Positions 1 through 64,000 of a stretch of 64,000 bases of DNA are shown here, piece by piece; position 1 is the first letter of the stretch, and every line of letters starts with the position of its first letter. This DNA comes from Escherichia phage FFH2. The translations under genes were made by a program, and so were the position numbers. The stretch lies in sequence record KJ190158, one strand, 5' to 3'. The notes beneath the pieces are model-generated. The model did not search any database, was not told where the DNA came from, and saw nothing but the letters and a program-made list of their open reading frames with translations.

Positions 1-479
1 CTGCTGAGCGTATTGACTGGATCTGCAAACAGGTCAGATATTATATCCACACGCATCACGTTGACACCGTGGTTATGGAAGGGCTTTCCTTTGGATCACG
101 CGGGGATGCCACACGTGAACTGGCTGGGTTGTTTTACGGTCTTGAAATTATGCTTTGGGATGCCTTAGCTGATTGTGAAAATGACGGCCTGTTTAAGGTC
201 CACACAGTGACACCAACAACTGCCAAAAAGTTTGCTCGTAGTCATCTTCCTGAAGAACTTGCTTTTGAGGAGAAGAAAAAGCTTGACAAAAAGACAGGTA
301 AAGAGCATACTGTGAAGAAACCTGTTACAATGGATAAAAAGTTGATGGTTAAGGCCTGCGAAGTATCTGAACCTGGGTTCCTAGACGGGATCAATTTGGT
401 ACAAGGTAAGGCCGATCTCGCAGATGCTTATTGGATAGGCAGGGCTCATCTGGAGGGATTATCGCAAAGCGTAAAATAA
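1..479 (+). CDS. RuvC-like Holliday-junction resolvase, 5' end outside window
   Basis: The frame is open from nt 3 to the stop at 477-479. HHVDTVVMEGLSFGS resembles the RuvC catalytic Glu after a beta strand. The C-terminal GKADLADAYWIGRAH resembles the RuvC D-x-x-DA-x-x-IA motif. Confidence 0.6.
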   Translation, partial: AERIDWICKQVRYYIHTHHVDTVVMEGLSFGSRGDATRELAGLFYGLEIMLWDALADCENDGLFKVHTVTPTTAKKFARSHLPEELAFEEKKKLDKKTGKEHTVKKPVTMDKKLMVKACEVSEPGFLDGINLVQGKADLADAYWIGRAHLEGLSQSVK

Positions 480-1036
480 GAAAGAAAGCTGTCAAAGCCC
501 CAGTTCATAACGGGTGGTTAAAAGATTCTAAGGACATAGCCAACTTTCGAAAAGAATTGTCAGAGGAGCAGGATGGTCTTGATCCGATCTTGTGCGAGCC
601 ACTTCGTAAGCCTTGTTTAGATCATGATCATCTGACTGGTCGTTGCAGGGGTGTTTTGTCTCAATGCACTAATACCTTTGAGGGGTATGTGCTTAAATAC
701 TGGATGAAATACTGTAACGAGTATACAGATTGCAGTTTATCAGAGGCGTTGCGCCGGATGGCTGACTATTTGGAGAAAGACTACAGCGACTTCCCGCTCC
801 ACAAAAACTACAGAGATGATATGACAAAGTTCTTGAGGAGATGCTCTAAAGCTACGATTATTGCACGAGCAGAATCAGATCTCAATCTTGTCATTGATCC
901 GGAGTGCACCAAGCATGAGGCTATTGAGTTCTACATGCAAGAGTTTATAAAGAAAACTGAGGAGAGAGATTTCTATGGGGATGAAAAAGGTATTCAATCC
1001 TTGCGACTCGGTCCTGATCAGGATGAAATACCGTAA
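431..1036 (+). CDS. Endonuclease VII-family nuclease
   Basis: CLDHDHLTGRCRGVLSQCTNTFEG fits the DHDHxTGxxRGxLCxxCN signature of the T4 endonuclease VII family. There is no in-frame ATG before residue 92. The TTG at 431 overlaps the upstream gene by 49 nt, so the start is uncertain. Confidence 0.7.
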   Translation: MDRQGSSGGIIAKRKIRKKAVKAPVHNGWLKDSKDIANFRKELSEEQDGLDPILCEPLRKPCLDHDHLTGRCRGVLSQCTNTFEGYVLKYWMKYCNEYTDCSLSEALRRMADYLEKDYSDFPLHKNYRDDMTKFLRRCSKATIIARAESDLNLVIDPECTKHEAIEFYMQEFIKKTEERDFYGDEKGIQSLRLGPDQDEIP

Positions 1037-1196
1037 CTGGAAAGGTGTTGTTGCAGATCGCTGCGTTACTGAGCCTAATTTATGGTTTGGCTCTACAGAG
1101 TATCATAAAGAAGAGCAGTGGTTGATGCGTGCCTTCGATGTAGACAAGGGCGAATATCGTGACTTCGCTTTAAAAGACATTCTTCAGTTTTACTAA
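975..1196 (+). CDS. hypothetical protein (start uncertain: ATG 975, 981 or 1023)
   Basis: Co-oriented ORF filling the gap between neighbours. No recognisable motif. Confidence 0.4.
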   Translation: MGMKKVFNPCDSVLIRMKYRNWKGVVADRCVTEPNLWFGSTEYHKEEQWLMRAFDVDKGEYRDFALKDILQFY

Positions 1197-1208
1197 GGAA
1201 TCTTAACG

Positions 1209-2192
1209 ATGATGACAAAGTTAACTCTTGAGCAAATTTTAACACTAAAGCAACAGGGATACACTAATAGACAAATTGCTCGTGAATTTTTAGGCCGTGA
1301 GTCACGTGAGAGCTGGATCCGACTGCAGCTTAAACGTGCACAAGAGAATATGTCAGAGATTGTAGGAGAAGCAACGGAGCGCTTCCTTGAAGAGCACAAA
1401 GGTGCTAAAGTTTGGGTGTATGATACAGAGACATCTCCAACAAACGGCTGGTTCTTTGGGCACTATAAGACCAACATTCAAACCTGCGGTATTGAAATTA
1501 TGCCATATATGCTAACTTTCGCAGGTAAGTGGTTAGACAGTCCTAGTGTGGTTGACTGCGCTCTTCCTGATTATAAAATGTGGAGCGAAGATATTCACAA
1601 TGATCTTGAATTGATTCAGGACTTGTGGTATTATCTTGATAAATGCGATGTAGCAGTAGCCCACAATTCAGGTTTTGACTGTGGGTGGGCCAACCAACGA
1701 TTTGCATTTCACGGGTTGCCTCCAACAAGCTCCTACAAAGAGGTTGACACCCTTAAAATGATCAAGAAGGCATTCCGTTTGAATGCAAACACTTTAGAGT
1801 ATGCATGCAAATACTTCCAACTGGCCCGACAGAAACTGATTGACCACACATTTGAAATGTGGATCAAGTGTGTCCATGGCGATCTTGAGGCATTTAAACA
1901 GATGCGGGAGTATAATGTTGGTGATATCCTGTCTCTGGAAGGCTTGTATTTGCTGGCTCGCCCGTTTGCTAAGCAGCACCCAAACATGTCATTGTACTAC
2001 CAGGACGAGGAGCCAAAGGTTCGTTGCCCACGCTGTGGTGGAGAACACCTTCACGAGGAAGAAGCTTTGGCGTATACTCAGCTGAGTGCATTTAAAACAT
2101 ACCGCTGCGAAGGTTGTGGATCTGTTGTTCGTGATCGTAACAACATCCGTACCAGAGAAGAGATGAAAAACACCCTGATTCAGATAATCTAA
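1209..2192 (+). CDS. DEDD-family 3'-5' exonuclease (RNase H-like fold) with N-terminal HTH and C-terminal zinc ribbon
   Basis: VWVYDTETSP (ExoI DxE), VAHNSGFDCGW (ExoII) and YNVGDILSLEGLY (ExoIII Yx3D). The N-terminal QGYTNRQIAREF is HTH-like. The C terminus has CPRCGG...CEGCG. Confidence 0.7.
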   Translation: MMTKLTLEQILTLKQQGYTNRQIAREFLGRESRESWIRLQLKRAQENMSEIVGEATERFLEEHKGAKVWVYDTETSPTNGWFFGHYKTNIQTCGIEIMPYMLTFAGKWLDSPSVVDCALPDYKMWSEDIHNDLELIQDLWYYLDKCDVAVAHNSGFDCGWANQRFAFHGLPPTSSYKEVDTLKMIKKAFRLNANTLEYACKYFQLARQKLIDHTFEMWIKCVHGDLEAFKQMREYNVGDILSLEGLYLLARPFAKQHPNMSLYYQDEEPKVRCPRCGGEHLHEEEALAYTQLSAFKTYRCEGCGSVVRDRNNIRTREEMKNTLIQII

Positions 2193-2200
2193 CAAGTAGA

Positions 2201-2228
2201 GGGAGGCTTGCGCCTCCCTTTTCCTTTT
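2201..2228 (+). terminator. rho-independent terminator after the exonuclease gene
   Basis: GGGAGGC-ttgc-GCCTCCC stem-loop followed by TTTTCCTTTT. Confidence 0.7.
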
Positions 2229-2237
2229 GGAGGCACT

Positions 2238-3056
2238 TTGAGCAAGAAAGAGTCTAACGACAAATACTACACAAACCCTGAGTATGCAGAATATCTTGTT
2301 GGTAGAGTAAAAGACAAGTATGGGAATTGTGCATACGTTGAGCCTTCTGCTGGAAGGGGTTCTTTTTCAAAACTATTTTCAGAGATACTGTCGTACGATC
2401 TAGTACCAGATCCTGAATTTGAAGGACCAACACCGTGCATTCAGGCAAACTTCTTGGAGGTGCATCCCAAGGCAGATGTCTTCATAGGTAACCCACCATT
2501 TGGCAAGAATTCATCTTTAGCTTGCAAATTCTTTAACCATTGTGCATCGTTGCTAGATCTTGGCGGGGCTATAGCCTTCATCTTGCCACGGACATTTGAA
2601 AAAATATTTTTTGCAAACAAACTGGACATGTCTATGCACCTTGTCTACAGCGAAAGGTGCCCTAAGAACTCGTTTTTACTTAATGGCAAACCTTATGACG
2701 TGCCATGTGTTTTCCAAATTTGGGAGAAAAAGGCGTGCAATAGGGATCCTGTAGAGATTGGAGAGAATAGGTTATTTTCTTTTAGCACACCAGATGACTA
2801 CGACTTCTGTGTAAGACGTGTTGGGTATAATGCTGGAAAAGTATTGGGTGATGATGACCCAAAATCTAAAGAATCTACATATTTCATAAAATCTTTAGTT
2901 GACGGTGTTGACAGAGTGTTTGCTGAATGCTATTCTTCTTTTCAAGAAGAAGCAGGTAAGACTGCTGGAATGAAGAGTATAGGCAAGAAAGAACTACAAT
3001 ACATTTTGGAGACCCGGTATGATCAAAAGTATAGACTTGACCAAAGAACTTACTGA
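2238..3056 (+). CDS. DNA N6-adenine methyltransferase (motif I before motif IV, NPPF type)
   Basis: VEPSAGRGSF (SAM-binding motif I) followed by FIGNPPFG (motif IV). The start is placed at TTG 2238, with GGAGG 5 nt upstream, because the longer ORF start at 2208 lies inside the terminator hairpin. Confidence 0.75.
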   Translation: MSKKESNDKYYTNPEYAEYLVGRVKDKYGNCAYVEPSAGRGSFSKLFSEILSYDLVPDPEFEGPTPCIQANFLEVHPKADVFIGNPPFGKNSSLACKFFNHCASLLDLGGAIAFILPRTFEKIFFANKLDMSMHLVYSERCPKNSFLLNGKPYDVPCVFQIWEKKACNRDPVEIGENRLFSFSTPDDYDFCVRRVGYNAGKVLGDDDPKSKESTYFIKSLVDGVDRVFAECYSSFQEEAGKTAGMKSIGKKELQYILETRYDQKYRLDQRTY

Positions 3057-3477
3057 TGCAAAAGCTTTTGGTGAGACAGCAGTACAAAGGGGGCAGGCGA
3101 TGGGACTGGCACTACCTTTCGTCTTAAAAGAGCACTTTACAGATTTTCAACTTATCAAGGGTGATAAGGGAATGCTTATCCTGGAGCATAAGTTGAGTAA
3201 GAAACGCTATAAAGTTGTTTTTAATTCTAAAGCTCCAACAAAACTGGGATTCAGAACTTACAATCTTAACCCATCCTACACTAAGGGTGTTGGAAGGGTA
3301 GAACAACAGCATTTCAGTGCCAGAGCTTCTTTAGCCCCTTTGATGCTAAATTTCTCAGGGGTGGCTTTAGGATACCTTGATAAGAAAAGAGTTCTTCATG
3401 TCCGTTTCACAGACTTTGTAACGCTCTTAGCTAACAACGAGGTTGATGAAAAGGGACGTGTAAAAACAAACTTCTAA
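3019..3477 (+). CDS. hypothetical protein
   Basis: 152-aa ORF with GGAGA upstream of the ATG. It overlaps the methyltransferase 3' end. No recognisable motif. Confidence 0.55.
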   Translation: MIKSIDLTKELTDAKAFGETAVQRGQAMGLALPFVLKEHFTDFQLIKGDKGMLILEHKLSKKRYKVVFNSKAPTKLGFRTYNLNPSYTKGVGRVEQQHFSARASLAPLMLNFSGVALGYLDKKRVLHVRFTDFVTLLANNEVDEKGRVKTNF

Positions 3478-3504
3478 TAACGCATAGTATGATTGGAGAC
3501 CGAA

Positions 3505-3696
3505 ATGACACTAAAGTTAACAATTCCAGACAGCTTTTCAGAAAACTTTATCCCAGAAATGATGAGTAAGATGCGATCATTGCTTGATCAGATTGAGGAG
3601 GCTGTTTGGGAAGACGATGCTGTAGTGGCTAACGAGCTGGTAGATAAGTGTAAAAGTATTATTGATGCAGTTGAAGAATACCACGGAGGTTTTTGA
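3505..3696 (+). CDS. hypothetical acidic protein (63 aa)
   Basis: ATG 3505 is preceded by GGAGAC. The stop overlaps the next start (TGATG). Confidence 0.55.
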   Translation: MTLKLTIPDSFSENFIPEMMSKMRSLLDQIEEAVWEDDAVVANELVDKCKSIIDAVEEYHGGF

Positions 3697-4310
3697 TGGA
3701 TATTATTGTTCTTAACGCCCCACCCAGCAGTGGTAAGGATCACATTGCAGATCTCTTGTTGGAAGCTATTCCTAACTCACACCACCGCGAGGTTAAGGAG
3801 ATGCTCTTTAGTGTGGCAATTAAGGCAGCTGGTGTAACTCCTCAACTCTGGAATGCACTTTATGACCGCCACTACAAAGAAGAGCCTTGCCCTTTCTTAA
3901 TGATAGACGGCAAGCATGTTTCTCCGCGAGAATGGATGATCCATTGTAGTGAAAATCTGATTAAACCTATCTTTGGTGAAGATGCTTTCGGTAAAGCCGC
4001 AGTCGCATCTTTGAAGAAAGATTTCCCTAAAGGTAAAGGGGTTGTTGTTTACTCCGATGGTGGATTCAAAGAGGAGCTGGCATGCCTTAGCGAGTACGCA
4101 TACAGCACAGGTGGAGATCTGTTGTTGTTCCGTATTCACCGTGTCGGATATGACTGGGGAAATGATTCCAGAACCTATCTAAGTCTGGAAAAGAACGGAA
4201 TAAAAGGAATTGAGTTTGATGTTGTAAACCCTGAAGGTGCACCTTGGGAATGTGCATCGGAGATTGTGTGCAAGTATATTGATGCTAAAGAGGCCCAAGA
4301 AGAATGTTAA
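3696..4310 (+). CDS. P-loop kinase, probable deoxynucleoside monophosphate kinase
   Basis: The N-terminal IIVLNAPPSSGKDHIADLL P-loop is arranged as in T4 gp1 and T5 dNMP kinases. GGAGG SD upstream. The gene sits in the nucleotide-metabolism cluster. Confidence 0.5.
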   Translation: MDIIVLNAPPSSGKDHIADLLLEAIPNSHHREVKEMLFSVAIKAAGVTPQLWNALYDRHYKEEPCPFLMIDGKHVSPREWMIHCSENLIKPIFGEDAFGKAAVASLKKDFPKGKGVVVYSDGGFKEELACLSEYAYSTGGDLLLFRIHRVGYDWGNDSRTYLSLEKNGIKGIEFDVVNPEGAPWECASEIVCKYIDAKEAQEEC

Positions 4311-4897
4311 TCGGAATTGATGTAGATTTGACACTGGTAGATTCAGGAACAGCATGGTGGGAGTGGTTGGAGCGTTTGTATGGTCCAGCCAGTAAGACAG
4401 TCGCTAAACCTTCTAATGGACTGATGTATTACGATCTGTCAAAGTATTGGCCTGATCGCCCCAAAGAAAACATCATAGGGCCTTTTGATTTCTGGAGTGA
4501 CCCATTCCTCTACGACTTTCTTAAGCCTGAAGAGGGGGCTATTGAGGTTATGAAAGATTTGGTGGCTCGTGGTCACAAGCTTGCATTTATCTCGGTATGC
4601 AAGAAAGGTCACCTTGCATCTAAATCAAGGTTCTTAAAGCGTTGGACCAGTGATTTTATGGATCTGGACGATCACACCCAGGGTCACGGCTTCTACGCCA
4701 CACATTTCAAAGGAAATGTGGCTGTAGATGTTATAATTGACGACAGGCATGAATACCTTAACCAATTCGCTTCACGACCTGAAGTTATTAAAATCCTAAA
4801 AGATACGCCTTATGAGCAATTCGAGGAGTTAAAGGTCAGTGTTGACTATACCGCTAATAGTTGGTATAAAATAGGAAAGTTTTTAGAAGGTATTTGA
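4304..4897 (+). CDS. HAD-superfamily phosphatase, 5'(3')-deoxyribonucleotidase-like
   Basis: N-terminal GIDVDLTLVD (DxDxT nucleophile motif) and a later VIIDDRHEYL (DD motif). Size and context match phage deoxyribonucleotidases. Confidence 0.55.
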   Translation: MLIGIDVDLTLVDSGTAWWEWLERLYGPASKTVAKPSNGLMYYDLSKYWPDRPKENIIGPFDFWSDPFLYDFLKPEEGAIEVMKDLVARGHKLAFISVCKKGHLASKSRFLKRWTSDFMDLDDHTQGHGFYATHFKGNVAVDVIIDDRHEYLNQFASRPEVIKILKDTPYEQFEELKVSVDYTANSWYKIGKFLEGI

Positions 4898-4898
4898 A

Positions 4899-5099
4899 AT
4901 GGGCAGATGTTCTAAAGGTGGCGATCCTGTAGTCAGATACGGTGACTGGCTGGAGGTATATGATCTGGGGGGTAAGCTAGTGTATGCCTCCAGGATCACC
5001 CAAGATATGTGCTCTGATATGTTTAACAGATACCTTGCATTTAAGGCCAATATAAACCCAGACGAAATTTCCAAAATTAAAACAAGGAGAGCTAAATAA
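4899..5099 (+). CDS. hypothetical protein
   Basis: 66-aa ORF between two enzymes, with an AGAAGG SD. Its stop overlaps the thyX start. Confidence 0.5.
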   Translation: MGRCSKGGDPVVRYGDWLEVYDLGGKLVYASRITQDMCSDMFNRYLAFKANINPDEISKIKTRRAK

Positions 5100-6082
5100 T
5101 GCTAAAACTGTGCACTGCAAAGATCATTGCTGACAGCATTTCCGAGAAAGGTAAGCGTATCACCACTTTTGAACTAGAGTATCCTCGAATTATTCACTCA
5201 GAGCTTATGACGCACCGAGTATTCAGCCGAAACGCCATGTCTTCCCGTGCAGTGCCTGTCGGCAAGATGCTGCAGCAGATTGTGGAGAATCCGGCAATGC
5301 CAGTTCGCTTCGGTGTAAATAAGCGAGGGATGGAAGATGGTGGGGAACACGATCAAAAGATCCGTGTAGAGTACACTGACATGGAGCTAACCCCTGAAGA
5401 GTTTTGGAAAGAAGCTGCAAAAAACGCCGCTTGGCATGCAGAGAAGTTCGCCCTTGCTGGTTACCATAAACAAGTATGTAACCGCTTAGTGGAGCCGTTT
5501 CAGCGCATGAAAACAGTTGTAACAAGCACAGAGTGGAATAATTTTTTCCATCTCCGTTGCTGGCACGATGCGGATCCTACGATTCAGATGTTGGCTAATT
5601 GTATGTGGGAAGCTCTTGTGAATAGCACTCCTGAAATCCTTAAACCAGGTCAATGGCACACTCCATATGTAGAGCACGTTTATTTGGACGGAGAGTTTAA
5701 CTACGCTGTACGTGACACAGAAGGAAAGCTCTGCATTCTTGATACTAAAGAAGCTCTGTCTATTAGTGCTAGTTGCTGTGCACAAGTATCTTATCGAAAT
5801 ATTGACAGCACGTTTGAAAAGGCAGACAGTGTGGCTAAAAAATTGATTGGTGGGGATCGTATTCATGCAAGCCCTTACGAACACCAGGCAACACCTATGG
5901 ATCATGATAACGCAATGGAACGTTTAAACTACTACCTATCTTCATGTGAAATCACACAAGACATTAGTACTTGGCAGGAAGGTGTAACCCATCAAGACCG
6001 TGATGGTAAATTCTGGTCTGCCAACTTTTGTGGGTGGGTTCAGCACAGACAACTGCTTAATAACCACTTCGTGAAAGGTTAA
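5099..6082 (+). CDS. thyX: FAD-dependent thymidylate synthase ThyX
   Basis: HSELMTHRVFSRNAMSSRAVP matches the ThyX signature RHRxxSxxxxSxR. AAGGAG SD upstream. Confidence 0.9.
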   Translation: MLKLCTAKIIADSISEKGKRITTFELEYPRIIHSELMTHRVFSRNAMSSRAVPVGKMLQQIVENPAMPVRFGVNKRGMEDGGEHDQKIRVEYTDMELTPEEFWKEAAKNAAWHAEKFALAGYHKQVCNRLVEPFQRMKTVVTSTEWNNFFHLRCWHDADPTIQMLANCMWEALVNSTPEILKPGQWHTPYVEHVYLDGEFNYAVRDTEGKLCILDTKEALSISASCCAQVSYRNIDSTFEKADSVAKKLIGGDRIHASPYEHQATPMDHDNAMERLNYYLSSCEITQDISTWQEGVTHQDRDGKFWSANFCGWVQHRQLLNNHFVKG

Positions 6083-6111
6083 TCCTATCACAGCGATAGG
6101 TAACTTTTGTG

Positions 6112-6140
6112 TTGACTAATAGTATCAGATAATCTATAAT
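6112..6140 (+). promoter_or_regulatory. sigma70-type promoter
   Basis: TTGACT-17 nt-TATAAT. A GGCTCAC...GTGAGCC hairpin (6144-6164) follows, then an SD and ATG 6181. Confidence 0.7.
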
Positions 6141-6180
6141 AATGGCTCACTTTGTTGGTGAGCCAGAAATGGAGACAGAT

Positions 6181-6642
6181 ATGAGTAATGTTATGATTCC
6201 TAAAAAGACATTTATTTCAGTTACTTTAGATTTCCTAGCTACCGTCCCTGGGTTTAACGTTCGCACACGAAACGGTCTCCGAGCTGCACTCTTCGCCGTA
6301 GGGTTTGATTTAAAAAATATTGATGTTCTTCGTGGAAAAAACGTTAGATGCAAAAATAAGCCAACCCATTATCGAAAGGCAGATGTATTTGCTGGTGTCA
6401 TGCGTGCAGACTTTAGATACCCACAAATGTATAACGGTGTAGATATTTTAGATGTAGATAAAGCACCTGGTGAGGCAATGCTTGTTCAAGATCTTCCGTA
6501 TGATATCCCTGTAGAGGATCGTGTTAATGTAAGAAAGTATACAAAACAATCTGAAAAGGCTGAAGATATTCATATTGTTGATGAACCTTTCAATTTTGAA
6601 GATCTGCATCGCCTAGAAAAATTATTCGGTATTGAAAGCTAA
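6181..6642 (+). CDS. hypothetical protein
   Basis: The start is set at ATG 6181 (GGAGACAGAT upstream). The longer ORF from 6142 would begin at the predicted transcription start and run through the 5' hairpin. Confidence 0.55.
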   Translation: MSNVMIPKKTFISVTLDFLATVPGFNVRTRNGLRAALFAVGFDLKNIDVLRGKNVRCKNKPTHYRKADVFAGVMRADFRYPQMYNGVDILDVDKAPGEAMLVQDLPYDIPVEDRVNVRKYTKQSEKAEDIHIVDEPFNFEDLHRLEKLFGIES

Positions 6643-6652
6643 GGTGGTGAAG

Positions 6653-6883
6653 ATGAGTCATAACTCCAAGTGGAAGGATCTTGGTTTTGCAAGTCGGGCA
6701 GAATATGTTGGCTGGCTTTGGTTCAACGGCCTGACAAACGATATTAAAATGTATGATGATGTTTATTATGACGAGTATACAGGTAAAATTATAAATATCT
6801 CTGTAGAAGAGGATACCTTTGTCCAGCAAGATACTGATACCTGCCTTGATAAATACGTTAATGAAGCGGAGGAAGCAAATTGA
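6653..6883 (+). CDS. hypothetical protein
   Basis: ATG 6653 is preceded by AAGGTGGTGAAG. The stop overlaps the nrdA TTG start. Confidence 0.5.
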   Translation: MSHNSKWKDLGFASRAEYVGWLWFNGLTNDIKMYDDVYYDEYTGKIINISVEEDTFVQQDTDTCLDKYVNEAEEAN

Positions 6884-9195
6884 TCACCAAGGTAATTAAA
6901 AGCAACGGATGTGAAGTGGCATTCGATCCAGAACGTTTAAATAAGGCAGCTATTTTCGGTGACGACGGTAACGGCAATTGGTCACACATTGCACTGGATG
7001 CATACAAACGACTGTATGATGGATGTACAACCAAAGAAGTTAACCAAGCTATCATAGACTCCTGTGTTAGCCGTAAAGACGAAGCACATTCCCGTATGGC
7101 TGGTCGTGTTCTTATTGGTCAGATTTATAAAGAGGCTTTTGGAGGGTTTACAAAGATCCCTTCCTTACCATCATTCTACAATACCATGGTTGAGAAAGGG
7201 TATTGGGAGGATATGGGCTATAGCTTTACCGAGCTAAACACTTTAGACGCTGTTATTGACCACAGTAAAGATCTCGGTTATGGCTATGCAGTCCTTAAAC
7301 AGTTTCGCGACAAATACGGGATCAAGGATACTCTTAAAGACACCTTGTTTGAATCTCCCCAGATGATGTTTATGGGGATAGCAATGGCTGTCATGAAGAA
7401 TATGCCGAAAGAACGTCGTATCAACGATGTTGTAAAATTATACACTTATCTGTCCGACTTAAAGATCAATGCCCCGACACCGTACTTAAACGGGCTGCGC
7501 ACAGGTAAGACAGGGTATGCATCTTGTTGTGTAATAAAAGCTGATGATACAGCAAAATCTATTGGTGTGGCACGTGAAGTTGCGTACACAATGACGGTTA
7601 ACCAAGCAGGTATCGGCTACTATTTATCATCAAGATCTGCAGGCGATGGTGTTCGTGGTAACACTATTAAACACATGGGTAAGATTCCATATTATCGAGG
7701 TATTGATGCTGGGGTTAAGGAGAACAGACAACAATCACGTGGCGGTTCTGCAACAGTATCATTCCTTGCACTAGACCCGCAGATTGATGAGCTAATCCGT
7801 TTGAGAAACCCTATGACTGTTGCTTCAAAAAGAATCAACACCATGGACTACTCTATAGGTATTAATAGGTCGTTTATCAACCGTGTGGCTAAGAATTTAG
7901 ATTGGATGCTTGTTTCTTATAAGCACGCGCCTCAACTGCATGAAGGTATCTTCACCATGTCTATGGAGGAGTTTGATGCAGAGGTTGATCGTATCGCTAA
8001 AGATGACAGTATTCCTAAAACATGGATCCGAGCTAGAGATCTTGCTGTTGAACTGCTCACGCAGCGTATTGAGGTTGGAAGGCTGTTCGTATACTGGACA
8101 GACGAGATGAATAGACATACACCTTTTAAAGATGTGATCTATTCAAGTAACCTGTGTGCAGAAATAGCCCTCCCGACAAAAGGCTATTCAGATATGCGTA
8201 ATATCTTCAAGCACGATGTTGATGATGGCGAAGTTGCATTGTGCTTCCTGTCATCACTTGTAGCTGGAAGGGTTACCCCAGAGGAGTATGAGGATGTTGC
8301 ATATTACACGGTGCTTATGATTGACAATGTTATGGAAATCATGACATATCCGTATGAAAATATGGAGAGCACTGTTAAAAAACGCAGATCCATCGGAGTT
8401 GGCCTTACCAATGTTGCACATTTTATTGCCAGCCACAAGGTTACTTACGGATCTCCTGAAAGTAAACAGCTTGTTCACGATCTTGCAGAACTTCACAGCT
8501 ACAGCTTGCATAAGGCAAGTTTACGGTTGGCAAAAGAGCGTGGTGTCTGCGAGTGGATGCATAAAACAAAATATCCAGAAGGTTGGTTACCAATCGACAC
8601 CTATAACAAAGAGGTCGATAGCGTGGTGAAAGATCCTTCTCTTAAACAGGATTGGGAAGGGTTACGTAAAGAAATCATTGAAAATGGTGGGCTACGTAAT
8701 AGCGTTCTTGAAGCATATATGCCTAATGAAAGCTCTTCGCTGGCAACAAACACCACTAATGGGGTTTATCCTGTCCGTGAGCACATTATCTTTAAAAAAT
8801 CGCCACAAGGGCAGGTGCTGTTTATCGTTCCTGACTATGATGAGTTGAAAGAGTATTACACCTCGGCTTGGGACGTTGATACTAACGACATGATCGATAT
8901 GTATGCTGTGATTCAAAAATTCACAGGTCAGGCAATCAGCGCGGATTTATACATAGACTACACCAAGTTGAAAGATGGTAAAATTTCAATGAAGGAGCAG
9001 CTAGGGTATCTTATCCGTGCCACTAAATTCGGGATGAAGACATGGTATTATTTAAACTCCAGGGTTGGTGCTGGTGACTCCTTGGCAGAGGAACTTCATG
9101 CCAAGAAACAGGCTGAAGATGAAACCAGAAAGAACTATCCTTTGATTGCAGATAGTTCAGTTGAAGATCCGTATTGCGAAAGTTGTGCACTATAA
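6880..9195 (+). CDS. nrdA: Class Ia ribonucleotide reductase large subunit
   Basis: N-terminal ATP cone (VIKSNGCEVAFDPERLNKA), active-site SNLCAEIALPT, and a C-terminal redox tail CESCAL. TTG start with a GAGGAAG SD. Confidence 0.95.
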   Translation: MITKVIKSNGCEVAFDPERLNKAAIFGDDGNGNWSHIALDAYKRLYDGCTTKEVNQAIIDSCVSRKDEAHSRMAGRVLIGQIYKEAFGGFTKIPSLPSFYNTMVEKGYWEDMGYSFTELNTLDAVIDHSKDLGYGYAVLKQFRDKYGIKDTLKDTLFESPQMMFMGIAMAVMKNMPKERRINDVVKLYTYLSDLKINAPTPYLNGLRTGKTGYASCCVIKADDTAKSIGVAREVAYTMTVNQAGIGYYLSSRSAGDGVRGNTIKHMGKIPYYRGIDAGVKENRQQSRGGSATVSFLALDPQIDELIRLRNPMTVASKRINTMDYSIGINRSFINRVAKNLDWMLVSYKHAPQLHEGIFTMSMEEFDAEVDRIAKDDSIPKTWIRARDLAVELLTQRIEVGRLFVYWTDEMNRHTPFKDVIYSSNLCAEIALPTKGYSDMRNIFKHDVDDGEVALCFLSSLVAGRVTPEEYEDVAYYTVLMIDNVMEIMTYPYENMESTVKKRRSIGVGLTNVAHFIASHKVTYGSPESKQLVHDLAELHSYSLHKASLRLAKERGVCEWMHKTKYPEGWLPIDTYNKEVDSVVKDPSLKQDWEGLRKEIIENGGLRNSVLEAYMPNESSSLATNTTNGVYPVREHIIFKKSPQGQVLFIVPDYDELKEYYTSAWDVDTNDMIDMYAVIQKFTGQAISADLYIDYTKLKDGKISMKEQLGYLIRATKFGMKTWYYLNSRVGAGDSLAEELHAKKQAEDETRKNYPLIADSSVEDPYCESCAL

Positions 9196-9234
9196 TTTTA
9201 AAGGGGCTTCGGCCCCATTTTAGAGGTTAGAATA

Positions 9235-10323
9235 ATGGCTGTATTTAATGCTGAGAACACCGCTCATAAAACTGGTGACTATCCGCTGTTTCTAGGACAG
9301 CAAATGGGTATGTACGACTCTATCAACAAAAAATATCCACAACTGTTTGAACTATACAAAAAACAAAAAGAACAAGACTGGGCAGAGGATGAAGTGGATT
9401 TGTCGCAATCTATTTCAGATTTTGTAACATGCTCCAAGTCAACTTATGATGTGATGGTGCAGACCTTGATGTGGCAATGGGAGGCTGATAGCGTTGCGGC
9501 AAGATCGATCATCTGCCTCTTTTCACCATTCATCACTAATAGTGAGCTTTTCACTCTATTGATGAAACAGTCAGAGATTGAAGTTCTTCACGCACTAACT
9601 TACTCAGAGATTGTTAGACAATGCCTCCCCAATGCCCGTGAGATTATAGAAGAGATTCAGGAAAACCAAAACGTTCTGAGCAGATCTGGCGTTATTGTCA
9701 AATACATGCAAGAGCTTGAGGTTATTGGTGCAAAATACCGACTGGATCCTTCTAGTGTTAAAGAAGATATTGTGCGGAAATGCATTCTTAGAGCGCTTTT
9801 TGCACTTTTAGCCCTGGAAAGTATTGAGTTTATTGCAAGTTTTGCATGCACTTTCGCAGTAGCTGAACAGGGTATTTTTGTTCAGGTGGCGCAGCTTGTT
9901 CAAAAAATCATGCTTGACGAAATGCTACACTCGAAAGGTGATTTTGCCATCATTGATATCCTGCTTAATGATCCGGCATGGGAGAAAAGCTTCCTTGAGA
10001 TAAAAGGGGAGTTAAAAGAGATTCTTGATGAAGTACGAACCAAAGAGTACGGTTGGAGTGACTATATTTTCAGCGAAGGAAGAGCGATTATAGGTCTTAA
10101 CTCACCGTTGCTTAAAGAATGGGTTGACTATAACTGCTCACCAATTTATGATTACTATGGCATCGACAAAGACTTTGTGCCGCCAACAAAGGACCCTCTA
10201 CCGTTTATGCAGGTGTGGATGAAACCTTCATTGCAACAGACGGCGAACCAAGAAATGTCGAACACTGACTACCGCGTCAACACAACTGTTAACGACGCTG
10301 AAGAAGAAATTTGGGAGTTTTAA
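9235..10323 (+). CDS. nrdB: Class Ia ribonucleotide reductase small subunit
   Basis: Ferritin-like R2 with E-x-x-H iron-ligand motifs (EIEVLHALTYSE, LDEMLHSKGD). The acidic-aromatic C terminus EEEIWEF is typical of the R1-docking tail. Adjacent to nrdA. Confidence 0.9.
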   Translation: MAVFNAENTAHKTGDYPLFLGQQMGMYDSINKKYPQLFELYKKQKEQDWAEDEVDLSQSISDFVTCSKSTYDVMVQTLMWQWEADSVAARSIICLFSPFITNSELFTLLMKQSEIEVLHALTYSEIVRQCLPNAREIIEEIQENQNVLSRSGVIVKYMQELEVIGAKYRLDPSSVKEDIVRKCILRALFALLALESIEFIASFACTFAVAEQGIFVQVAQLVQKIMLDEMLHSKGDFAIIDILLNDPAWEKSFLEIKGELKEILDEVRTKEYGWSDYIFSEGRAIIGLNSPLLKEWVDYNCSPIYDYYGIDKDFVPPTKDPLPFMQVWMKPSLQQTANQEMSNTDYRVNTTVNDAEEEIWEF

Positions 10324-10326
10324 TAT

Positions 10327-10605
10327 ATGAGCTGTGAAAAATCTTTTTTCTTTATTATTTACGGTAAAGATAACTGCCCACATTGTGTAAGAGCAAAAGA
10401 ATTTGCAGTCAGTAAGGGTCTGCCTTTTGTATATAAGACACTTGGCGAGGGTTACACAAAAGAAGAGCTTATTGAGAAGTGCAGTCCAATCGTACCCAGA
10501 ACGTTGCCGCAGATCTTCTTAGAAAGTAATCTTGAAAGTGTCCATATAGGCGGTGCCGACGATTTCATCTCTTTTGTTAAAAATGGTTTTGGAGAGAAAA
10601 AGTGA
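10327..10605 (+). CDS. Glutaredoxin/NrdC-like redoxin
   Basis: YGKDNCPHCVRAKEF has a CPHC active site. TLPQIF...IGG is the glutaredoxin-fold cis-Pro and GG region. The gene sits between nrdB and nrdD. Confidence 0.8.
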   Translation: MSCEKSFFFIIYGKDNCPHCVRAKEFAVSKGLPFVYKTLGEGYTKEELIEKCSPIVPRTLPQIFLESNLESVHIGGADDFISFVKNGFGEKK

Positions 10606-11462
10606 AAGTTGTAAAACGGGACGGTAGAGAAGAGTTCTATAACGGAATTAAGGTGATCAAGGCGGCAGAGTCCGCCTTACTTGAGTCTGGACATACTGAA
10701 GAAGAAGCTTACCGGATCGCCTGCGCGGTTAATGAAGTTGTTGCTAACAATCTACCAACCGACCAGTGCACGATCTCTGTAAAAAATATCCATATCCTTG
10801 TTGAAGACGCTCTTATGGATATGGGTTTAAAATGTGCAGCCAGAGAATACATCCAGTATAGGCAGACAAGAGATAATAACAGAGAGGCAGGTGGAAAACT
10901 GCTTGCAGATATTAGTGGCTTCTTGGATCGCACTTGTGATGAATTTACAAAAGAAAACGCAAATAAGCCTACCAATCATGTACACACTCATCGTGACCTG
11001 CTTGCAGGCATCCTTAGCAAACACCTTGCATCAACACAGATCCTGACAGACCGTGTCTCAGAAGAGCACAATAAAGGCTTCATCCATGTGCATGATCTTG
11101 ACTACTTGATCAGTCCGTTAACAAACTGTTGTTTGGTAAATTATCCAGATATGTTGGAAAACGGATTCAACATTGGTAACGCCCATGTCAGTAAGCCGAA
11201 GTCAATAGGGGTTGCAACAACAATCCTTAGCCAAATCTCTAGTGCAGTAGCTAGTGCTCAATATGGAGGTCAGACTATGAGCCATATTGATCATTATCTG
11301 GCACAGTATGCTGAAGCGACCTATGAGAAGAACCTTAAATTTTGCCAGGAACATTGGTTGCCAGATGCTGAGACTGTTGCAATGCAAATGACAGATAAAG
11401 ACGTATTTGACAGCATGCAGACTTTGCTCTATCAAATCAATACGTTAACCTCTGTCAACGGT
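10602..11462 (+). CDS. nrdD: Anaerobic ribonucleoside-triphosphate reductase, exon 1
   Basis: ATP cone (KVVKRDGREEFYN) and colinearity with E. coli NrdD up to ...YQINTLTSVNG (E. coli ...YEVNTLHTANG). The frame hits a stop immediately after the proposed 5' splice site. Confidence 0.9.
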
Positions 11463-12260
11463 TAACAAACTGGCCGTTGTAAAACTCTCCTAACCTCATA
11501 AGAGGGGTCGGTAAATCCGGCTAACGGGGAACGCTAAGGCGAAAGCTATGCCAATCCCGTGACTAGTTCTTACAGGAGTTGGAACGGTTGTAACGACTAA
11601 CGAAAGGCAGAGATGCTTGACAAACATTTCTGAACCAAGTAGTGTAGAGGTTAGTTGAAATACTAACTTCGAAATGGAGAGGCTCTATGAAAAAGATCAT
11701 TCTTAATGGTGAAGAATCAAACTATGTGATTGATGAGGTTGGAAACGTATACGGAAAACGTGGAATGCTACACCCAATATTGTGGGGAGGTTATGGAAAA
11801 GGTAACAAGCATGTTAAACGCCGTTATATGTACTCTTTCAACCACAAAGGTAAAAAGATTCGAATCCAAACCTCAAGGATTGTTGCCTTGTATTGTTTGC
11901 CAGATGTCCCAGAAGACCCTGAAAACTGGGAAGTGAATCATAAAGACGGCAATACATTGAATGATCATCCGTCTAACCTAGAGTGGGTTTTGCCGGAAGA
12001 TAATAAGAGACATGCTTTCCGAACAGGGCTTTGCCCAGGCAAGTGCTATAGGAAAGTGCAGGCATACAAAGGGAAAACCTTGGTGGGTGAATATCCTTCA
12101 CTCTATGCCTGTGCAAAAGCCTTAAATTTGAACGTAGGTAACGTTCATAGGGCTATCGAAGGAAATGCCGAAGGTAAGCATCTCACAATAAAGGGTTATT
12201 ATCTTATTGAAGTAGAGTAAGAGATAGTCTGGCCCTGTGGAAACACAGGGGAGGAGACAG
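11463..12260 (+). mobile_element. Group I intron in nrdD carrying an HNH homing-endonuclease ORF
   Basis: The exon end CAACGGU can pair with the intron GCCGUUG (11475-11481) to form P1 with a U.G wobble at the splice site. The intron ends in G (12260). P7 candidates are GACUA (about 11565) and UAGUC (12225-12229). Joining 11462 to 12261 gives NTLTSVNG|QTPFITLSLGLDTS, matching E. coli NTLHTANGQTPFVTFGFGLGTS without a gap. Confidence 0.85.
11687..12220 (+). CDS. HNH homing endonuclease (intron-encoded)
   Basis: VNHKDGNTLNDHPSNLEWV is an HNH motif. A C-terminal NUMOD1-like HTH is present (YPSLYACAKALNLNVGNVHRAI). The ORF lies entirely inside the nrdD intron. Confidence 0.85.
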   Translation: MKKIILNGEESNYVIDEVGNVYGKRGMLHPILWGGYGKGNKHVKRRYMYSFNHKGKKIRIQTSRIVALYCLPDVPEDPENWEVNHKDGNTLNDHPSNLEWVLPEDNKRHAFRTGLCPGKCYRKVQAYKGKTLVGEYPSLYACAKALNLNVGNVHRAIEGNAEGKHLTIKGYYLIEVE

Positions 12261-13523
12261 CAGACTCCATTCATCACATTAAGTTTAGGACTGGATACCT
12301 CGGTCTTTGGTAGAATGATTACCAAAAATTACTTGAAAGTCCACAAAATGGGTCTTGGTGAAGAACGTATCACACCTGTGTTCCCTAAAGTGCTGTTCTT
12401 CCTAGAAGAGGGTGTCAACATGAACCCTGGAGATCCTAACTATGATTTGAAAAGATTGGCTCTGGAATGCTCTGCAGAGCGGATTTATCCTGACTTTGTT
12501 TCTGTTCCACTAAATCGTAAAGTGACAGGCTCGACAGATGGTAAAGTAACGAGCATGGGTTGCCGGAGTTTTCTTAGCAAATACAATGACTTGGAAACAG
12601 GCGAGGAGAAATACCTTGGCAGATTTAACTTAGGCGTTGTTAGCCTTAACCTGCCAATGATTGCGGCAAAAGCTAAAACGGAAGGTGTTGATTTCTTTGC
12701 AGTTCTTGACGAATACTTGGATCTTGCATACGAGGCTCACCTTGTAAGGGTTAACCGTCTAAAAGGAACAAAGGCAGGGCAGAACCCTATCATGTGGTGT
12801 GAAGGCGCTCTTGCTCGCCTGGATCCTGAAGAGAGTATTGATAAACTCTTCTATGACGGGTACGCTTCCATCAGTATTGGGTATATTGGTGTGTATGAAA
12901 CCTGTCAGATTTTGGGCAGAGAGGGTGACAAGGCTTTAGCTCTTGGAATCCTTCAGCACATGAAAGATGCTTGTGAGCGATATAAGAAGGAAAGTGGACT
13001 AGCATTTAGCTTGTACGGCACCCCTTCTGAGAGTTTATGCTATAAAGCTGCAACCTGTCTGGATCGTGAATATCCAGAAGTGTTGAAGCACGAGCATGAA
13101 TACCTCACCAACAGTTTCCATCAGCCAGTATGGATCAATAGTTCACCTTTTGATAAGTGGAAGTATGAAGAAGGTTTTGCTATGATCTCTTCTGGTGGCA
13201 ACATTGGATATATAGAGACACCTAACCTGAAAAACAACCTGGATGCTTTAGAGGCTCTTGTTGACTTCGGGTATAAACACATTATGTATTTTGGTATTAA
13301 CCAACCTGTGGATAAATGTCTCAAGTGTGGTTTCTCTGGTGAGTTCAGTGCAACAGCTAAAGGCTTTGTATGCCCAGAGTGTGGAAACCATGAAGAGGGA
13401 ACGATCAGTGTAATTCGACGTGTGTCCGGATACCTTTCCAGTCCTAACTCCCGTCCTTACAATAAAGGTAAGCAAGCGGAAGTTATCGAGCGAGTTAAGC
13501 ACTATGGAAGTTGTAGTTGCTGA
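12261..13523 (+). CDS. nrdD: Anaerobic ribonucleoside-triphosphate reductase, exon 2
   Basis: Colinear with the E. coli NrdD C-terminal half. It has a Zn ribbon (CLKCGFSGEF...CPECGN) and the glycyl-radical motif RRVSGYLS. Confidence 0.9.
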   Translation, partial: QTPFITLSLGLDTSVFGRMITKNYLKVHKMGLGEERITPVFPKVLFFLEEGVNMNPGDPNYDLKRLALECSAERIYPDFVSVPLNRKVTGSTDGKVTSMGCRSFLSKYNDLETGEEKYLGRFNLGVVSLNLPMIAAKAKTEGVDFFAVLDEYLDLAYEAHLVRVNRLKGTKAGQNPIMWCEGALARLDPEESIDKLFYDGYASISIGYIGVYETCQILGREGDKALALGILQHMKDACERYKKESGLAFSLYGTPSESLCYKAATCLDREYPEVLKHEHEYLTNSFHQPVWINSSPFDKWKYEEGFAMISSGGNIGYIETPNLKNNLDALEALVDFGYKHIMYFGINQPVDKCLKCGFSGEFSATAKGFVCPECGNHEEGTISVIRRVSGYLSSPNSRPYNKGKQAEVIERVKHYGSCSC

Positions 13524-13526
13524 TAC

Positions 13527-13556
13527 TTGACAAAAGCTACAAGGATGTGGCATATT
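13527..13556 (+). promoter_or_regulatory. sigma70-like promoter
   Basis: TTGACA-18 nt-CATATT immediately after the nrdD stop. Confidence 0.45.
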
Positions 13557-13586
13557 ATTGACACACAGTGAGCTAGGAGGTACAGT

Positions 13587-13703
13587 ATGTCTACAGGTAT
13601 TTATAAAATTTGCAAGTGTGGTTGTCGTTGCAATCTTCGTTGGTGCAAGGCACTGGACGATTTTATTTGGCATTGCCCTAAATGTGATGCGGAGTATCTA
13701 TGA
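13587..13703 (+). CDS. Cys-rich mini-protein (38 aa), zinc-ribbon-like
   Basis: MSTGIYKICKCGCRCNLRWCKALDDFIWHCPKCDAEYL. It has a strong SD (TAGGAGG) 7 nt upstream and is below the ORF-track cutoff. Its stop overlaps the nrdG start (ATGA). Confidence 0.5.
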   Translation: MSTGIYKICKCGCRCNLRWCKALDDFIWHCPKCDAEYL

Positions 13704-14173
13704 ACATTGCCGGATACACAGAAATATCTTACACCGAAGGACCAGGTATTAGAACTGCCTTATGGGTATCTGGGTGCCCACACGCTTGCCCTGGTTGCTT
13801 TAATCAGGCATTTTGGTCAAAAGATAAGGGGAGAGAGTTTACTGAAGAAGATTTGCAAAAAATCTTGTCAGATTTAGATAACCCGTCTGTGTGCGGTATC
13901 TCTCTGCTGGGTGGAGAACCATTAGCATACTATAATGAGCCAGATATTATTAGCCTGATGGAGAAAATTAAGGAAAAATTTGGTGACAAGAAAACTATTC
14001 TTGTATATACTGGGTTCACATTTGACCATATCTCTAGTGATGTTCTTAAACTGGCTGATATCATCATTGACGGTAAGTATGTAAAAGATTTACCAACCAA
14101 GAAACCGTTCCGAGGTAGCGATAACCAAAGAATGTTTAAAAAAGTAGCAGGCGGTTGGGTTCAGGTAGACTAG
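13700..14173 (+). CDS. nrdG: Anaerobic RNR activating enzyme (radical SAM)
   Basis: SGCPHACPGCFNQ is a CxxxCxxC cluster, and the protein is colinear with E. coli NrdG (GISLLGGEPL, IIIDGKYV, RGSDNQR). Confidence 0.9.
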   Translation: MNIAGYTEISYTEGPGIRTALWVSGCPHACPGCFNQAFWSKDKGREFTEEDLQKILSDLDNPSVCGISLLGGEPLAYYNEPDIISLMEKIKEKFGDKKTILVYTGFTFDHISSDVLKLADIIIDGKYVKDLPTKKPFRGSDNQRMFKKVAGGWVQVD

Positions 14174-14176
14174 TTG

Positions 14177-14206
14177 TTGACAAAGCTTTGTTTAGATAGG
14201 TATAAT
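14177..14206 (+). promoter_or_regulatory. sigma70-type promoter
   Basis: TTGACA-18 nt-TATAAT. Confidence 0.65.
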
Positions 14207-14237
14207 TATCGTAAAATGAAAGAAGAGGGGGTGCCAA

Positions 14238-14351
14238 ATGGCTAAAAAAGCCTTGAAGAAGGCGTACAAAAAAGAGATTGCGCTTGAGCTTAAGAAAAAA
14301 CACAAGCGTGAAAAGAAATATCATGAGGATGAAGAGGGGGTGCAACAGTGA
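14238..14351 (+). CDS. small highly basic protein (37 aa)
   Basis: MAKKALKKAYKKEIALELKKKHKREKKYHEDEEGVQQ with an AGAGGGGG SD. Below the ORF-track cutoff. Overlaps the next start. Confidence 0.4.
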   Translation: MAKKALKKAYKKEIALELKKKHKREKKYHEDEEGVQQ

Positions 14352-14698
14352 CACAAGAACGTATCGATTTGGCTAATAAGTTTGTAGATCTCATTTTGCC
14401 ACGGTTAGTTACTCAACATGCAGATGCTATTTCTACTAATCTTGATGGCTTACGTCTAATGCTGAATCGCACAGATGACCCTCGTATTCGGGCTGATTTA
14501 GAAGCCTCTGCCAACAAACTGGAAAAGTTCTTGCAAGTGGACACGCAAGAAGCCTTGCACAAGATCATGGTGGAAGGTTTCTCTAAAGAATTTACCGTTA
14601 AAGAGCTTAAGGAGCTGATCCACCAAGAAGAGATGAATATCCGAGTTCAGGCTGTTGCAAGCAGCATGGAAGCGGCTATTGAAAAACTGTTGCAGTAA
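14348..14698 (+). CDS. hypothetical protein
   Basis: 116-aa ORF with a GTG start preceded by the same GAAGAGGGGGTGC box as the upstream mini-ORF. Confidence 0.55.
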   Translation: MTQERIDLANKFVDLILPRLVTQHADAISTNLDGLRLMLNRTDDPRIRADLEASANKLEKFLQVDTQEALHKIMVEGFSKEFTVKELKELIHQEEMNIRVQAVASSMEAAIEKLLQ

Positions 14699-14736
14699 AA
14701 GTACTTGGCACATCTCAATCTGAAAGGAGTCCCAAC

Positions 14737-15525
14737 ATGGGTCGAGCTAAAGAAACAAAACGCATGCGTGATGAAGCTAGAGAGGCTCGCAAATCTGATC
14801 GCCTGCGTAAGGCTGCTGAGAAATTTGCTGACGAAAGAGAGCACACTGCTCCAGCTCTCCGACCAATGAATAAGAAGCAGCAAAAGTATCTTGATTATCT
14901 AGGGTCACGTAAGATTATTATTGTAAACGGTGTGTTTGGATCCGGTAAGACGTTCATGGCATCTGCATATGCAGGTGATCTTCTGCGTAAGAACGAGATT
15001 GATAAGATCATTGTTGCACGTCCTTACGTTCAGACAGGAAAGACTTCAGGATTTAAACCTGGAAATGCAATGCAGAAACTGTGGCCCTATCTTCGAAGCA
15101 TGATGGACACGATTTGTCGTCGTGTTGGCAAAGGTGCTTTTGCCGCAATGCTGGGAGACGGTCAGAACAGCCGTATCGAGATTTGTGAGGTTGAAAGCAT
15201 TCGTGGTCGTAGTTTCGATGAGCGATGCTTTGTCCTGATTGACGAGGCACAGCAAACTAACCCTGAAGAAATGTTGTCAATTATCACAAGGATCTCTGAT
15301 CAGGCCACCCTTGTAATTATGGGCGATAATAGCCAACGTGACATCCCTGGTAAATCTGGCCTTGCATGGGTGACGGATTTCTTTACTCGTCATCCAGATC
15401 CTGAGGTTGGAATGATCAGCTTTGATAGTCCAGACGATGTTGTTCGTTCCGGGTTGGGTCGTCAGATTGCACTCAATCTTATTGAGGATCGTGCAAATCA
15501 TATTTGGACCCCTGTTTCCGAGTAA
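14737..15525 (+). CDS. phoH: PhoH-like ATPase
   Basis: Walker A (VNGVFGSGKTFMA), Walker B (FVLIDEAQQT) and IMGDNSQRDIP, typical of the PhoH family. Confidence 0.9.
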   Translation: MGRAKETKRMRDEAREARKSDRLRKAAEKFADEREHTAPALRPMNKKQQKYLDYLGSRKIIIVNGVFGSGKTFMASAYAGDLLRKNEIDKIIVARPYVQTGKTSGFKPGNAMQKLWPYLRSMMDTICRRVGKGAFAAMLGDGQNSRIEICEVESIRGRSFDERCFVLIDEAQQTNPEEMLSIITRISDQATLVIMGDNSQRDIPGKSGLAWVTDFFTRHPDPEVGMISFDSPDDVVRSGLGRQIALNLIEDRANHIWTPVSE

Positions 15526-15569
15526 TACAGAAGGGTGGTTATTCCACCCTTAGATATCTAAAACAGCTG

Positions 15570-15598
15570 TTGACAAACAGGTAAGATTTAGATATTAT
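15570..15598 (+). promoter_or_regulatory. sigma70-type promoter
   Basis: TTGACA-17 nt-TATTAT. An AGGGTGG...CCACCCT hairpin precedes it, after phoH. Confidence 0.6.
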
Positions 15599-15628
15599 TA
15601 CCGGACAAGACAAGGAGAAGGAGATAGT

Positions 15629-15940
15629 ATGGCTACAATACAAGAGAGGCTGAATAAAATATACTGCCTGTTTGTCTATAACGGCGAGACAATTTTGGCA
15701 TATAAAGGATCCAAGAATGTATGGATCAAGGACAGTGGTGGTAATATAATCAACTTAGCGTTGCTACGTGAGCGCCGACACAGATTCTTTATCGAGTCTC
15801 GGATTATTGAAAGCAACACCTGCTACAGAACAGGCGATAAAGTGATTGTTGACAATGATACGTGGTATGTGGTAGACTGGCAATCATTGAGCTGTGATGC
15901 TTCTGACAATCGTAAGTATTCCCTAGTGATTGCTAAATAA
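15629..15940 (+). CDS. hypothetical protein
   Basis: 103-aa ORF with an AAGGAGAAGGAG SD. Confidence 0.6.
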   Translation: MATIQERLNKIYCLFVYNGETILAYKGSKNVWIKDSGGNIINLALLRERRHRFFIESRIIESNTCYRTGDKVIVDNDTWYVVDWQSLSCDASDNRKYSLVIAK

Positions 15941-16000
15941 AGGTAAATGTGAATCAGGTTTAAATAAATAGCTTTCAACTTCCAATATTAAGGATTTCTC

Positions 16001-17050
16001 ATGAATTTAACACCTCGCAGCACCATGGTACACGGCATGAAAGAAAAACAGAACGGTTTCGAACCTATGAGTAATAAAATGTTTGGTATGCCGGGTGGTA
16101 TTATGGAAACATACAGCTACCCAACACCTGTTGTTGACCACGTTCTTTATATCGACGATTTGGAAGACTTACAAGATCATATGTCTCGTCTGCAGACGAT
16201 CCGTATGGCTCAGCCGGAAGAAAGCATTCGGGTGATCATCAATAGCCCTGGGGGTTGCGTGCACATTGCAATGGCTTATCTGCAGGCATTCCGCGAGTCT
16301 CAGGCAAGCGTTGTTGCACATGCCGAAGGGATGTGTTGCTCTGCTGGAACAATCTTATGGCTTGGTTGCAAAGAACGTACTGTGGCTCCGGACACAGAAT
16401 TTATGTTCCACTACTATCAAGGTGGCACTTATGGTAACGGTGTGAACATGAATACTCAGGTCAGCTACTGGAAAAAACGTTTTGAACGCCTGATCGAAAA
16501 ATACTACGGTGGGGTGCTGACAGAAGATGAGATCGCATCCATCACAGCTGGTGGCGAAGTGTGGTTGGACGGAGAAGAGCTGGCAGCACGCACTGGAGCT
16601 ATTATTCTGGATGAAGGCAACATACAACGCATCCAGAACGGACAAAAACCGAAAAAGCTTCTGGCAAAAGGTGATGAGGAAGGCGTGTTAGGTGAAGCAG
16701 GTCTTCCGGAGATTCACCAGTGCACATCTTTAGATGAGTTAGTTCATGCTGTTGAATCTGCAAAAGCGGGCGGTTCGAAAGGTGATGTTCACACCGTGTT
16801 CCTGAACCTGCAGATGGAAAGTGGCGAGACCGTCAGAATTGCCCTGGGTGAAATTACTTCAGAAGATCTGCAGAGATTCTCTGTCGTTGAACTTCAGGAT
16901 ATTCTGTCTCAATTGAAGACTACTCTGAACGGCGGTGAAGAGGTTAAGGTGAAAGATAAGACTCGCAAGCGTCTGGTGGATAATATTATTAAAACAGCAA
17001 AAGAGCTCAATGAAAAAATCCTGGGTGCAGGAATTGTCGAAGAAGTTTAA
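16001..17050 (+). CDS. ClpP-family (S14) serine protease with a ~140-aa C-terminal extension
   Basis: VIINSPGGCV, GMCCSAGTILW (catalytic Ser context) and FMFHYYQGG (His) follow the ClpP order. The acidic, Lys-rich C-terminal region has no ClpP counterpart. Confidence 0.75.
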   Translation: MNLTPRSTMVHGMKEKQNGFEPMSNKMFGMPGGIMETYSYPTPVVDHVLYIDDLEDLQDHMSRLQTIRMAQPEESIRVIINSPGGCVHIAMAYLQAFRESQASVVAHAEGMCCSAGTILWLGCKERTVAPDTEFMFHYYQGGTYGNGVNMNTQVSYWKKRFERLIEKYYGGVLTEDEIASITAGGEVWLDGEELAARTGAIILDEGNIQRIQNGQKPKKLLAKGDEEGVLGEAGLPEIHQCTSLDELVHAVESAKAGGSKGDVHTVFLNLQMESGETVRIALGEITSEDLQRFSVVELQDILSQLKTTLNGGEEVKVKDKTRKRLVDNIIKTAKELNEKILGAGIVEEV

Positions 17051-17063
17051 ACATTAATTCTAA

Positions 17064-17086
17064 AGCCCTCTTCGGAGGGCTTTTAT
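17064..17086 (+). terminator. rho-independent terminator
   Basis: AGCCCTC-ttcg-GAGGGCT followed by TTT. Confidence 0.7.
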
Positions 17087-17101
17087 GATCTGGAGATTTG
17101 C

Positions 17102-17635
17102 ATGACTTGTGCTAGAAAACCTGATGAACAACGTAACGCCTACGATGAGTATGTGACACCGGAGTGGTGTGCAGAAGGGCTGTATGACCTTATTCCGTTC
17201 CCAGAAGACTGGACCTACTTAGAGCCTTGCAGGAATAGTGCCTCAGGTGTGTTCTACTCCCGTATGCCGTTAGGATCTGCATGGGGAGAAATCCAAGAAG
17301 GTGTTGACTATCTGAATACAGAATACAACCATGTTGACTGTATTATCACCAACCCACCATACAGCTTGGCTCGTGAGTTTGTAGACAAGGCGTTGAAAGA
17401 TGCTGACGTAGTTATTATGCTTTTACGTCTTAATTTTCTGGAAAGCAAAGCCAGATTTGAATGGTGGCTTGATAATGCACCTACCACTGTGATCACAATA
17501 TCTAAGCGTCCATCATTTCAATCAAATGGTAGAACTGACGGGCAAGCATATGCATATTTTGTATGGGACAAGAAAAACCGTCTAGACTTGCCGCCATTTA
17601 TGTGGTTGGCACCACCAGAGGCAGATTTGAAATGA
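17102..17635 (+). CDS. DNA N6-adenine methyltransferase (small, NPPY type)
   Basis: IITNPPYSLAREF is motif IV (NPPY). An upstream DEYVTPEW and LEPCRNSASGVF resemble the SAM pocket. Confidence 0.75.
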   Translation: MTCARKPDEQRNAYDEYVTPEWCAEGLYDLIPFPEDWTYLEPCRNSASGVFYSRMPLGSAWGEIQEGVDYLNTEYNHVDCIITNPPYSLAREFVDKALKDADVVIMLLRLNFLESKARFEWWLDNAPTTVITISKRPSFQSNGRTDGQAYAYFVWDKKNRLDLPPFMWLAPPEADLK

Positions 17636-17916
17636 AAATGAGTGCTAAGGACAAGTTGCACCAGTTAGCGCTAAAACGTCCTGTAACGCTCCCTGACGAG
17701 CTTAACTCCATTTATGATGCGATTGTAGGGGAGATACAAAATAAAGCGTTAGCAGGCTTTCTGGGATGCGGATTTTCGATAAATCTACCCTCGCATCTCT
17801 CAGATTACTTCCCGCACATTGTTGGGGATTTGAGGGCAGGAGGTCTGCAGGTGGATGTTGTTGGCATCTCTCCGGAGAAAAATAACACAGTTGCCTACTT
17901 GACAGTGACCTGGTAG
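17632..17916 (+). CDS. hypothetical protein
   Basis: The start is set at ATG 17632, overlapping the methyltransferase stop (ATGA). The longer ORF from 17563 would overlap the methyltransferase by 70 nt. Confidence 0.5.
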   Translation: MKMSAKDKLHQLALKRPVTLPDELNSIYDAIVGEIQNKALAGFLGCGFSINLPSHLSDYFPHIVGDLRAGGLQVDVVGISPEKNNTVAYLTVTW

Positions 17917-17951
17917 TAGTGTATTTTGTTTTCAACAAGAGGGGGTCATTT

Positions 17952-18191
17952 ATGTACAAGTCATTCTCAATCTACTCAAGACAGGCGAAACACTACACAG
18001 AGATCCTGATCACTCAGAAAAAGTCTGTAGAAGGTGAGTGGGAGTATCACCATAAAATGTTGCGTCCAGATTGGGTTTTTGATAGACTTATTGCTATGAT
18101 CCCTCTTGGAGAAGTATACCCTCTGACAGGTCATAGGGATGCTTGGGATTTAATTGATTACATAGATTCATTTAAGGAGCCCAGTGTATGA
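17952..18191 (+). CDS. hypothetical protein
   Basis: ATG 17952 is preceded by AAGAGGGGG. Confidence 0.5.
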   Translation: MYKSFSIYSRQAKHYTEILITQKKSVEGEWEYHHKMLRPDWVFDRLIAMIPLGEVYPLTGHRDAWDLIDYIDSFKEPSV

Positions 18192-18586
18192 AGATTGAGA
18201 TCACTAAAGAAGGTAAGAAAGTGTCTGGAGACTATGCAACAGTAATTCGAGATTTAATGTTTGAAACCACCAAGTTCGGCACATCTAAAGTTGGTCAAAC
18301 TGTTAGTGTGCAAGGCAATATCACCACAGGGGAGAAGATAATCATCGTGATCAAAGGACAAGATCCTGTGGAAGGAACAGTGGGCCGAGGAGGCTACCTG
18401 TGCATTTCTGAAGAACCGCGCATGCTGGTTGCTGATAACTCCACAGGTAAAAAGCGGGTATGTAACACGGACGAGGTGATGATTATCTATCCAGTCAATC
18501 CAGATGATCCGGCAACATGGATTGTGGGAAATGAAATCTTCTCTTTAGAAGAGTTATCCTTTCCAGCTCCGCGCTCTGTTCAGTAA
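18188..18586 (+). CDS. hypothetical protein
   Basis: 132-aa ORF whose start overlaps the upstream stop (ATGA). Confidence 0.55.
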   Translation: MKIEITKEGKKVSGDYATVIRDLMFETTKFGTSKVGQTVSVQGNITTGEKIIIVIKGQDPVEGTVGRGGYLCISEEPRMLVADNSTGKKRVCNTDEVMIIYPVNPDDPATWIVGNEIFSLEELSFPAPRSVQ

Positions 18587-18625
18587 TAATTTATCTTACC
18601 AGGGACGGTAGAAGTAGGAGGTAGC

Positions 18626-18859
18626 ATGAAAGTTAAATTTCTTACAGATTTAGGGTACCCTTCCTTGGTTGACTGCATTGGTAAAATTGTGGAAGCAAAA
18701 CGGCTATCTGCAAACGATAATGTTGTCATGGTTAAGGGAAAAGATTTATTAGCTGCAGGTGCAGAGTCTGGCAGGATCTCTCCTGACTATACATATTACT
18801 TATCTTTAAGTAATCTACCAGAACGAGGCGGCAAAGGCCTTGAAGTTGTGGAGGAGTGA
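18626..18859 (+). CDS. small paralogue family A member (MKVKxL...VEVVEE)
   Basis: MKVKFLTD...KGKDLLAAGAE...LEVVEE. It shares its N-terminal, central G-x-D-L-x-AAGA and C-terminal motifs with 22289-22513 and 22503-22757. Confidence 0.65.
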   Translation: MKVKFLTDLGYPSLVDCIGKIVEAKRLSANDNVVMVKGKDLLAAGAESGRISPDYTYYLSLSNLPERGGKGLEVVEE

Positions 18860-18864
18860 CAGGT

Positions 18865-19401
18865 ATGCTTCTGATTAACTGGGAAGACCTCTATGGGGAC
18901 AAAGACCCTGTTGCGTTTGTTGATCGTAGATGGAGATACACTGAAGAACAACTGGCTGCAAAAAATTTAACTGCGAAACGCAGAAAGATCATCCAGTGCA
19001 AGTACAAATACGCACAATTTGCTGCAAAAGTGTCTCCACAAATCGAGAGTTTTGTACTTAAATTGTATGACGAATACCTCAAGTTCAAATTGGATTTTGT
19101 ACAGGTGTACCGTGCACAGGTACGCCCAGATACCAACATATGTAGATGGAAGGTTGTTTGTGACGGTAAAGATTTGCCGCTCAGCTTGACAATTGAGTGG
19201 CGTTATGGGTATCATGAGTGTGGTCTGTATGATACTTGGGATGTCATTGTAGATCCTGCTAAGTACCTGAACACAGAGGAGCTGGAATATATCAATAAGG
19301 TTATTCTCGATATGTTTTTCAGATACACCCGTGAAAACTCTGAGAAAGAACGGGATGATTTTCTTGACACCATCAGCAACCATCTGCAGTATACAATTTA
19401 A
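18865..19401 (+). CDS. hypothetical protein
   Basis: ATG 18865 is preceded by GGAGGAG. Confidence 0.55.
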   Translation: MLLINWEDLYGDKDPVAFVDRRWRYTEEQLAAKNLTAKRRKIIQCKYKYAQFAAKVSPQIESFVLKLYDEYLKFKLDFVQVYRAQVRPDTNICRWKVVCDGKDLPLSLTIEWRYGYHECGLYDTWDVIVDPAKYLNTEELEYINKVILDMFFRYTRENSEKERDDFLDTISNHLQYTI

Positions 19402-19419
19402 CCTACAAAGGGAGGGCTA

Positions 19420-19644
19420 ATGAGTATAAATGTTGTGCTAATAGGCTACCTGGTAATAGCCGTTATAACAGCGGTATTCTTGACAGGTATATGCATCGTG
19501 TCTAGACGAAAGGTGAAGTTTGATGATTTTATCACCATCATCACTGCTGCACCTTTTTGGCCTATTGTTATCTTCATCGTAATAATGTGCCTAGTTGATT
19601 ACTACAAGAATATTCGTAAGGAGAAAAAGGAGAGTAGGGATTGA
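19420..19644 (+). CDS. small membrane protein (2 predicted TM helices)
   Basis: Two hydrophobic stretches (VVLIGYLVIAVITAVFLTGICIV and ITAAPFWPIVIFIVIMCLV). GGGAGGG SD. Confidence 0.6.
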   Translation: MSINVVLIGYLVIAVITAVFLTGICIVSRRKVKFDDFITIITAAPFWPIVIFIVIMCLVDYYKNIRKEKKESRD

Positions 19645-19875
19645 GACCGCACCTAAAACTGTTTATACTGTTCTTAAAGAGATTGCGTTCTACGCAGATC
19701 TTAGCCAGGCACCTTTATGGGAAAAGAGCATGTATTTAAAATGGTGCGTTAATTTAGGGAGACCTTCCAGTGTTTCAAGCCATGTTTATTGAGATGCTAT
19801 CTGGGGTATTGTTACTGGTAGCCATCTTAGGTGGTGCAGTTCTGATGTATAACTATCTTGAAAAAGGAGACAGCA

Positions 19876-20061
19876 ATGGCAAAAAATAAATCTTTAGAGC
19901 AGGCTGAAAACCTTCTCCACGAGCTGGTAAAGGAGTGGAAAGTTGAATACTCAGATTTTAATGCACGAGAGGGTGAAGATTATTGGCCTACGGAGCGCTC
20001 AGAGGGCGAATGGTATCAAGATTTTATAGAGTGGTTATATCAGACGTGCGATGAGGGGTGA
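19876..20061 (+). CDS. hypothetical acidic protein
   Basis: ATG 19876 is preceded by AAAGGAGA. Confidence 0.5.
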   Translation: MAKNKSLEQAENLLHELVKEWKVEYSDFNAREGEDYWPTERSEGEWYQDFIEWLYQTCDEG

Positions 20062-20063
20062 CG

Positions 20064-20519
20064 ATGTTTGTTAAATATGTAAAAACGTGCCTCAACAGTC
20101 TTGGCAGAGAGCATTGGTACACCTTACTTGAAAAAGGAGAAATTTTAACAAAATCTGGAAAGATAACTTTGATACCCTTGGACGATAAAGACCCGTCACT
20201 CCTTGTCATAGATGATTACGTTACAGGTGTGTCGTACGAGGTCTCTGTGGAGAGGTTAATACGCAGAGCTGGCGGCCCTTGTGATCAAAGAGAGTATGTT
20301 TTCGATTCCGTTACAGAGAGGGATCATCCGTCTTTAATGTTCAGGATGGTAATCAGGGATATGAGGTCATCTATAGATAGGATCGTAAAGGACATTAAGG
20401 AACCTTTTAGGGTAAAAGTTAAGAAGTTTTTTGATTCTAAGATTAACATACTTGCTGTTGTGCTAGGCGTAATTCAACTTCTGTTAATTTTGCACTATTT
20501 TGAACTGTTGTTTAAGTAG
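20064..20519 (+). CDS. hypothetical protein with C-terminal TM helix
   Basis: ATG 20064 is preceded by GAGGGG. The C terminus is hydrophobic (ILAVVLGVIQLLLILHYF). Confidence 0.55.
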   Translation: MFVKYVKTCLNSLGREHWYTLLEKGEILTKSGKITLIPLDDKDPSLLVIDDYVTGVSYEVSVERLIRRAGGPCDQREYVFDSVTERDHPSLMFRMVIRDMRSSIDRIVKDIKEPFRVKVKKFFDSKINILAVVLGVIQLLLILHYFELLFK

Positions 20520-20579
20520 TGTGCAACAAGGCACAAAGGATGTGCCATAATTAAACAAATTAAGAAAGAGGTAGAGAGA

Positions 20580-20927
20580 ATGTCAAAGATTAAATCGATA
20601 TTAATGTGGGTAGCTGTTGTGGCTTTTGTAGGATACTGGACTTGGGAAACTGAATTAAAAGATATCGGATATACCAGTCTTGAGAGCAAGGCATGCATTG
20701 GCATAACCGATGCATTCAGGCAAAATGCTATGGATCACGAATGTGTCGATGCAGATATAGATGAGAAACTGTCTAAGGACAAGGATTTTTACCATGGTCA
20801 TGCCTTGCTTGATAGTGGTGACACTGTAGAATTCTGGTCGTGGTTCCGTGAAGATGGAACAATAAAGACAGCAGTAAAGATTTCCAACAAAGAGTTAATG
20901 CTGTTGCAGCAGAAGGAGGTGCAATGA
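20580..20927 (+). CDS. hypothetical protein with N-terminal signal-anchor
   Basis: The N-terminal ILMWVAVVAFVGYW is hydrophobic. AGAGGTAGAGAG SD. Confidence 0.55.
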   Translation: MSKIKSILMWVAVVAFVGYWTWETELKDIGYTSLESKACIGITDAFRQNAMDHECVDADIDEKLSKDKDFYHGHALLDSGDTVEFWSWFREDGTIKTAVKISNKELMLLQQKEVQ

Positions 20928-21211
20928 TTTGGATATCCTACACTGATGGCACCATGCTGTATACTGCAGGTACTAGGTATGAAGTTCAGGAGGACGATAA
21001 AAAATTTATCGTAAAAACATTTGACAAGGACGACAACCTTTTGTTAGAATTGACTTACAAGGTTGGGGAGGTATCTAGCATCCAATTGGATTGCGGTCAT
21101 AAAGATAACCCGCTCAAGAAACCTGGGGTAGGTAAAGCTTCAGAAGAACGCCTGTCTCGTATTGCAGAAAGCGTTTCTGCACAAAAATCTAAGAAGAGGA
21201 TTAGAAAATGA
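20924..21211 (+). CDS. hypothetical protein
   Basis: The start overlaps the upstream stop. GGAGG SD. Confidence 0.55.
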   Translation: MIWISYTDGTMLYTAGTRYEVQEDDKKFIVKTFDKDDNLLLELTYKVGEVSSIQLDCGHKDNPLKKPGVGKASEERLSRIAESVSAQKSKKRIRK

Positions 21212-21408
21212 GTGACAAAATTCTTAAATTTAATACCTACTATGAGAATGATTTGAACGATCTGTATTATATAGTGCGTAGCGAAAACCCAAATGTAGTA
21301 CTGTTTTGCCGAGAACCTTTCAAAAAAGAGGAGATTGAATCTACCATGGATGTGGATCAGATTTCACACCTGCTGCTCCTTGGATCATTAAAAGAGGCAG
21401 TATTCTAA
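21208..21408 (+). CDS. hypothetical protein
   Basis: The start overlaps the upstream stop (ATGA). Confidence 0.5.
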   Translation: MSDKILKFNTYYENDLNDLYYIVRSENPNVVLFCREPFKKEEIESTMDVDQISHLLLLGSLKEAVF

Positions 21409-21427
21409 ACCAGGATGGAGGGTTTTT

Positions 21428-21613
21428 ATGAAGCACTATTGTCTGTCTGGTAGAATGGGTGCAGATTGTGATTGGGTTTTCTTAAAACTTGTCAGCATTC
21501 GAGAGTCCATTTCAGAGGAAGAGCAAGAAAGTGAGCTAATGTCCTGGATCAACCATTACGGTAACACTTTTCGGCATGTTAAGGTAGAAGAGTTGCCAAG
21601 TGAGGCTGATTGA
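21428..21613 (+). CDS. hypothetical protein
   Basis: 61-aa ORF with a GGATGGAGGG SD. Confidence 0.5.
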   Translation: MKHYCLSGRMGADCDWVFLKLVSIRESISEEEQESELMSWINHYGNTFRHVKVEELPSEAD

Positions 21614-21615
21614 CT

Positions 21616-21705
21616 ATGATTGCATCAATATTAACGTTTATGGGTGGCGTGGCATTCGGATTCATTGTTTGCCTGTTTATAGTGATTATGTCTATGCGAG
21701 GCTGA
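21616..21705 (+). CDS. hydrophobic micro-protein (29 aa)
   Basis: MIASILTFMGGVAFGFIVCLFIVIMSMRG exactly fills the gap between neighbours. Below the ORF-track cutoff. Confidence 0.4.
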   Translation: MIASILTFMGGVAFGFIVCLFIVIMSMRG

Positions 21706-21708
21706 ATT

Positions 21709-22005
21709 ATGAAACTTTTTGAGTGGTTTAAAAAGTTTAAATATAAAGCTGTAGCCATCGTGCCGTGGTCCATTCAGTGGGTTGATGAAGGTGGTCTACC
21801 AATACCTGGTGACAAAGATACTGGGTACTGGATTATGATGGAGAACGGGTTTGGAAAGCGAAAGTATACGTGCACAAACTCTACTCGATCTGCGCTTAAT
21901 AGAGTGCCTGGTTACAAACTTATGGTTGTGTGGAAAATGTCAGGCGTGCCTCCAGCTAATGCTCAATTTCTTACTGACAATCCGACCACGGTAGAGGAAG
22001 ATTGA
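21709..22005 (+). CDS. hypothetical protein
   Basis: 98-aa ORF in the co-oriented array. Confidence 0.55.
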   Translation: MKLFEWFKKFKYKAVAIVPWSIQWVDEGGLPIPGDKDTGYWIMMENGFGKRKYTCTNSTRSALNRVPGYKLMVVWKMSGVPPANAQFLTDNPTTVEED

Positions 22006-22007
22006 TA

Positions 22008-22289
22008 ATGAAAAAGATTAACAGTGGTGAAGTTGAGTTTAAACTTGTCGGGAAAGGCACTTACTGGGAAGTTCGTCAAAAGGTATATTTGTTCGGTCTT
22101 ATTCCCTATTGGTCTAAATTCTACTGGGGAGCTAACGAGTGGGGAAGATACGCCACCAAATCAATGGCACTTATTGGTATAGCAGAGTACATTGCAGCCA
22201 GAGATAGGGTTGGAGACACTTATTACTATACTGCGGACGATATTCGTAACAGTGTTTACGTCCCACAACCACCTGATGGAGACCGTTGA
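22008..22289 (+). CDS. hypothetical protein
   Basis: ATG 22008. The stop overlaps the next start. Confidence 0.55.
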   Translation: MKKINSGEVEFKLVGKGTYWEVRQKVYLFGLIPYWSKFYWGANEWGRYATKSMALIGIAEYIAARDRVGDTYYYTADDIRNSVYVPQPPDGDR

Positions 22290-22513
22290 TGAAAGTTAAA
22301 GTTTTAGATTCAAGCTTCTATATTGGTCAGGAGCCTTTAGTAGGAAAAGTGTTTACTGCTGTCCCTAACGAAGATTACCCTGACCTTTTAAAAATAAAAG
22401 GAGCAGATCTTATTGCCGCTGGTGCATCTCAGGAATGCTTTGACAGTCAGTGGACCTACAACTTTGCCCTAGGTGAGGATGTAGAGGTAGTGGAGGACGA
22501 TCATGAAGGTTAA
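22289..22513 (+). CDS. small paralogue family A member
   Basis: MKVKVLDSSFYIGQEPLVGKV...KGADLIAAGAS...GEDVEVVED. Confidence 0.65.
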   Translation: MKVKVLDSSFYIGQEPLVGKVFTAVPNEDYPDLLKIKGADLIAAGASQECFDSQWTYNFALGEDVEVVEDDHEG

Positions 22514-22757
22514 AATTCTTGATTCTAACGTCTACTTGGGACAATCCTTCCTGAATGGAAAGGTCGTTCCTGCGGTATACTTTGAAGGGTTGCCGTGGGA
22601 TGATCCTGTGCGGCAACATCACAGTTATGTAGGCCACAACGTGGTGTTTATCTTGGGATCAGACCTGATCACCGCTGGTGCACCTGAATATTATTTCGGG
22701 GAAGAGTCCTACTATGCCTTTGGGGTAGGGTCAGATGCAGATATTGTAGAGCTGTGA
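22503..22757 (+). CDS. small paralogue family A member
   Basis: MKVKILDSNVYLGQSFLNGKV...GSDLITAGAP...GVGSDADIVEL. Confidence 0.65.
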   Translation: MKVKILDSNVYLGQSFLNGKVVPAVYFEGLPWDDPVRQHHSYVGHNVVFILGSDLITAGAPEYYFGEESYYAFGVGSDADIVEL

Positions 22758-22769
22758 TGGGTAACCGTT

Positions 22770-23168
22770 GTGAAAAATAAACTGTTTAAAGTTACAATGA
22801 AAATTCGCGGGGCTTGGAGCGTAAAGCAAGGGCGTATTCCAGAATTTGAGAAAGACTTCTACGTAGTCTCCACCTCGGAGGAGGCTGCATGCTGGCAGGC
22901 TGGCTATGCCTATGCAAGAACCTGGTACGAAGGGTACCAGACTGGGGGCTATGACGGAGAAATTATCAGCAAGGGTGTAGAAGAAATTAATGTGTTGACA
23001 AGTGAAAAAGTTTTTGTTATAGTGCATCCAGATTCCAGAGTGAAGCATTACTGGAATGCCAGAACAAAAACTTGGACACCGTTTGCAGATTCTGCTACGC
23101 CACTTTTAAACCAGAAAGCTCTTGACTCTGCCCCAAGTTATGGGGTTGTTGAAGAAAAGCTAAACTGA
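22770..23168 (+). CDS. hypothetical protein, paralogue of 24975-25370
   Basis: It shares FV..HP.S....YW......WTP....AT.L with the 131-aa protein at 24975. The start is uncertain (GTG 22770 or ATG 22797). Confidence 0.55.
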   Translation: MKNKLFKVTMKIRGAWSVKQGRIPEFEKDFYVVSTSEEAACWQAGYAYARTWYEGYQTGGYDGEIISKGVEEINVLTSEKVFVIVHPDSRVKHYWNARTKTWTPFADSATPLLNQKALDSAPSYGVVEEKLN

Positions 23169-23185
23169 AACAGTGAGGTGTCACC

Positions 23186-23476
23186 ATGATGGATTTAATT
23201 CTAAATATTGATAACGCAGGAGAGTTTAAAGACGATGGTGTAACAAGCATGGACAAACCCTGCTCTGCTAAGGTTGACTCAAAATGGACCTACAAGTTTG
23301 ACGGAGAGATCTTCGCAAATGATGAGAAGGTTGTAGATGCTGCAGCCATTTTAAACGCTCTAGGGTACGACCCTGTGAATTCTTTGATCAAGGATCCTGT
23401 TGAGTTTGCAGAGTATGTTCGAAAAATGGCAGATCTTGCTGTGGATATTTTAAAAACTATCGACAACAAGCTGTAA
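23186..23476 (+). CDS. hypothetical acidic protein
   Basis: 96-aa ORF with a GTGAGGTG SD. Confidence 0.55.
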   Translation: MMDLILNIDNAGEFKDDGVTSMDKPCSAKVDSKWTYKFDGEIFANDEKVVDAAAILNALGYDPVNSLIKDPVEFAEYVRKMADLAVDILKTIDNKL

Positions 23477-23482
23477 AAACTG

Positions 23483-23511
23483 TTGACACAACGCTTCAGA
23501 TTTAGTATCAT
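23483..23511 (+). promoter_or_regulatory. sigma70-type promoter in front of the HPF-like gene
   Basis: TTGACA-17 nt-TATCAT, followed by an AGAGGG-tttggtt-CCCTCT hairpin (23521-23539) and an AAGGA SD. Confidence 0.65.
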
Positions 23512-23558
23512 TGTTTTCAAAGAGGGTTTGGTTCCCTCTTCTTTAAAAGGAACACGTT

Positions 23559-23876
23559 ATGCAAATTGAAATCACTGGCAACGTAGAAATCACTGAAGGT
23601 ATGGTGTCTTTCATTTCCCACAAAATGTCTAAGCTGGAGCGTTTGCACCCCTCTGCCAACTATGCACGTGTGAGTGTAAAAGTTGAAAATGATCACCAGG
23701 AAGTTATGGCGCTCATTTTTGACAATTCTGGAAAAGAAGTTATTGCCAGGGCTAAAGGTAGTGATGCTTACGAGGCAACTGACCGTATGGTAGATGTTGC
23801 AGCACGTCAGCTGGCTAAATGCGGTGGAAAGAAAGGTAAGGGGAAAGGCAAAGTAAAGATTGACTTTGGAGAATGA
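23559..23876 (+). CDS. hpf: Ribosome hibernation promoting factor / RaiA (S30EA) family protein
   Basis: MQIEITGNVEITEGMVSFISHKMSKLERL...VSVKVEN...GSDAYEATDRMVDVAARQLAK aligns along its length with E. coli HPF (MQLNITGNNVEITEALREFVTAKFAKLEQY...VVLKVEK...GQDMYAAIDGLIDKLARQLTK). It is the short form, with a basic KGKGKGK tail. Confidence 0.8.
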   Translation: MQIEITGNVEITEGMVSFISHKMSKLERLHPSANYARVSVKVENDHQEVMALIFDNSGKEVIARAKGSDAYEATDRMVDVAARQLAKCGGKKGKGKGKVKIDFGE

Positions 23877-23885
23877 GGTGCTACA

Positions 23886-23987
23886 ATGGGCGTGATTAAG
23901 AAACTAGTCCCAAATGTAGAGATTGCATGCTTTGAAATTATGTTTGCAATCGCAGTTGTAGTTAATGTGTTAGGTTACGGCTATTAA
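23886..23987 (+). CDS. hydrophobic micro-protein (33 aa)
   Basis: MGVIKKLVPNVEIACFEIMFAIAVVVNVLGYGY with a GAGGTG SD. Below the ORF-track cutoff. Confidence 0.4.
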   Translation: MGVIKKLVPNVEIACFEIMFAIAVVVNVLGYGY

Positions 23988-24013
23988 TATCAAATAATTG
24001 AGGAGACCTCTAA

Positions 24014-24283
24014 ATGAAAATTAAATTATTCAAAACTGAGCTGGCAGACAAAAACTGTGGACTGGTTGAAGGCATGATTGTCGAAGCACGACCAGTTGAC
24101 TATATGAAGGTGGTTCGTGATGCCCTGGGTGAAGGTTTTGATCTGATGGAGCCAGCTCTGCGAGAAGATGTTATCGAGATGGCTAAAAAGCACACACCTG
24201 AAGGAATGGTGGTGTTTGTTGCACCAGGTAACGGAGAAGAGTTGATTGTAACTCCGGATGTGTATGAGATTGTAGAGGAATAA
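24014..24283 (+). CDS. small paralogue family A-related protein
   Basis: MKIKLFKTE...VVFVAPGNGEELIVTPDVYEIVEE. GAGGAGA SD. Confidence 0.6.
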   Translation: MKIKLFKTELADKNCGLVEGMIVEARPVDYMKVVRDALGEGFDLMEPALREDVIEMAKKHTPEGMVVFVAPGNGEELIVTPDVYEIVEE

Positions 24284-24374
24284 TCCTGCTTGGATTAGCA
24301 TACTTCCTCGACAAGGAAGGTTTGTAATTATTTGTGGGAAAGGAATCCCAATCTCTTACCATAGGTGATACTAT

Positions 24375-24638
24375 ATGATTGTTTATTTTAAAACTTCAGG
24401 TGGATACCCTGATTCTCAAAGCTTGATCGGAAAAACGTGCACAGCATACTCACCTCTTGATGAGGAGGTAGGCGATATTCTACGAAATATGTATCGGATT
24501 GATCCCCAAGAAGCCTTTGATCAAAACCTTGTATTTGTCAAGGGCTCAGACATGAAGTCTTTGGGAGCATTCCCTGAAGCAGATGATGATGCCGTTTATT
24601 CGTTCATGACCCCTTTTGAAGCTATGGTTGTCGGGTGA
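24375..24638 (+). CDS. small paralogue family A member
   Basis: ...SLIGKTCTAY...LVFVKGSDMKSLGAFPE... Confidence 0.6.
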   Translation: MIVYFKTSGGYPDSQSLIGKTCTAYSPLDEEVGDILRNMYRIDPQEAFDQNLVFVKGSDMKSLGAFPEADDDAVYSFMTPFEAMVVG

Positions 24639-24642
24639 TAAT

Positions 24643-24975
24643 ATGAAAGTACGCTTTATTGGTGAAACAATTCCTGTGCATCTCCGGTCGCCTGAAGATT
24701 CTGCAGATCTTGCATCTCAGAAGGCGAGAGGTTATGATAAGAAAGTAATCTCAACCGATGTAGAACTTGAGGCTACTAGTCTACCTGACCCTGCTGCATT
24801 CTTTAATCATTATGGATACTATTTCAGCAATCTGATGAATATCGGTGAGCTTGTGTTTATTAGTGGTGGAGAAATTGTTAGCAAGCTTGGCGGCGATCCG
24901 GATGTCTTTCATGAAACCTGTCCTTTTGCATTTGTGGTAGGTTCAGATGTGGAAGTTATTGAGGAGGTGCGGTAA
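24643..24975 (+). CDS. small paralogue family A member
   Basis: MKVRFIGE...LVFISGGEIVSKLGGDP...FVVGSDVEVIEEVR. The start is set at ATG 24643, after the upstream stop. Confidence 0.6.
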   Translation: MKVRFIGETIPVHLRSPEDSADLASQKARGYDKKVISTDVELEATSLPDPAAFFNHYGYYFSNLMNIGELVFISGGEIVSKLGGDPDVFHETCPFAFVVGSDVEVIEEVR

Positions 24976-25370
24976 TGGTAAGCCTATACCGTGTTGAGTA
25001 TAGCTCAGATACTGTGTACAACGTAAGAAGCAAAGATCGCAGCGACAGAGTGCAAGAAATGTATGTTCTTGCCGACAGTCCGTTATCTGCAGCGTTCAAG
25101 GCAGGGGCTCTTGCATCTCGTTGGAAATTTGAAGGCGGATCTTTCTATGAAGAAACCCTTGAAGATTCTGTTGTTATTTCTTCTGTAGAGGTTTCAGATG
25201 ACTACGAAGGGAAAAAGTTCGTAATGCGGCACCCACACAGCAACATTGCGTACTACTGGGATGTTCTGAACAACGAGTGGACCCCAGATCTTCAGAAGGC
25301 TACTGTGCTAACACCGTTTTTGGCAGATAAGTTCCCACCAGAAGGTAATTTATCCGCACTGTTTCAGTAA
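24975..25370 (+). CDS. hypothetical protein, paralogue of 22770-23168
   Basis: FVMRHPHSNIAYYWDVLNNEWTPDLQKATVLTP compares with FVIVHPDSRVKHYWNARTKTWTPFADSATPLLN. Confidence 0.6.
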   Translation: MVSLYRVEYSSDTVYNVRSKDRSDRVQEMYVLADSPLSAAFKAGALASRWKFEGGSFYEETLEDSVVISSVEVSDDYEGKKFVMRHPHSNIAYYWDVLNNEWTPDLQKATVLTPFLADKFPPEGNLSALFQ

Positions 25371-25378
25371 TTTTCTTG

Positions 25379-25417
25379 CACACAGGTGTTGACAACACCA
25401 ACCCTGTGTGAAATAAT
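25379..25417 (+). promoter_or_regulatory. sigma70-like promoter with its -35 box inside an 8-bp inverted repeat
   Basis: CACACAGG-tgTTGACAacaccaac-CCTGTGTG, then AATAAT 17 nt after the -35 box. Confidence 0.5.
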
Positions 25418-25449
25418 ACCTTCATCTTAACAAGACGGGAGACTGATTG

Positions 25450-25707
25450 ATGAAGATTAAACTGAAAAACCTTGAAATGGCAGAGATTCAGGATGGTGTT
25501 GATTTCCGCTCTAAAGATGGTGACATCTTAGAGGTAAATCTTCCAACCTACGAGCTGATTAAAGGTTTTGGCAACGTTCAGGAAGAGGATATTCCAGAAA
25601 TTCTTATGATGTTGATTCTTGACGGAACTGTGTTTGTAGGTGAAGGTGAGAACGCTATTGCAATCCCAGGCCATTTTTATGAAGTAGTTGACGAAGAGGT
25701 GCTGTAA
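25450..25707 (+). CDS. small paralogue family A-related protein
   Basis: MKIKLKNLE...TVFVGEGENAIAIPGHFYEVVDEEVL. Confidence 0.6.
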   Translation: MKIKLKNLEMAEIQDGVDFRSKDGDILEVNLPTYELIKGFGNVQEEDIPEILMMLILDGTVFVGEGENAIAIPGHFYEVVDEEVL

Positions 25708-26058
25708 ATGAAAGTAGAAATTACCGGTTTTGATGTGAATGTGGTTCCGGAAGATATTTTAGCTAAACTTCCAGAAGGTTTTGGTAACGGCGTTGTGGTG
25801 GATGCTGTTCCTCCTACCAAAGACATTCTGCTGCAGTATGGTGTAGCAGAGGAAGATGTCGATAAAGTTCTTACAATGATGGCAATCGATCGTGTTGTCG
25901 TTGTTAAAGGTCTCGATAATTTTGAGAGTGATCCACTGATTATTCGTGGAGATGACTACAAAATCATCGATAATGAAGGCCAAGAGTTCTATGAGCCTTG
26001 TGCAGAAGATATTCTTAACTTATTACTGGAAGCAGGCACCGAAGAGGAGGACGAATAA
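25708..26058 (+). CDS. small paralogue family A-related protein
   Basis: MKVEITGFD...VVVVKGLDNFESDPLIIRGDDYKIIDNE... Confidence 0.6.
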   Translation: MKVEITGFDVNVVPEDILAKLPEGFGNGVVVDAVPPTKDILLQYGVAEEDVDKVLTMMAIDRVVVVKGLDNFESDPLIIRGDDYKIIDNEGQEFYEPCAEDILNLLLEAGTEEEDE

Positions 26059-26387
26059 TGAAGATTGACCCGTTACTGAAGGCTCGTGCAGAAAAAGCGT
26101 ACACCATTAAGTTGACCAACTTGGTTCCTACTTGTCATCCGGATGTAGGTTGGCCCGAAGGTTTGGTGGAGGGAACTGTAACAGCTGCATACCTTCCTAA
26201 CATCAAATACCTCATGGAAATCTTGGAGCTGGATGAGGAAACGGCAGAAGAGTTCCAGTTGGACATGAAACAAAGTGGGACTCTGGTTATTCACGGGTGG
26301 TATAATACTAAAGATGCAGAAGACCCTCTGGTAACTTCTAATCTGGCATATGAAATCTTAGGGCCTTTGAACCTGGAGGAAGACTAA
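26058..26387 (+). CDS. small paralogue family A-related protein
   Basis: ...TLVIHGWYNTKDAEDPLVTSNLAYEILGP... The start overlaps the upstream stop. Confidence 0.55.
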   Translation: MKIDPLLKARAEKAYTIKLTNLVPTCHPDVGWPEGLVEGTVTAAYLPNIKYLMEILELDEETAEEFQLDMKQSGTLVIHGWYNTKDAEDPLVTSNLAYEILGPLNLEED

Positions 26388-26674
26388 TGAAAGATCTGGT
26401 TAAGATTAAGATTAAAGATACCAATGGAGAACTCAGTCATTTTGGAATTAATGATGGTGACGAGCTGATCGCACACCTGCCTACCAAGGAGGTTGTAAGC
26501 AAAGCAGTTGCCGGAGAAGAAGCTGCAATGCAGGCTGCAGGTGTGGATGAAAACTATGTAGCTATGTGCATGTGCCGAGATCAGGTTGTTCTGTATAAAG
26601 CGTATCGACCAAACGGAGCCACGGAGTGGCTTGTATTCCGACCCGAAGGATATGAAATCTTAGAGGCACTATGA
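26387..26674 (+). CDS. small paralogue family A-related protein
   Basis: MKDLVKIKIKD...VVLYKAYRPNGATEWLVFRPEGYEILEAL. Confidence 0.55.
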   Translation: MKDLVKIKIKDTNGELSHFGINDGDELIAHLPTKEVVSKAVAGEEAAMQAAGVDENYVAMCMCRDQVVLYKAYRPNGATEWLVFRPEGYEILEAL

Positions 26675-26754
26675 TAAATCTTGCCAAGGTTGCAACGGCA
26701 CTGTTAATTATTTGCTGGTCAGTAACCTTAACACTGTGTCTTGTATTTCAGTGA
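26671..26754 (+). CDS. hydrophobic micro-protein (27 aa)
   Basis: MINLAKVATALLIICWSVTLTLCLVFQ. The start overlaps the upstream stop (ATGA). Below the ORF-track cutoff. Confidence 0.35.
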   Translation: MINLAKVATALLIICWSVTLTLCLVFQ

Positions 26755-26763
26755 GGTGCTTGT

Positions 26764-27027
26764 ATGAACATCCTGATGTGGGTTATAGCAGTGGCGTTTG
26801 TTGCATGTTTTTGCTGCTGGGTTGCGGTGAGGATTTCTGTAGCTACCCTTCGGAAGTTGGGGTTCTCAGAATGGGATATTAATATCCTTTCTTTTCGCAA
26901 TGAAACAATCTCAGCCGCCCTGCTTTGTAAGAAATTTAAGTGGGAACCTTGTGAGGTCATGAGCTATCTAAGAACAGGCGATATCCCTGAAAGATTTAAA
27001 AAAGTTCTTGACGGCAAGGATAAATGA
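26764..27027 (+). CDS. small membrane protein
   Basis: The N-terminal ILMWVIAVAFVACFCCWVAV is hydrophobic. GTGAGGTG SD. Confidence 0.55.
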   Translation: MNILMWVIAVAFVACFCCWVAVRISVATLRKLGFSEWDINILSFRNETISAALLCKKFKWEPCEVMSYLRTGDIPERFKKVLDGKDK

Positions 27028-27055
27028 CAGTATAGTGACTAACAAGAGGTGAGGG

Positions 27056-27196
27056 GTGACTGATTTTACTGAAGCTTTAATGATGGCCTTGTCTGTTTTA
27101 GCGCTATCGGTGTGTTTTGGGGCGTTATTCACATCTCTGGTTAAAGTTTTACATACAGTATTATTACCCAAGGAGCGCAGTAATGACGAAGATTGA
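27056..27196 (+). CDS. hydrophobic micro-protein (~46 aa, GTG start)
   Basis: GAGGTGAGGG sits upstream of the GTG. ALMMALSVLALSVCFGALFTSLV is a TM-like segment. The ORF overlaps the next start. Confidence 0.3.
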   Translation: MTDFTEALMMALSVLALSVCFGALFTSLVKVLHTVLLPKERSNDED

Positions 27197-27434
27197 CTTG
27201 AATGCTGGTGATCATGTTGTTGTCAAATGCATTGGAGATTATCTTGGATTCACAATCGGCAATACTTACGAGGCGGTAGTGGCGAAGGTTTATCATGATA
27301 AAGTCCTCAGTCTTGTATTTGACTGTGATGATGACGGAGATGACCGTTACGTCTGTGAGGTGCTGGCTCGTGACGATAGTGAAGACCAGAAATTCCTGGT
27401 TATTGAACTGAACGGTATTTTTGTAGAACGTTAA
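27183..27434 (+). CDS. hypothetical protein
   Basis: ATG 27183 is preceded by AAGGAG. The longer ORF from 27117 lacks an SD. Confidence 0.55.
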   Translation: MTKIDLNAGDHVVVKCIGDYLGFTIGNTYEAVVAKVYHDKVLSLVFDCDDDGDDRYVCEVLARDDSEDQKFLVIELNGIFVER

Positions 27435-27462
27435 TTTAAAACAACATAAGGAGACTCTTACT

Positions 27463-27768
27463 ATGGCTAAATCTAAAGTTGAACTGTTCACCTCTCTTCC
27501 TTCTGACACTGCAGAGCGTGATCGCCTTCGCAAAACAATCGAAGAACTGGTGGAACTCCAACTTCAGATTAAAGATCTGAAAGATGCCATTAAGGATATC
27601 ATTCTCGTTGAGAAGCAGGATCACCTGTATTCTCCTAAATTCATCAAATCTCTGGTTGCTACCGAGTTTGATATTCGCTATGAGGCTGAAAAACGTCGAG
27701 CTAAAATCGAAGAAGAGGTTGAGCACATGTCCGAGGCAGACATTCTGTTCAAACGCTCTGTAGAATAA
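27463..27768 (+). CDS. hypothetical coiled-coil protein
   Basis: 101-aa ORF with an AAGGAGA SD. The heptad-rich pattern weakly resembles GapR/DUF2312-type DNA-binding proteins, but I would not rely on that. Confidence 0.6.
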   Translation: MAKSKVELFTSLPSDTAERDRLRKTIEELVELQLQIKDLKDAIKDIILVEKQDHLYSPKFIKSLVATEFDIRYEAEKRRAKIEEEVEHMSEADILFKRSVE

Positions 27769-27774
27769 TGACAA

Positions 27775-27800
27775 AGAGGGGGGCTTGGGCCCCTCTTTTT
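27775..27800 (+). terminator. rho-independent terminator
   Basis: AGAGGGG...CCCCTCT stem followed by TTTTT. Confidence 0.75.
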
Positions 27801-27823
27801 ACTATCTATGGAGGAGATTTAAG

Positions 27824-28156
27824 ATGGGTATACCGATCACTGTAAAAGAATTGAATGAACGTGATGCAGGTGGTCTATGGCCTGCACGAAAAATACGCTG
27901 CATCCGTATGAAAGAGAACCTTGAGCATCTTGAGCAACAGAAACGGATTGAGGTTGGCGATATTTTCGAAGTATTTTATTCTGATCGCCGTAACTGGGAA
28001 ACCATTCAACCTTCCGGTTTTGTTCTTGCTAAGCTTGACACTGGAGAAGTGATTGTTCCTGGGTTGGATATTGTCTTCGAAATTATACAGGAGTGGGATC
28101 CGGACAAGATTAGATACGAAGAGCTATTCGGTGAAGGTATTATCAAACCTGTGTGA
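27824..28156 (+). CDS. hypothetical protein
   Basis: ATG 27824 is preceded by GGAGGAG. Confidence 0.55.
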   Translation: MGIPITVKELNERDAGGLWPARKIRCIRMKENLEHLEQQKRIEVGDIFEVFYSDRRNWETIQPSGFVLAKLDTGEVIVPGLDIVFEIIQEWDPDKIRYEELFGEGIIKPV

Positions 28157-28164
28157 GGTGGATT

Positions 28165-28464
28165 ATGTCTACAAAGGCGGCTAAATACTCCTATATGCCA
28201 TCAACCTCTGCAGAGGTAGACTTTAGTTTCGATGTGTTTCCACTGTTTGAGGTGGTTCTGGCATACCCAACAATACTATCTACTCCTGAATCACTTGTGC
28301 CTGTTAAGTTGCAGAACGCTATGCATTACATGCACTACAACAACAAATGTAGGCACAGATGGTGTCAGGACGAGGAAAAAGATTTGGATAGTTTGAGAGA
28401 TTTTGACAGTCACCTTTTGACACCTTTCAGCTACTCCAACCTTGATAAGCCCTCGTGGGTATAG
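28165..28464 (+). CDS. hypothetical protein
   Basis: ATG 28165 is preceded by GTGAGGTGG. Confidence 0.5.
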   Translation: MSTKAAKYSYMPSTSAEVDFSFDVFPLFEVVLAYPTILSTPESLVPVKLQNAMHYMHYNNKCRHRWCQDEEKDLDSLRDFDSHLLTPFSYSNLDKPSWV

Positions 28465-28488
28465 CAAAATATCAAATTTAAGACACCT

Positions 28489-28515
28489 AGGACGCTCTGT
28501 GGCGTCCTTTTCTTT
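28489..28515 (+). terminator. rho-independent terminator
   Basis: AGGACGC-tctgtg-GCGTCCT followed by TTTTCTTT. Confidence 0.75.
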
Positions 28516-28738
28516 ATCTGGTGCACGATTGCATACCTTGGGTAGTTAATCTCATTACAGAGCGTTTAAGAGCTCCCTACAAACAACTCCATATTTCGAG
28601 CGTAGCGAGAACGCACGTCCGTTTTGACCCAAATCACCATACGCTCGGATTTTAACCAAACCCTCGCGGCGTTTCTGTGGACACATTACCGATCCAGTGA
28701 TAGTATCCACACATAGTTTGTAGAATATGGAGTACACA

Positions 28739-28828
28739 ATGAGAACATTGTCCGAAGTTTTAGTGGTGATCCTGATGATCATTACGTCCATAGCGGCTGT
28801 TGCCGGAATACTCACGGGTGGAACATGA
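28739..28828 (+). CDS. hydrophobic micro-protein (29 aa)
   Basis: MRTLSEVLVVILMIITSIAAVAGILTGGT. The stop overlaps the next start (ATGA). Below the ORF-track cutoff. Confidence 0.4.
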   Translation: MRTLSEVLVVILMIITSIAAVAGILTGGT

Positions 28829-29037
28829 TCAACACACATGCATCTGAAGAGACATCCGAAGGAGTTACCATCTGTCCCTTGGCTGAGCCAGTGAAAGAGG
28901 AAAACTTCGATTCTGAAGATTATCCATCTCCGTCCCAGGTAGATCCTGAGGCTGATGACCTAACGTGGGAAGACATCGTAGATATCTGGTTCTCTATTAT
29001 GCCTGAGCACGAAGAGTTCAGGGGTGGTAGACTATGA
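28825..29037 (+). CDS. hypothetical very acidic protein (70 aa)
   Basis: Rich in D and E (EENFDSEDYPSPSQVDPEADDLTWEDIVD). Confidence 0.5.
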   Translation: MINTHASEETSEGVTICPLAEPVKEENFDSEDYPSPSQVDPEADDLTWEDIVDIWFSIMPEHEEFRGGRL

Positions 29038-29156
29038 AGCACCGAGCCCACACAGGTTCCTCATACTAAAGCATGGCCTGAAGAGGCAAACGTGCATAAT
29101 TCCTGCGCATTTGGACGTATAATCCTGTTCACACTCTCATTTCCAGAGGAGATTTT

Positions 29157-29372
29157 ATGAAGATAGAAATATTTGGTGGAGCTGACAACACTCGTGGCCT
29201 GATTTACCTTGAATTTGATGAATCATACCTGCCAGAGGTGTTAAATATAGACTCTGTTGCTGAGGCTTTGGGAGTAAACCCTAAAGAACTCCACTCTTGT
29301 GCTGAGATCGATGGTTGGGAAGAGACCATGAACATTGATTTCAGTGAAGTAGAGGATGAACCGCTGGACTGA
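29157..29372 (+). CDS. hypothetical acidic protein, last plus-strand gene
   Basis: MKIEIFGG...EVEDEPLD with an AGAGGAGA SD. Confidence 0.55.
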   Translation: MKIEIFGGADNTRGLIYLEFDESYLPEVLNIDSVAEALGVNPKELHSCAEIDGWEETMNIDFSEVEDEPLD

Positions 29373-29499
29373 CACACAATTAGCTGCCCGGCTAAAGTGC
29401 TGGAAGCACCTATAACACATCTTTCAACTAAATTTCCTACCACCACAATCACTTACCTCCCACACATGACTGTTTGCTTGTTTAGTGAGCAGTCATGCC

Positions 29500-29527
29500 T
29501 TGACATTCTTGCCTATCCTGATAAAAT
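29500..29527 (+). promoter_or_regulatory. sigma70-like promoter firing into the ORF-free region
   Basis: TTGACA-16 nt-TAAAAT, just after a CATGACTG...CAGTCATG hairpin (29465-29497). There is no ORF downstream for about 2.3 kb. Confidence 0.5.
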
Positions 29528-30842
29528 TAAGTTCTTCTCTTTTCTTTTACCGAGTAATTCGGGTTTTCTGTTCTCTTCGGTTTGAAGGGGTATAGAGATA
29601 CACCTGAGTGAACAGGGTGAACAACCGAACATTTGGCTATGGCATTAGCATGGCGAAGCGGACGGGTGACGAAAGAGGGGCCGGAGGACACCAGTCACTG
29701 CCATATGATATATGGGTGATAACCTGAAGAGTCTGAATAAGTGTTTAAGTACCAGTCAGAGGAAAAGGTGAATGGTAGCCGAAGGGGGAGGGGGGTTTCT
29801 TGTATCTTTAATTTGTATATTATGTATACACTTGTAAACCAATCTCATCTGAATTTGTTTACCACACAAAGTGGATAGGGACAAATATTACCTATTAAAC
29901 TTGAATTATTTATAGAAATACCACAACACCACTTAAGTCTTTGATTTTACACACAAATCCTACAGATATTCACCCTCCATATTTAACATACCTGTAACAT
30001 ATTCCATACCCTACCTGACCGATCAATTCACCCAACTACATCCCCATATTTTCCCTGTCTGTACTACCCCTGCCCCGCCGGGAGTCCCGTCATATCTGGC
30101 TTTCCAGCAAATATCACACCCACAAATATCATTGCCTGAAGAGGGTTTCATCCCATAATACATGCCTTACCTGAAGAGCGCTTCATACACCACGTAAATT
30201 TTTTAATTGACCCCCTCCCCGCCGCCGGAGAGGTTGGCTTTTCCCACACAGACCTGAAGAGTCAGCCAGAAATATCTGAACAGGTCCAGCTATGCCACGA
30301 TTTTGTGCTTGTCCTACAGGAGTGCCTCCCTGTCAGGAGCCGGTAGCGACTGGAGTGCTGCCAGGCGGACGAAATGGGAATCATTCTCATTCTTATAACA
30401 ATTCTCAAATATCGAGGCAGTGAGGCAAATTAATAGGTGAGGCCGTTCACACAATGGCACAACATTTGCAACCTATCTTGTGGGAGTGAATGAGAATACC
30501 TATCATTGTGAGAATAGTTATCATTACGGGCAATTTAACATAATACCCATTATGCGCACCACTGGCGATCCATACAGGGATTGATAACATGGGTTACTGT
30601 TTACACACATAACAATTATATTTCTTACTATTTGTGTGGGATATAGTTAGCAGCCGATAGATTAGATATTGACCTGTAGACTTCCAACCGTCCAGACGTC
30701 TAAACGCCCACACAACAAGGGTTATACATACACAACTGAATGTAAACAGGGCCGCAAAAATGCTACCATACAAGCTTGTAAATTTTTCATGCAGCACTTG
30801 ACAAAGAGGAGGAAAACTTGTCTGACACTTTAGACACAATAG

Positions 30843-31168
30843 TGACATAATATGACATAATGGTGACACTGAACATAATTGACATGCCTGACTGTTTACA
30901 TAGCTAACTATTCATACAGAAATGATAAGCCATGCCATTCGTTTGCATGATAATAATTAACTTGTTTACAATAGATGACATAATATAAAAGCAGGGCAAC
31001 TATTAGAAGATCTATAGTTGCCTTGCTTGTTATGTCATGATTAACTAAATACAAGGCAACTATGATCTGATTAATAGTTTGCAGACAAACTATCACGGGG
31101 GTGATGGTTACTGCTTTTATATTATGTCGCGACTCCGTCGCGCCATGCCATTCGTTTGCATAGTTGCC
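30843..31168. repeat. cluster of three short repeat families (TGACATAAT, GGCAACTAT half-sites, 20-mer GCCATGCCATTCGTTTGCAT)
   Basis: TGACATAAT at 30843, 30853 and 30976, plus inverted near-copies at 31029 and 31121. GGCAACTAT/ATAGTTGCC at 30995, 31014, 31055, 31074, 31086 and 31160. The 20-mer at 30929-30948 and 31142-31161. Confidence 0.8.
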
Positions 31169-31778
31169 TTATTGTTACAGATAAAATAATTGTATTGTTA
31201 ATTATTTCTTATCTTTCTCTTAGTCATCTAATGATTCCAGTCAGTATAGTAATGTACAGTAAACATTAGACGACTAAAGATTTCTCTGTTTATTATAACT
31301 TACCGTGACAATTTCAGGCTGTTTACGAAAAATGTTGACACCTGGGCCGATTTATGTTATGCAGTTTACACGAATAATTATTTTATGCAGGTATTGACTA
31401 TTCCGTTATTCTATGGTTGGAATAAATACTTAGCAGACTATAGAATGGTGAGCGTACGTAAATTCTGAGATCTGGCGGCTATAGTTATACTCGATTTTTC
31501 ACGTAGAACACGCTTTTGTTAGTGTGTAAGTGTATGACTTATAAAGATTTTTAGTTGTTGACAAGATATTGAAGATGTGCATCAGGTTAAATTTTGTGCA
31601 ATAGCGGCATTACGTGCAATTTTGAGAGAGAAAACGGGTAAAAATGGCCTTGCTATCACACAATGAAAAATTATGCAATAGTTATTTTACATGTATGTTT
31701 GTACAGTGTGTGGGATTGATGGCTAGTCAATTATTCCACTTGCCAGGCTGGGCCGTTTGTGGTAGGAGAAATACAGAC

Positions 31779-31806
31779 AAAAAGAAAGGGGCCTTTTAAA
31801 GCCCCT
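31779..31806 (-). terminator. rho-independent terminator ending the minus-strand small-gene block
   Basis: Minus strand: GGGGC-tttaaaag-GCCCC followed by TTTCTTTTT. Confidence 0.75.
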
Positions 31807-31824
31807 GATAGTTTAGTTAAGAAA

Positions 31825-32244
31825 TTATAATGATTCGTATATTTCATAGATTCGATTTGCCAGGTCGTTACGGTAGCGGAATTTTTCCTCACGTTTGATC
31901 ATCAGATCTTTAAAGCCATATTCTTTAAGCACTTCATTAACTTTATGGCGGCATACCTTCATATTATCCTGTGCGTCACCAATAAACCTGTTGCTATGGT
32001 GCATGGCTTTAATTTCTTCTTCCAGGACCAGAGCAACTATGCGGACCGGATCAAGCTGATAGGCGGTAACATCCATGCGGCATTGTAAACGACTTTTTAC
32101 GTCTGCCACCGGATATACTGCAACCTCTTCCCCGTCAACATTGACAATAATTAGTTTACCATCGATTTCGAATCCTTTCGCCGCCGGACCGTGACAAAAA
32201 GCGTTATCAAAGCTATATGCCGGATTATTAGATTTAATGTTCAT
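31825..32244 (-). CDS. hypothetical protein
   Basis: 139-aa ORF with an AAGAGGTAAAA SD and its own promoter upstream. Confidence 0.6.
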   Translation of the reverse strand: MNIKSNNPAYSFDNAFCHGPAAKGFEIDGKLIIVNVDGEEVAVYPVADVKSRLQCRMDVTAYQLDPVRIVALVLEEEIKAMHHSNRFIGDAQDNMKVCRHKVNEVLKEYGFKDLMIKREEKFRYRNDLANRIYEIYESL

Positions 32245-32293
32245 GGTGTTTTTACCTCTTAGTTAATTTTCTTACAACTTCCCTTCAAAAAAG

Positions 32294-32322
32294 AATATAG
32301 CAAAACTGCCGATCCTTGTCAA
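32294..32322 (-). promoter_or_regulatory. sigma70-type promoter
   Basis: Minus strand: TTGACA-17 nt-TATATT. Confidence 0.65.
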
Positions 32323-32390
32323 CCAAGGATAGCATAATTTTTATGTGATCAAGGGGCTTTATTGCCCCCCTGATCGTGCAACTTGTTGTA

Positions 32391-32654
32391 TTATTTGTTG
32401 CTCATCCAGTTTTCCCAAGCTGCCTGATAATCTGCCTCACTGCGGCGGATCTCTTCTTGTTCTTCAAGCCGGATCTCTTCTTCCAGGTACCCCAGGATAT
32501 CGGCTTTTTTGGTCTGGCGTAACATCCAATCATCTTTTTTACGAGTAAAGATCTTATAAGCTTTCTCGCAAACCTCTTTTTTGCTACCTTTTTGGACTTC
32601 AAGAACACGATAAGCCATATATTGAACTAGTTTGAGCTGGTCAAGACGTTTCAT
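32391..32654 (-). CDS. hypothetical protein
   Basis: 87-aa ORF with an AAAGAGGAAAA SD preceded by a GGGCC-aaaa-GGCCC hairpin. Confidence 0.6.
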   Translation of the reverse strand: MKRLDQLKLVQYMAYRVLEVQKGSKKEVCEKAYKIFTRKKDDWMLRQTKKADILGYLEEEIRLEEQEEIRRSEADYQAAWENWMSNK

Positions 32655-32714
32655 AGTGTTTTCCTCTTTGTGCGGTTCTGATTAGTGGGCCTTTTGGCCC
32701 GTGTCATTATCTTA

Positions 32715-32987
32715 TTACTTATGGCGGCAGAATTCAAGCGTTTTTAATTGATAATCTTCCTCAGCCTGGAGTACTACCGCCTCGATCATTTCGTTGGCAT
32801 TGTTAAAGCCATAACCTTTAGCGAACTCATCCGCGCCACCTTCGTGATCATGTTCTGCGTTCATCGCTTCCACAAAATGGAATTCCAAATTGTTGAGGTA
32901 GGGGCTTGATGTTCCGTCCTCTTTTTCGATGAGATCCCAGATAGCATTAAAACGTGATTCGACTTCTTGATTAATCCAGCTTGACAT
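32715..32987 (-). CDS. hypothetical acidic protein
   Basis: 90-aa ORF with a GAGAGGAAAA SD preceded by a GGGCA...TGCCC hairpin and a TTGACA-17-TAACAT promoter. Confidence 0.6.
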   Translation of the reverse strand: MSSWINQEVESRFNAIWDLIEKEDGTSSPYLNNLEFHFVEAMNAEHDHEGGADEFAKGYGFNNANEMIEAVVLQAEEDYQLKTLEFCRHK

Positions 32988-33095
32988 AATGTTTTCCTCT
33001 CTTCTGGTTGTTGTGTGGGCACTTTTGCCCCTTCAAGATAAATGTTACCCCACCCCCTGGCAGATGTCAACGGTTTTTATAGTTCTTATATGACA

Positions 33096-33138
33096 GGCAG
33101 GCCCGGTGATTGTCTCCCCCCGTCGCCAGGTGCCTGCC
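33096..33138 (-). repeat. GC-rich structured element, copy 3 (see 42421 and 42556)
   Basis: Minus strand: GGCAGGCacctggcgacgGGGGGAGACAATCACCGGGCCTGCC. The outer arms GGCAGGC and GCCTGCC are complementary. The core GGGAGACAAYCACCGGG is shared with the 42.4-kb copies. Confidence 0.7.
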
Positions 33139-33151
33139 GTTGAATAAGTAT

Positions 33152-33184
33152 AACAAAAAACAGGACCATTGCAAGCCCTGTTTT
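33152..33184 (-). terminator. rho-independent terminator
   Basis: Minus strand: AACAGG-gcttgcaatggt-CCTGTT followed by TTTTGTT. Confidence 0.65.
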
Positions 33185-33198
33185 CTAGTCAATAAGGA

Positions 33199-33390
33199 TT
33201 ATATTTTTTCGCCTATGTAGTCCGGTCGGTTTTTCTCTGTCATGCGCTTTAGCAATTCTTGCATGTTACTTATGGCTTGTAGTGTATCCCCTTCCAGGCT
33301 TGAATCAACATAATCAGGATCGTCTATGACCTTTCTATGATTATGATAACGCAGTACCGCTAATACCTTTCTAACTTGTTCGATATTCAT
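33199..33390 (-). CDS. hypothetical protein
   Basis: 63-aa ORF, last gene of a 4-gene mini-operon (33824 to 33199). Confidence 0.5.
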   Translation of the reverse strand: MNIEQVRKVLAVLRYHNHRKVIDDPDYVDSSLEGDTLQAISNMQELLKRMTEKNRPDYIGEKI

Positions 33391-33402
33391 TTTTACCGCT
33401 CT

Positions 33403-33537
33403 TTAAAACAAGGTGCCAACCGTTTCCAATAGATCACTGACTACCAGGACAATACTGATCAGCACATACCTAACCATAAGGGGAAAGAGCGCCAGCGATC
33501 CCGCCACAATCCCCAAGGTGATGATTATCTTTCTCAT
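33403..33537 (-). CDS. hydrophobic micro-protein (44 aa)
   Basis: MRKIIITLGIVAGSLALFPLMVRYVLISIVLVVSDLLETVGTLF exactly fills the gap between neighbours. Below the ORF-track cutoff. Confidence 0.45.
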   Translation of the reverse strand: MRKIIITLGIVAGSLALFPLMVRYVLISIVLVVSDLLETVGTLF

Positions 33538-33539
33538 GG

Positions 33540-33824
33540 TTAACGGTTTACGTAAGCTTTACCGTTTACGGTGATGGGCAGATCTTCCAGGTCTGGATCT
33601 TCCTTAAGGTCGCGAGCAAGCTCACCGCACCGGATACCCTCGAATCCGTAGTACTCTGTCGTGCCGTCCTGGAAAGTTTTAGCGGCAAGGCATAAGCGAT
33701 AAGTAACCCCGATTTGATTGACGGCATGAATATCCGTTAGATTAACCTCTTTTGCCAGCTCTTTAGCCATTACAGGCGCATTAAGTCCAACAACCAGGGC
33801 AACCACTGCGATCATCTTTTTCAT
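33540..33824 (-). CDS. secreted/periplasmic small protein
   Basis: The N-terminal MKKMIAVVALVVGLNAPVMA looks like a Sec signal peptide with an AxA-type cleavage site. Confidence 0.6.
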   Translation of the reverse strand: MKKMIAVVALVVGLNAPVMAKELAKEVNLTDIHAVNQIGVTYRLCLAAKTFQDGTTEYYGFEGIRCGELARDLKEDPDLEDLPITVNGKAYVNR

Positions 33825-33915
33825 TGTGTCTATCCTCTTTCTGCTACGTTTAAGGCGGCGGTAACCGCCTGTTTATGCTTTGTTGGTTAATTTTCGGGTA
33901 TCGGTATAAATTAAA

Positions 33916-34131
33916 CTATGCTGTACGCTCAACTATAACAACGGTTTGGGGGATCTCCCCTTCCACCACTAGTAAGGCCTTTTTCTGCGTGATAGATATC
34001 TTTACCCGTTGCAGCGTGGCGGTGAAGTCTTTCATTTCGTCACGTGGTGTTTTAGTGCAATGCCAGATTTCAGGCTTGCCGATCTGTAAGTTGCGTAAAA
34101 ATTCTGTTTTTCCTGTTTTGTTAGTGATCAT
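33916..34131 (-). CDS. hypothetical protein
   Basis: 71-aa ORF on the same strand as all supported neighbours. The overlapping plus-strand ORF 33875-34267 lacks an SD. Confidence 0.5.
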   Translation of the reverse strand: MITNKTGKTEFLRNLQIGKPEIWHCTKTPRDEMKDFTATLQRVKISITQKKALLVVEGEIPQTVVIVERTA

Positions 34132-34140
34132 TTGTCAACC

Positions 34141-34245
34141 TCACCCGATACCGTTGGAAGACAAGATCACATTAGCCATGGTTGCAATCAGGCCAATACC
34201 TAAGGCAATAACCAGGATCACAGCATCAATTAATTTTTGTTTCAT
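34141..34245 (-). CDS. hydrophobic micro-protein (34 aa)
   Basis: MKQKLIDAVILVIALGIGLIATMANVILSSNGIG with an AGAAGAGAATAAA SD after a GGGGCCG...CGGCCCC hairpin. Confidence 0.4.
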   Translation of the reverse strand: MKQKLIDAVILVIALGIGLIATMANVILSSNGIG

Positions 34246-34322
34246 GGTGTTTATTCTCTTCTGTTAGTAACCTTATTCATGGGGCCGTAGCAGCGGCCCC
34301 AGGGTAAGGCGGCTATATGCTT

Positions 34323-34568
34323 TTAGTGTTTCATTCCAACCATCGCGGCACGGATCGCCGTAGTGCTGTACTTGAAGCCGTCCGGGGTCTTATCTTGTCC
34401 GGTTAGCTCCAGAAAAAGCATCATATCCCGCGCCGCATCATTACGATTAGCATTGGCGTTAATAAAGCCTTGGGCCAACCGGTACAATGACTCATCGTTA
34501 TTAATCCAAAGGCTTACATTCCAATGAGTTTTGTTTTTGTAACCGTTATAACCTTTATTGCTTTTCAT
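34323..34568 (-). CDS. hypothetical protein
   Basis: 81 aa, YNGYKNKTHWNVSLWINNDESLY... I recall this N-terminal pattern as recurrent in phage and plasmid proteins of unknown function, but that is unverified. Confidence 0.6.
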   Translation of the reverse strand: MKSNKGYNGYKNKTHWNVSLWINNDESLYRLAQGFINANANRNDAARDMMLFLELTGQDKTPDGFKYSTTAIRAAMVGMKH

Positions 34569-34659
34569 GGTGTTTACCTCTTCTTTGTTCCAGGTGGCGG
34601 ATCATTCTACCACCTTATGTATTATGCTTTGTTAGATGGTTGTTTGTTGTCAAACTATT

Positions 34660-34839
34660 TTAACGATAATCATCATATGCTTTATTGACCTGGCGAATAT
34701 AACATTCAAAAGCTAGATCAATAGATTTATATTCACGGATATATTCACCGTAGGAAACCACATACATTTCTATAGCTTCCTCATATGCGAGTAGAATAGA
34801 ATCTAAGCCTACGATCTCAGTCTTTGCAATAATAGCCAT
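34660..34839 (-). CDS. hypothetical protein (59 aa)
   Basis: MAIIAKTEIVGLDSILLAYEEAIEMYVVSYGEYIREYKSIDLAFECYIRQVNKAYDDYR with an AAAGAGGATAAAA SD. A TTGACA-16-TAATAT promoter and a GGGGC...GCCCC hairpin lie upstream. One residue under the ORF-track cutoff. Confidence 0.55.
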   Translation of the reverse strand: MAIIAKTEIVGLDSILLAYEEAIEMYVVSYGEYIREYKSIDLAFECYIRQVNKAYDDYR

Positions 34840-34914
34840 GATTTTTATCCTCTTTGTGGTTGGTGGGGCTTGTTGCCCCCTTTGATTTATATATTACAGT
34901 CTTATATGGTCATG

Positions 34915-35148
34915 TCAACTATTTTCAAAAAATTTTTCTGCTGTGATATTCTTCCCGGTAGGGTTCGCTACTTTCAAAATTTTATCATGCACTGGACGCC
35001 CAAAAGAATAAGCGCCGTACACAGTAAACCAATAATCGCCGTCAGGTTGTACTATTACCGCCGCATATGGTACGCCTTTTTCGTTTTTGCTGACAAAATA
35101 GATCACATTGCCATTAATAGCCTCAGCGCGTTTAATTTGTTCCATCAT
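34915..35148 (-). CDS. hypothetical protein
   Basis: 77-aa ORF with an AAGAGAGGTAAA SD after a GGGGCC-gaaaa-GGCCCC hairpin. Confidence 0.55.
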   Translation of the reverse strand: MMEQIKRAEAINGNVIYFVSKNEKGVPYAAVIVQPDGDYWFTVYGAYSFGRPVHDKILKVANPTGKNITAEKFFENS

Positions 35149-35202
35149 GATGATTTACCTCTCTTTATTTTCATAATTGGGGCCTTTTCGGCCCCGCCAG
35201 GT

Positions 35203-35487
35203 TTATTTATTGATAGCGTGCAGTGGGAAAGGTACGCCAGGTTGATAAATAACCTTTACAACCTCATCAGGACAAAAGAAGTTGCAGAACTCACCGCAAT
35301 ATGCCTCATCCTCTTTCAACTCTTCATCAACATACTCAAAAAAGTAGTCGATGCTTGGATAATCCTGGCCGGGATTATAGTCAACCATCGTTAATAATAA
35401 CTCTTGATCATTCCGTAGGATGTGCATACCCGCTTTTAAGTATTTTGCTTCCATTTCTACTACATCGCCAGCGGTAACAATAGCCAT
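35203..35487 (-). CDS. hypothetical acidic protein
   Basis: 94-aa ORF with a TAGGAG SD. Confidence 0.55.
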   Translation of the reverse strand: MAIVTAGDVVEMEAKYLKAGMHILRNDQELLLTMVDYNPGQDYPSIDYFFEYVDEELKEDEAYCGEFCNFFCPDEVVKVIYQPGVPFPLHAINK

Positions 35488-35620
35488 GATTTTAACTCCT
35501 ATCTATCTGGTCAACGATTGGGGGCCTCCCCCTCGACAACTCTTATTATCCATATTGTCGGGAATGATGCAAGTACTTCTTTAAAAATTTTTTAAGCGCC
35601 CCGTATGCCGTTGTAACGCC

Positions 35621-35654
35621 AAAATAATAAAGGCCATGCGGTTGCATGGCCTTT
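35621..35654 (-). terminator. rho-independent terminator
   Basis: Minus strand: AAAGGCCATGC-aacc-GCATGGCCTTT followed by ATTATTTT. Confidence 0.75.
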
Positions 35655-35689
35655 ATGTGATTATATTGCTGCAGGCCCTGCTAGGGGCC

Positions 35690-36040
35690 TTATTTTGCAT
35701 TCTTGCCTGTATTGCCGCCACGGTACCAGCGTCTGCGGTGAAAATGGTAATAATCACCCTCGGCATTAAACATCAGATGATTTTCAATAACCAGCTTACG
35801 AAGGTAGGCCGGATCTTGTTCCATTCTTGCCAGATTCCAGCGGCTGTTACGTAAGCGTATAAATTCCATATTCAGGCCGTTGATTGCAGTATGGATGTCA
35901 AAGTAACCACCTTTGAGACGTTCACGCATGGCGTTAAGCTCAACACAATATACAGATTTCTCACAAATCAAGGTATTAGCTATGGCGCGGACCTGGGCAA
36001 GGGGGTTAAGCTCATTAAGGTAATATAGTTTTATTTTCAT
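35690..36040 (-). CDS. hypothetical protein
   Basis: 116-aa ORF translationally coupled to the upstream gene. Confidence 0.55.
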   Translation of the reverse strand: MKIKLYYLNELNPLAQVRAIANTLICEKSVYCVELNAMRERLKGGYFDIHTAINGLNMEFIRLRNSRWNLARMEQDPAYLRKLVIENHLMFNAEGDYYHFHRRRWYRGGNTGKNAK

Positions 36041-36057
36041 AAAATCACCTGCTGAAA

Positions 36058-36366
36058 TTAGTTTGAGAAAACATCGTTCACAATAGCGATCACAATGCCG
36101 CCCACCTTGTCACGGTCAACAACGCACAAATCACCATAGATCATGCGGTAGTCTGGATGATCTTTCACAGAATAGTCAATAAGTGTTTTCTTGTCGTCCA
36201 GCTTCGTAACTTCCATTCTCATAACGATATGAGAATCATCAAAGGCATTATTCCGAAAAGTCATAGCCTGACCGCCAGGGCACCCGGTGATCTCCACTTC
36301 CACACCATCTACGATCTGACCATCAAAGAAATAAAGATTATTAGCCTGGATAAACATGTCTATCAC
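36058..36366 (-). CDS. hypothetical protein
   Basis: 102-aa ORF with an AAGGAG SD, downstream of promoter cassette copy 1. Confidence 0.55.
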   Translation of the reverse strand: MIDMFIQANNLYFFDGQIVDGVEVEITGCPGGQAMTFRNNAFDDSHIVMRMEVTKLDDKKTLIDYSVKDHPDYRMIYGDLCVVDRDKVGGIVIAIVNDVFSN

Positions 36367-36403
36367 TCCTTGTTAACTGCGTGGTCTTTTAACAGGGTTT
36401 AAA

Positions 36404-36450
36404 TTTACTTTATTGATGGCCCTGAAGTCAAGGCCATCTAAAAATAAATT
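36404..36450 (-). promoter_or_regulatory. 47-bp promoter cassette, copy 1 (-35 box inside a 7-bp inverted repeat)
   Basis: Minus strand: AAATTTATTTTTA-GATGGCC-TTGACTTCA-GGGCCATC-AATAAAG-TAAATT. It begins right after the upstream stop codon. Near-identical copies lie at 40146 and 40765. Confidence 0.7.
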
Positions 36451-36651
36451 TTACAGGCCTACAATCTCTTTGATTCGTTTAACCGCCGCCTCAGCGCCTT
36501 GGGGGTAAAAATTATGGTAACCAATCACGCGAGTGATACTAATCGCCGTTTGATGATCTTCATAGTCGCCCTTGAAGATTTCTTGACCGTCAATCAGCAC
36601 GGCAATTTTTTCTTCTTTTTTGAAGTTAATAACGCGGATATTGTTGCTCAT
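36451..36651 (-). CDS. hypothetical protein
   Basis: 66-aa ORF with an AAAGGAGAAA SD after a GGGGAaacaTCCCC hairpin. A TTGCAA-17-ATAATA promoter lies upstream. Confidence 0.55.
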   Translation of the reverse strand: MSNNIRVINFKKEEKIAVLIDGQEIFKGDYEDHQTAISITRVIGYHNFYPQGAEAAVKRIKEIVGL

Positions 36652-36893
36652 TTTTGTTTCTCCTTTCTGGTTTTTGTGTTGGTGGGGATGTTTCCCCGTT
36701 GATTGTTATTATCCATATTGCGGACCAGATTGCAACACCCTGGAAGAAAAATTTTTTGAAAAAGTTAAGCCCCCATGATCGGGGGCGTTATCAGTTACTT
36801 ATAGCAATAAAGTACATTCCTACCCCTAACAATATTTCAAGGGCGATGATCTCAAGCCATACCATAACACGGCGCACCTTATCAGCGCATGGC

Positions 36894-37019
36894 TTATCCT
36901 TGGTTGTCATCGTCTCCCCCTTCCCTCCTGTTAGTAGTGACGTGGTTTACAATGGCCCCCAGGAGTCCTATCACCACGCACACCACAAGAAAAATTATCT
37001 CCGCTGTTGTTCGATCCAT
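36894..37019 (-). CDS. hydrophobic micro-protein (41 aa)
   Basis: MDRTTAEIIFLVVCVVIGLLGAIVNHVTTNRREGGDDDNQG with GAGGA 11 nt upstream. It overlaps the 3' end of 36931-37152 in another frame. Confidence 0.4.
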   Translation of the reverse strand: MDRTTAEIIFLVVCVVIGLLGAIVNHVTTNRREGGDDDNQG

Positions 37020-37152
37020 TGTTATAAAATTCCTCAAGATCAGGCCTGAAAATAAAGCGTTCGTTATTGAATCCGTCACGCCAGGCGGCTGGCTTCAAAT
37101 CTTCACTAAAGGGATTAATTAACGTGACGTTATTTAAACGGCTGGTCCACAT
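36931..37152 (-). CDS. hypothetical protein (3' part doubtful)
   Basis: ATG 37152 is preceded by GAGAGGAATAGAAAAT. The last ~29 codons overlap a better-looking TM ORF and read as low-complexity sequence. Confidence 0.4.
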   Translation of the reverse strand: MWTSRLNNVTLINPFSEDLKPAAWRDGFNNERFIFRPDLEEFYNNGSNNSGDNFSCGVRGDRTPGGHCKPRHY

Positions 37153-37501
37153 ATTTTCTATTCCTCTCAAATAGGCGATCCGCCTCAGTTAAACATATCT
37201 CATGGGCTTGGTCTCTGGTTTTAGCCTCATCAAAAACCTGTTGTGCCAGGCTGCAGCGTAGGGAGACTGGAAGATCACTATAATAGGCGTTGACAAACGT
37301 TTGTGCGTCATACAGGTCGGAAAACACTTTACCCTTTCTATTATCGCCCTTGTCAACAATTGCAAGGATAACCAATACAATAGTTGCAACCACTCCCAGG
37401 AAAATAGATATAACAAACCATAGAAAAGCGGATCTACCTATCTTGCCAGCGATCCAGGCGTTGAACAAGGCAACTACTACAGCCAAAATAATAAATTCCA
37501 T
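37130..37501 (-). CDS. membrane protein (2 TM helices plus soluble C-terminal domain)
   Basis: The start is set at the internal ATG 37501 (AAAGAGGTACATAGA upstream, after a GGCGGC...GCCGCC hairpin). MEFIILAVVVALFNAWIAGKIGRSAFLWFVISIFLGVVATIVLVILAIV. Confidence 0.6.
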   Translation of the reverse strand: MEFIILAVVVALFNAWIAGKIGRSAFLWFVISIFLGVVATIVLVILAIVDKGDNRKGKVFSDLYDAQTFVNAYYSDLPVSLRCSLAQQVFDEAKTRDQAHEICLTEADRLFERNRKYVDQPFK

Positions 37502-37565
37502 TCTATGTACCTCTTTTGCAGTTCTGTTTAACAATAAGGCGGCAAATATGCCGCCTGTTACCTGA

Positions 37566-37946
37566 TTAAAAATTATCGCCGTAAATCTTTCCGCTTTCTG
37601 CCCACACCACCACGCGGGGCATGTTATCCCATACATCTTGTTTCAGATTTAACGCGTGCAATTCTTCGGTGGTGCTCATACCAGGCACGGGCTGATTGTA
37701 TACTGCAAAACGACCACCTGCATAATCATAGGCCAGGGTTAAATCACACTGAATCATCTTTTTGATCATGGCGTTGAGCATAGCGTTAGCCGCATACTGG
37801 TCACGTTTTAAAGGCAACTCTTTGATTAGTTTGCGATAGTTTTCAATGTGATCGCACACTGTTTCACGTGGAAGATCTTTCATATCCTCGCGAAAGGTAA
37901 CCAGGTTAAACATAACGGTGTCAATAGCTTTAGTAGTGTTTTTCAT
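37566..37946 (-). CDS. hypothetical protein
   Basis: 126-aa ORF. Upstream are a TTGCAA-17-TATATT promoter, a GGGGGCAAGACGTTTGCCCC hairpin and an AAAGAGGAAAA SD. Confidence 0.6.
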   Translation of the reverse strand: MKNTTKAIDTVMFNLVTFREDMKDLPRETVCDHIENYRKLIKELPLKRDQYAANAMLNAMIKKMIQCDLTLAYDYAGGRFAVYNQPVPGMSTTEELHALNLKQDVWDNMPRVVVWAESGKIYGDNF

Positions 37947-38035
37947 AATGTTTTCCTCTTTGTTTTGTGTGGGGCAAACGTCTTGCCCCCTTGAGTTTTA
38001 ATATAGCAGGTTTTTAGATTATTGCAACACTTTAT

Positions 38036-38659
38036 TTATGAAAAACTCATCTCTCCATATTCATCTACATCAAACCGCCAATCATTGGCCTCAATAAGGC
38101 CGATCAGGTTTTCGGTAGTGAACTGCTCTAGATAGGCCTCCTCCAGGTCTACGTAAACCTTGCGGGATAGCTCCCGTACCGTCTCGGTGATCAGCTCTTC
38201 CAGGTCTTCCACTTTGTTTTCTTGTTTGGCGGTCAGATCTAGCCAGGTGGTATCAATGTATCCGCTTACAGTGTTTTCATGGCTGTAATGGCTGTACTTG
38301 TCGCGTTCAATACTGGCTGATAACTCGCCATCGTGCATTGTGCCGAACAAGTGACGAATTGATCGGAACTTGGTCAGGGCCTTTACTTTACGCAAGAATT
38401 TTTCTAAATCCACGTTTTCAGCACTGATTGACGCGCCGTCACCCTGGCACCAAAAGCCGGACCAATGTACATCGGTATCTTCAAGGCCGTACTCTGGAAA
38501 AACTTGTTCTTTATAATATTCAATTACACTTTCTGCGAAAAAATCCTCTCCGCTGTGTTCTTCTCTTTCGCGGACCATTTCAATAGCTTTTTCTTTTTGT
38601 TCGTCGGTCAGCACGTCGAAAGATAAATTGCAACCTGTGGTAATGTTAACGGTGGTCAT
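38036..38659 (-). CDS. hypothetical acidic protein (207 aa)
   Basis: Contains HWSGFWCQGDGASI and YSHYSHENTV motifs. It has its own promoter, hairpin and SD. Function unknown. Confidence 0.6.
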   Translation of the reverse strand: MTTVNITTGCNLSFDVLTDEQKEKAIEMVREREEHSGEDFFAESVIEYYKEQVFPEYGLEDTDVHWSGFWCQGDGASISAENVDLEKFLRKVKALTKFRSIRHLFGTMHDGELSASIERDKYSHYSHENTVSGYIDTTWLDLTAKQENKVEDLEELITETVRELSRKVYVDLEEAYLEQFTTENLIGLIEANDWRFDVDEYGEMSFS

Positions 38660-38716
38660 GATATTTTCTCCTGTTTTCTTTGTTAGTGGCGGGAAGTTTT
38701 CCCGCCTGTGTGTTTA

Positions 38717-38744
38717 ATTATACTTATTGAGATTTACTTGTCAA
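38717..38744 (-). promoter_or_regulatory. sigma70-type promoter
   Basis: Minus strand: TTGACA-16 nt-TATAAT, followed 10 nt later by the hairpin GGCGGGAAaactTTCCCGCC (38688-38706). Confidence 0.7.
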
Positions 38745-38994
38745 CACTATTTTTTAAATTATTGTGGCGCAAAATGTTTAAAATCTCTTCAACGTCATCA
38801 ACACGGCGGCAATTTTTAAACGCTACCAATTGCCCCATGATTTTAATCACTGGGCGGCCTTGCCAGTGCCCCTGGAGAAAGCGCGCCTTGACTTTATCGG
38901 TGGGACTATCACGCCACCAAATGGCCTTGTTATTGCAGTAGTAAAAATTATTCAGGACAATATCAACTTTATCAAAATTTTTTAATTTACGCAT
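38734..38994 (-). CDS. hypothetical protein
   Basis: 86-aa ORF with an AAGGAAGGAG SD and a TTGACA-17-TATACT promoter upstream. Confidence 0.55.
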   Translation of the reverse strand: MRKLKNFDKVDIVLNNFYYCNNKAIWWRDSPTDKVKARFLQGHWQGRPVIKIMGQLVAFKNCRRVDDVEEILNILRHNNLKNSVDK

Positions 38995-39204
38995 AGTGTT
39001 TACTCCTTCCTTCTTGCTTTGATGTGGTTAGTATATCCGGACTATTCCAAGGTGTCAAGCTTTAAATAAAATCACTGTCAATGATATTTTTAACACCATA
39101 AAACGGCCCTAGGCGATGTTTTCAGGTTAATAAAGGGGATTGCATAGGTAGGGGCTTTTGTGGCGTTTGTGGGGCCAACCAGGGGCGCTATTCGTAGGAT
39201 AGAA

Positions 39205-39231
39205 ATAAAAAGCCCCGCACAATGGCGGGGC
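39205..39231 (-). terminator. rho-independent terminator
   Basis: Minus strand: GCCCCGC-cattgt-GCGGGGC followed by TTTTTATTT. Confidence 0.75.
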
Positions 39232-39239
39232 GTTGGTTG

Positions 39240-39437
39240 CTATTTGTCTTTGTGGCGGTATCGTTCCGCCTGTCGTTCACGTTCCAAAAGCAGGCCCGGT
39301 AATTTGCGATCATAGTGATTTCTCCAGATCTTCCCGAACCTTTTCGGTTTATTCAGTTTATTGTTACGCTGGCGGCGTTCCGGCAGCTCTTCGGAATCGT
39401 GGGGGCGCTTTACAATTTTTTCGAAATTAATTTTCAT
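39240..39437 (-). CDS. small basic protein (65 aa)
   Basis: ATG 39437 is preceded by AAAGGGGG. Rich in Arg and Lys. Confidence 0.5.
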   Translation of the reverse strand: MKINFEKIVKRPHDSEELPERRQRNNKLNKPKRFGKIWRNHYDRKLPGLLLERERQAERYRHKDK

Positions 39438-39798
39438 AAACGCCCCCTTTACTGATCTCAATATTTGCCTGAATCGCCCGGATACGACGTTTTATAGTCT
39501 CCTGATCCTTGCAATCATATCCCCAAAAGTCTACGATTTTTGCGCCGCCAGCCTTTAAGCGGTATAATGTTTCTTGCATCTTGTAAGCTGGGATCGGTCT
39601 CGGTGTTACCTGGTCCCCTTTCCCATCCTTGTACTTGATAATGTAGTCTTCGTTGTCGTTGAATACCCAAAATGGGTATTCTGTAAGCGCGTTGCTCTCT
39701 TTTTCGTTTTTGGATTGGATCTTGTTTACAATTAAAGCCGTAGCAATAGCGCCAATAATAAAACTTGCCCCGCTGATCATGTTACTTTCTCCTTTCAT
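39427..39798 (-). CDS. membrane-anchored protein
   Basis: The N-terminal ISGASFIIGAIATALIV looks like a TM anchor, followed by a soluble domain. Confidence 0.55.
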   Translation of the reverse strand: MKGESNMISGASFIIGAIATALIVNKIQSKNEKESNALTEYPFWVFNDNEDYIIKYKDGKGDQVTPRPIPAYKMQETLYRLKAGGAKIVDFWGYDCKDQETIKRRIRAIQANIEISKGGVYEN

Positions 39799-39856
39799 TG
39801 TGCTGATAAACTATCTTTATAGATGGCCCTGCCACCAGGACCACCGAAAAAACAGT

Positions 39857-40102
39857 TTATTTGACGATACCGACAAAACAGATCCCGCCTTCCCCTATAT
39901 AGGCAATATCGGTAATTTTATAATTTGTCAAGATCCGCGTGTTCAGATCATTAATAAAATCGGTCATCGCGTTGGTGTAGTTGTCTTCCGTGTCTAAGGC
40001 ATAATCCCAGGTGTAAACCTTTTTACGTCCGAAGCCTTTTACCATGATACGGGCGCTTTTGGTGTTGGTAGGGGCATAATATTTGGTAATTAGTGCGGCC
40101 AT
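39857..40102 (-). CDS. hypothetical protein
   Basis: 81-aa ORF with a TAGAGGAG SD, downstream of promoter cassette copy 2. Confidence 0.55.
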   Translation of the reverse strand: MAALITKYYAPTNTKSARIMVKGFGRKKVYTWDYALDTEDNYTNAMTDFINDLNTRILTNYKITDIAYIGEGGICFVGIVK

Positions 40103-40145
40103 TGTTTTAACTCCTCTATATTAGTTCAGTGTTAACAGTGTAAAG

Positions 40146-40192
40146 TTTACTTTATTGATGGCCCTGGAGTCAAGGCCATCTAAAAATAAATT
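40146..40192 (-). promoter_or_regulatory. 47-bp promoter cassette, copy 2
   Basis: Minus strand: AAATTTATTTTTA-GATGGCC-TTGACTCCA-GGGCCATC-AATAAAG-TAAACT. Confidence 0.7.
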
Positions 40193-40533
40193 TACTCGTT
40201 TTCTTCCAGTTCTGCAAGCTCTTCTTTCACTTCTTCAAGCTCTGTCTGTAATTCTTGGTATTCTTCATCGTCCTCAATATCCAGGCTGTCGATGTAGTCG
40301 CTAAATCCGCAGCGGTAAGCGATAGGATCTAGCTCCTTGAGGATACGCGACGGAAGAAAAGAAATGTTTCCGATCATAATTTCGCCGTAGATCTCGTCTA
40401 ACCATTCATCATAGTTTTCGTCGTACTTGTCCTCGTCGATTTCAAAGTTATCGATCTTATTCTCAAGGTCTGCGATCTGTTTTTTCAGCGCGGCGATCTG
40501 CATGGCTTTTTCTGCGGCGGTCATAGTAGTCAT
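40192..40533 (-). CDS. highly acidic coiled-coil protein (113 aa)
   Basis: About one third of residues are D or E (IDEDKYDENYDEWLDE..., DIEDDEEYQELQTELEEVKEELAELEENE). It has its own TTGACA-16-TATACT promoter and hairpin. Confidence 0.6.
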   Translation of the reverse strand: MTTMTAAEKAMQIAALKKQIADLENKIDNFEIDEDKYDENYDEWLDEIYGEIMIGNISFLPSRILKELDPIAYRCGFSDYIDSLDIEDDEEYQELQTELEEVKEELAELEENE

Positions 40534-40611
40534 GGTGTTTTCTCCTTTTGTGTGTTCTGGGAAGTTTTCCCGTTTATGTGTTTAGTATACTGATCTAAGT
40601 TAGCTTGTCAA

Positions 40612-40731
40612 TTAAAAGTTTAAGAAAAATTTTGCGATACCGTTGGCGCTACCCATCAACATTTGCGCCAGGATGTAACCAATGATGCAAACGATAATAG
40701 TTACCTTTGTGTGCTGGCGTGTAGTACTCAT
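40612..40731 (-). CDS. hydrophobic micro-protein (39 aa)
   Basis: MSTTRQHTKVTIIVCIIGYILAQMLMGSANGIAKFFLNF with an AAAGGAGG SD, downstream of promoter cassette copy 3. Confidence 0.45.
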   Translation of the reverse strand: MSTTRQHTKVTIIVCIIGYILAQMLMGSANGIAKFFLNF

Positions 40732-40764
40732 CTTCAAGCCTCCTTTTAGCTTAACTGGGATTAG

Positions 40765-40810
40765 TTTACTTTATTGATGGCCCTGGCGTCAAGACCATCT
40801 AAAAATAAAC
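40765..40810 (-). promoter_or_regulatory. 47-bp promoter cassette, copy 3
   Basis: Minus strand: AAGTTTATTTTTA-GATGGTC-TTGACGCCA-GGGCCATC-AATAAAG-TAAACT. Confidence 0.65.
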
Positions 40811-41206
40811 TTAGTAAGTTTTCAGTACTTTCCCGTCCAATCTGTCAAGCTGGATCTCGATAGCTGCAGAAAACCTATTATAAACCACATCGCCCATGGA
40901 GTCCAGCCAATCTATGACGTTATACACCTGCTCTTTATTCTTGCAAGTCCGGATCCGTTTCATTACGTAAGACGGATCAATATTAGTGCTCTCGTTGTTG
41001 TGGTCATGCGCCTGGCCTGCTGCATTAGTTATAGATTTTACAACCACCTGAAAGGGCTTTAAGGTGCCTTTTGCGTTCATCTCACGCGCTTTTGCGGCGC
41101 GGTTGTTATATGTTACACAACGGCGGCAAATGTTGACCAAATGCATATCAATAATTTTTTCATCGTTTGCCAGTTCGTTCATGATGCGGCGTACGTTCTT
41201 ATTCAT
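40811..41206 (-). CDS. hypothetical protein
   Basis: 131-aa ORF. Upstream are a TTGACA-TAAACT promoter and the hairpin GGCGGGAATGTTTCCCGCC (41225-41243). Confidence 0.6.
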   Translation of the reverse strand: MNKNVRRIMNELANDEKIIDMHLVNICRRCVTYNNRAAKAREMNAKGTLKPFQVVVKSITNAAGQAHDHNNESTNIDPSYVMKRIRTCKNKEQVYNVIDWLDSMGDVVYNRFSAAIEIQLDRLDGKVLKTY

Positions 41207-41292
41207 GATCTTTTTCCTTTGTGTTGGCGGGAAACATTCCCGCCTTTTGTGCCCAGTTTACTTTAATTTTGCAGCGTGTCAATAATTTTTTT

Positions 41293-41691
41293 TTATTCGT
41301 GGGCGCATGTCACAATGTGCTTTTTATACCCCAGGTGGGCAGCAAGTGCTGACAAAAACTCATCTTCATAGATCCAGCCGTTGGCAGTGATCCCCATAGC
41401 ATTTAACGCGCTTTCAAGTGCTGCATTGGCCTTATCATAACCGTGACCGCTCGCCTTGCCACCAGTATAACCGTACTTGTTGTTCTTGCTGTCGTGCATC
41501 CAAAAGACGCAATAATGAGTGTTACCGCTGGAGGCGGCATAGTACCGGATCTCCGCTACTTCGTGCAAATTATTATCATCGTCCAGGCCAACCAGATTAT
41601 AAGCCTTGTAAAATCCACGATCACGGCGGCAGTTCTTGACATCAGAAAAAGAGAAGTCGGCATTGTCAAAATTAAAGGTTGTGGTTTTCAT
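41293..41691 (-). CDS. hypothetical protein
   Basis: 132 aa, containing GGKASGHGYDKANAALESAL. A TTGACA-17-TATACT promoter lies upstream. Confidence 0.6.
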   Translation of the reverse strand: MKTTTFNFDNADFSFSDVKNCRRDRGFYKAYNLVGLDDDNNLHEVAEIRYYAASSGNTHYCVFWMHDSKNNKYGYTGGKASGHGYDKANAALESALNAMGITANGWIYEDEFLSALAAHLGYKKHIVTCAHE

Positions 41692-41755
41692 GATTTTATC
41701 CTCTTAGTGTCTTTTGTGATTTCAGTATATTTTGTGTCGGGGCGTATGTCAATAC

Positions 41756-41953
41756 TTATTTTTTATTAAACCAGTGATTGATCTGACCTTTTGTCAGGGC
41801 GCAACGATTAAGTTGGTGCCGGGTATAGCTCTGACCGCGACGGAATTTATAAAGGCCTTGCCCGTTGTTGATGGTTACGTCCACCTGGCAAACCATTTGA
41901 TCGGTGACCACCTGGCGAGCGTTGCGACGTACTTTGATTCCGTAGGCGTTCAT
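41756..41953 (-). CDS. small basic protein
   Basis: 65-aa ORF with an AGAGAGGATAAAA SD and a TTGACA-17-TATTCT promoter. Confidence 0.5.
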   Translation of the reverse strand: MNAYGIKVRRNARQVVTDQMVCQVDVTINNGQGLYKFRRGQSYTRHQLNRCALTKGQINHWFNKK

Positions 41954-42038
41954 GATTTTTTATCCTCTCTGTTAATTAGTGTGGTGTTGTTCACCTTGCG
42001 AGGATAAGAATAACAAGAACTGTCCGAGCTGTCAACTA

Positions 42039-42215
42039 TTAGTTAAAATTATTTTTTGGGCGGAATTCTCCAGCCGCCGCCCCTGCCAGGTTAACCATCA
42101 TTTTTTCGTACTCTTCTTTATATTCCAACGCTCCCGCTATAGCCTTTTCAACCAGGGCGATAGCCTCAGCGTCATTAATAGCTACATTTTCCAGGGGGAT
42201 CATATTACCTTTCAT
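42039..42215 (-). CDS. hypothetical protein (58 aa)
   Basis: MKGNMIPLENVAINDAEAIALVEKAIAGALEYKEEYEKMMVNLAGAAAGEFRPKNNFN with a strong SD (GAAGAGGAGG). Below the ORF-track cutoff. It is the first gene of the small-gene island. Confidence 0.55.
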   Translation of the reverse strand: MKGNMIPLENVAINDAEAIALVEKAIAGALEYKEEYEKMMVNLAGAAAGEFRPKNNFN

Positions 42216-42374
42216 TTTTGTACCTCCTCTTCAATTGTTACCTATCCTATAGCATAGGCCCACCAGGTTTACAAGCCTTCATTCTCTCCTACCTGGTCAG
42301 TTAGGTCCTGCCAGGCTGGCCCCACTAGGTTGCAGCGGTTAGTGCATCAGGTTAGAAAAATTTTTTGAAAAGTG

Positions 42375-42403
42375 TTGACAGCGGCCCCGCCAGGTGGCAC
42401 AAT
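42375..42403 (+). promoter_or_regulatory. plus-strand sigma70-like promoter P1 in the ORF-free island
   Basis: GAAAAATTTTTTGAAAA (UP-like), then TTGACA-17 nt-CACAAT. It is oriented opposite to all flanking genes. Confidence 0.5.
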
Positions 42404-42420
42404 ATACCTATCGAAAGGAC

Positions 42421-42493
42421 GGCAGGCACCGGTGACGGGGGAGACAACCACCGGGGATGGGCGCTGCATAAAATGAGAACGGTTATCATTATC
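42421..42493 (+). repeat. GC-rich structured element copy 1 plus Fur-box-like motif
   Basis: GGCAGGCACCGGTGACGGGGGAGACAACCACCGGGG... contains the CCGGTG/CACCGG stem. It is followed by GAGAACGGTTATCATTATC (42475-42493). Confidence 0.7.
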
Positions 42494-42518
42494 ATTTAAA
42501 AATTTATGCAAAAAATCC

Positions 42519-42546
42519 TTGCTTTCTTTGTCCTGTGTGATACTAT
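42519..42546 (+). promoter_or_regulatory. plus-strand sigma70-like promoter P2 (extended -10)
   Basis: TTGCTT-16 nt-TGaTACTAT. Confidence 0.45.
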
Positions 42547-42555
42547 AATAACAAG

Positions 42556-42629
42556 CCGGGGCAACAGGGGCCGGGAGACAATCACCGGGCCTGCCCGTTA
42601 TTCTGCAAACGAGAATGATTATCATTCAA
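42556..42629 (+). repeat. GC-rich structured element copy 2 plus Fur-box-like motif
   Basis: CCGGGGCAACAGGGGCCGGGAGACAATCACCGGGCCTGCCCG followed by GAGAATGATTATCATTCAA (42611-42629). Confidence 0.7.
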
Positions 42630-42742
42630 AATTCTAAATGAGAACTCCTCGCATTTAATAAATTTAATTAGCACGCTAATTACACTCCGTAACAATTTAC
42701 TATAAAATAGTATCCACTAAAATATTCCCATATAGAAATTTT

Positions 42743-43200
42743 AAAAATCCATTTCTGAAAACGAAAAATCGATTTCGTCCCTAAAAATTTCAGGCCTAGA
42801 TCCGGAACGATTTCCAGAAAATCCGATTCAGAAAACGAAAAACAGATCGAGTACTGAGAAATTTATCGAGAAAAATTTTCAGAAAATCCAAGCCCTGAAA
42901 TGAAAAGTAGATCGAGTACCTGGAAAGCTGCACCGCAACTTCAAGATAGTGGTTAGATTGTTACCATAGAAGGTCAAGGGTAAGTGGAGGAAGTTCTAGT
43001 AGAGGGAGGTTAGCATGTGTGGGAAATCTATAATGGTGGCCTGGAATATAGTGCAAACGATAGGATGAGTTATTCAGCTTGTCGCGCCTACTCTGAAAAA
43101 TCCATTTTAGTTTTCGATCCATTTTCTGATTTTCTAAGAATTTTAAAATATCCGGCCCGGTGAAATATCAAAAGGAGGAAATCCATTTTAGAAATCCCCC
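42743..43200. repeat. A/T-rich iteron field: three tandem ~65-73-nt units plus inverted copies of (A/G)GAAAATCC
   Basis: Units start at 42743, 42816 and 42881 (AGAAAATCCnnTTCnGAAAAYGAAAAnnAGATCGAGTAC...). Further AAATCCATTTT copies lie at 43095, 43177 and 43190, with inverted copies at 43115-43135. Confidence 0.75.
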
Positions 43201-43231
43201 TTATACTTGATATGCCAGGAATTTTCAAGTA

Positions 43232-43561
43232 TCAGCTGTCTTTGTTTTTAGGTTTGTACATGCGCAGAGGTATGGTCTTTGTAACATTCCATTTCCTCAA
43301 CCCTTCCCAGCTCCAGTTGTGGGCGTGATACCCGGTTATGCATGCACTGCTGGCGTGATCATAAGCATAAGAGAACGCTATGTGCACCAGGTGGGGCCAG
43401 TCCTTCCACGGCTGTGGACCGTAAGCCTTTCTCCAACACCGACACAAACTAATTGTCTCAAGAATAGGGAGAATAACAATTCCATATACCACCACCAGAA
43501 TGGTCAGTGCAATGATTGTCAGGAACACATACCCTGCAGTTGAAATGATGATCTCTGTCAT
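43232..43561 (-). CDS. membrane protein
   Basis: The N-terminal IIISTAGYVFLTIIALTILVVVYGIVILPIL is hydrophobic. Last gene of the 64-to-43-kb minus-strand block. Confidence 0.55.
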   Translation of the reverse strand: MTEIIISTAGYVFLTIIALTILVVVYGIVILPILETISLCRCWRKAYGPQPWKDWPHLVHIAFSYAYDHASSACITGYHAHNWSWEGLRKWNVTKTIPLRMYKPKNKDS

Positions 43562-43761
43562 TTGTCGTCCCCTTTCTTACGAATATAGATGTGAGAGCCT
43601 GCCTGTATATAAATTTCTCGACCATCCTCTGCAAAGATATGAAATACACGATCACCTTCGTACTCGATACGAGATATCTTCATAATGGTCTTTCCACCTG
43701 GGATACGGATCTCGTCCCCCACAGCGATGTTCCATGCAGATTTAAGCTTAAACATCTGCAC
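43558..43761 (-). CDS. hypothetical protein
   Basis: 67-aa ORF overlapping its neighbours by a few nt, consistent with translational coupling. Confidence 0.5.
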   Translation of the reverse strand: MQMFKLKSAWNIAVGDEIRIPGGKTIMKISRIEYEGDRVFHIFAEDGREIYIQAGSHIYIRKKGDDK

Positions 43762-43993
43762 CCTCCTTTGGGAACTTGAACTCTGGCATAGCCATATACG
43801 CTACAACAGGGTTGTGATCAAAGTAGAACTGACCGTTAATTATCCCGGTTTTGTCCACATAGTTACCAGATCCTGCAAGAACAACCTCGCAAGCTCCGAA
43901 ATCCACATTGCCATTCTCATCTGCCATGGCTACAATATACTTTCCTAGAGGCATGTTTTTAACGCCGTCTACAAATGTCCACCCTTTGTTCAT
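43748..43993 (-). CDS. hypothetical protein
   Basis: 81-aa ORF with an AGGAGA SD. Confidence 0.55.
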   Translation of the reverse strand: MNKGWTFVDGVKNMPLGKYIVAMADENGNVDFGACEVVLAGSGNYVDKTGIINGQFYFDHNPVVAYMAMPEFKFPKEGADV

Positions 43994-44014
43994 AACTTTA
44001 TCTCCTGGACTTTC

Positions 44015-44347
44015 TTAAGGTAACCAGTAAACAATTTCGCCTTTCAGTTCCATGTCGTTACCGACATAGATTTTCCAGCCATCCATTTTAGCCACTGCAG
44101 GAGTGAAGTCCGAAGAACCACTAACCTCTTTCCAAGTCCCGTAGTCAGGTTGCCAGATATAGAATCCACCTTCCTTGTCCCATGCTCCATATACCACATC
44201 GAGCAGGTTGCCCATTGCAACAATAGTAGGCCGTGGGAACAATGCATCTACAGATGCGCCACAATATCTAGTATCTTTTAAATTGCACTCCCAAAAGATG
44301 TCTGCCAGTGTGGCGGCGATAGCTTTACGTCTTTCTAATGTTACCAT
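44015..44347 (-). CDS. hypothetical protein
   Basis: 110-aa ORF in the co-oriented array. Confidence 0.55.
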   Translation of the reverse strand: MVTLERRKAIAATLADIFWECNLKDTRYCGASVDALFPRPTIVAMGNLLDVVYGAWDKEGGFYIWQPDYGTWKEVSGSSDFTPAVAKMDGWKIYVGNDMELKGEIVYWLP

Positions 44348-44354
44348 ATCATAC

Positions 44355-44546
44355 TCACTTGTTGTTGATAAGTTCTAAAACTTTCTGTCTTACTTTGTCA
44401 AGGTCTGTGGATTCAAAAACTGTACGATATCCCCAACTTTGCCCATAGGAGTGACTGCAATCCCCGTAGCACCATTGCTCAATTTGATAGTATTCAAGGA
44501 ACGGGTGCTGTCTAACTATGATACCATCCCGGTTAAAAATTACCAT
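44355..44546 (-). CDS. hypothetical protein
   Basis: 63-aa ORF in the co-oriented array. Confidence 0.5.
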   Translation of the reverse strand: MVIFNRDGIIVRQHPFLEYYQIEQWCYGDCSHSYGQSWGYRTVFESTDLDKVRQKVLELINNK

Positions 44547-44609
44547 AATACATCACTCTCTGTTAGTTTATGCATATATTATACACTGCAGTTTTCAGAT
44601 GTCAATCTT

Positions 44610-44804
44610 TTACAGGTTACTCCAGTATAATCGGCATTTACATTTTGGGCAATAAGGTTCTTTTATGTAATAACCATCAGTCTTTGGAACACTTTTTGGT
44701 GCAGTTTTAAGATTGTACCTGGTAAAACATCGGAAGCAGGTTACCTCTCCCACCTGTTGATCGTTGATCCACTCACCAGAGTAAAGCTCTTTCTTGTTTC
44801 TCAT
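44610..44804 (-). CDS. zinc-ribbon protein (64 aa)
   Basis: ATG 44804 is preceded by GGGAGAG. CFRCFTRY...CPKCKC form two Cys pairs. Confidence 0.5.
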   Translation of the reverse strand: MRNKKELYSGEWINDQQVGEVTCFRCFTRYNLKTAPKSVPKTDGYYIKEPYCPKCKCRLYWSNL

Positions 44805-44830
44805 AATTCTCTCCCAAATCCTCTGCAATC

Positions 44831-45001
44831 TTATACCAAAATCTCCAGCCAGAAAGCACACGGGAACACTTTGAGGATTGAATCTTTACTTGGCTCGGAA
44901 GTTCTTTTTCCGTATGGTAGGTAGAAATACCCTCCTGCAGACTCTAACACAGCCCCTTCGGTTGTATCTATCACAGCCAGAATTAAGATTTTAGTCTCCA
45001 T
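44831..45001 (-). CDS. hypothetical protein (56 aa)
   Basis: METKILILAVIDTTEGAVLESAGGYFYLPYGKRTSEPSKDSILKVFPCAFWLEILV with a GAGAGAGGGAG SD. The TTGACA-17-TATAGT promoter (45024-45057) overlaps the macro gene stop. Below the ORF-track cutoff. Confidence 0.5.
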   Translation of the reverse strand: METKILILAVIDTTEGAVLESAGGYFYLPYGKRTSEPSKDSILKVFPCAFWLEILV

Positions 45002-45054
45002 AGTGCTCCCTCTCTCAATCGTTGTGGTGACTATACCATCTCAAAAACCAGCTG

Positions 45055-45513
45055 TCAACACTTTTTGTACTCCACCACGATAATATCCATATCAAAAGTG
45101 GCAAGGTTAATAACGTCCTCTACGTGCTCCCACTTCAAACCGCCTATGCCGCACCCGATCTTAGGGATGTAGAATGGTAAAGTCGATCCACTGAATACCT
45201 CATTGACTAGCTCAAAGCCTTTCAGGATTGAGAAATATTCAGCATTAGGTCCTGGGTAGAACTGAGTATACAGATTGATTCCGTAGACAATACCTCTCGG
45301 AGATAAGTGCTCCCATCGGGAGAACGCACCCAGTTTACTTAGGCAACCATGTCTGGTCTCTTTGTCAGCTGCCAATGCTTGAGGGAACTCACGGGCAATC
45401 TGTTTTGCTATCCCCTTGCCCATTGTGTGGAAGCAGTTACAACCGTGGATCAGGTGACCAGCACCACTCTTAAAAAGGGAGATTAAATCTCCCTCTACAG
45501 TATCAATAATCAC
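45055..45513 (-). CDS. Macro domain (ADP-ribose binding / ADP-ribosylhydrolase) protein
   Basis: VEGDLISLFKSGAGHLIHGCNCFHTMGKGIAKQIAREFP and PKIGCGIGGLKWEHV match the macrodomain GD...N...G.GIA and IG.G.GG motifs. The start is set at GTG 45513 (GAGGAG 11 nt upstream). Confidence 0.75.
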   Translation of the reverse strand: MIIDTVEGDLISLFKSGAGHLIHGCNCFHTMGKGIAKQIAREFPQALAADKETRHGCLSKLGAFSRWEHLSPRGIVYGINLYTQFYPGPNAEYFSILKGFELVNEVFSGSTLPFYIPKIGCGIGGLKWEHVEDVINLATFDMDIIVVEYKKC

Positions 45514-45928
45514 GGTATGCCAGCTCCTCTTCCACAATTTCAAAAAACTCATCCCAACCTTGTGGCATATTTGAGTTACCGAAGTGGCTTTCATAGTAAA
45601 GGTTCTTACCGCTAGGAAGGTAGAAATCTGTTACCTCATAAAATCCACAATCGTCGCACTCACCTTCTTCAAACTTGGCCTTAACCTTAATACCGAGGAA
45701 GGTGAAAAGTTTATGGACATCTTCAGTTTCGAACTCCCAGGGAATGTTGTTTTCCGCATCGGTGTAGAACTGGATCAGCAGACCATTGTCCAGTTTACCA
45801 AAATACTCTGTGAAGTAACTTCCTTCCCAGAAATCTTTATGACAAATAATATCCATGCGTTTGCCCATAATAATGGTGTGAGCGTTTTGGGCATCGTCAC
45901 GAATCAGTTTTGGCATTTCATAGATCAT
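45503..45928 (-). CDS. hypothetical protein
   Basis: 141-aa ORF that overlaps the macro gene start by 11 nt. Confidence 0.55.
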   Translation of the reverse strand: MIYEMPKLIRDDAQNAHTIIMGKRMDIICHKDFWEGSYFTEYFGKLDNGLLIQFYTDAENNIPWEFETEDVHKLFTFLGIKVKAKFEEGECDDCGFYEVTDFYLPSGKNLYYESHFGNSNMPQGWDEFFEIVEEELAYRDY

Positions 45929-45996
45929 CTTAGTTCTCCGGGTTCAACAGGTGGTGGCGCTACAGGAAGATCATAAAACATAGCTATCACAGTCTC

Positions 45997-46194
45997 TTAC
46001 ACAGGAATTGCTTCAAACAGGCCGTTATCTATACCGTCCTTCAGATAGAGATTATATTCTATGTCGGTATCTGTGTAAAGGGCAGCATCCAGCATTCTAT
46101 CTGTGAGTCCATCCATTGGGTGGAGAAACCACCACCCACGCCAGTCAAAGTAACAGCCTGGTGCATCTTCTCTTACACGGATTCGATAAATCAT
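45997..46194 (-). CDS. hypothetical protein
   Basis: 65-aa ORF with a CAGGAGG SD. Confidence 0.5.
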   Translation of the reverse strand: MIYRIRVREDAPGCYFDWRGWWFLHPMDGLTDRMLDAALYTDTDIEYNLYLKDGIDNGLFEAIPV

Positions 46195-46290
46195 GGGCAG
46201 TGGCCTCCTGTTAGTTATACATCCCAGTTTTCTTCGTTCATCACGTCCTCCCGTTCTATGAAGTTATAATTGCACACCTTTCAACCTGTG

Positions 46291-46707
46291 TCAACAGAAA
46301 ACTTCAACAAATTCTTCCACAGTTTTAATGTCGTGGGAAAAAGGTTTACGGCTATAACGGGCAATAGCACTATCAACCACCGCCCGGTACTCTAAATCTT
46401 CAGAGTATTTCATGAAGCATTGTAGCGTCTCTGGACAGATAGCTAAATAGCTCCACCACCCCTCTTCAGATTGGTAGTCGAATCCCATACTCTCCAACCA
46501 TGAAGCGTACACACCTGCACCCTCTAGCCAGTGGGTATTTTCATCAAGAAATTTATTCACCGACATGTGTGCTTCCAGGCACTCGTCAAGCTCTTTTCCG
46601 TTAACCAGCCATGCACTGACTGTGGCGCATCCGAGGTCTACAGATTGAGTTGACAGGTTGTATTGGTCATAGTTCTCAGGTTTAACAATGATATCTTCTA
46701 ATGTCAT
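46291..46707 (-). CDS. hypothetical protein
   Basis: 138-aa ORF with an AAGGAGA SD right after a terminator. Confidence 0.55.
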   Translation of the reverse strand: MTLEDIIVKPENYDQYNLSTQSVDLGCATVSAWLVNGKELDECLEAHMSVNKFLDENTHWLEGAGVYASWLESMGFDYQSEEGWWSYLAICPETLQCFMKYSEDLEYRAVVDSAIARYSRKPFSHDIKTVEEFVEVFC

Positions 46708-46723
46708 TTTTCAGATCTCCTTA

Positions 46724-46754
46724 TACAAAAATGCCCCACCCTTTCGGGCAGGGC
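46724..46754 (-). terminator. rho-independent terminator (same 22-nt stem-loop as at 58453)
   Basis: Minus strand: GCCCTGCCC-gaaa-GGGTGGGGC followed by ATTTTT. Confidence 0.75.
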
Positions 46755-46769
46755 TATGTTAACTAGATG

Positions 46770-47996
46770 TTAAAACGGTATGTCATCATCAAAGGCGTAC
46801 TGTGCTGGATTCTGATCCATCGGGTCATCTTCCTCATCATTTACAGGAGGAGCGTCTACAGTGTTTTGCTGTGGAGCTGCTTCCTGTTTGGCAGCCTGAG
46901 GTTCTTGATGGTCAGTTGACCCAGCACCGTTCTTGATCCAATCGTACAACGGCTCAGCCAGATTAGTCAAGACATCTTTTGCTTCTGCAGTAATTGCCAC
47001 TGCAAAATCATCAACTTTCGTTTTCTTGTCAATACGGCGACAAGCGTTCAACACCGCATTACCGACACTGGCACCTACTTCATCTTCAGTTCGGTTGGTG
47101 GCTTGAGCATACTCTTTCTTAAGCTCAATGGTGACTACGTGCAGTGTTTTAGCCACTCCCAGTGGGTCGTCTACCTTAAACCCGCGATCCAGGATGATCT
47201 GCAACGCATTGATGCTATGCCCCGTTTCCACACCGATAGGGTCGTAAGAGGATTTACGCTTGCCACCAGATCCTTGAGTGCCGTTCTCTGCCTTAGGGGG
47301 ATAGGCCTTGAAACCACTGATAATGTTTCCGGTGTCTTTGTCAACAATGGCTGCAACACGACCACCTACCACCAGGTCTTTAAGCTGCTCATCAGTTACA
47401 ACCATAGCACCTTCGCCAATCTTGTGGTCATTAACAGTAACCACGTTGCCAACAATCTGAGTCACATCACCATAGATGCGTAAAACGTCCTGATTGGCAT
47501 TCTGCTGAGGTTTCTGCTTCTGGCCTTGTGATTGTGCACCTTGTTGCTGTTTTTGCTGCTGAGTCGCTGCTGGAGCCTCTCCTGCACCCAGCTTAACCAT
47601 CTTAGCCAGTGAGCCCTTGTAATAGGTCTTACCGTTATGCTCGTTTGCCTTCAAAGGGATATTTACGATCCATCCTGGCGTTACGGTTTCCCACTTGTCA
47701 TCAATCTTAACAGAGACAGAGTCTTGATGACCTGGTTTAAGCAGCTTATCACCCATGCTGATCCAGACTTCTTCACCACCTTGAAGCAGGTTATCAGAGG
47801 AATCCAGTTCAGAAATCAGTAAAGAGATGGTGTGGCTGGATTCAATTTTCTTACCTTGCCACACAGTGGTTTTAATACCTGTTGTAGGATCAGCACCTTT
47901 AATAGGCTTGATGCTAACACGTTTAATCATGCCGTGAGCTAGTAAAACAGTTTCACGCGGATTCATTGGGTTAGCGAATTGTTGAATAACGCTCAT
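46770..47996 (-). CDS. single-stranded DNA-binding protein (atypical, 408 aa)
   Basis: The C terminus ...AQYAFDDDIPF has the same last six residues as E. coli SSB. A Gln/Gly-rich linker (QQQKQQQGAQSQGQKQKPQQ) separates beta-rich domains. The gene lies in the replication module. Confidence 0.7.
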   Translation of the reverse strand: MSVIQQFANPMNPRETVLLAHGMIKRVSIKPIKGADPTTGIKTTVWQGKKIESSHTISLLISELDSSDNLLQGGEEVWISMGDKLLKPGHQDSVSVKIDDKWETVTPGWIVNIPLKANEHNGKTYYKGSLAKMVKLGAGEAPAATQQQKQQQGAQSQGQKQKPQQNANQDVLRIYGDVTQIVGNVVTVNDHKIGEGAMVVTDEQLKDLVVGGRVAAIVDKDTGNIISGFKAYPPKAENGTQGSGGKRKSSYDPIGVETGHSINALQIILDRGFKVDDPLGVAKTLHVVTIELKKEYAQATNRTEDEVGASVGNAVLNACRRIDKKTKVDDFAVAITAEAKDVLTNLAEPLYDWIKNGAGSTDHQEPQAAKQEAAPQQNTVDAPPVNDEEDDPMDQNPAQYAFDDDIPF

Positions 47997-48361
47997 TATT
48001 TGTCTCCTTGTTCTTCGTTAGTGCTTGCCGTGTGTGCGAACCCTGCTTGAATTAATTTGTCCTGAACTTGAGCCAACAGGCCCATTGCAAAACTTGTGGT
48101 CCCAGAGAGGGCCATCAGCATATCCCGTTGTTGAGCTACCCAACCTAAGGCATAGTCCAAACGACGATATTTTTCTTCTTCACGCAGAGCCTGAAATAAT
48201 TGTTCAGCCTCCGGTTGTTGTGTGAGCTCCTGAAGTCTTCCCATGAAAGAAGAAAGCACTAGCAAAAGAGACACTTGATCTTTACTTAACCCTAAGAAAA
48301 ATTCTTGAGGTTGTTCTTGCTCGTTCATCGCAACCGACTCTTGATCGTTCATTTGTTCCAT
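47996..48361 (-). CDS. hypothetical protein
   Basis: 121-aa ORF whose stop overlaps the SSB start. Confidence 0.55.
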   Translation of the reverse strand: MEQMNDQESVAMNEQEQPQEFFLGLSKDQVSLLLVLSSFMGRLQELTQQPEAEQLFQALREEEKYRRLDYALGWVAQQRDMLMALSGTTSFAMGLLAQVQDKLIQAGFAHTASTNEEQGDK

Positions 48362-48444
48362 TATGGAATCTCCGATTTTATTTGAACAACATAGAAGGAG
48401 ACACTATTTTAGCATCCCCTTCTGTAAATTACAATAGGTATTTG

Positions 48445-48690
48445 TTAGCCAATCACTTCGAAAGTTCCCCAATTCCCGTCCAGCAGGCAGGTGATCGGAT
48501 CCCCATCGTCGTCAAAGATTTCAAAGTTTTCAGCATCCAGGATGTGGCCCTCGAACACAATACTTTCGTCGCCACCACCAGAGATAACAGCGTATTCCTT
48601 ACCTTGAGTCAAGTTTTGACACCCTTTGCCACCAAAACCTACTTCAACACAACGTACTTTCTGTCCTGCGCGAGCAACTACTTCAGTCAT
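48445..48690 (-). CDS. hypothetical protein
   Basis: 81-aa ORF with an AGGAGA SD. Confidence 0.55.
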   Translation of the reverse strand: MTEVVARAGQKVRCVEVGFGGKGCQNLTQGKEYAVISGGGDESIVFEGHILDAENFEIFDDDGDPITCLLDGNWGTFEVIG

Positions 48691-48707
48691 CTTAAGGTCT
48701 CCTGATA

Positions 48708-49028
48708 TTAATCGTCAAGTTCAAAATAGATTTTAACAGCTTCATCGAAGATTGGAATCCCGATGTTGTTGATAAGCTGCCAAACTACCATATCTTTACC
48801 TGGATCTGGGAGAATGTCAACCTTTCTCCATGCGCTGTATACCCAGTTCGGACCGCCTTCTGCACTAACTGGCAGATTTTCACCAGCCTCCTGTAGATAC
48901 TTATACAGCAAAAGATATTCTGGATACTCCAGAACACTGTCCTCTGTAGTATATAGCAGTTCACGGTATACTTTTAAGAACCCTGCTGGGGTGATGTTTT
49001 CAGTCTTCATTTGCTGCTTCTCCTGCAT
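48708..49028 (-). CDS. hypothetical protein
   Basis: 106-aa ORF in the co-oriented array. Confidence 0.55.
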   Translation of the reverse strand: MQEKQQMKTENITPAGFLKVYRELLYTTEDSVLEYPEYLLLYKYLQEAGENLPVSAEGGPNWVYSAWRKVDILPDPGKDMVVWQLINNIGIPIFDEAVKIYFELDD

Positions 49029-49389
49029 TCATCAGATCTGCCATAGCGTCACCCACGAAGAGAACAACCACATCGTTTACCGCGTCAGCATCATCTTTGT
49101 TGACGTTGCTGAATTTAGGACACACAGCAATAATCATATAGACACCGTTACCCACCTGAACTGTCCGTGTGGTGCACATCATGGCGGTATTTGTGCCTTC
49201 TTTGAAGGCGAAGCCTTGAAGACGCTCCTCTAGAGTGTTACCGGTAGACTTCAGAAGCGCCAGCTCGTCCAAGGCATAGATGATATCTCCGGAAGTTAGT
49301 GTTGCCTTGCCATCAGACACCATAATCACTCCATCAGCACCGTCAAGCTTAGAGGCTTCAAAGATATCAATATCCCAAATATTTTTCAT
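49000..49389 (-). CDS. hypothetical protein
   Basis: 129-aa ORF whose start overlaps the upstream stop. Confidence 0.55.
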   Translation of the reverse strand: MKNIWDIDIFEASKLDGADGVIMVSDGKATLTSGDIIYALDELALLKSTGNTLEERLQGFAFKEGTNTAMMCTTRTVQVGNGVYMIIAVCPKFSNVNKDDADAVNDVVVLFVGDAMADLMNAGEAANED

Positions 49390-49661
49390 TACGCTTCCTC
49401 GTCGTCTAAGTAATCATCAAGAGAGGTGAAGATTTCACCGAAGTATTCTAAGATTTCTAGCTCACGTGTGGTGCAGCAAACATAATCGCCTTGGTCGTCC
49501 TTAATAGTGGCCTCTTTACCCAGAATATCTACTTCAAGTTCATCGTTCAACAGGACGGCCCCTGTGTAAACTTTGTCAGCTGTGCAGTCCCGAAAAGCAG
49601 AGTCCTTCTCCAGATAGTCTGGCTTAACCTTGGCTTTAATTCGTTGGTATTGTTTGGTCAT
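49389..49661 (-). CDS. hypothetical protein, paralogue of 49725-49979
   Basis: ATG 49661 is preceded by AAAGGGGA. KVKPDYLEKDSAFRDCTADKVY...KDDQGDYVCCT compares with LKPECVANDRAFKDCTVGAIY...KDDEGDSVWCT. Confidence 0.55.
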   Translation of the reverse strand: MTKQYQRIKAKVKPDYLEKDSAFRDCTADKVYTGAVLLNDELEVDILGKEATIKDDQGDYVCCTTRELEILEYFGEIFTSLDDYLDDEEA

Positions 49662-49683
49662 TGTTGTGGTCCCCTTTCGTTTT

Positions 49684-49721
49684 GATAGGACCATTGTATT
49701 AGGTCCTATCGCTGTTGTCAA
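49684..49721 (-). promoter_or_regulatory. sigma70-type promoter with its -10 box in the loop of a 9-bp inverted repeat
   Basis: Minus strand: TTGACA-acagc-GATAGGACC-taaTACAAT-GGTCCTATC. The spacer is 17 nt. Confidence 0.6.
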
Positions 49722-49724
49722 GTA

Positions 49725-49979
49725 TTAATGTTCAGGTTTTACAAAAACGACTTCATTAACAGTGCACCAGACAGAGTCTCCTTCATCATCTTTAAAGGTA
49801 AGGCACTGTGCTGAGTTTTCCAGCTCATCGATCTCTTCTTGTGATAAAGGGGCCCCTTCTTCCAGAAGGGCTTTTACCAGAGGGTTCTCACAAAACTCTG
49901 CTTCATAAATTGCACCGACTGTGCAATCTTTAAAAGCTCGGTCATTTGCAACGCATTCTGGCTTCAAAGTAATTTTCAT
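49725..49979 (-). CDS. hypothetical protein
   Basis: 84-aa ORF with an AAGGAGA SD. Confidence 0.55.
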   Translation of the reverse strand: MKITLKPECVANDRAFKDCTVGAIYEAEFCENPLVKALLEEGAPLSQEEIDELENSAQCLTFKDDEGDSVWCTVNEVVFVKPEH

Positions 49980-50055
49980 CTTGGCAGTCTCCTTAGTTAT
50001 TTAAAAATCACCGATCTGTTTGTGTGAAGCATCTTATATCTAATCTTACTTCTTG

Positions 50056-50427
50056 TCAATGGCTATTTTCAATCAGCCACACAGGGTCGAGGTAAATTTG
50101 TTGGCGTGTTGCCCAATGACAAACTTCATTGTACATCTGAATCTCTTTGTCCGTCAGTTCACGAATAGGCTCATCTATACCCTCATTTTTGTGGTAATCC
50201 CAGTCGGCATCGATTTCCCACAGCCATGACTTGTTGTCACCACGCTTACGCACACAGAAGTCACCGGGACGGCCTGCCAATGCATTTAAGAACTCGTTCT
50301 CCGCTCGCTCTTGGAGAATACTAAGGAGCAAAACGTTAGAACATGACCGTAGAATATGCTTCAGCTCACAATCATCAATCTCAACTTCAATACGTTGTTT
50401 GACTGTGTGGGTACCTTTTACTAACAT
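50056..50427 (-). CDS. hypothetical protein
   Basis: ATG 50427 is preceded by TAGAGGAGGTAGG. Confidence 0.55.
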   Translation of the reverse strand: MLVKGTHTVKQRIEVEIDDCELKHILRSCSNVLLLSILQERAENEFLNALAGRPGDFCVRKRGDNKSWLWEIDADWDYHKNEGIDEPIRELTDKEIQMYNEVCHWATRQQIYLDPVWLIENSH

Positions 50428-50437
50428 CCTACCTCCT

Positions 50438-50632
50438 CTAAACGAACTCTGCAAGGGTTGTGTTGTTCACTGCACCGCAGTAAATGGAGTATCCCAGCCC
50501 ATTAGAGTGCAGAAACCACGGCGTTCCGAAATTATCTTTCACGTAGACATCGCCGTTGCTTGTAAAGGGCCAATATTCTTCGCCAAGGGTAAAATACCTA
50601 CTCATACCTTCAGCAAGATACTTTACTTTCAT
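50438..50632 (-). CDS. small paralogue family B member
   Basis: ...GEEYWPFTSNGDVYVKDNFGTPWFLHSNG... shares the G..Y....(I/V)KD..G..W(F/Y)L pattern with the next two genes. Confidence 0.55.
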   Translation of the reverse strand: MKVKYLAEGMSRYFTLGEEYWPFTSNGDVYVKDNFGTPWFLHSNGLGYSIYCGAVNNTTLAEFV

Positions 50633-50856
50633 AGGTCCTCTTCTACAGCTACAAACTTGGCAAGCAGGGTGGTTCCGTAGATATGATACTCACCGTTTGC
50701 CAGATGGGAGATAAACCAGGCAATCCCTTCCTCGTCTTTAATCATCTTGTTTGCACGATTTTTATCGTAATAAACCTCGTAGGTCTTTCCTTCTTTAAAG
50801 AATGACAGGTCTGTCATCTTTTCTTCTACAAAAGTAGCTTTAACCAAAGTTGTCAT
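50629..50856 (-). CDS. small paralogue family B member
   Basis: ...EGKTYEVYYDKNRANKMIKDEEGIAWFISHLANG... Confidence 0.55.
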   Translation of the reverse strand: MTTLVKATFVEEKMTDLSFFKEGKTYEVYYDKNRANKMIKDEEGIAWFISHLANGEYHIYGTTLLAKFVAVEEDL

Positions 50857-51137
50857 TGATCGGTCTCCTTCTTGTTAAGTCTGAATACTGCAATAATAAC
50901 ATTCCCAAGGTGCAGTGTCAAATCATTTCCAAGATACCACAACATTCCACGGTCATCTTTGATGAAAGGGTAACAATCTGGTGCCTTCCAGACATTGTAC
51001 ACTTTCCCAACCTGAAAGAAATCAGGCCCTGTTGGGATTTTGGTACCAGGCCACACTTGAGATACCTGAACACACTCCACCTGCATAATAACAGGGATAG
51101 TCATAGATGTAAATGTTTTTGTTGGTTCTACTACCAT
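50853..51137 (-). CDS. small paralogue family B member
   Basis: ATG 51137 is preceded by AAAGAGGAGA. ...VGKVYNVWKAPDCYPFIKDDRGMLWYLGNDL... Confidence 0.5.
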   Translation of the reverse strand: MVVEPTKTFTSMTIPVIMQVECVQVSQVWPGTKIPTGPDFFQVGKVYNVWKAPDCYPFIKDDRGMLWYLGNDLTLHLGNVIIAVFRLNKKETDQ

Positions 51138-51186
51138 AAAAGTCTCCTCTTTGCTCAACAACACTTCCATGTGTTGATAGTTTACA

Positions 51187-51540
51187 TTAGTGACAATCAC
51201 CCCAATTACGACCACACAAGTATTCACCTGTGATCTGGAACGGGACTCCCATCATTTTAGAAGCTTGCCAGAAGCAATGTACCACCATTTCGCCCACAGG
51301 ACTCCAGATAAGTTCAAGCTTTCCGTCATCGTTCAAGATAGGATCGTACACCGTGTTTCCGTCTCTGTCAACCACTTCGTTTCCGTCCTCATCCTTGCGT
51401 GCCTTTTTGTACTTATGACCGTCGAACACATGAAGTTTGGCCTCCTGCTCTGCCTTAAATGCTTCCAGTTCTTCGATTGTGTCGAAGGTGTACACAGTCT
51501 TATACTTCGGTGTGTCAGGGACTTGAAGCTGATATTCATC
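51187..51540 (-). CDS. DNA polymerase (family A, T7 gp5-like), exon 2
   Basis: It begins DEYQLQV..., completing motif C (YYH|DE). It ends ...GRNWGDCH, like the T7 polymerase C terminus ...GPNWAICH. Confidence 0.85.
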   Translation of the reverse strand, partial: DEYQLQVPDTPKYKTVYTFDTIEELEAFKAEQEAKLHVFDGHKYKKARKDEDGNEVVDRDGNTVYDPILNDDGKLELIWSPVGEMVVHCFWQASKMMGVPFQITGEYLCGRNWGDCH

Positions 51541-52383
51541 CATCTGTTCAGGTAGGTCGTTAAGCTACCCCGCACCATTACGTGCATAGCCATACAGTTT
51601 CCTGTATGGATCGGACTACCTCACTGCCTTGGTAACAAGGCACCTCCCATTTCGACCGCACTTGCTGGCCTACTCTACTCGCTTCTTCACACCAACCTAT
51701 GTTGGAGCTATGCTTTCGATAGTCTCTGAACGTTACTACCAGGTGTAGTTTTTAGAGATATGTTTCCACTGTCTTCTTTGCTTTATAGCCCTGACGGTCT
51801 CATAAGGATATCCAAGATCCCTAATCTCGCATTGTCGTAGACCACTCTGCAACAGTTCGCAAATCTCTATTACCTCATCTTCTGTCAGCACAGCGTTAGC
51901 ATTATACTCACCAACTGGCCTTACTCTGAGGTCATTATCATAGGCGTGCTTGATATTTCCACCAGGGGTGGTCCATTCTAGGTTCCAGTATGCATTGTTG
52001 TACTTATTCCCATCCTTATGGTTCACCCATGTGAGTCTTTCAGGATCTGGGTTTGATACAAAGCATTCAGCAACCAGGTGGTGGACACCTTTTGTGCACT
52101 GCTTCCCCTCGATTAGCATGGTTACGCAAAGGTAACCTCTACCATTATCAAAACAAAACATTGTTGTATGATCACGTTTCGATAAAGGTATTGTTCCATC
52201 ATCAAACACGGTATACCCGTGATAATCAGCTGTTCTAGCCATTTTAACTACACCCCTTTAGTCTTCGCTGCGGATTAGCATATTGAGCTTTTACCATACT
52301 CAGGTGTAAAAGTCAACTTAGCTTCCCCGTCAATTAAAGAGGTTATTCGACATAGATTACTCTATGAAGCCACAATGTTATTT
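51541..52383 (-). mobile_element. Group I intron in the DNA polymerase gene carrying an HNH ORF
   Basis: Minus strand: exon 1 ends ...UACCAU, which can pair with the intron UGUGG (U.G at the splice site). The intron ends ...ACAGAUG. P7 candidates are GACUA (5' part) and UAGUC (3' part). About 135 nt and 195 nt of GC-rich noncoding flanks surround the HNH ORF. Splicing restores the HDE of pol A motif C. Confidence 0.8.
51736..52242 (-). CDS. HNH homing endonuclease (intron-encoded)
   Basis: WVNHKDGNKYNNAYWNLEWTT is an HNH motif. The C terminus has an HTH-like region (LRQCEIRDLGYPYETVRAIKQRR). Confidence 0.85.
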   Translation of the reverse strand: MARTADYHGYTVFDDGTIPLSKRDHTTMFCFDNGRGYLCVTMLIEGKQCTKGVHHLVAECFVSNPDPERLTWVNHKDGNKYNNAYWNLEWTTPGGNIKHAYDNDLRVRPVGEYNANAVLTEDEVIEICELLQSGLRQCEIRDLGYPYETVRAIKQRRQWKHISKNYTW

Positions 52384-54807
52384 ATGGTAATAAATAATAC
52401 GACGAACACCTTCATCGTACCACCCACGCTTCACCATTTGGTGGTGCATGAGTATCCCAACTAAGTCACACAACGATGCACCACCATTTTGTTGGTATGC
52501 ATTAAGTAAAGAGTGTTTAGATCGGGTCCAGATGGCATGACCATCAAAAGAGTAGATAAACTTCTTACCCGTTGCTTCCCAGAATTTCTCCAGATCCTCT
52601 TTACGGCCCTTAAGACCAGGGTTGGCATCCCAAAGCGCATCGATTACCCTTTGTCCCAACTCTGGAGAGATGTCCAGCATATCTGCAACTTTATCTTTTT
52701 GTGCCCCGTACATAACCCCATACGTGATAGGTTTACCGTCGTTACGGGACACCTCTCTGCCTGCTACTTTTGTATATGCCTCAGCATTGTTTTGGTGTGC
52801 GTCTCCGTTACTTACAACATCATAATACAAGCCGTTGTCGAACTCAAAGGCACCCCAAGCCCCGATAAGCTGCTCTAAGTTGGACCCGTCAATACCGATC
52901 TCAAAGTATCCAGGAGGAACACCCCACAGACTACGCATCTCTTTACCCATAACCACTTTAGGAGATGGTTTAGGCATGTTTGCACAAATACTGTGTTTCT
53001 GTCTGGAAGTGTTTGTTAATCCAGAGCTTTTAGCAGGAAGCTTATGGTCAATCTTCAAACGTGGGTGATTAAGAAGACCAGTGTCAACCTTATCCTCCTT
53101 GATTGGATCAAGTACCGATCTGCGGTTTCGCAATGATAACCATAAGACGATATCTTTAGCCATCTCTCCGTTCAATTTTTCAAGATTCGGACACAGGTGT
53201 CCAAACGTATCTTTCAGTTGCGGAGAAGTAATAAGTGCCCTAGCTTTTCTACGTATTTTCCCGAATACTTCCTTTTTAATCCTTTCGGAGTTAGGAAAGC
53301 TTCGGAACTTGTGCACTGTTGTCTGAAACTTAGCATCAGTTTTGTTCCAGAAGTTGATAATTAGGTCACAATACTCTGACTCTAAAAGCTCGTCCATGTA
53401 TGCATATACTCGTGCATCAACATCTGCATCAGGTAGAGCTTTCTTCTTGCTGTCTTTAGTTACATCCTTAGTTCTCCACATTGTCGGAAGCCAACCAGCA
53501 CTGATCAGGTATCGCTTAATGTCGTCCTGATTGCTGATTTTCATAGGTATCTTGCAGTCAGGCATTCGCTTCTGCTGCAGATCGCTTATTGCCTGATCCA
53601 TCAGCTCTTTAGGCAAAGGTTGTGGTGTGGAGGTGCCCTTAATATAGCCTCTCAAGAAATCAGCCATCTTATCGTGGTCTTTGCAGCCCATCTCTTCACA
53701 CCATTTTATCCCCATTTTACTGACATCTCCTGTGGAGGTAAATGCTCGCTTAGGTGGGGCTTTGAACTCTAAAGCGCTCATGTCTACAGGATAGCCAAGC
53801 TTATCTTTTAACCATTTCCAACCATTATTGGAGATTGTCCCATCTTGGTTAAACGGCTTTTCAGGGAACTTGGGCCGCTGAGACATTGACAGCTCTTTTA
53901 AAGGTAGTTGTGGTTCAACACGATCAGCTATTTCTTTCATCCACGCATCGCAACGGTCACGTAAAGCAATAGCCCCGTCTATGTCGAAATACACACCCTG
54001 ACGGGCCTGCAGCTCCATCAGGAAGTGCTGCAGCATGCCTCGACGTAGTGCGTTCTTCCAGGTGATCTTCTTGAACCCTTTCGGCTTCTCTTTGGCTGGA
54101 TCGTACATAAAGTTCTGCATGTCAGATTTGCCGTAGAATACACCTTTTGATTCCGCTACCAGCTCTTTCCAGAGCAGCTCCTGGATGATAACGTCCTCGA
54201 ATACACGATCCACATACTTCCACAACGGAAGATCGCGCCAGTCATCAATTTGAACTTTCTGGTTACCAAGGGCGTAGCCCCATGCCATAAGGCCGTGAGG
54301 ACCAACAGGCTGCATTTTCTTAGTAACCGGGTTGAATACAGAGTCCGGACAACCTTTTGGTAAAGGGCGATCAGGCCACAAGATTCGGCTCATCGCCAAC
54401 GTATCAAACAGGTTAACCTGGTGGTCGTTGATAGTCCCCATACATTTAGGATCACGGAACATATCAAAATGAATACCGGATAATCTCTCCATCAGCATAA
54501 AGTCATAACTGTAGCAGTTATGGCAGTTCAAAGCTGTTGGTGACCAGTCGGAATTGCCTGTAAGCCAACCCTCCAACTCCGAAAAATCTGCTATGCGAAC
54601 TTCAAAATCCTTATAAAGAGTTTTCTTTGCCAGAATAAAGTTCTTAGCCTTCTCTATATCCTCCTCGGAGTAGTGTGTGCGGTCATTTAGAGGAAGGAAC
54701 AGCATAAAACGGTTCTTATTCAGCTCTTTAAACAGGCCGCAATGATAATAAAGATCTGGGTCTTCCAAAAGCCCTGAGGCCTCCAGATCGAAGCACCAAT
54801 TACTCAT
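52384..54807 (-). CDS. DNA polymerase (family A, T7 gp5-like), exon 1
   Basis: N-terminal 3'-5' exonuclease motif WCFDLEASGL (DxE). Polymerase motifs follow (DGSNLEQL region, KPITYGVMYG motif B-like). As a plain ORF it stops one codon after ...IIYYH, inside motif C. Confidence 0.9.
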
Positions 54808-55538
54808 ACTGTCTCCTCCTGTGTCTTCTCAGCATTCTTTCTTGCAGCTATTGCATCGTCCCTGTTCTTGAAATACCCAAGGCATTTCCTTTTACCATCT
54901 ACATGAATTCTGGCTACCCATCTTTCATGGGTTTTATCCCAATTCACCCCTGAGCAACCGCTGGTGTTATTATACTGCACGGCTCTTCCACTCTTGTGCG
55001 AAAAACCATTATCTTCGAAGAACTTTCTTGCCCACTCTGCCTCTTCAAAAGTTCTGTACTGGCCTAGCCAGACCCTTTCACCTACAGAGTCTGTGCCTTG
55101 AGCTACCCATGCCCCTCTTTCTTCAGAATAGTGCACCCCGACCCTGCCAGATTTGTTGTTGCTACGAGGTATCTTGCAACTTTTCTTTTTGTTATCTGTA
55201 GGTTCGAGTAGTTGCAAATTATGAATACTGTTGTCAGCCACACCACCTGTTTCCCTTATCTCCTTGATGTGGTCAACCTCATACCCTTCCGGTACAGGAC
55301 CGTTAAACATTTCCCAGATTATAACGTGGGCACCTTTAGTGCAATGCTTTCCTAGACTAACCACAGGCCTGCCATCAGCATCTTGCCCCTTGTCAGCTCT
55401 GGAGCCTGCTGAAGTTTTAACATATCCTACACCGCTGCCTGCCAGAATGTCTATCTTCCAAAAAAGATTTTGACCGTCATACTCCAATATTTCTGACCAC
55501 AAGTGATTAGCTACACAGTGATCTCTGAACTCGTTCAT
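54804..55538 (-). CDS. free-standing HNH endonuclease with two AP2 DNA-binding domains
   Basis: EVDHIKEI...NSIHNLQLLEPTDNKKKS is an HNH motif. Two AP2-like repeats follow (SGRVGVHYSEERGAWVAQ...LGQYRTFEEAEWARK and SGCSGVNWDKTHERWVARI...LGYFKNRDDAIAARK). Confidence 0.8.
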   Translation of the reverse strand: MNEFRDHCVANHLWSEILEYDGQNLFWKIDILAGSGVGYVKTSAGSRADKGQDADGRPVVSLGKHCTKGAHVIIWEMFNGPVPEGYEVDHIKEIRETGGVADNSIHNLQLLEPTDNKKKSCKIPRSNNKSGRVGVHYSEERGAWVAQGTDSVGERVWLGQYRTFEEAEWARKFFEDNGFSHKSGRAVQYNNTSGCSGVNWDKTHERWVARIHVDGKRKCLGYFKNRDDAIAARKNAEKTQEETV

Positions 55539-55596
55539 AAAGTGTTCTCCTTAAAGGGGAGGCGGTTGTACTACCCCTCCCACTCTTTGTTAAACA

Positions 55597-57675
55597 TTAA
55601 AAAGGTGTTTCATCATCCTCAAAACCAGGGACCGGATCAGAGGATGGATCATCGTATTGGAGGTCTTCCTGCGTGTCAATAGGCTTGACAGTGGGTGTTA
55701 CAACCTTATCAGCCACAACCTTGCCCATAGGTGTTTCTACAACTGCATGCTCTTGATCCTCAAACATAGCCTGAGGTCTCCAAACAACCTCCCCACCTTC
55801 TCCGTCTGTAAACATTTGCATTTCTTTGTCCCAGTACCAATTACTGGCATCATGGAACTTACCTGTGTGCGGGTCCATAACTAAAGTGTCAGCAATACCT
55901 AAAGTTTTTGCTGGACGGTTCTTAAGACCTACCAGACGGACACGTCCACGAGAACGATCCACCATTTCTTCGGCCTCGACACCTATGACTACCCAACTCA
56001 ACTGTTCAAGCCCAGCCGATCCTCGCAAATTCTCTTTTCGCACAGGATACCAGAAAGGTAACGGGTTACCATCTTTGTCCTTAGGAGGCACAATCTCTGT
56101 ACGTTTGAGGTGAGCGATCACCAAGATAAACACGTTAAACTGCTTACAAAACGCAGCCAGTTGGGTCATAGCCATGTCCAGTTCTTTTCGCTCATCCTTA
56201 ACATTAAGCCCTGAAATTACCATGGACAGGTGATCCAGCACAATATAACGACAATAGTACAGGCAAACCATTTGCTTAAGCTTGGTAATCAACTCGTCCA
56301 CCGGAATAGACCCGAAATGTTTGAACACTTTGATTTTTCCAGCTTTTGCCCATGATTGGTGAATCTCTGCGTGTTCTTGATCAGTTAAAAACTGGCTAGG
56401 ATCTTCAACAAACTCTTTAACATCAAACCCTAACTGGTTTGCATACAAGGAGTTAATTGCTTCCTCTGGATCCTCCTCAAGATGGATCATGCATAGACGA
56501 TCATCCTCTTCATAGTCATCGGCCTTCGGGCATGTCGGGTCCATTAAGTATCTTGCAATACAGTGTTCCAGTTTTTTAGCCACGGTTGTTTTACCGCCGC
56601 CTGATGGACCTGTAAGCATTACGAGTGTCCCTTTGTGCAAGCCTTTTAGCATTTTTTGCAGTTTTGGGAACTCTGCACTGATATCTACCCCGTTGGAAGT
56701 CTTTTTCCGCAAAGACTCGATAGAGAAGTCTTCTAAATCCGACACAGCATCAGGCACATATTTAACAGGGTGCCGGAACATGTTGACAATATCTTCCAGC
56801 TTTTTAGCCTTCAGCATGTCTCGGATATCTTTTACACCGTCAGGGTCATTTACTTCACCAGGGTATTCTACGTGGTAAACGTTATCAGCCATCAAAAATG
56901 CTGCGATATTGTGCGTGGCCTCAACACCTTTAATGACGTGTTTTTGCTTCTCTACCTCGTTAGCTGCATCGTTATCCATTGCCAGCACAACTGTTCCATA
57001 GCTACGGATAAACTTCTCATTGTTTGCAAAAGTATCTACTGCGTTTGCACATCCACAGTTAATTCCAACAAAAGGCAGGCAGGGTTTTCCTGCCAGATCA
57101 CCACCGTTGATAACTGCGTCGATCCCGTCCTGGACCTCTTTAGCCCACTGCTTCACCTTTGCCGGGGCTTTAGCGTTGGTGAGAATCCCTTTTACTTGTA
57201 TCTGATATGCAGCCTGCCATGCTGCAATAACATCACCTTCTCCCTCACAAACGTTAATCTGCTTACGGTTGTTGGAAGATGCACACAGCTTTTGACCAAA
57301 CATCTGGGAGTTGGCCTTTACGATGCCAACAACGGAGAAATGGCCCCTTTGCTCTTTAGGAATAGTCCAGTCACGCTTTTTGAAACCAGACAGATTTCCG
57401 TAGCGGTCGTAATATGGGAAATATGTTGCAGTGACTGTCACACCGTCTTCTTGGGACAATGCTGATCGCACACCAAAATATTGTGCAGCCATCAGACCGA
57501 TATTTTGTTGTGGGACAGGGACAATTTTAGTATTTTCTAAAACAGTCTCTACAGTTTCAACTTCTTTTTCATCACGATAGTCTCGTTTCACACTTCCCCC
57601 ACTTTTATACTTAGTTGCTTTCGGGTTTGGCTCACCGAAACGGTTGTATGCAGATGCCATAAATTTACTTCCCAT
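55597..57675 (-). CDS. bifunctional primase-helicase (T7 gp4-like) without an N-terminal zinc ribbon
   Basis: TOPRIM (NVCEGEGDVIAA ... VLAMDNDAAN), Walker A (LTGPSGGGKTT) and Walker B (YIVLDHLS). Acidic C-terminal tail ...GFEDDETPF. There is no Cys in the first ~128 residues. Confidence 0.9.
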   Translation of the reverse strand: MGSKFMASAYNRFGEPNPKATKYKSGGSVKRDYRDEKEVETVETVLENTKIVPVPQQNIGLMAAQYFGVRSALSQEDGVTVTATYFPYYDRYGNLSGFKKRDWTIPKEQRGHFSVVGIVKANSQMFGQKLCASSNNRKQINVCEGEGDVIAAWQAAYQIQVKGILTNAKAPAKVKQWAKEVQDGIDAVINGGDLAGKPCLPFVGINCGCANAVDTFANNEKFIRSYGTVVLAMDNDAANEVEKQKHVIKGVEATHNIAAFLMADNVYHVEYPGEVNDPDGVKDIRDMLKAKKLEDIVNMFRHPVKYVPDAVSDLEDFSIESLRKKTSNGVDISAEFPKLQKMLKGLHKGTLVMLTGPSGGGKTTVAKKLEHCIARYLMDPTCPKADDYEEDDRLCMIHLEEDPEEAINSLYANQLGFDVKEFVEDPSQFLTDQEHAEIHQSWAKAGKIKVFKHFGSIPVDELITKLKQMVCLYYCRYIVLDHLSMVISGLNVKDERKELDMAMTQLAAFCKQFNVFILVIAHLKRTEIVPPKDKDGNPLPFWYPVRKENLRGSAGLEQLSWVVIGVEAEEMVDRSRGRVRLVGLKNRPAKTLGIADTLVMDPHTGKFHDASNWYWDKEMQMFTDGEGGEVVWRPQAMFEDQEHAVVETPMGKVVADKVVTPTVKPIDTQEDLQYDDPSSDPVPGFEDDETPF

Positions 57676-58429
57676 TAATTCTGCTCCTTACTACAGGCTC
57701 GTTTGCTAAGAATACGGCTTTTGCCCAGCCACGTGGTGTGAGGCTTCGGATCATCTTCGTTCTTGCACTCTTTCCACCCAGCTTGGCGTGTTGCATGGAA
57801 TACCCGCTAACCGCGTCAACTATTTGCGGGACAGGTTTTGTGGCCGGGATTATAAATCCATTACCTATCCAGCCGCAAGTTATTTTTGGATAGGCATCAC
57901 GTGGAGCTATAAATTCAGGAAACCAGGGGTTTACATCATCCTCCGGTAAATACCCGCCATAGTCAGAAGGGTGAAAACGGTAATCAGGTTTGCGCCACAG
58001 TGTGGACATAACACCCACAGGATTCTCTACATGCCACGGGCAATCGTAAATCTCTCCCAACTCTTCTGCAACCCGAGCATCCTTTACAGCATTAATCTGG
58101 ATCAGCGGGTCCTTAGCCAGCTTCTTCTTAAAGTGTGCAGCACCTGACACCGCTAAGTGGGTGCACGGAGGAAATGCAAGAACAAAGTCCGGAGCGGGGT
58201 ACATGCAGAAAGTTTCCTGAGGGAACCATGGATCAATCCAATAATCTACATAGTGAATATTTGGATGATCGGTGATCACCTCTGCATAACTGCCGTGGTC
58301 AGCACCTTCTGCATTAAAGCACAGGCACAGGTACCCAGCTTTTGCCCAGTCAATAACTGCACCACCAGACCCGTCAAATAGGCTCCACACAACACCTTTG
58401 TGGTAGTGTTCTTTGTAGATGAATTTCAA
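57665..58429 (-). CDS. DNA (cytosine-5) methyltransferase-like enzyme
   Basis: LFDGSGG (motif I FxGxG), FPPCTHLAVSG (motif IV PC), HVENPVG (motif VI ENV-like) and IRSLTPRGWAKAV (R-x-L-T-P-R). The start is set at TTG 58429 (AGGAGA upstream) because the longer ORF starts inside the terminator. Confidence 0.7.
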   Translation of the reverse strand: MKFIYKEHYHKGVVWSLFDGSGGAVIDWAKAGYLCLCFNAEGADHGSYAEVITDHPNIHYVDYWIDPWFPQETFCMYPAPDFVLAFPPCTHLAVSGAAHFKKKLAKDPLIQINAVKDARVAEELGEIYDCPWHVENPVGVMSTLWRKPDYRFHPSDYGGYLPEDDVNPWFPEFIAPRDAYPKITCGWIGNGFIIPATKPVPQIVDAVSGYSMQHAKLGGKSARTKMIRSLTPRGWAKAVFLANEPVVRSRINGK

Positions 58430-58445
58430 TTTGCTGTCTCCTAAT

Positions 58446-58474
58446 GCAAAAAGCCCCACCCTTTCGGGCAGGGC
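58446..58474 (-). terminator. rho-independent terminator (same stem-loop as at 46733)
   Basis: Minus strand: GCCCTGCCC-gaaa-GGGTGGGGC followed by TTTTT. Confidence 0.75.
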
Positions 58475-58480
58475 CTAATG

Positions 58481-58963
58481 TTAAACCCGGATACCTATTG
58501 TATACTCGGTGGATACCAATGTCAAATCTAAATTTAAAATTTCTTGCATCTCATAGTATGCGTCCAGGGTGAGATACATTTCCCCATCCTTTTCTACATA
58601 TTTGTCCAAGTGCTTGAGGCATTTCGGATAACTATCAAGTGCAGCTTTCAGGCACTCAAACTCTGTGCTGTTGATGAACCCTTCCATCTTGGCTACCCGT
58701 TCTGGGGTAACGATAGCACTGTAGTGAGATTTAGCTTCCTGAATGCAATGCGTCCAAGCATCAACCTTCTCTTCGAAAAGCCCGAAGAACTTCTTTTTGG
58801 TGAGCTTCAGATTCTTCAAGTGCTTAAGCACTCGGTTGCCGATTACAGCCACATCACGAAACTTAAGGATCACCTTGTCGATATCCTCGCGGCCTATTTT
58901 CACAAAGCAGGCTTCGCACATTTCAGGGGCTGCGTAACCTACTTTCCACATAAAATCTGACAT
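58481..58963 (-). CDS. hypothetical protein
   Basis: 160-aa ORF with an AAGGAGAAGG SD. Confidence 0.6.
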   Translation of the reverse strand: MSDFMWKVGYAAPEMCEACFVKIGREDIDKVILKFRDVAVIGNRVLKHLKNLKLTKKKFFGLFEEKVDAWTHCIQEAKSHYSAIVTPERVAKMEGFINSTEFECLKAALDSYPKCLKHLDKYVEKDGEMYLTLDAYYEMQEILNLDLTLVSTEYTIGIRV

Positions 58964-58975
58964 ACCGCCTTCTCC

Positions 58976-59371
58976 TTATTCCTTAAAAGCTATGATATCA
59001 TAGGAACTTGCAGATGATTCTGGTGAAGAATGACTCCAGTCCAGGTCATCAGAATAGTCAGCGTACTGTGCGCCACTACGCAGTTTGTATTTTACCCACT
59101 TACCTGGTGCAGGGTTTTCACCACCTTCCCATACTTCCCAGCCTTCTGGCAGGCCGTCCTGAGCGTAGTCATCCACCTCACTAATGATCTTAGGGTTTGG
59201 CACCAAGATCCCCGCAGGCTCTTCCTTCCGGATAAGTGTCCACACAGCGTAGGTGTCTGAGCAGGCGCATGATAGTAAAGTATATCCACTATTCAGAACT
59301 TCTGCAAGCTCTTTTTCAGCATCTTCCAATTTGGTTAAGTGGTATTGGATAATCTTCACACCTGTAATCAT
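58976..59371 (-). CDS. hypothetical protein
   Basis: 131-aa ORF whose start overlaps the upstream stop. Confidence 0.55.
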   Translation of the reverse strand: MITGVKIIQYHLTKLEDAEKELAEVLNSGYTLLSCACSDTYAVWTLIRKEEPAGILVPNPKIISEVDDYAQDGLPEGWEVWEGGENPAPGKWVKYKLRSGAQYADYSDDLDWSHSSPESSASSYDIIAFKE

Positions 59372-59676
59372 CAGAAACCTCCCACTTCTTCAGCAAATGC
59401 AGCTGCTGTCGTCGCTGCATCCAGATATGACTCTAGTTCACGGGCTGCACGTTTGTAAATTGAGTGGCGCATATCGTTTGGCAGTTGGTGGAAGTCCACC
59501 TCTTCACCGTTGTGGTAAACATGCACATCAGTGATTTGTCTAAATCCATAATAGTCAACATCAGAATCACGGCACTCTGGGTCTGGCAACTGGACAACTG
59601 CCTGAGCTTCCACAGTGAACATATCGTCAAGTTCGAAATCGATTTCAAAAGTGTATGGTTTATAACGTTTCATCAT
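59371..59676 (-). CDS. hypothetical protein
   Basis: 101-aa ORF in the co-oriented array. Confidence 0.55.
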   Translation of the reverse strand: MMKRYKPYTFEIDFELDDMFTVEAQAVVQLPDPECRDSDVDYYGFRQITDVHVYHNGEEVDFHQLPNDMRHSIYKRAARELESYLDAATTAAAFAEEVGGF

Positions 59677-59689
59677 TTGATTGTACTCT

Positions 59690-61015
59690 TTATTGATCAG
59701 ACTTATCTTTCGTAATTAAGGTCGGAGTAAGTTTGTAATAGCGGAAGCCACCACCACCTTGCCAGTTTACAGACTTAGAAATACCCCCTTGATCTTCACC
59801 ATCGATCACTTTTTCCAAGCGCGGAATAATATGGGTATGACAATGATCACCTAGCTCGATTGAGATCCAACGTCTTTTCATCTTGTGAGCTACAGCAGCA
59901 GTAGTTCCCGAACCACCGAATGAATCCAATACCAAATCGCCTTCTAGCGTACACATTTCGAAAATCCGCTTCAAAAGAGCTTCTGGTTTTTTCCCATTTT
60001 TGAAACTAACGCCGCCTTCATTTGCTATTCCATTCCAACTAATGTCTGTCCAAACATCAGTTATTAGTTCTGCAGGTTGCATCTCACCGTCAATTTCCAA
60101 AAGTCTATTGGAGTAAAAGACCATTTGCCTACCATTTGCGATATAAAATCCTTCAACATCCTCATTTGGATGTACATAAACCTTATTCCTATCTCTCTTT
60201 GACTTCTCGATAGTTTCTTTTCTCTTTATTTTAGCTCCACCACCAATTGCAACAGATTGAAATACACGTTCTGCATTATCAATTGCGAATTGTGCTAATT
60301 CATCATCGAATGTATCAGGCAGTTTTTTCTTGGCTTCTTTTGCATCTTTATAGCCATTGGCCTTTGCAAACGCATCGGCAATACCGCACCACGTCCAATT
60401 TTTATAATGGTCGTCCGGGTTTAATAAGTATTTGTTATACCCTGTATCATACCCTTTAGGTATATAGATTTTGTTAAGCGGTTTCTGGGTGCGATCTTTT
60501 GCATATACAAGCAAAAAGTTTGCTGTGGAGAAAACTGTAGCTCCTGTTGCCTTAAATCCTGAAGGGGAGTTTGTGGTCATCGATATGGTATTTAACTGAT
60601 TTGCACGACCAAAAATCTCGTCCATCAAAACTTTTAAATACGCCATTTCGCAATCATCTAAGTGAACGAATATTACCCCATCATCACTTAGAAGATTACG
60701 AATTATTTCTAACCTATCCCTCATTAAGCCCAGCCAAATGGAATGCTCCAGGCTATCATCGTAGTGCTCAAAAGCCCTTCCGGTATTGAATGGTGGGTCG
60801 ATGTAAACACACTTCACTTTGCCTGTATACTCTTGCTCTAGCGCCTTCAATGCTAATAAGTTATCTCCAAAAATCAGTTTATTATCAAAAATATCGTTTT
60901 CGGTCACTTTCTGGCTGCGGTAAGACTTGCTCGAATCTTCTAACAAAATGTGCGGCTCTAGCTTTTTGCGCTCGTTTTTACCTATCCAGGTAAGTTCTAA
61001 TTTAGTTTTGCTCAT
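59690..61015 (-). CDS. DNA methyltransferase, N6/N4 class (beta-type, type III Mod-like), orphan
   Basis: VKCVYIDPPFNTG (motif IV DPPF) lies upstream of VLDSFGGSGTTAAVAHKMKRRWISIE (motif I). No Res or other endonuclease partner is nearby. Confidence 0.85.
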   Translation of the reverse strand: MSKTKLELTWIGKNERKKLEPHILLEDSSKSYRSQKVTENDIFDNKLIFGDNLLALKALEQEYTGKVKCVYIDPPFNTGRAFEHYDDSLEHSIWLGLMRDRLEIIRNLLSDDGVIFVHLDDCEMAYLKVLMDEIFGRANQLNTISMTTNSPSGFKATGATVFSTANFLLVYAKDRTQKPLNKIYIPKGYDTGYNKYLLNPDDHYKNWTWCGIADAFAKANGYKDAKEAKKKLPDTFDDELAQFAIDNAERVFQSVAIGGGAKIKRKETIEKSKRDRNKVYVHPNEDVEGFYIANGRQMVFYSNRLLEIDGEMQPAELITDVWTDISWNGIANEGGVSFKNGKKPEALLKRIFEMCTLEGDLVLDSFGGSGTTAAVAHKMKRRWISIELGDHCHTHIIPRLEKVIDGEDQGGISKSVNWQGGGGFRYYKLTPTLITKDKSDQ

Positions 61016-61076
61016 CGTTTGGTGCTCTCCTTAGTTTTTGTGGGGAGGAGTGCCTCCCCTTTATACTCACATCTTA

Positions 61077-61418
61077 CTACTCAAGGTCTTCAGAGTCAAG
61101 CTCAAAAAGAATCAAACTGTGCATGCCTGCAGAGAGATCAACACACCCTGCAACAATAAGGGTCTGATAGTAAGGTTCAGCACCCTCAATGTCTTCGTTA
61201 AAATCTACAACAAGATAGTCACCTTTGTTAAAGGTGTATTTGTCCGATGTAAACGCAAAACCTGCCCAGTCCCCGACTGCAGGATCTTTATCAGTCACCT
61301 TTGTTAGCAGCAGGTCTTTTTCACGAGATCTTTTAGTAAAATCGTGAATCACAACATCCTTCTCTTCAGGAGTTGGATTGCCACACACGTAGTTAACTAT
61401 ATTTCTCCACAAACTCAT
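61077..61418 (-). CDS. hypothetical protein
   Basis: 113-aa ORF whose start overlaps the helicase stop. Confidence 0.55.
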   Translation of the reverse strand: MSLWRNIVNYVCGNPTPEEKDVVIHDFTKRSREKDLLLTKVTDKDPAVGDWAGFAFTSDKYTFNKGDYLVVDFNEDIEGAEPYYQTLIVAGCVDLSAGMHSLILFELDSEDLE

Positions 61419-62785
61419 ACGTCCCCCTCTTCTGCTCTGGTTTCAAAATCTTTCCTGACAATTTTGTCTAAGTCAGGGAATGTTGTATTGTAAAACTCTA
61501 CGACTCGCGGGTCAACAATAATGTCAACTTCTCTTAGTGGACGCAACAAGTTTATTCCTTGTATTGTCTTAACTCTACTCAAAGCGACATACGTCATCCC
61601 AGGAGAGAAAGCTCCGTTCTTTCCAAGGTCTAGGTTGTAACAATCTAGCGTAAGTCCTTGACTTTTATGAGATGTTACGGCGTACCCAGATTTCAGAGGA
61701 AGTTGCTTGTATGACCCAATCACTACCCTCTCTATAAACTTCTCCATCTTCCTTTCTGCAATGTTGTATCTTTGAGAGGGCTTATACTCGTTATTCTCCC
61801 ACAACCTCTGCTCTATGTCAACCTGTGTTCCATCTTCAAGCTCTACCACCACCGCCTTGTTCTTAAATTTAACAATTGTGGCACGTGTTCCGTTAACATA
61901 ATAAGGTACTTTGTGCGTCGGGTCAACATCGTTGGCGGTTATCATAACTTTCATGCCAATTTTCAACTTCATCTCCTGCTCAACTGGCAGGGTGGAGGGA
62001 AACTTACCCTTCATTTCACCAGTGTATACCTTCTCTGGGGCGTTGATGGCATCATAGAACCTTCTGTTTACTTCCTCTGCTTGTTTGTTGGTGGCGCAAA
62101 TTGTGAGAGCATCTGTTGGTACACCACCTTTGTAACAGCGAGCATTAAGTTCTGCTACAACCTCTTTTATGCGACGACCCTCACGAACACAGTTGAGCAT
62201 TGTGGCAAATCGAATAGACTCCTGTCGGAACTGATCTATTAGGGCTATGTTGTGGAGGTCAAGCTCTTTCCAAGATTCGGTGTAGCAACACAGGTCCGTA
62301 TGGTAGAAGTTGAAGTAGGCTTCCTTCTCCATAGAAGAGACAACAGGAGGTGCCTGGTAAAAATCGCCAAACAATATGACCTGTATGCCTCCGAAAGGTT
62401 TGTCATTTTTTCGAAGGAAGCGGAGTTTCCTATCCATCTCTATAAACTTATCAGCACGGATCATAGAGATTTCATCGATAATTAGGATGGTAAATGCCTT
62501 GCTTTTCAAAGGCTTTGCTGTTTTTGCCCTTATTGCGGTCCAGTCCGACTCCATGCTCACACCTGCTGCAAGATCGAATGTTCGGTGTGCTGTTGCTCCA
62601 TTAACGTTTAAAGCGGCTACCCCTGTCGGGGCAACCGTTATGCAAGAGTCTCCATACATTGACTGGATCATGTTGATGAGATACGTCTTCCCACAACCTG
62701 CAGGTCCTGAAACGAAGACATTCTCACCGCTCATGATTGCAATGAGGGCAGCATCTGTGCCTACGTCATACTGCCCTTTTTCCAT
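61415..62785 (-). CDS. SF1B helicase (Pif1/RecD/Dda-like)
   Basis: Walker A (VSGPAGCGKTYL), Walker B (ILIIDEISMI), and the C-terminal TSHKSQGLT and YVALSRVK motifs typical of the Pif1/RecD family. Confidence 0.85.
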   Translation of the reverse strand: MEKGQYDVGTDAALIAIMSGENVFVSGPAGCGKTYLINMIQSMYGDSCITVAPTGVAALNVNGATAHRTFDLAAGVSMESDWTAIRAKTAKPLKSKAFTILIIDEISMIRADKFIEMDRKLRFLRKNDKPFGGIQVILFGDFYQAPPVVSSMEKEAYFNFYHTDLCCYTESWKELDLHNIALIDQFRQESIRFATMLNCVREGRRIKEVVAELNARCYKGGVPTDALTICATNKQAEEVNRRFYDAINAPEKVYTGEMKGKFPSTLPVEQEMKLKIGMKVMITANDVDPTHKVPYYVNGTRATIVKFKNKAVVVELEDGTQVDIEQRLWENNEYKPSQRYNIAERKMEKFIERVVIGSYKQLPLKSGYAVTSHKSQGLTLDCYNLDLGKNGAFSPGMTYVALSRVKTIQGINLLRPLREVDIIVDPRVVEFYNTTFPDLDKIVRKDFETRAEEGDV

Positions 62786-63990
62786 TACGCCTCCTCGTAG
62801 ATAATGTCGATGATGTTACCATCACGGTCAACTACGTATTCAATCGGATCGCCATCTTTGCGTGATTCCGGTGCTGCTACGATTTCGTAGCGGCATGCAC
62901 GGCACTTAGCACTGTTGTGTTGGTATGGCACACTAACCACATCCGCAGGGTCAACCATAACCATCATTACAGTGCCATAGCCCGCTGCATACTCTTTGCT
63001 GGCGCAGTGCAGGCCATAAGAACACGCAGCTTCCGGATCATCTTCTACAAAGTTACGAGGCATGGACACAAAAGCACCCTGGTATTGTGGAACTTTACCG
63101 CTGTGCCAATCCACCCACCTGCTCCCGTTAAACTGAACCCCCTTATAGCAAATGATTCGACCATCTTCTGCAACCTGGATGTCATTAGCCTGCATGAAAT
63201 CGTAGAGCATGTTCACAGATTTTGCAGACGGGTTGCGTAGCAGACGGACAAGGAATTTAACATATCGGTCGTCCAGTGTTCCATCTACATAATCTTCCTC
63301 AATTTTCTTTGCAATGGTGGATCGCATCTCTACACCGTAGTAGTAGAGCTTACCATCTTTCATGATCAGGTTGTCTGCAAGTGTGGTGAACTCATTCTTG
63401 CGTTCCAGCCAGACAAGGATTTCACCAATTGCCTCGTCATATTCCTGAACAGAGATATGATCGAAGACTTTCTGGTAAACTTCCTCACTTTCGCTGCGGC
63501 GAATTTCAAAAATGCCTTCGTTGCAGGTGATCTGGAGGAGTTCCCCGCAAATAACTACCAAAGGCTCGATGCTTCGAGTCTGTTGCTGAGACACACTGCT
63601 CACCACCTCCAGCACCGGATCTTTGACTTCTACTAAAGGTTCTTCTGACTTGATTGCCACTCCAGTGAACCCCACACCGTGAACAACACACAGTGGGTAT
63701 ACCACACCCCAACGTTTAACGGAACCTTCCCCTAAGTCTAAGATCATGGCGTACTTACCGTTATCTTCCAGCCCATATCGAAATAAACGGGCCTCTTCAC
63801 GGGTTTCAAAATCCTCACGGGTGTAGCAGACGCTGTCACGGTCAGGATCGAACAGCTCTGGGGCACCTACTGCCAGTGTCCAGGTTGTGTCACCTTTCTC
63901 AATGGCACATGTGAAACCCTTCTTCTCAAGTTCTGCACGGCGGTCGCGTGCTTCTTTACGAGTTTTGAAATGTTCGTAGATGAAAATCAT
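62785..63990 (-). CDS. hypothetical protein (401 aa)
   Basis: GGAGA SD. Two N-terminal repeats (REEARDRRAELEKKGFTCAIEKG... and REEARLFRYGLEDNGKYAMILDLG...). The C-terminal region has CSYGLHCAS and KCRACRYEIV. Function unknown. Confidence 0.6.
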   Translation of the reverse strand: MIFIYEHFKTRKEARDRRAELEKKGFTCAIEKGDTTWTLAVGAPELFDPDRDSVCYTREDFETREEARLFRYGLEDNGKYAMILDLGEGSVKRWGVVYPLCVVHGVGFTGVAIKSEEPLVEVKDPVLEVVSSVSQQQTRSIEPLVVICGELLQITCNEGIFEIRRSESEEVYQKVFDHISVQEYDEAIGEILVWLERKNEFTTLADNLIMKDGKLYYYGVEMRSTIAKKIEEDYVDGTLDDRYVKFLVRLLRNPSAKSVNMLYDFMQANDIQVAEDGRIICYKGVQFNGSRWVDWHSGKVPQYQGAFVSMPRNFVEDDPEAACSYGLHCASKEYAAGYGTVMMVMVDPADVVSVPYQHNSAKCRACRYEIVAAPESRKDGDPIEYVVDRDGNIIDIIYEEA

Positions 63991-64000
63991 CTTGGTCTCC

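Follow-up and report, generated by a model that had tools for sequence, protein, structure and literature searches.

A predicted stand-alone ClpP-fold serine peptidase encoded in the nucleotide-metabolism region of rV5-type coliphages

ClpP-fold proteases of bacteria and phages

Bacterial ClpP (MEROPS S14; PDB 1TYF/6WR2) has an alpha/beta fold in which the oxyanion loop, the catalytic Ser and the catalytic His follow one another in this order, a handle helix, and an N-terminal axial loop and helix A that function in pore gating and ATPase contact. Phages encode ClpP-fold Ser proteases of at least two kinds. ClpP-related head-maturation proteases (NF045542; PHROGs 1684, 94, 2976 and 133; lambda gpC-type) often possess a C-terminal extension, which in many of them serves scaffold or capsid targeting. 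Stand-alone ClpP-like proteases are also encoded by many lytic phages and form a large, separately classified family (phrog_1827 and phrog_5410, PHROG category 'other'). The initial annotation, which held that this fold is normally the prohead protease in phages, was therefore half right. Stand-alone members from KVP40-like, T5-like and N4-like phages, Pakpunavirus and Barbavirus (PHROG 1827/5410) are located among nucleotide-metabolism or early genes, and most are short (about 180-260 aa). No published studies of this family were found in the literature on rV5, Vequintavirus, ICP1, PVP-SE1/phi92 and phage-encoded ClpP, and in the rV5 paper the gene appears in a supplementary table only.

The window analysed here, a stretch of 64,000 nucleotides from Escherichia phage FFH2 (KJ190158), encodes a ClpP-like protease of 349 aa on the + strand (16001..17050, including the stop codon). 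The product is 100% identical to gp117/ORF122 of Escherichia phage rV5 (YP_002003619.1), which is annotated in GenBank as "ClpP ATP-dependent protease subunit"; the gene is already known and annotated in rV5-type coliphages. At the DNA level, the window and rV5 are 98.0% identical across the 3-kb region around the protease gene, and the nrdD gene of the window contains a homing-endonuclease insertion that is absent from rV5 nrdD. In PHROG profile searches, phrog_5410 matched aa 24-345 over profile positions 4-322 of 323 (E 4.9e-155), and phrog_1827 also matched (E 2.6e-40). The Pfam CLP_protease domain (PF00574) was recovered at E 2.1e-12 (47.7 bits, cutoff 20.2). The protein matched 944 phage records in tblastn searches, and the family profile matched 1,809 cluster representatives at E <= 1e-10, a set that may include other ClpP-superfamily proteins.

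Taken together, we regard the protein, with moderate confidence, as a serine peptidase with a ClpP fold that stands alone, has no part in morphogenesis and probably functions without canonical ClpX/ClpA docking. Among the phage families it falls into PHROG 5410, which is the long form of PHROG 1827. It differs from most other stand-alone members in its rV5-type C-terminal module. Vibrio phage ICP1 gp211 shares 36% identity with it across the protease domain (E 3e-28), as well as a location among nucleotide-metabolism genes, an upstream phoH gene and a long acidic C-terminal extension, although this extension is not detectably homologous to that of the rV5-type protein. Two other origins were rejected: recent capture of a host clpP gene is ruled out by the identity of ~20% and scores far under the equivalog cutoffs, and an NfeD- or SDH-type ClpP-class protease by Pfam and NCBIfam matches that are all sub-threshold.

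Genomic context and the prohead protease of rV5-type phages

As initially annotated, the gene is located in a nucleotide-metabolism region and not in a morphogenesis module, and in rV5 it is flanked by nrd, phoH and methyltransferase genes. Upstream, the window encodes a phoH-like P-loop ATPase (14737..15525, + strand; rV5 gp115) with matches to Pfam PhoH (3.6e-47) and phrog_170 (3.8e-75). Downstream follows an N6-adenine-type DNA methyltransferase with an NPPY motif (17102..17635, + strand; rV5 gp118; phrog_799, 5.1e-67), which also shows weak similarity to the Pfam families EcoRI_methylase and Dam. Both neighbours named in the initial annotation are thus present, but a small ORF of 103 aa (15629..15940, + strand; rV5 gp116/ORF121) intervenes between phoH and the protease gene. 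This ORF belongs to a PHROG of unknown function (phrog_5456, 9.9e-39) and has no Pfam, NCBIfam or PADLOC match; a PADLOC search likewise matched neither it nor the protease to defence systems.

A predicted sigma-70-type promoter-like site (TTGACA-17-TATTAT; 15570..15598, + strand) with 11/12 consensus matches precedes the small ORF, and the corresponding site in the rV5 record carries the feature 'Sigma70-type promoter; P121'. The small ORF is probably co-transcribed with the protease gene. The protease gene has its own Shine-Dalgarno sequence, as noted initially (AAGGA, read from the sequence at 15990..15994, + strand, 6 nt ahead of the ATG). The terminator also claimed for it corresponds to a putative intrinsic terminator after the stop codon (17062..17090, + strand), which consists of a 9-bp stem (AAAGCCCTC/GAGGGCTTT) with a UUCG loop; the hairpin at 17062-17083 is GC-rich (dG -14.7 kcal/mol, z -2.63), and the T-rich GGGCTTTTAT overlaps its 3' arm. 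A consensus terminator scan did not flag this hairpin and the rV5 record has no terminator annotation there, but its structure makes an intrinsic terminator plausible. Host RNA polymerase would transcribe the protease gene from this promoter jointly with the small ORF, and transcription would stop at the hairpin. Such a unit would imply that the protease is made early or mid-infection and acts in the cytoplasm of the infected cell, not in the procapsid.

The initial annotation considered a displaced prohead protease-scaffold fusion, in which the protein would act in capsid maturation, and called for inspection of the portal and capsid genes outside the window. No portal, capsid or scaffold gene was found near the protease gene; the head genes of rV5 are about 30 kb away and outside the window (head module at 53.4-60.9 kb, ClpP-like gene at 90.6 kb in rV5 coordinates). 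This head module is complete, is conserved among rV5 relatives and contains, in order, genes for TerL (gp065), portal (gp064), a Peptidase_S78_2/XkdF protein (gp063), gp062, a decoration protein (gp061) and the major capsid protein (MCP; gp060). The gp063 product matches Pfam PF14550 (Peptidase_S78_2/XkdF; 1.1e-17, 64.6 bits, cutoff 24) and shares homology with gp125, the capsid protease of ICP1 (E 6e-19). Its homologues at >=95% identity, which occur in 116 records, are called 'prohead protease' by other annotators. The adjacent gp062 is the scaffold of this phage type and is homologous to the ICP1 scaffold gp124 (E 2e-11), which was experimentally demonstrated to assemble coat protein into procapsid-like particles (PMC10002752). 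The prohead protease of the rV5 genome type is gp063, not the ClpP-like protein. Phages of this type thus encode two proteases, of which the XkdF-type enzyme (rV5 gp063/ICP1 gp125) differs from the ClpP-like protein in its HK97/S78-like fold and in being the product of a late structural-module gene in the portal-protease-scaffold-MCP position.

The protease domain nevertheless shares profile similarity with ClpP-related head-maturation proteases (E 1e-14 to 1e-22), including phrog_1684 (8.7e-22) and NF045542 (2e-16), and a C-terminal extension would not be unusual for such an enzyme. However, the NF045542 score of 60.4 bits is far under the curated cutoff of 120, and the PHROG head-protease matches are at least 130 orders of magnitude weaker than that to phrog_5410. 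The C-terminal module is unrelated to scaffold or capsid proteins, homologues in N4-like podophages are encoded in early regions, and ORF122 is missing from the MudPIT table of rV5 virions, which lists 19 loci; this absence is weak evidence because the proteome is shallow, with several loci backed by poor peptides only (PMC3606486). In ICP1, the nucleotide-metabolism subset within gp176-gp211, which spans the ClpP-like homologue gp211, peaks mid-infection. Along with the early/middle-type promoter and the absence from the virion table, this expression pattern indirectly argues against late expression and prohead or virion association. A role in capsid maturation therefore appears extremely unlikely, and the findings that would have favoured it, namely the lack of any other prohead protease and processing of the protein into virions, were not obtained. 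The analysis sets the ClpP-like gene cleanly apart from capsid maturation.

Catalytic domain, ATPase-docking surface and C-terminal extension

The predicted ClpP-fold protease domain spans aa 46-215 (16136..16645, + strand) and was modelled with a pLDDT of about 85-92. Solved ClpPs were the best Foldseek matches of the modelled core (target-normalised TM 0.64-0.73, 157-189 aligned columns), and the S14 motifs recognised initially are present in order (NSPGG, aa 81-85; GMCCSAG, aa 110-116; FHYY, aa 136-139). The phage protein also retains the handle helix of ClpP. In alignments to solved ClpPs, Ser114 (16340-16342) and His137 (16409-16411, both + strand) correspond to ClpP Ser97 and His122. The initial assignment to ClpP-fold proteases is hence borne out by both the predicted core and an intact catalytic Ser and His. 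The protein is distant from bacterial ClpP, with ~20% identity to the E. coli enzyme and a score of 33.2 bits on the curated ClpP equivalog model TIGR00493 (cutoff 308.6), and it also falls under every cutoff of the remaining NCBIfam ClpP models.

The position of the third triad residue, Asp171 in ClpP, is occupied by Glu186 in rV5 (16556-16558, + strand) and by Gln in most other Vequintavirinae-type members; among 188 family members, Asp (107), Gln (43) and Glu (33) occur here. In ClpP, the 'oligomerisation sensor' Arg adjoins the catalytic Asp, and this Arg is replaced by Gly-Gly in the phage protein. Catalysis could be reduced or altered where Glu or Gln takes the place of the catalytic Asp, and the replacements at both sites would fit a catalytically weak or non-catalytic ClpP-fold protein that has a structural or regulatory function or serves as a decoy. 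We consider such a function very unlikely because the Ser, the His and the GG motif of the oxyanion loop are all conserved in 188/188 relatives, a pattern expected only under selection for catalysis.

In contrast to the catalytic core, the elements through which ClpP contacts its ATPases are not conserved. The N-terminal region (aa 1-45; 16001..16135, + strand) is predicted to be disordered (pLDDT below 50) and stands in place of the N-terminal loop and helix A, with a gap in the alignment opposite helix A. It carries the family-invariant residues N25, Y40 and P41 in a motif unlike that of ClpP, and the phage protein thus lacks both the axial loop and helix A. The pocket that receives the IGF/IGL loop of the ATPase comprises 12 residues in E. 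coli ClpAP: L23, L48, F49, A52, Y60, Y62, F82, I90, M92, F112, L114 and L189 (bioRxiv 10.1101/820209). Their counterparts in the phage protein, in the same order, are a gap, Q65, T66, M69, R77, I79, E99, H107, E109, T127, A129 and I202, as mapped in an alignment of ~20% identity without gaps around the anchoring motifs. Seven of the 12 positions are therefore polar or charged and one is deleted, which is inconsistent with a hydrophobic pocket. Most of the polar or charged replacements are the commonest residue in the family, including E99 (100/188), E109 (135/188) and H107 (81/188).

Because neither the hydrophobic pocket nor the N-terminal elements are conserved, canonical docking of host ClpX or ClpA is unlikely. 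The label 'ATP-dependent Clp protease subunit', a name inherited from ClpP, is probably misleading for this protein, which contains no ATPase domain and has lost the ATPase-docking pocket; the sequence itself offers no support for the name. The initial annotation suggested that the protein partners with or poisons host ClpX or ClpA, and in its canonical form this proposal is not supported. More broadly, the protein might serve as an alternative core for host unfoldases by docking or sequestering ClpX/ClpA or by joining host ClpP rings, thereby redirecting or poisoning Clp proteolysis. Hetero-oligomeric ClpP1P2 cores occur in bacteria, and both the intact Ser and His in a ClpP fold and the database names, which describe an ATP-dependent protease subunit, would agree with such a role. 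In view of the altered pocket with its family-typical substitutes, the absent or disordered N-terminal elements, the distance from bacterial ClpP and a 134-aa extension that appears to emerge from the docking face, we consider it unlikely.

This extension (aa 216-349) is 31% charged with a net charge of -6, in agreement with the charged extension of ~140 aa described initially, but it is more than a charged tail. A variable linker (aa 216-266; 16646..16798, + strand), mostly modelled with low confidence or disordered except for a single helix at aa 244-256, is followed by a conserved and confidently folded C-terminal module (aa 267-342; 16799..17026, + strand) that consists of a beta-hairpin and two long helices. 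The module contains the invariant residues F293, E297 and R322 and is specific to the rV5-type long-form family. No informative structural relatives of the module were found.

Like other ClpP-fold enzymes, the stand-alone peptidase proposed here may form rings that enclose the active sites, and it would work without canonical ClpX/ClpA docking. As the C-terminal strand of ClpP is part of the apical pocket, the extension would exit the ring on the ATPase face. We hypothesize that the conserved module forms a crown on this face, where it either selects or admits substrates or provides a binding site for a partner from the phage or the host. The protein is possibly a proteolytic takeover factor; should it degrade particular proteins of the host (e.g. 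defence or stress factors), it would establish a new class of takeover effectors among phages.

Pairing with phoH across phage lineages

The distribution of the gene was surveyed at 16 hand-sampled loci from 12 lineages, scored with custom HMMs and reported as raw counts irrespective of kinship. At all 16 loci, the ClpP-like gene is located among early, replication or nucleotide-metabolism genes and apart from head genes. The short homologues of Pakpunavirus and of N4-like, T5-like and KVP40-like phages are found in early or replication regions. A phoH gene is located upstream on the same strand at 8 of the 16 loci, representing six of the 12 lineages: Vequintavirinae (3 genera), ICP1/Mohonavirus, Flaumdravirus, Barbavirus, one Ounavirinae-classified phage and Otagovirus. 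In KIL3, Barba10A, M1 and Bobbio, the phoH and protease ORFs touch or overlap, and all aligned PhoH sequences share the Walker A and B residues.

These features, together with a protease that lacks the pocket for its usual AAA+ partners, led us to consider a PhoH-coupled module, in which the PhoH ATPase and the ClpP-like peptidase either constitute a phage-encoded ATP-dependent degradation machine or act as separate arms of a single takeover pathway, such as proteolysis alongside the remodelling or decay of RNA. We regard this coupling as doubtful. In rV5, 4MG, CR3 and ICP1, 1-3 unrelated ORFs lie between the two genes, and no phoH gene lies within 5-6 kb of the short-form homologues (N4-like, Pakpunavirus, T5-like, KVP40-like and jumbo phages). 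The shared gene order could also be inherited synteny, since every lineage with the pair consists of myoviruses, which may share distant ancestry. Furthermore, PhoH-family proteins (PhoH2, YbeZ) have been tied to RNA, not to protein unfolding. It is similarly improbable, in our estimate, that the two genes form a conserved and often translationally coupled module in at least six lineages in which takeover proteolysis is driven or targeted by PhoH or by a different phage factor that the C-terminal module binds.

The recurrent pairing nonetheless provides a testable lead, as phoH is itself a widespread phage gene whose role is unexplained. If the module exists, phage PhoH would gain a concrete biochemical partner, and the peptidase would have exchanged the ClpX/ClpA pocket for a different interface. 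The order phoH-protease-methyltransferase seen in the window is also present in 4MG, CR3 and Rheinheimera phage Barba10A.

Gene identity, local context and protein architecture

The ClpP-like protease gene (16001-17050, +) is best read as encoding a stand-alone peptidase of ClpP fold that is expressed in the early or middle phase, acts in the infected cytoplasm, carries a family-specific C-terminal module and is independent of both capsid maturation and canonical ClpX/ClpA docking. The window is a segment of a Vequintavirus (rV5-type coliphage) genome, and for positions 14700-17700 there are matches in 121 phage records, most of which are 95-99% identical. The encoded protein (349 aa) is 100% identical to gp117/ORF122 of Escherichia phage rV5, annotated as 'ClpP ATP-dependent protease subunit', whereas DNA identity over these 3 kb is 98.0%, showing that the window is not rV5 itself. 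Gene and family are already annotated (rV5 gp117, PHROG 5410/1827); no experimental work on the protease family was found in the searched literature, and 'ATP-dependent' has been carried over with the name and does not reflect a finding. In this region, some 19 GenBank 'Campylobacter phage' records (MG0656xx; stated host Campylobacter jejuni) share about 98% identity with rV5-type phages of E. coli, which suggests host mislabelling or contaminating coliphages in the dataset.

As claimed in the initial annotation, the motifs NSPGG (aa 81-85), GMCCSAG (aa 110-116) and FHYY (aa 136-139) occur in this order, and the gene has its own Shine-Dalgarno sequence (AAGGA, 6 nt 5' of the ATG) and a predicted terminator. 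The latter is a stable hairpin (dG -14.7 kcal/mol, z -2.6) downstream of the stop codon, whose 3' arm is overlapped by a T-rich stretch. The Pfam CLP_protease match exceeds its cutoff. The gene lies between phoH and a DNA methyltransferase gene, as described, but not directly after phoH, as a 103-aa ORF (phrog_5456; 15629-15940) intervenes. This ORF, which had no match in Pfam, NCBIfam or PADLOC searches, is probably co-transcribed with the protease gene, since upstream of it lies a predicted sigma-70 promoter close to consensus (15570-15598), which is annotated as P121 in rV5. The small ORFs at the equivalent position differ in remoter relatives, with three in 4MG and CR3 and two in ICP1. Further upstream, an HNH homing-endonuclease ORF (11687-12220) divides nrdD (10602-13523) into two ORFs, one at 10602-11465 and the other at 12237-13523. 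While nrdD is intact in rV5, the interrupted form is shared with phages slur16 and nomo and occurs in about 35 of 120 related records, and thus represents a known mobile insertion.

In an AlphaFold2 model based on an alignment of 13 family sequences, the N-terminus (aa 1-45) is disordered, whereas the ClpP-type core (aa 46-215) is modelled with confidence (pLDDT about 85-92). A linker of low confidence then leads to a C-terminal module (aa 267-342), again confident, which consists of a beta-hairpin and two long helices. The top structural matches of the core are solved ClpPs (target-normalised TM 0.64-0.73, 157-189 aligned columns). With an E-value limit of 1e-10, an exhaustive profile search yielded 1,809 cluster representatives; all of the 188 family members aligned from this set retain the nucleophilic Ser as well as the His. 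The ClpP Asp position is occupied by D (107), Q (43) or E (33), with Glu186 in rV5. In this alignment, the invariant Ser/His pattern indicates selection for catalysis with an unusual third residue.

Relationship to head-maturation proteases

The initial annotation also considered a displaced prohead protease-scaffold fusion. The rV5 head module, however, is located elsewhere (53-61 kb, about 30 kb from the ClpP-like gene) in the order TerL gp065, portal gp064 (Portal_Mu/phrog_113), gp063, gp062, decoration protein gp061 and major capsid protein gp060, the same order as in Vibrio phage ICP1. Here, gp063 matches Pfam Peptidase_S78_2/XkdF (64.6 bits vs a cutoff of 24) and shares 40% identity (E 6e-19) with the ICP1 'capsid protease' gp125. 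Homologues of gp063 at >=95% identity occur in 116 records and are called 'prohead protease' by independent annotators. The adjacent gp062 is homologous (E 2e-11) to ICP1 gp124, with which coat protein formed procapsid-like particles of phage size in experiments (PMC10002752). RefSeq names rV5 gp063 (5883-6455, -, in the head-module locus, outside the window) and its homologues in phAPEC8, Nernie and BME3 'DNA methyltransferase', most likely an error that has spread between annotations of the prohead protease, given the XkdF match, the site between portal and scaffold, and the similarity to the ICP1 enzyme.

The ClpP-like protein scores 60 bits against the curated NCBIfam cutoff of 120 for ClpP-related head-maturation proteases, and ORF122 is not among the 19 loci in the rV5 virion MudPIT table (PMC3606486), a shallow dataset that makes this a weak negative. 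As gp063 is a separate prohead protease, ORF122 is missing from the virion table and the NCBIfam score is below cutoff, the ClpP-like protein is not the prohead protease; the situation named in the initial annotation as refuting it, with no other prohead protease in the genome and this protein processed into virions, therefore does not apply. On timing, ICP1 has a homologue (gp211) with the same synteny, and its nucleotide-metabolism subset within gp176-gp211 peaks in mid-infection, although the source does not name gp211 individually. The annotation 'virion structural protein' of the 153-aa ORF at 20058-20519 (rV5 ORF133/gp128) looks weak because it is backed by two mass-spectrometry peptides of low quality: one is not tryptic, and the other, 'LLLIL', comes from a C-terminal segment that is hydrophobic.

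Improbable canonical docking of host ClpX and ClpA

A partnership with, or poisoning of, host ClpX or ClpA had been proposed as well. In the cryo-EM structure of E. coli ClpAP, the IGL/IGF-loop pocket is formed by A52, L48, F49 and F82 of one protomer and L23, Y60, Y62, I90, M92, F112, L114 and L189 of its neighbour (bioRxiv 10.1101/820209). In ungapped blocks of the alignment, with the NSPGG, Ser and His motifs as anchors, the rV5 equivalents are Q65, T66, M69, R77, I79, E99, H107, E109, T127, A129 and I202, while L23 (helix A) lies opposite an alignment gap. E99, H107 and E109 each represent the most frequent family residue at their position. The rV5 protein lacks equivalents of the ClpP N-terminal loop and of helix A, and it scores 33 bits against the 308-bit cutoff of the NCBIfam ClpP equivalog. 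With the pocket residues replaced and these elements missing, the protein probably does not partner with ClpX or ClpA in the canonical way, although it might interact with them non-canonically. As the ClpP C-terminal strand contributes to the ATPase-loop pocket (bioRxiv 10.1101/820209), the 134-aa extension would exit the ring at the ATPase-docking face, where such C-terminal modules may sit and select a substrate or partner.

Distribution of the family and pairing with phoH

Matches to the protease were identified by tblastn in 944 phage records. In all 16 phage loci sampled from 12 lineages and scored uniformly with PhoH and protease HMMs, the ClpP-like gene resides among early, replication or nucleotide-metabolism genes, following a dNMP kinase gene in T5-like phages, DHFR in KVP40-like phages and nrdAB in one N4-like phage, or amid small early ORFs in Pakpunavirus and a second N4-like phage. 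In eight loci (six lineages), phoH directly precedes the ClpP-like gene in the same orientation, at a spacing of at most 1.5 kb (the window pair spans 14737-17050): Vequintavirinae (rV5-type, 4MG and CR3), ICP1 (Mohonavirus), KIL3 (Flaumdravirus), Barba10A (Barbavirus), M1 (classified in Ounavirinae) and Bobbio (Otagovirus). A DNA methyltransferase gene lies 3' of the pair in rV5, 4MG, CR3 and Barba10A, in Barba10A a Dam methylase as in rV5. The two ORFs abut or overlap in KIL3, Barba10A, M1 and Bobbio, an arrangement that suggests translational coupling. Across these 16 loci, uncorrected for kinship, the recurrent pairing could reflect inherited synteny or functional coupling, and it is the sole lead able to raise the moderate-to-low interest of the gene. 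In Pseudomonas phage vB_PsaM_M1, in which the pair overlaps, a gene annotated 'proteasome' is found ~3 kb downstream (8873-9397 of the sampled locus, L014), possibly encoding a second self-compartmentalising protease.

Follow-up and report, generated by a model that had tools for sequence, protein, structure and literature searches.

Small proteins of unknown function take up much of the early gene blocks of large lytic phages. For part of the genes analysed here, the closest described relatives are found in a group of protein clusters (PHROGs) around phrog_5009. This PHROG and those linked to it (13367, 7345, 15322 and 8603) comprise phage proteins of about 70 aa which share with the proteins designated family A below the consensus MKVKLLxxGGYxGM..VxGKVVxA...IxGxELIxAGA...F...YxF..GxExEVIEE, and distant family A relatives score against several of the PHROGs simultaneously. 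Every PHROG matching family A is annotated as having an unknown function, and the phrog_5009 group records neither a fold, nor a five-copy array, nor an SH3-like model. A described phage protein of comparable predicted fold is Nip of Bacillus phage phi3T, which contains two SH3-like domains and inhibits the SpbK TIR defence (PMC11984713).

Genome setting of the ten-gene block

The window (in this work the whole stretch of 64,000 nucleotides taken from Escherichia phage FFH2) represents a Vequintavirus (rV5-like) genome whose nucleotide sequence is 96-98% identical to those of phages PDX and rV5. An earlier interpretation, made from the sequence alone and referred to here as the sequence-only reading, had described a tandem array of ten small genes. 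All ten ORFs were recovered at the positions listed in Table 1, each on the + strand, and the tandem arrangement of real paralogous small-protein genes was borne out. The rV5 counterparts (ORF127, 140, 141, 146-148 and 150-153) are annotated as hypothetical. Family A and B proteins measure 74-116 aa and nine of the ten are strongly acidic (net charge -6 to -21). The genes are tightly packed, the ribosome-binding site of the downstream gene being often embedded in the acidic end of the preceding one; 18626 is separated by 3.4 kb from the other A genes.

HMM searches of the remainder of the window and of rV5 bases 1-50000, which lie outside the structural region at 50-75 kb, identified no further A or B member. 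Pfam at E<=1 assigned no family to nine of the ten members and returned a single irrelevant weak match for the tenth, NCBIfam gave no match to a catalytic or known family, the PDB sequences searched with the A and B profiles gave none, and PADLOC-DB at E<=0.1 produced only a chance-level hit for 26058 (E=0.04). The statement of the sequence-only reading that no function can be read from the sequence holds. With respect to transcription, the HPF homolog 23559 is the first gene of the P144 unit, which also holds 24014-24975, while P150 precedes a run of four B genes.

Table 1 Features of the gene block (window coordinates; genes are named in the text by their start position)
Feature	Coordinates	Strand	Length	rV5 counterpart	Evidence or remark
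A member	18626..18859	+	77 aa	ORF127	phrog_5009 E=6e-36; leave-one-out E=1.7e-7
A member	22289..22513	+	74 aa	ORF140	minimal core of the family; phrog_5009 E=1.7e-38
A member	22503..22757	+	84 aa	ORF141	phrog_5009 E=3.7e-32; hhalign 99% to 22289
C member	22770..23168	+	132 aa	ORF142	phrog_7379 E=4e-74; hhalign 96.9% to 24975
Promoter P144	23483-23511				TTGACA-17-TATCAT; upstream of 23559; annotated in rV5
HPF/RaiA ribosome hibernation factor homolog (non-member)	23559..23876	+			Pfam PF02482 E=1.8e-12
B member	24014..24283	+	89 aa	ORF146	leave-one-out E=1.1e-3; phrog_11868
A member	24375..24638	+	87 aa	ORF147	phrog_5009 E=1.2e-4; leave-one-out E=1.9e-5
A member	24643..24975	+	110 aa	ORF148	hhalign to A members; leave-one-out E=2e-6
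C member	24975..25370	+	131 aa	ORF149	phrog_7379 E=2e-66
Promoter P150 (sigma-70-type)	25389..25417	+			TTGACA-17-AATAAT with upstream TG; annotated in rV5
B member	25450..25707	+	85 aa	ORF150	leave-one-out HMM rank 1
B member	25708..26058	+	116 aa	ORF151	leave-one-out E=1.6e-8
B member	26058..26387	+	109 aa	ORF152	leave-one-out E=4e-3, rank 1
B member	26387..26674	+	95 aa		leave-one-out E=6e-5; hhalign 49% to 24014

Two five-member families and their predicted fold

The ten genes had been regarded as a single family with a common start, central motif and acidic end. On sequence comparison they instead form two families of five, as pairwise blastp, leave-one-out HMMs and hhalign matrices all indicate, and only an SH3-like fold class links the two. 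Those at 18626, 22289, 22503, 24375 and 24643 are assigned to family A, a connected web with hhalign probabilities of 70-99% in which each member, when left out of the HMM, ranks first among 467 window ORFs (E 2e-5 to 2e-19). Four of them carry the central motif (V/L)(V/F)xxxGxD(L/M)xxxGA, which is degenerate in 24643 (GGEIVSKLGG). In an alignment of 31 sequences including all five window members, of which 24643 departs in the motif segment, conservation of at least 90% was observed for Y11, G38, G45, Y57 and F59 (22289 numbering) and for the GxDLxxxGA segment. The phrog_5009 profile (74 positions) is matched over its full length by 18626, 22289 and 22503 and weakly by 24375; 24643 gave no direct match to it and is linked through the hhalign comparison of its C-terminal 40 residues (95% to 22503 and 86% to 22289).

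Individual A members differ in several respects. The isolated copy 18626 is the least acidic (net charge -1) and clusters with a prophage homolog (P0030) at 86% bootstrap. Gene 22503 overlaps 22289 by 11 nt, encodes an insert between strands 2 and 3, and forms natural hybrid genes with 22289 in P0014 and P0017. An insert at the same position is present in 24375, which has atypical ends (MIVYF... and ...MVVG) and hhalign probabilities of 70-84% to 18626, 22289 and 22503, and 24643 contains a long insert.

The genes at 24014, 25450, 25708, 26058 and 26387 are assigned to family B. Their hhalign alignments (21-86%) are full-length and colinear, each comes first among the 467 window ORFs when searched with the HMM built without it (E 4e-3 to 2e-8), and the GxDLxxxGA motif is missing from all five. 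The strongest links are those of 25708 to 25450 (86%) and to 26058 (81%), the latter having an N-terminal extension and reaching 37% with 26387; over its full length 24014 is aligned to 26387 at 49% and to 25450 at 21%. The C-terminal tail of 25708 is very acidic (net charge of the protein -21). The 26387 ortholog is intact in FV3, bov10K2 and Aya, and is split as ORF153/154 in the rV5 record.

AlphaFold2 models were obtained with pLDDT values of 90.8 for family A and 89.8 for family B, the input alignment for the latter presupposing homology of the five B groups. Both predicted structures are five-stranded SH3-like barrels which superpose on SH3, KOW or PsaE domains, and the additional material between strands 2 and 3 consists of variable loops in some A members and of two helices in B. 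Compared with such barrels, family A would be distinguished by a conserved helix-loop (GxDLxxxGA) following strand 3 and family B by its two helices; sequence identity is 10-20%, with no Pfam SH3 or KOW match, and the predicted resemblance is one of fold class only.

This raises the tentative possibility that all ten genes descend from one ancient superfamily, in which B would be an A-type protein that gained two helices between strands 2 and 3 and lost the GxDLxxxGA helix-loop; if so, the ten-member family of the sequence-only reading would be right at a deeper level. The two models match many PDB chains in common, the inserts of three A members occur where the B helices are located, the two families are interleaved in a single gene block, and the profile alignment pairs strands 1, 2 and 3 colinearly. 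The score of that alignment (20.9) exceeds those of all 120 column shuffles, but it is within the noise obtained with unrelated real ORFs of the window, and the alignment covers only the N-terminal 28-50 columns at a profile-profile probability of 8.6%, or 18% with secondary structure added; for individual A-B pairs hhalign gives at most 5%. Comparison of HMMs and profiles, the check applicable to the single-family claim, upholds relatedness within A and within B and leaves the A-B link within noise. The HMMs of neither family, including A3, A5 and Aall and a broad A profile, find the other family, the five B genes do not match phrog_5009, and a Foldseek search of viral structures with the B model returned no A protein, from a library which may not contain A. 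Regarding the shared pattern, A and B are alike enriched in the terminal motifs, and the central motif is confined to A. An MK[VI][KRE] start combined with a hydrophobic-acidic end occurs in four of 168 coding-strand ORFs, all of them members (two A and two B); this combination could also reflect convergent pairing of a K-rich first and an E-rich last strand as barrel partners, or ribosome-binding sites embedded in gene ends, and the SH3-like barrel itself is a very common fold.

Age and distribution of the copies

The 132-aa and 131-aa proteins (22770 and 24975) constitute the two-member family C, and the similarity perceived between them reflects paralogy, as seen from blastp (7.6e-9), hhalign (96.9%) and their common assignment to phrog_7379. 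In a divergent lineage (L017) 22770 is missing and the 24975 ortholog is retained at 40% identity. The proposed three-gene duplication stands only as far as the A-A-C gene order is repeated: no nucleotide-level repeat was found between the two trios, and a neighbour-joining tree groups 22289 with 22503 and 24375 with 24643 rather than across trios, with weak support (54% bootstrap). Of the cross-trio pairs expected from a block copy (22289 with 24375, 22503 with 24643 and 22770 with 24975), the C pair is paralogous and 24643 is closest to 22503 (hhalign), whereas 22289 is closest to its neighbour 22503 (blastp and tree).

The same divergent lineage, which is 29-74% identical, keeps five A and five B genes in the same order as 1:1 orthologs, the orthologous pairs being recovered at 95-100% bootstrap. 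The duplications are old, all ten copies predating the split from this lineage, and each copy has since then been maintained as a 1:1 ortholog under purifying selection, with pairwise dN/dS values of 0.00-0.28 when every member was compared with the two genomes of greatest divergence. The array had been suspected to be a fast-evolving arms-race locus shaped by diversifying selection and copy-number variation, for which one may cite the recombination between paralogs evident in hybrid genes (P0014, P0017 and P0026), the single natural deletion that takes out three members and the split 26387 ortholog of rV5. Yet for no member does dN/dS exceed that of the similarly constrained flanking genes, the order and 1:1 correspondence of the ten orthologs leave no sign of copy-number turnover, at least 80% of the region is kept in 113 of 120 GenBank records, and the truly variable genes nearby (18856, 19420, 21208 and 21709) are non-members, so that this explanation is highly improbable and, at whole-gene level, largely refuted.

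Neither is the array lineage-specific as far as family A is concerned, which has relatives in RB49, phi92-like, T1-like and Morganella phages and in lambdoid and P22-like prophages. Among 1.84 billion representatives 40 proteins were retrieved at E<=1e-3, mostly of 63-87 aa and including fusions of three (P0101) or two domains (P0106 and P0124), and tblastn matches were obtained in RB49, GEC-3S, PHB17, Henu15 and phi1_175008. Temperate phages carry a single copy in accessory regions, and prophage genes are located either between the Q antiterminator and the holin, or in the early-left operon, flanked by recT or erf-ssb on one side and by NinX, MT-A70 and integrase on the other. Family A represents the local expansion of a small-protein family that is widespread among phages (PHROGs 5009, 13367, 7345 and others). 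Tandem copies are present in a phi92-like phage (two) and in the Krischvirus RB49 (at least four), where the adjoining ORF071c, 073c, 074c and 076c match the A profile among the small hypothetical genes of the ORF064c-083c block. In RB49, an unrelated lytic phage, family A has thus undergone a tandem expansion of its own, the copies not being orthologs of those of rV5-type phages; RB49 is without family B or C. Outside Vequintavirus and a sister lineage, family B gave only one structural match, in a Vibrio phage, and 24643 and the five B genes each fall into their own single-genus PHROG.

Putative role of the block and comparison with known systems

The sigma-70-type promoters P144 and P150 suggest that the block consists of early accessory genes. 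Considering the predicted fold, the size, the charge and the genomic position of the A and B proteins, they are most likely non-enzymatic early accessory binding proteins, i.e. binding modules which would be made early in infection, each paralog having possibly become specialised for a separate macromolecule of the host or of a competitor, to serve host modulation or counter-defence. A host takeover or anti-defence role, as had been suggested, is plausible; inhibitors engaged in an arms race less typically show low dN/dS and such stable 1:1 orthology. A natural partial deletion is available in BASEL phage Bas59, which is without 22289, 22503 and most of 22770 (deletion at window ~19262-23082) and plates with the efficiencies of its siblings Bas57 and Bas58. 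Loss of these two A genes and one C gene had no phenotype against 11 immunity systems, a result that speaks neither for nor against a counter-defence role. Exceptional sensitivity to restriction-modification systems was reported for the vequintaviruses (PMC8594841), and the A and B proteins therefore do not appear to protect against the systems tested. Since Bas59 grows normally in the laboratory, the proteins would be conditionally useful rather than essential. Taken together, we consider it somewhat probable that an early, sigma-70-driven block encodes two old families and the two-member family C (~131 aa) as specialised, conditionally useful non-enzymatic binders.

Instead of acting as independent binders, the paralogs might assemble with one another into one or a few hetero-oligomers resembling Sm- or Hfq-like rings. 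Small barrels of the SH3-like class often form rings, single-chain fusions of two and three domains exist among the relatives, overlapping or abutting genes with embedded ribosome-binding sites favour coupled translation, and all ten genes were kept as a set over a long divergence. We judge such assemblies unlikely, given the single copy of temperate phages, the sibling-like plating of Bas59 without two A genes and the remote position of 18626. Mimicry of a KOW/NusG-type domain by the A barrels, directed at host transcription or translation machinery (e.g. Rho, ribosomal protein S10 or the ribosome), is very improbable: no Pfam KOW (PF00467) match was obtained even at E<=1, the glycine spacing of the conserved A motif is unlike that of the KOW motif, and the HPF homolog heading the unit that contains 24014-24975, which could be quoted in its favour, is weak evidence because the phage operon is densely packed. 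A broader proposal, in which A and B form one ancient SH3-like early-protein superfamily working jointly as a multi-target binding system of modular and possibly hetero-oligomeric build, with each barrel neutralising a different host factor or defence protein, is distinctly unlikely. If true, it would represent a recurrent toolkit of large lytic phages (5+5 copies in rV5-like phages, at least four in RB49 and two in phi92-like phage), also present as fused multi-domain forms in uncultured phages.

The present sorting reveals no new mechanism by itself. It resolves ten genes from a common group of therapeutic and typing phages into two families for which the fold is predicted with confidence and whose copies are old and individually conserved, and shows one of these families to be spread over T4-like, phi92-like, T1-like and temperate phages, where it tends to multiply in tandem or to fuse. 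The outcome is a defined and testable gene set for partner screens and deletions, for which Bas59 already constitutes a partial knock-out.

Among characterised proteins, Nip differs from those of families A and B in its length (279 aa), its HU-like dimerisation domain and its origin from a temperate phage of a Gram-positive host (PMC11984713). It is like them in being phage-encoded and non-enzymatic with predicted SH3-like domains, and it binds a host defence protein (PMC11984713). Nip shows the SH3-like fold in use for counter-defence, which provides an analogy to families A and B rather than membership.

Two five-member families in one gene block

All ten open reading frames described in the sequence-only reading are present in the window, on the + strand and downstream of genes annotated in phage rV5 as PhoH, a ClpP-like protease and a DNA methyltransferase. 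Window bases 18000-27000 share 96-98% identity with Escherichia phages PDX and rV5 and with approximately 110 other Vequintavirus genomes. The ten genes are already catalogued, being hypothetical in more than 100 genomes, including rV5 (ORF127, 140, 141, 146-148 and 150-153), and represented in PHROGs; the rV5 genome paper makes no mention of paralogs or gene families, and a literature search returned no paper on these small proteins.

The genes had been assigned to a single ten-member family, yet all-against-all blastp yields two groups of five, designated family A (18626, 22289, 22503, 24375 and 24643, named by window start coordinate) and family B (24014, 25450, 25708, 26058 and 26387). The central motif thought to unite them is found in four A members and, in degenerate form, in 24643, but not in the five B members. 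Matches to phrog_5009 are strong for three A members and weak for 24375; every B member falls in a PHROG of its own, with weak cross matches only between 25450 and 25708. Leave-one-out HMMs, each built from four ortholog groups and run against all 467 window ORFs of at least 40 aa, always placed the omitted member at rank 1, with E-values of 2e-5 to 2e-19 for family A and 4e-3 to 2e-8 for family B. Profile-profile comparison (hhalign) of ortholog groups supplemented with sequences of a divergent lineage generated a web of 70-99% probability within family A and of 21-86% within family B, the latter being full-length and colinear and strongest for 25450-25708 (86%), 25708-26058 (81%) and 24014-26387 (49%). 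These two analyses indicate that the similarity within each family is real; compositional bias as its cause is ruled out in each by the leave-one-out tests, and in neither family did profile-profile comparison leave members unrelated and alike in composition only. HMM scans of rV5 bases 1-50000 and of the remainder of the window detected no extra copies.

The two families are interleaved within a single gene block (see table), in which the junctions at 22289, 22503, 24975, 25708, 26058 and 26387 involve overlapping or abutting genes (gaps of -11 to 0 nt). Downstream genes have their Shine-Dalgarno sequences (GAGGAGG, GGAGGA) embedded in the Glu-rich final codons of upstream genes, so a translational-coupling constraint may account for part of the acidic ending that the members share. 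The 26387 gene, split in rV5, is unbroken in the window, FV3, bov10K2 and Aya. Separately, a 96-aa gene within the block encodes DSKWTYKF, to be compared with DSQWTYNF of 22289 (27 nt, 78% identity), which could be what is left of the end of a family A gene, or chance.

Features in and around the gene block (window coordinates unless another locus is named)
Feature	Coordinates	Remarks
Non-member gene 18856	18865-19401	divergent in FV3
Non-member gene 19420	19420-19644	divergent in FV3
Non-member gene 21208	21208-21408	divergent in Aya, FV3, bov10K2
Non-member gene 21709	21709-22005	divergent in FV3
Bas59 natural deletion	~19262-23082	~3.8 kb; 15-nt overlap at junction
Family C gene 22770	22770-23168	132 aa
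96-aa gene	23186-23476	23274-23300 matches 22440-22466 of 22289
Promoter P144, sigma-70-type (rV5 annotation)	23483-23511	consensus match; inside gene block
Ribosome hibernation factor homolog	23559-23876	Pfam PF02482; mid-block
Family C gene 24975	24975-25370	131 aa
Promoter P150, sigma-70-type (rV5 annotation)	25389-25417	consensus match; inside gene block
26387 gene, ortholog split in rV5 (ORF153 + ORF154)	26387-26674; locus L014 1026-1296	frameshift or sequencing error
Gene corresponding to rV5 ORF157	27180-27434	beside the array

Duplication history, age and selection

The 132-aa and 131-aa proteins (family C) are paralogous, as had been proposed (blastp 7.6e-9, hhalign 96.9%, both phrog_7379). 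The accompanying proposal of a three-gene duplication holds insofar as the A-A-C order is present twice (22289-22503-22770 and 24375-24643-24975), but the trios share no repeat at the nucleotide level and the tree pairs neighbours within each. Gene 22289 is closest to the adjacent 22503 (47% across the core), the neighbour-joining tree pairs these two as well as 24375 with 24643, at a bootstrap of just 54%, and the only direct repeat of note is 30 nt long and covers the codons for GxDLxxAGA in 22289 and 22503. An A-A-C block may have been duplicated, with neighbouring genes then exchanging sequence; an A-C duplication with later separate tandem duplications fits equally well. Unequal crossing-over between 22289 and 22503 is implied by natural hybrid genes on metagenomic contigs (P0014 and P0017), which join the N-half of 22289 to the C-half of 22503; a further metagenomic hybrid, P0026, combines a prophage-type N-half resembling that of P0030 with the C-half of 22289. 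Gene 18626 clusters with a prophage homolog (86% bootstrap) and may have a history separate from that of the other A genes.

An uncultured Vequintavirus sister lineage, represented by a 128-kb ENA metagenome scaffold (L017) with no close relative in 50,697 GenBank phage records, retains five A and five B genes in unchanged order, at 29-74% protein identity to the window, together with one C copy only. Orthologous pairs between window and scaffold receive 95-100% bootstrap, and all copies are therefore older than the split of this lineage. The scaffold also carries a P22 Y8K6-like gene at the position of window promoter P150.

For every member, Nei-Gojobori dN/dS relative to Aya and FV3, the two genomes that diverge most, is 0.00-0.28, the range of the neighbouring genes, comparisons with the near-identical bov10K2 and rV5 being uninformative owing to very few substitutions. 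The suggestion of diversifying selection is thus not supported, and neither is copy-number turnover, since at least 80% of the region is retained in 113 of 120 records and the ten genes are colinear in the sister lineage. The behaviour of the array is the opposite of that of a fast-turnover, diversifying array, and its interpretation as an arms-race locus is largely refuted.

Four non-member genes (18856, 19420, 21208 and 21709) exhibit 50-68% protein identity between genomes that are otherwise ~95% identical, which suggests allelic replacement; variation in the region therefore concentrates in these genes and not in the family members. In addition, 18 GenBank records named 'Campylobacter phage' (MG0656xx; host field Campylobacter jejuni) match E. 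coli vequintaviruses at 95-100% identity across the region, which points to mislabelled or contaminant sequences.

Distribution beyond Vequintavirus

Searched exhaustively by HMM, 1.84 billion representatives yielded 40 family A proteins at E<=1e-3, and it was only this search that broadened the family, a word-indexed search of 5.8 billion proteins having returned mostly vequintavirus orthologs. Most of these proteins are 63-87 aa in length, with the consensus MKVKLLxxGGYxGM..VxGKVVxA...IxGxELIxAGA...F...YxF..GxExEVIEE, and fusions of three (P0101) or two domains (P0106 and P0124) occur among them. They match PHROGs 5009, 13367, 7345, 15322 and 8603, all annotated as unknown function, and no Pfam family.

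The array had been regarded as lineage-specific, which does not apply to family A, as relatives are present in prophages and, by tblastn, in Krischvirus (RB49, GEC-3S), a T1-like phage, a Morganella phage and a phi92-like Klebsiella phage. RB49 carries at least four adjacent A genes (ORF071c-076c; locus L020 2684-4325) in a block of small hypothetical genes beside dam, and the Klebsiella phage carries two (locus L021 3580-4759), one with a 90-aa C-terminal extension. Prophages of E. coli, Morganella and others possess single copies at accessory positions, either between the Q antiterminator and holin genes or in the early-left operon, flanked by recombination genes on one side and by NinX, an MT-A70 methylase and integrase on the other. 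NinX, which follows the A homolog in prophages, was considered as a relative of family C and ruled out (hhalign 0.2%).

Sequence searches detected family B only in Vequintavirus and the sister lineage, the one exception being a Foldseek match to an 86-aa protein of Vibrio phage Vc1 (TM 0.77, 34% identity). With tblastn, families B and C alike were recovered from Vequintavirus only. No A, B or C member was detectable in the syntenic regions of PVP-SE1, TH18, KB57 and CR8, which belong to other Vequintavirinae genera.

Predicted fold and putative role

The model of A member 22289 (pLDDT 90.8) has five predicted strands (residues 2-5, 21-26, 33-37, 56-61 and 65-69) and a short helix (38-43), and in that of B member 25450 (pLDDT 89.8) these five strands recur, strands 2 and 3 being separated by two helices. 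In Foldseek, an 83-aa protein of vequintavirus CM1 was also matched weakly by the family B model (TM 0.52, probability 0.99); judged by length, this protein may be the ortholog of the window gene corresponding to rV5 ORF157, which would then be a putative extra small barrel protein beside the array.

Sequence evidence does not establish common membership of A and B: cross-family HMM searches never recovered B with A profiles or the reverse, and pairwise hhalign values are at most 5%. The full A and B profiles align over strands 1 to 3 at 8.6%, rising only to 18% with secondary structure added; their score of 20.9 exceeds all 120 column-shuffled controls, but similar scores are reached by unrelated real ORFs of the window. 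That all ten genes form one superfamily of deep common origin is possible, if somewhat doubtful. In its favour, inserts of three A members sit where B has its helices, the families are intermingled, and only 4 coding-strand ORFs out of 168 combine an MK[VI][KRE] start with a hydrophobic-acidic end, each of the four being a member (two A, two B). However, the SH3-like fold is very common, and the terminal motifs have alternative causes, given that the barrel pairs its first strand with its last and that the GAGGAG-type codons closing one gene also serve as the Shine-Dalgarno of the next.

Scans of all members against Pfam, NCBIfam and PADLOC, and of PDB sequences with A and B profiles, revealed nothing meaningful in the way of an enzyme motif, signal peptide or known family. 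The members are acidic (net charge -6 to -21), except 18626 (-1). BASEL phage Bas59 (EduardKellenberger, MZ501061) has lost 22289, 22503 and the greater part of 22770 through a natural deletion, which fuses the 18856 gene start to the 22770 end (annotated 'putative glycosidase') and also takes out nine further small genes, among them ORF133, an rV5 'virion structural protein'; the two A copies and the C copy are therefore dispensable in the laboratory. According to the BASEL paper, vequintaviruses are exceptionally sensitive to restriction-modification systems.

Considering the size, charge and predicted fold of the ten proteins, the type of promoter and the accessory location of their relatives, the best reading is that they would be early-expressed, non-enzymatic binding modules, each paralog perhaps specialised on a different partner. 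Alternatively, the paralogs may be subunits of a hetero-oligomer, or KOW-like mimics targeting transcription or translation.

New in the current work are the division into two families, their predicted SH3-like models, the breadth and tandem-expansion habit of family A, and the evidence for old copies and purifying selection. This represents a useful clarification of an ordinary phage feature rather than a new kind of system. For an SH3-like phage protein in counter-defence, Nip offers one precedent (PMC11984713).

What the first reader, a model, noticed from the sequence alone, without database searches (positions are those of the whole stretch)
19783..40731. At least a dozen unannotated hydrophobic micro-ORFs (24-46 aa) fill otherwise unexplained gaps
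All are below the 60-aa ORF-track cutoff. Each fills an intergenic gap exactly, usually has an SD or an ATGA/TGATG overlap with a neighbour, and encodes one predicted TM helix.

- Plus strand: 21616-21705, 23886-23987, 26671-26754, 27056-27196, 28739-28828, and possibly 19783-19890.
- Minus strand: 33403-33537, 34141-34245, 36894-37019, 40612-40731, and possibly 36791-36865.

Small membrane peptides in phages act as holin or antiholin modulators, superinfection-exclusion factors or inhibitors of membrane transporters. Their number here is striking.
Basis: seen in the sequence. Interest (0 to 1): 0.5.

Follow-up and report, generated by a model that had tools for sequence, protein, structure and literature searches.

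The report
Small membrane-protein genes of an rV5-like phage
The eleven tiny hydrophobic reading frames are real, conserved genes for one-helix membrane peptides in the early-gene region of an rV5-like E. coli phage, but most were already annotated (seven as "membrane protein, 1 TMD" in 2013) and what they do is still unknown.

Summary
The window is a Vequintavirus (rV5-like E. coli myovirus, about 95% identical to rV5). All 11 listed micro-ORFs exist, with two corrections: p1 is off by one base (real ORF 19770/19782-19889), and "m5" is the 3' part of a 39-aa ORF (36791-36910).

Against 15 relatives the frames stay open. Pooled omega is 0.30, against 0.85-0.96 for control small ORFs and 0.15 for larger genes. 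Most have an SD or a stop/start overlap. m1 and m2 have orthologs in another phage subfamily. p3, p4 and m3 are kept in frame in about 116 phage genomes each.

They are not "unannotated". Seven are listed as "membrane protein, 1 TMD" in the 2013 rV5 paper, and eight match PHROG families of unknown function. Only p4 (84 nt) appears never to have been called. m3 has been called in one phage record.

New details:
- m3 is overprinted on the unconstrained C-terminal tail of the upstream gene.
- p2 is a 96-bp cassette bounded by a duplicated SD/stop/start junction, absent from some relatives and shared with E. coli prophages.
- Every supported gene under 50 aa in this block is a predicted single-TM protein.

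No family, structure or experiment indicates a function. The result is solid but largely known, so interest is low to moderate.

The parts
19770..19889 (+). p1: 39-aa single-TM micro-gene (MFQAMFIEMLSGVLLLVAILGGAVLMYNYLEKGDSNGKK; GTG start here, alternative ATG at 19782)
   Evidence: S/N 21/4, omega 0.05, intact in 14/14 relatives. SD GGGAGA. phrog_15251 over 39/39 positions. rV5 ORF131 'membrane protein 1 TMD'.
21616..21705 (+). p2: 29-aa single-TM micro-gene, part of a 96-bp presence/absence cassette (21610-21705) bounded by the direct repeat (G)(T/C)GAGGCTGA at 21600-21609 and 21696-21705
   Evidence: Exact empty site in L005/L018/L020. ORF kept in E. coli prophage copies at 77-89% nt identity with the same junction repeat. 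Annotated in AlexBoehm.
23886..23987 (+). p3: 33-aa single-TM micro-gene directly after the HPF/RaiA-like gene
   Evidence: ORF open in 14/14 relatives, with the core EIACFEIMFAIAVVVNVLGYGY nearly invariant (unchanged even in the most divergent relative). In frame in 116 phage records. phrog_15151. rV5 ORF145. dN/dS not discriminating (6/12).
26671..26754 (+). p4: 27-aa single-TM micro-gene, ATGA-overlapped with the upstream gene; not found annotated in any record examined
   Evidence: The ~85%-identity relative keeps a syntenic 26-27-aa hydrophobic ORF (42% aa identity over 24 aligned residues) with a TGATG overlap. Full-length in frame in 116 phage records. Exact peptide absent from the 15-billion-protein collection. 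No PHROG.
27056..27196 (+). p5: 46-aa single-TM micro-gene with an acidic C-terminal tail (GTG here, ATG in most relatives)
   Evidence: S/N 18/12, omega 0.20, 13/14 intact. SD GAGGTGAGGG. Sigma70-like promoter at 27008-27036 just upstream. phrog_16755. rV5 ORF156.
28739..28828 (+). p6: 29-aa single-TM micro-gene, ATGA-overlapped with the downstream gene
   Evidence: S/N 20/12, omega 0.23. 77% aa ortholog in the divergent relative. phrog_34195 over 29/29 positions. Annotated in Murica and AlexBoehm. Not annotated in rV5, whose ORF162 (306 nt) spans this stretch; by my coordinate mapping ORF162 is the downstream gene's frame extended upstream over p6.
33403..33537 (-). m1: 44-aa hydrophobic micro-gene, coupled to the upstream gene (ATG 2 nt after its TAA); accessory
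   Evidence: S/N 30/38, omega 0.45, p=1e-3. Two C-terminal alleles; absent from four relatives (L005, L006, L018, L020), three of which (L006, L018, L020) show only a 25-nt spacer in its place. 73% aa ortholog in a Phapecoctavirus. phrog_16005. rV5 ORF170.
34141..34245 (-). m2: 34-aa single-TM micro-gene
   Evidence: S/N 14/9, omega 0.21, 10/10 intact. 56% aa orthologs of the same length in Phapecoctavirus and Justusliebigvirus. phrog_14631. rV5 ORF173.
36894..37019 (-). m3: 41-aa single-TM micro-gene overprinted on the 3' tail of the upstream ORF
   Evidence: Third-position variation switches to the m3 frame at 37019 ([6,8,14] in the overlap). In the overlap, S/N is 14/17 in the m3 frame and 7/25 in the other frame. 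ORF open in 14/15 relatives and in 117 phage records. Called in only one phage record.
36931..37152 (-). Upstream gene (73 aa here, 81 aa in most relatives; phrog_12060), whose last ~30 codons overlap m3 and look unconstrained
   Evidence: Frame-specific S/N 17/22 upstream of 37020 and 7/25 in the overlap. The tail varies in length and sequence and is Gly/Asn/Arg/Asp-rich. PHROG match.
   Evidence: S/N 19/13, omega 0.18, 15/15 intact. SD GGAGGG. phrog_13629 over 39/39 positions. rV5 ORF181 'membrane protein 1 TMD'. Terminator-like hairpin at 36786-36769.
40612..40731 (-). m4: 39-aa single-TM micro-gene
   Evidence: S/N 20/18, omega 0.24, 13/13 intact. SD AAGGAGG 6 nt upstream. 70% aa ortholog in the divergent relative. 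phrog_16391. rV5 ORF193.

Best explanation
The eleven ORFs are genuine, separately translated genes for very small (27-46 aa) single-pass inner-membrane proteins. There is no evidence that they form one family. They lie in the block of 'mainly small ORFs' of a Vequintavirus, a block dotted with host sigma-70-type promoters.

Shown:
- The frames are conserved under purifying selection that acts on the peptide sequence.
- They carry ribosome-binding or translational-coupling signals.
- Each has a hydrophobic core long enough to span a membrane.
- Several (p2, m1, m2) are accessory units that come and go between related phages.

Inferred:
- They are made early in infection.
- They insert into the E. 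coli inner membrane.
- They act the way other characterised microproteins of this size act, by binding and modulating larger membrane-embedded host or phage proteins. Possible roles are blocking entry of competing phages, altering transport or envelope enzymes, or tuning lysis timing. Each is probably individually dispensable but advantageous in some hosts.

No specific target can be assigned to any of them.
For: - Identity of the genome.
- Frame integrity and peptide alignments in 15 relatives.
- The proposed frame gives the lowest omega of the three same-strand frames for 8 of 11 candidates. The only frame that rivals it is the antisense frame that shares third codon positions.
- Pooled omega is 0.30, against 0.85 and 0.96 in matched controls (Fisher p = 3e-19 and 1e-15).
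- Orthologs persist at low nucleotide identity: 85% relative; another subfamily; prophages.
- p4, m3 and p3 are in frame in 116-117 phage records.
- SD or coupling signals.
- Strong sigma70-like promoters and terminators in the block: and rV5 paper PMC3606486.
- TMHMM/Phobius '1 TMD' calls for seven of them in rV5 Table S3.
- Among about 50 small coding-strand gap ORFs, only the hydrophobic ones plus one 59-aa soluble gene combine a low omega with near-complete intactness.
- Only about 7 of 52 larger genes have a TM-like segment.
- Accessory behaviour.
Against: - There is no expression, localisation or phenotype data for any of them. The rV5 mass-spectrometry data cover virions only.
- TM status rests on hydropathy and on the published TMHMM/Phobius calls.
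- dN/dS is not discriminating for p3 (6/12), p4 (12/23) and m3 (15/24) taken alone.
- No match to any characterised family or structure, so the 'modulator of membrane proteins' step is analogy only.
- Early timing is inferred from promoter-like consensus matches, not from transcript data.
Confidence: 0.8

Rival explanations
1. The ORFs are translated only as coupling or spacer devices. They act as short relay ORFs that keep ribosomes on the polycistronic mRNA or set the expression of the next gene, and the peptide itself has no function.
For: Many are tightly coupled. p4 and p6 have ATGA overlaps, m1 starts 2 nt after a stop, and the 3' ends of p2, p4 and m2 contain the SD of the next gene.
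Against: - Selection acts on the amino-acid sequence (pooled omega 0.30; p1 0.05; m5L 0.18).
- Hydrophobic character and length persist at 42-56% aa identity.
- p2 keeps its peptide in a different genomic context, in prophages.
- Relatives lacking p2 or m1 simply couple the flanking genes directly, so no relay is needed.
Confidence: 0.06
2. Some of them are lysis-timing components (antiholins, pinholin-like partners or holin modulators). The best candidates are p1 (two genes after the 2-TMD 'putative holin' gp129), m3 and m5L (after a 123-aa multi-TM 'putative holin'), and p2.
For: - The rV5 paper proposes gp129 as the holin. gp129 corresponds by position and TM content to window 19420-19644.
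- BASEL annotates the 123-aa protein (window 37133-37501) as a putative holin.
- The prophage copies of p2 sit one ORF downstream of holin-lysozyme-Rz.
Against: - Both 'holins' are PHROGs of unknown function with no Pfam support.
- The rV5 lysin gp89 lies about 22 kb away.
- The genes sit among sigma70-type promoters typical of early units.
- No micro-peptide hits any holin or antiholin model.
Confidence: 0.12
3. They are toxin-like pore-forming or depolarising peptides (functionally like bacterial type I toxins such as TisB or Hok) that the phage uses for host shut-off.
For: Their size (27-46 aa), single hydrophobic helix and short polar ends resemble type I toxins. This is resemblance only, drawn from my own knowledge of those families.
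Against: - No match to any type I toxin model in Pfam or NCBIfam.
- Eleven separate toxins in one early region would be redundant.
- Several are dispensable across relatives.
- Antisense regulators were not looked for.
Confidence: 0.1
4. For m3 only: it is not an independent gene but the C-terminal part of a +1 frameshift product. Ribosomes would slip on GAA-TTT-TAT just upstream, fusing the 42-aa N-domain of the upstream gene to the TM helix.
For: - Constraint switches from the upstream frame to the m3 frame within a few codons of 37019.
- A run of four T lies at the junction (context).
- The upstream gene has no stop near that point.
Against: - m3 has its own conserved ATG in all 15 relatives and a GAGGA SD 10-11 nt upstream.
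- There is no stimulatory stop or rare codon at the putative slip site.
- Ordinary overlap is simpler.
Confidence: 0.05
5. The ORFs are chance open frames in hydrophobic-codon-rich spacers and are not genes.
For: About 8% of spurious small ORFs in this sequence pass the same hydrophobicity cut. p3, p4 and m3 lack a significant individual dN/dS signal.
Against: - Controls have omega 0.85-0.96 and are intact in a median of 28-57% of relatives.
- The candidates are intact in nearly all relatives, lie on the coding strand, carry SDs, and are conserved across subfamilies and in prophages.
Confidence: 0.03

Closest known systems
rV5 ORFs 131, 145, 156, 170, 173, 181, 193 ('membrane protein, 1 TMD'; Kropinski et al. 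2013, PMC3606486) and PHROGs 15251, 15151, 16755, 34195, 16005, 14631, 13629, 16391
   Same: These are the same genes. The orthologs are 80-100% identical and have the same lengths and positions.
   Different: None for eight of them. p2 has only a weak hit to phrog_6302. p4 and m3 have no PHROG and are essentially absent from annotation. All these families are of unknown function.
Bacterial small inner-membrane regulators (AcrZ, MgrB, MgtS, SgrT, PmrR, KdpF, CydX)
   Same: They have the same size class (about 30-50 aa) and a single TM helix with short polar ends. The proposed mode of action, binding a larger membrane protein, is what I infer here (own knowledge of these families).
   Different: There is no sequence relationship, these are phage-encoded, and no partner is known.
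Small phage membrane proteins that target host envelope functions: T4 Ac, T4 Imm, and the single-gene lysis peptides (phiX174 E, MS2 L, phage M LysM)
   Same: They are small, phage-encoded, TM-anchored proteins acting on host membrane machinery. T4 ac is cited as assumed to interact with AcrAB-TolC in PMC13250531. The rest is from my own knowledge.
   Different: There is no homology. The peptides here are shorter than most of these. The lysis peptides come from ssDNA and ssRNA phages that lack holin-endolysin systems.
Morons of temperate phages (extra genes inserted between conserved genes)
   Same: p2, and to a lesser extent m1, are discrete units present or absent at an otherwise conserved junction. 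p2 occurs in the classic lysis-to-terminase slot of an E. coli prophage.
   Different: Classical morons carry their own promoter and terminator. p2 is 96 bp, has neither, and relies on a duplicated SD/stop/start junction and translational coupling.
Enterobacterial intergenic smORF microproteins (Entero67K set, PMC11188072)
   Same: [quoted passage not shown]
   Different: That set comes from bacterial chromosomes. Membership was not tested. The unannotated prophage copies of p2 might be included.

Membership tests
PHROG families 15251/15151/16755/34195/16005/14631/16391/13629 (rV5-type small proteins, unknown function) | Full-length HMM match | tested here: met
   E-values 4e-21 to 4e-36 over the whole profile for p1, p3, p5, p6, m1, m2, m4 and m5L. 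p2 has only a weak hit, and p4 and m3 have none.
Single-pass transmembrane microprotein (descriptive class) | One hydrophobic segment of about 19 residues or more, able to span a bilayer | tested here: met
   Kyte-Doolittle 19-residue maxima are 2.08-2.95 for all 11. Seven were called '1 TMD' by TMHMM/Phobius in rV5 Table S3. Actual membrane insertion was not tested.
Holins / antiholins | Match to a holin or antiholin family model | tested here: not met
   No Pfam or NCBIfam holin model matches any peptide. The neighbouring 'putative holins' have no Pfam hit either.
Holins / antiholins | Location in a lysis cassette next to the endolysin | tested here: not met
   rV5 lysin gp89 is at 71.5 kb in rV5, about 22 kb from this block. 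No lysozyme is annotated in the region in any relative. Exception: the prophage copies of p2 lie one ORF after holin-lysozyme-Rz.
Holins / antiholins | Effect on lysis timing | not testable with these tools
   Needs genetics.
Bacterial type I toxins (Hok, Ldr, TisB, Ibs, ShoB, DinQ, ZorO) | Match to a toxin family model | tested here: not met
   No hits in Pfam or NCBIfam at E<=0.1 apart from sub-threshold matches on hydrophobic stretches.
Bacterial type I toxins (Hok, Ldr, TisB, Ibs, ShoB, DinQ, ZorO) | Cis- or trans-encoded antisense RNA antitoxin | not tested
   Not examined. No Rfam search was run over the ORFs themselves.
Superinfection-exclusion proteins (T4 Imm/Sp type) | Homology to Imm or Sp families | tested here: not met
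   No Pfam hit.
Superinfection-exclusion proteins (T4 Imm/Sp type) | Exclusion phenotype | not testable with these tools
   Needs plaque or EOP assays on expressing cells.
Anti-phage defence system components | Match to a PADLOC model | tested here: not met
   No hits.
Morons | Presence/absence polymorphism at a conserved junction | tested here: met
   p2 has an exact empty site in three relatives. m1 is replaced by a 25-nt spacer in three relatives. The other nine are present wherever the region aligns, apart from m2, which is missing or a divergent allele in some.
Morons | Own promoter and terminator | tested here: not met
   The 96-bp p2 cassette contains only SD, ORF and stop. Only a weak 10/12 promoter-like match overlaps its start, and there is no terminator.

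The most novel reading that the evidence does not exclude
The early region of rV5-like phages may act as a nursery and exchange pool for minimal membrane-protein genes. Two observations point this way.

1. p2 may be a 96-bp 'plug-in' gene whose two ends duplicate the same SD/stop/start junction (GAGGCTGA..ATG). It could then be inserted into, or excised from, a translationally coupled operon by microhomology without disturbing its neighbours. It has moved between virulent Vequintaviruses and temperate E. coli prophages.

2. m3 may be a TM gene that coexists in an alternative frame with the unconstrained tail of the upstream gene, i.e. overprinting.

If so, this would describe a smaller and simpler unit of phage gene mobility than the classical moron.
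Probability: 0.35. Interest if true: 0.5.

Novelty: already known. Interest (0 to 1): 0.25.

Why it matters
For annotation, the result is a clean, evidence-based list. Eleven micro-genes should be kept, including p4 and m3, which gene callers appear to miss. From my own knowledge of gene-caller settings, the likely reasons are size (84 nt) for p4 and overlap (89 nt or more) for m3. Several non-hydrophobic small ORFs annotated in relatives behave like noise.

For biology, in this phage block every supported gene under 50 aa is a membrane peptide, while only about one in seven larger genes is. That makes these peptides a defined, tractable set for asking what phages do to the host inner membrane early in infection: exclusion, transport, envelope synthesis or lysis timing. 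Vequintaviruses are used in phage-therapy cocktails and in the BASEL collection, so knock-outs and expression screens are feasible.

The p2 cassette gives a concrete example of how very small genes may spread between virulent and temperate phages.

Tried and rejected
- IMG/VR scans anchored on two neighbouring genes gave only one full-length close relative plus two shorter contigs; the rest were distant, non-syntenic hits. GenBank records were used instead.
- Nucleotide projection mis-scored divergent orthologs as broken (p4, p6, m1 and m4 in L008/L010). I replaced it with tblastn and direct reading.
- The comparative scan flags many antisense ORFs, because the antisense frame shares third codon positions. 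These were discarded as artefacts.
- Paralogy among the 11 peptides: the best z is 5.5 (m2 vs m3) on hydrophobic sequences, which is not convincing.
- Junction duplication as a general feature was rejected. Only p2 shows it.
- Pfam, NCBIfam, PADLOC and PDB sequence searches gave nothing above threshold.
- Pfam and PHROG searches on the neighbouring membrane proteins and both 'putative holins' returned only unknown function.
- Literature searches found no transcriptomic, Ribo-seq or functional data on these genes. Fremin et al. 2022 on phage small genes is not held.
- I did not use the search for homologous proteins, the representative-library search or structure prediction. For 27-46-aa single helices with PHROGs of unknown function, they were unlikely to change the verdict.

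Full report
**What the window is.** A megablast of 19.5-41 kb finds 297 phage records. Full-length matches at 91-96% identity are all rV5-like E. coli myoviruses (genus Vequintavirus). The region corresponds to rV5 93.6-115.9 kb. [quoted passage not shown] In the window, genes run on the plus strand up to about 29.4 kb and on the minus strand from about 31.8 kb, converging on that gene-free stretch.

**Checking the observation.** Ten of the eleven ORFs translate cleanly at the stated coordinates, and each has a strongly hydrophobic core (19-residue Kyte-Doolittle maximum 2.08-2.95).
- p1 is mis-placed by one base. The ORF ends at 19889 and starts at GTG 19770 (39 aa, SD 7 nt upstream, ATG in phage FV3) or at ATG 19782.
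- "m5" is the distal part of a 39-aa ORF, 36791-36910, which has a strong SD and is the form annotated in relatives and in phrog_13629.
- SD-like sequences precede p1, p2, p3, p4, p5, p6, m3, m5L and m4. p4 and p6 share ATGA overlaps with a neighbour. m1 starts 2 nt after the upstream stop. m2 has only a weak SD.
- "Fills the gap exactly" is true for seven. p1 and p5 overlap neighbours by 14-23 nt, and m3 lies inside the tail of the upstream ORF.

**Is it more than chance?** I projected 15 relatives (84-96% identical, including one ~85% IMG/VR genome) onto window coordinates. For every ORF of at least 20 aa in six frames, I counted synonymous and non-synonymous variable sites and checked frame integrity.
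- Hydrophobic small ORFs do arise by chance: 12 of 151 small ORFs on the non-coding strand pass the same cut. Pooled, they have omega 0.96, and they are intact in a median of 28% of relatives.
- The eleven candidates pool to S=180/N=167, omega 0.30. This compares with 0.85 for 38 non-hydrophobic small ORFs in coding-strand gaps (Fisher p=3e-19) and 0.15 for 49 accepted larger genes.
- The proposed frame is the best same-strand frame for p1, p2, p5, p6, m1, m2, m4 and m5.
- p1, p5, p6, m1, m2, m4 and m5L are individually significant.
- All are open in nearly all relatives. The apparent breaks are alignment artefacts at divergent alleles or single-base differences in records flagged UNVERIFIED.

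**The weaker cases.**
- *p2* has few substitutions within the genus. However, the same 29-aa ORF, with the same start and stop, is kept in E. coli prophage copies that differ at up to 20 of 90 nt.
- *p4* has omega 0.63. The ~85% relative, whose DNA here is only about 60% identical and has indels, still encodes a 26-27-aa hydrophobic peptide at the same place (42% aa identity) with the same stop/start overlap. The peptide is in frame in 116 phage records.
- *p3* has no discriminating dN/dS signal (6/12). Its core is nearly invariant, and it is in frame in 116 records.
- *m3* is treated below.

**Beyond the genus.** m1 (73% aa identity, in the Phapecoctavirus locus) and m2 (56%, in both loci) have same-length orthologs in Phapecoctavirus and Justusliebigvirus, which belong to a different subfamily.

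**The size/TM contrast.** Among about 50 small coding-strand ORFs lying in gaps, the only ones that combine a low omega with near-complete intactness are the hydrophobic candidates and one 59-aa soluble gene (34660-34839). p3 and p4 are equally intact, but their omega does not discriminate. Several non-hydrophobic small ORFs that some relatives annotate (e.g. 28521-28655, 29024-29122) behave like noise. Only about 7 of 52 larger supported genes have a TM-like segment. Outside 19.2-41.2 kb the window has no coding-strand hydrophobic micro-ORF in a gap. So in this block, "under 50 aa and conserved" coincides with "single TM helix".

**Annotation status.** "Unannotated" does not hold.
- rV5 Table S3 (2013) lists ORFs 131, 145, 156, 170, 173, 181 and 193, which are p1, p3, p5, m1, m2, m5L and m4, as "membrane protein, 1 TMD" by TMHMM/Phobius.
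- AlexBoehm (BASEL) annotates p1, p2, p3, p5, p6, m1, m2, m5L and m4. Murica annotates p6 at exactly 90 nt.
- Eight peptides match full-length PHROG families, all of unknown function.
- Exact look-up shows p2, p6 and m5L in public protein sets. The rV5-type variant of m3 occurs in a single phage record (vB_EcoM_Gotham). The p4 peptide, in the form shared by most relatives here, is absent from about 15 billion proteins.
- From my own knowledge of gene callers, the likely reasons are these: p4 (84 nt with stop) is below the usual 90-nt minimum, and m3 overlaps a longer same-strand ORF by 89-113 nt, more than callers allow.

**m3.** Relatives annotate a 73-81-aa ORF (window 36931-37152, phrog_12060) that runs across m3 in another frame.
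- Variable sites by codon position follow the upstream ORF's frame in 37020-37079 ([3,4,9]). They follow the m3 frame in 36931-37019 ([6,8,14]).
- In the overlap, S/N is 14/17 in the m3 frame and 7/25 in the other frame. Upstream of it, S/N is 10/29 and 17/22 respectively.
- The tail of the upstream protein varies in length (73 or 81 aa) and is Gly/Asn/Arg/Asp-rich. m3's changes are conservative hydrophobic swaps (V/M/A/I/G).
- m3 has a conserved ATG, a GAGGA SD, is open in 14/15 relatives and aligns in 117 phage records.

I read this as an independent TM gene overprinted on an unconstrained tail. The statistics are suggestive, not decisive. A +1 frameshift fusion is a low-probability alternative.

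**p2.** Three relatives lack p2 and read ...GCCAAGCGAGGCTGA|ATTATGAAA.... Occupied genomes carry a 96-bp insert bounded by the direct repeat GCGAGGCTGA.
- That repeat serves at once as the SD and spacer in front of p2, the last codons and stop of p2, and the SD in front of the next gene.
- The homology to E. coli chromosomes (10 of 5,426 genomes) covers exactly the cassette (window 21602-21711) and nothing else.
- In three chromosomes examined it sits in the same prophage type, directly after a 180-aa ORF downstream of holin-lysozyme-Rz and before the terminase genes. It is not annotated there, and it has the same duplicated junction, CGAGGCTGATTATG.
- m1 is also present or absent between relatives, but without such a repeat. 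The junction duplication is specific to p2.

**What they are and how they probably work.** The block carries many near-consensus sigma-70 promoters and intrinsic terminators. Examples are a promoter at 27008-27036 just before p5 and a terminator at 36786-36769 right after m5L. The rV5 authors likewise found host-type promoters throughout the genome. This fits early expression by host RNA polymerase, but it is an inference.

The peptides are not convincingly related to one another. They match nothing in Pfam, NCBIfam, PADLOC or PDB sequences. The two neighbouring "putative holins" have no homology support, and the lysin is about 22 kb away.

The best-supported reading is therefore descriptive: eleven real genes, not demonstrably related to one another, encoding single-pass inner-membrane microproteins, several of them accessory. 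By analogy with characterised proteins of this size, the most likely mode of action is binding and modulating a larger membrane protein of the host or the phage. The analogues are bacterial AcrZ, MgrB, MgtS and SgrT, phage T4 Ac and Imm, and the single-gene lysis peptides. These come from my own knowledge, except T4 ac, which is mentioned in PMC13250531. Which partner, and to what end, cannot be said from sequence.

Membrane-protein genes cluster locally, which hints that some may work with neighbours; this too is inference:
- the 74-aa 2-TM protein, p1, the 153-aa protein and the 115-aa protein at 19.4-20.9 kb;
- p4, an 87-aa TM protein and p5 at 26.7-27.2 kb;
- the 123-aa multi-TM protein, m3 and m5L at 36.8-37.5 kb;
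- m1, directly after a 94-aa protein with a hydrophobic N-terminal segment that looks like a signal peptide (my reading of the sequence).

**Novelty and score.** The existence and TM nature of most of these genes is published. The enrichment of hydrophobic, potentially TM peptides among conserved microproteins is also a known pattern (PMC11188072). New here are the comparative validation, two essentially unannotated members (p4 and m3, the latter overprinted), corrected boundaries for p1 and m5, the identification of likely spurious small ORFs in relatives, and the p2 micro-cassette shared with prophages. Overall the finding is correct but ordinary, with a couple of modestly interesting details.

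Noticed in passing
window 29400-31800, especially 29500-29800 (+ strand): This is the gene-free convergent zone, which the rV5 paper also calls non-coding. Inside it, 29500-29800 is the most conserved stretch of the whole 19-41 kb region: 89-95% of columns are invariant across 15 relatives, including the ~85% one. It has no conserved ORF and starts at a near-consensus sigma70 promoter (29500-29527, TTGACA-16-TAAAAT with TG). There is no Rfam or tRNA hit. The fold of 29534-29800 is moderately more stable than shuffles (z = -2.8). It may be a phage non-coding RNA or a regulatory or replication element.
   Followed up: partly
window 28521-28655, 29024-29122 (+); also 36648-36716 and 19641-19739: These are non-hydrophobic small ORFs, and the first two appear to correspond to small CDSs annotated in some relatives (e.g. 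AlexBoehm's 135-nt and 99-nt CDSs). They show omega of about 0.6-1.3, and 29024-29122 is open in only 1 of 15 relatives. They are probably spurious annotations.
   Followed up: partly
window 19595-19792 (+), rV5 ORF130: The ORF annotated between the putative holin gp129 and p1 has weak coding support (S/N 25/49, omega 0.53), compared with its neighbours at 0.06-0.31. It may be mis-annotated or fast-evolving.
   Followed up: no
L024 6011-6100; L027 and L028 about 3511-3600 (E. coli chromosomes NZ_CP012379.1, NZ_CP053296.1, NC_017641.1): A conserved 29-aa TM micro-ORF homologous to p2 is left unannotated by PGAP in an E. coli prophage family. It lies between the lysis cassette and the terminase genes, near an Acb1-family (anti-CBASS) gene.
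   Followed up: yes
GenBank records MG0656xx (L019-L023, L025, L026): About two dozen records deposited as 'UNVERIFIED: Campylobacter phage' with host C. jejuni are 93-96% identical to E. coli rV5-like or phAPEC8-like phages. The host labels are probably wrong. Single-base indels in them (e.g. L021 in p5 and m3) look like sequencing errors.
   Followed up: no
window 33543-33824 (-): The 94-aa protein directly upstream of m1 starts with MKKMIAVVALVVGLNAPVMA|KE, which looks like a Sec signal peptide with an AxA-type cleavage site. It would be a secreted or periplasmic early protein paired with a TM micro-protein. It belongs to phrog_9845, unknown function.
   Followed up: no
window 38717-38744 and 39030-39058 (-): There is a perfect 12/12 sigma70 consensus promoter (TTGACA-16-TATAAT) and an 11/12 one in the minus-strand block, consistent with very strong early transcription units.
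   Followed up: no
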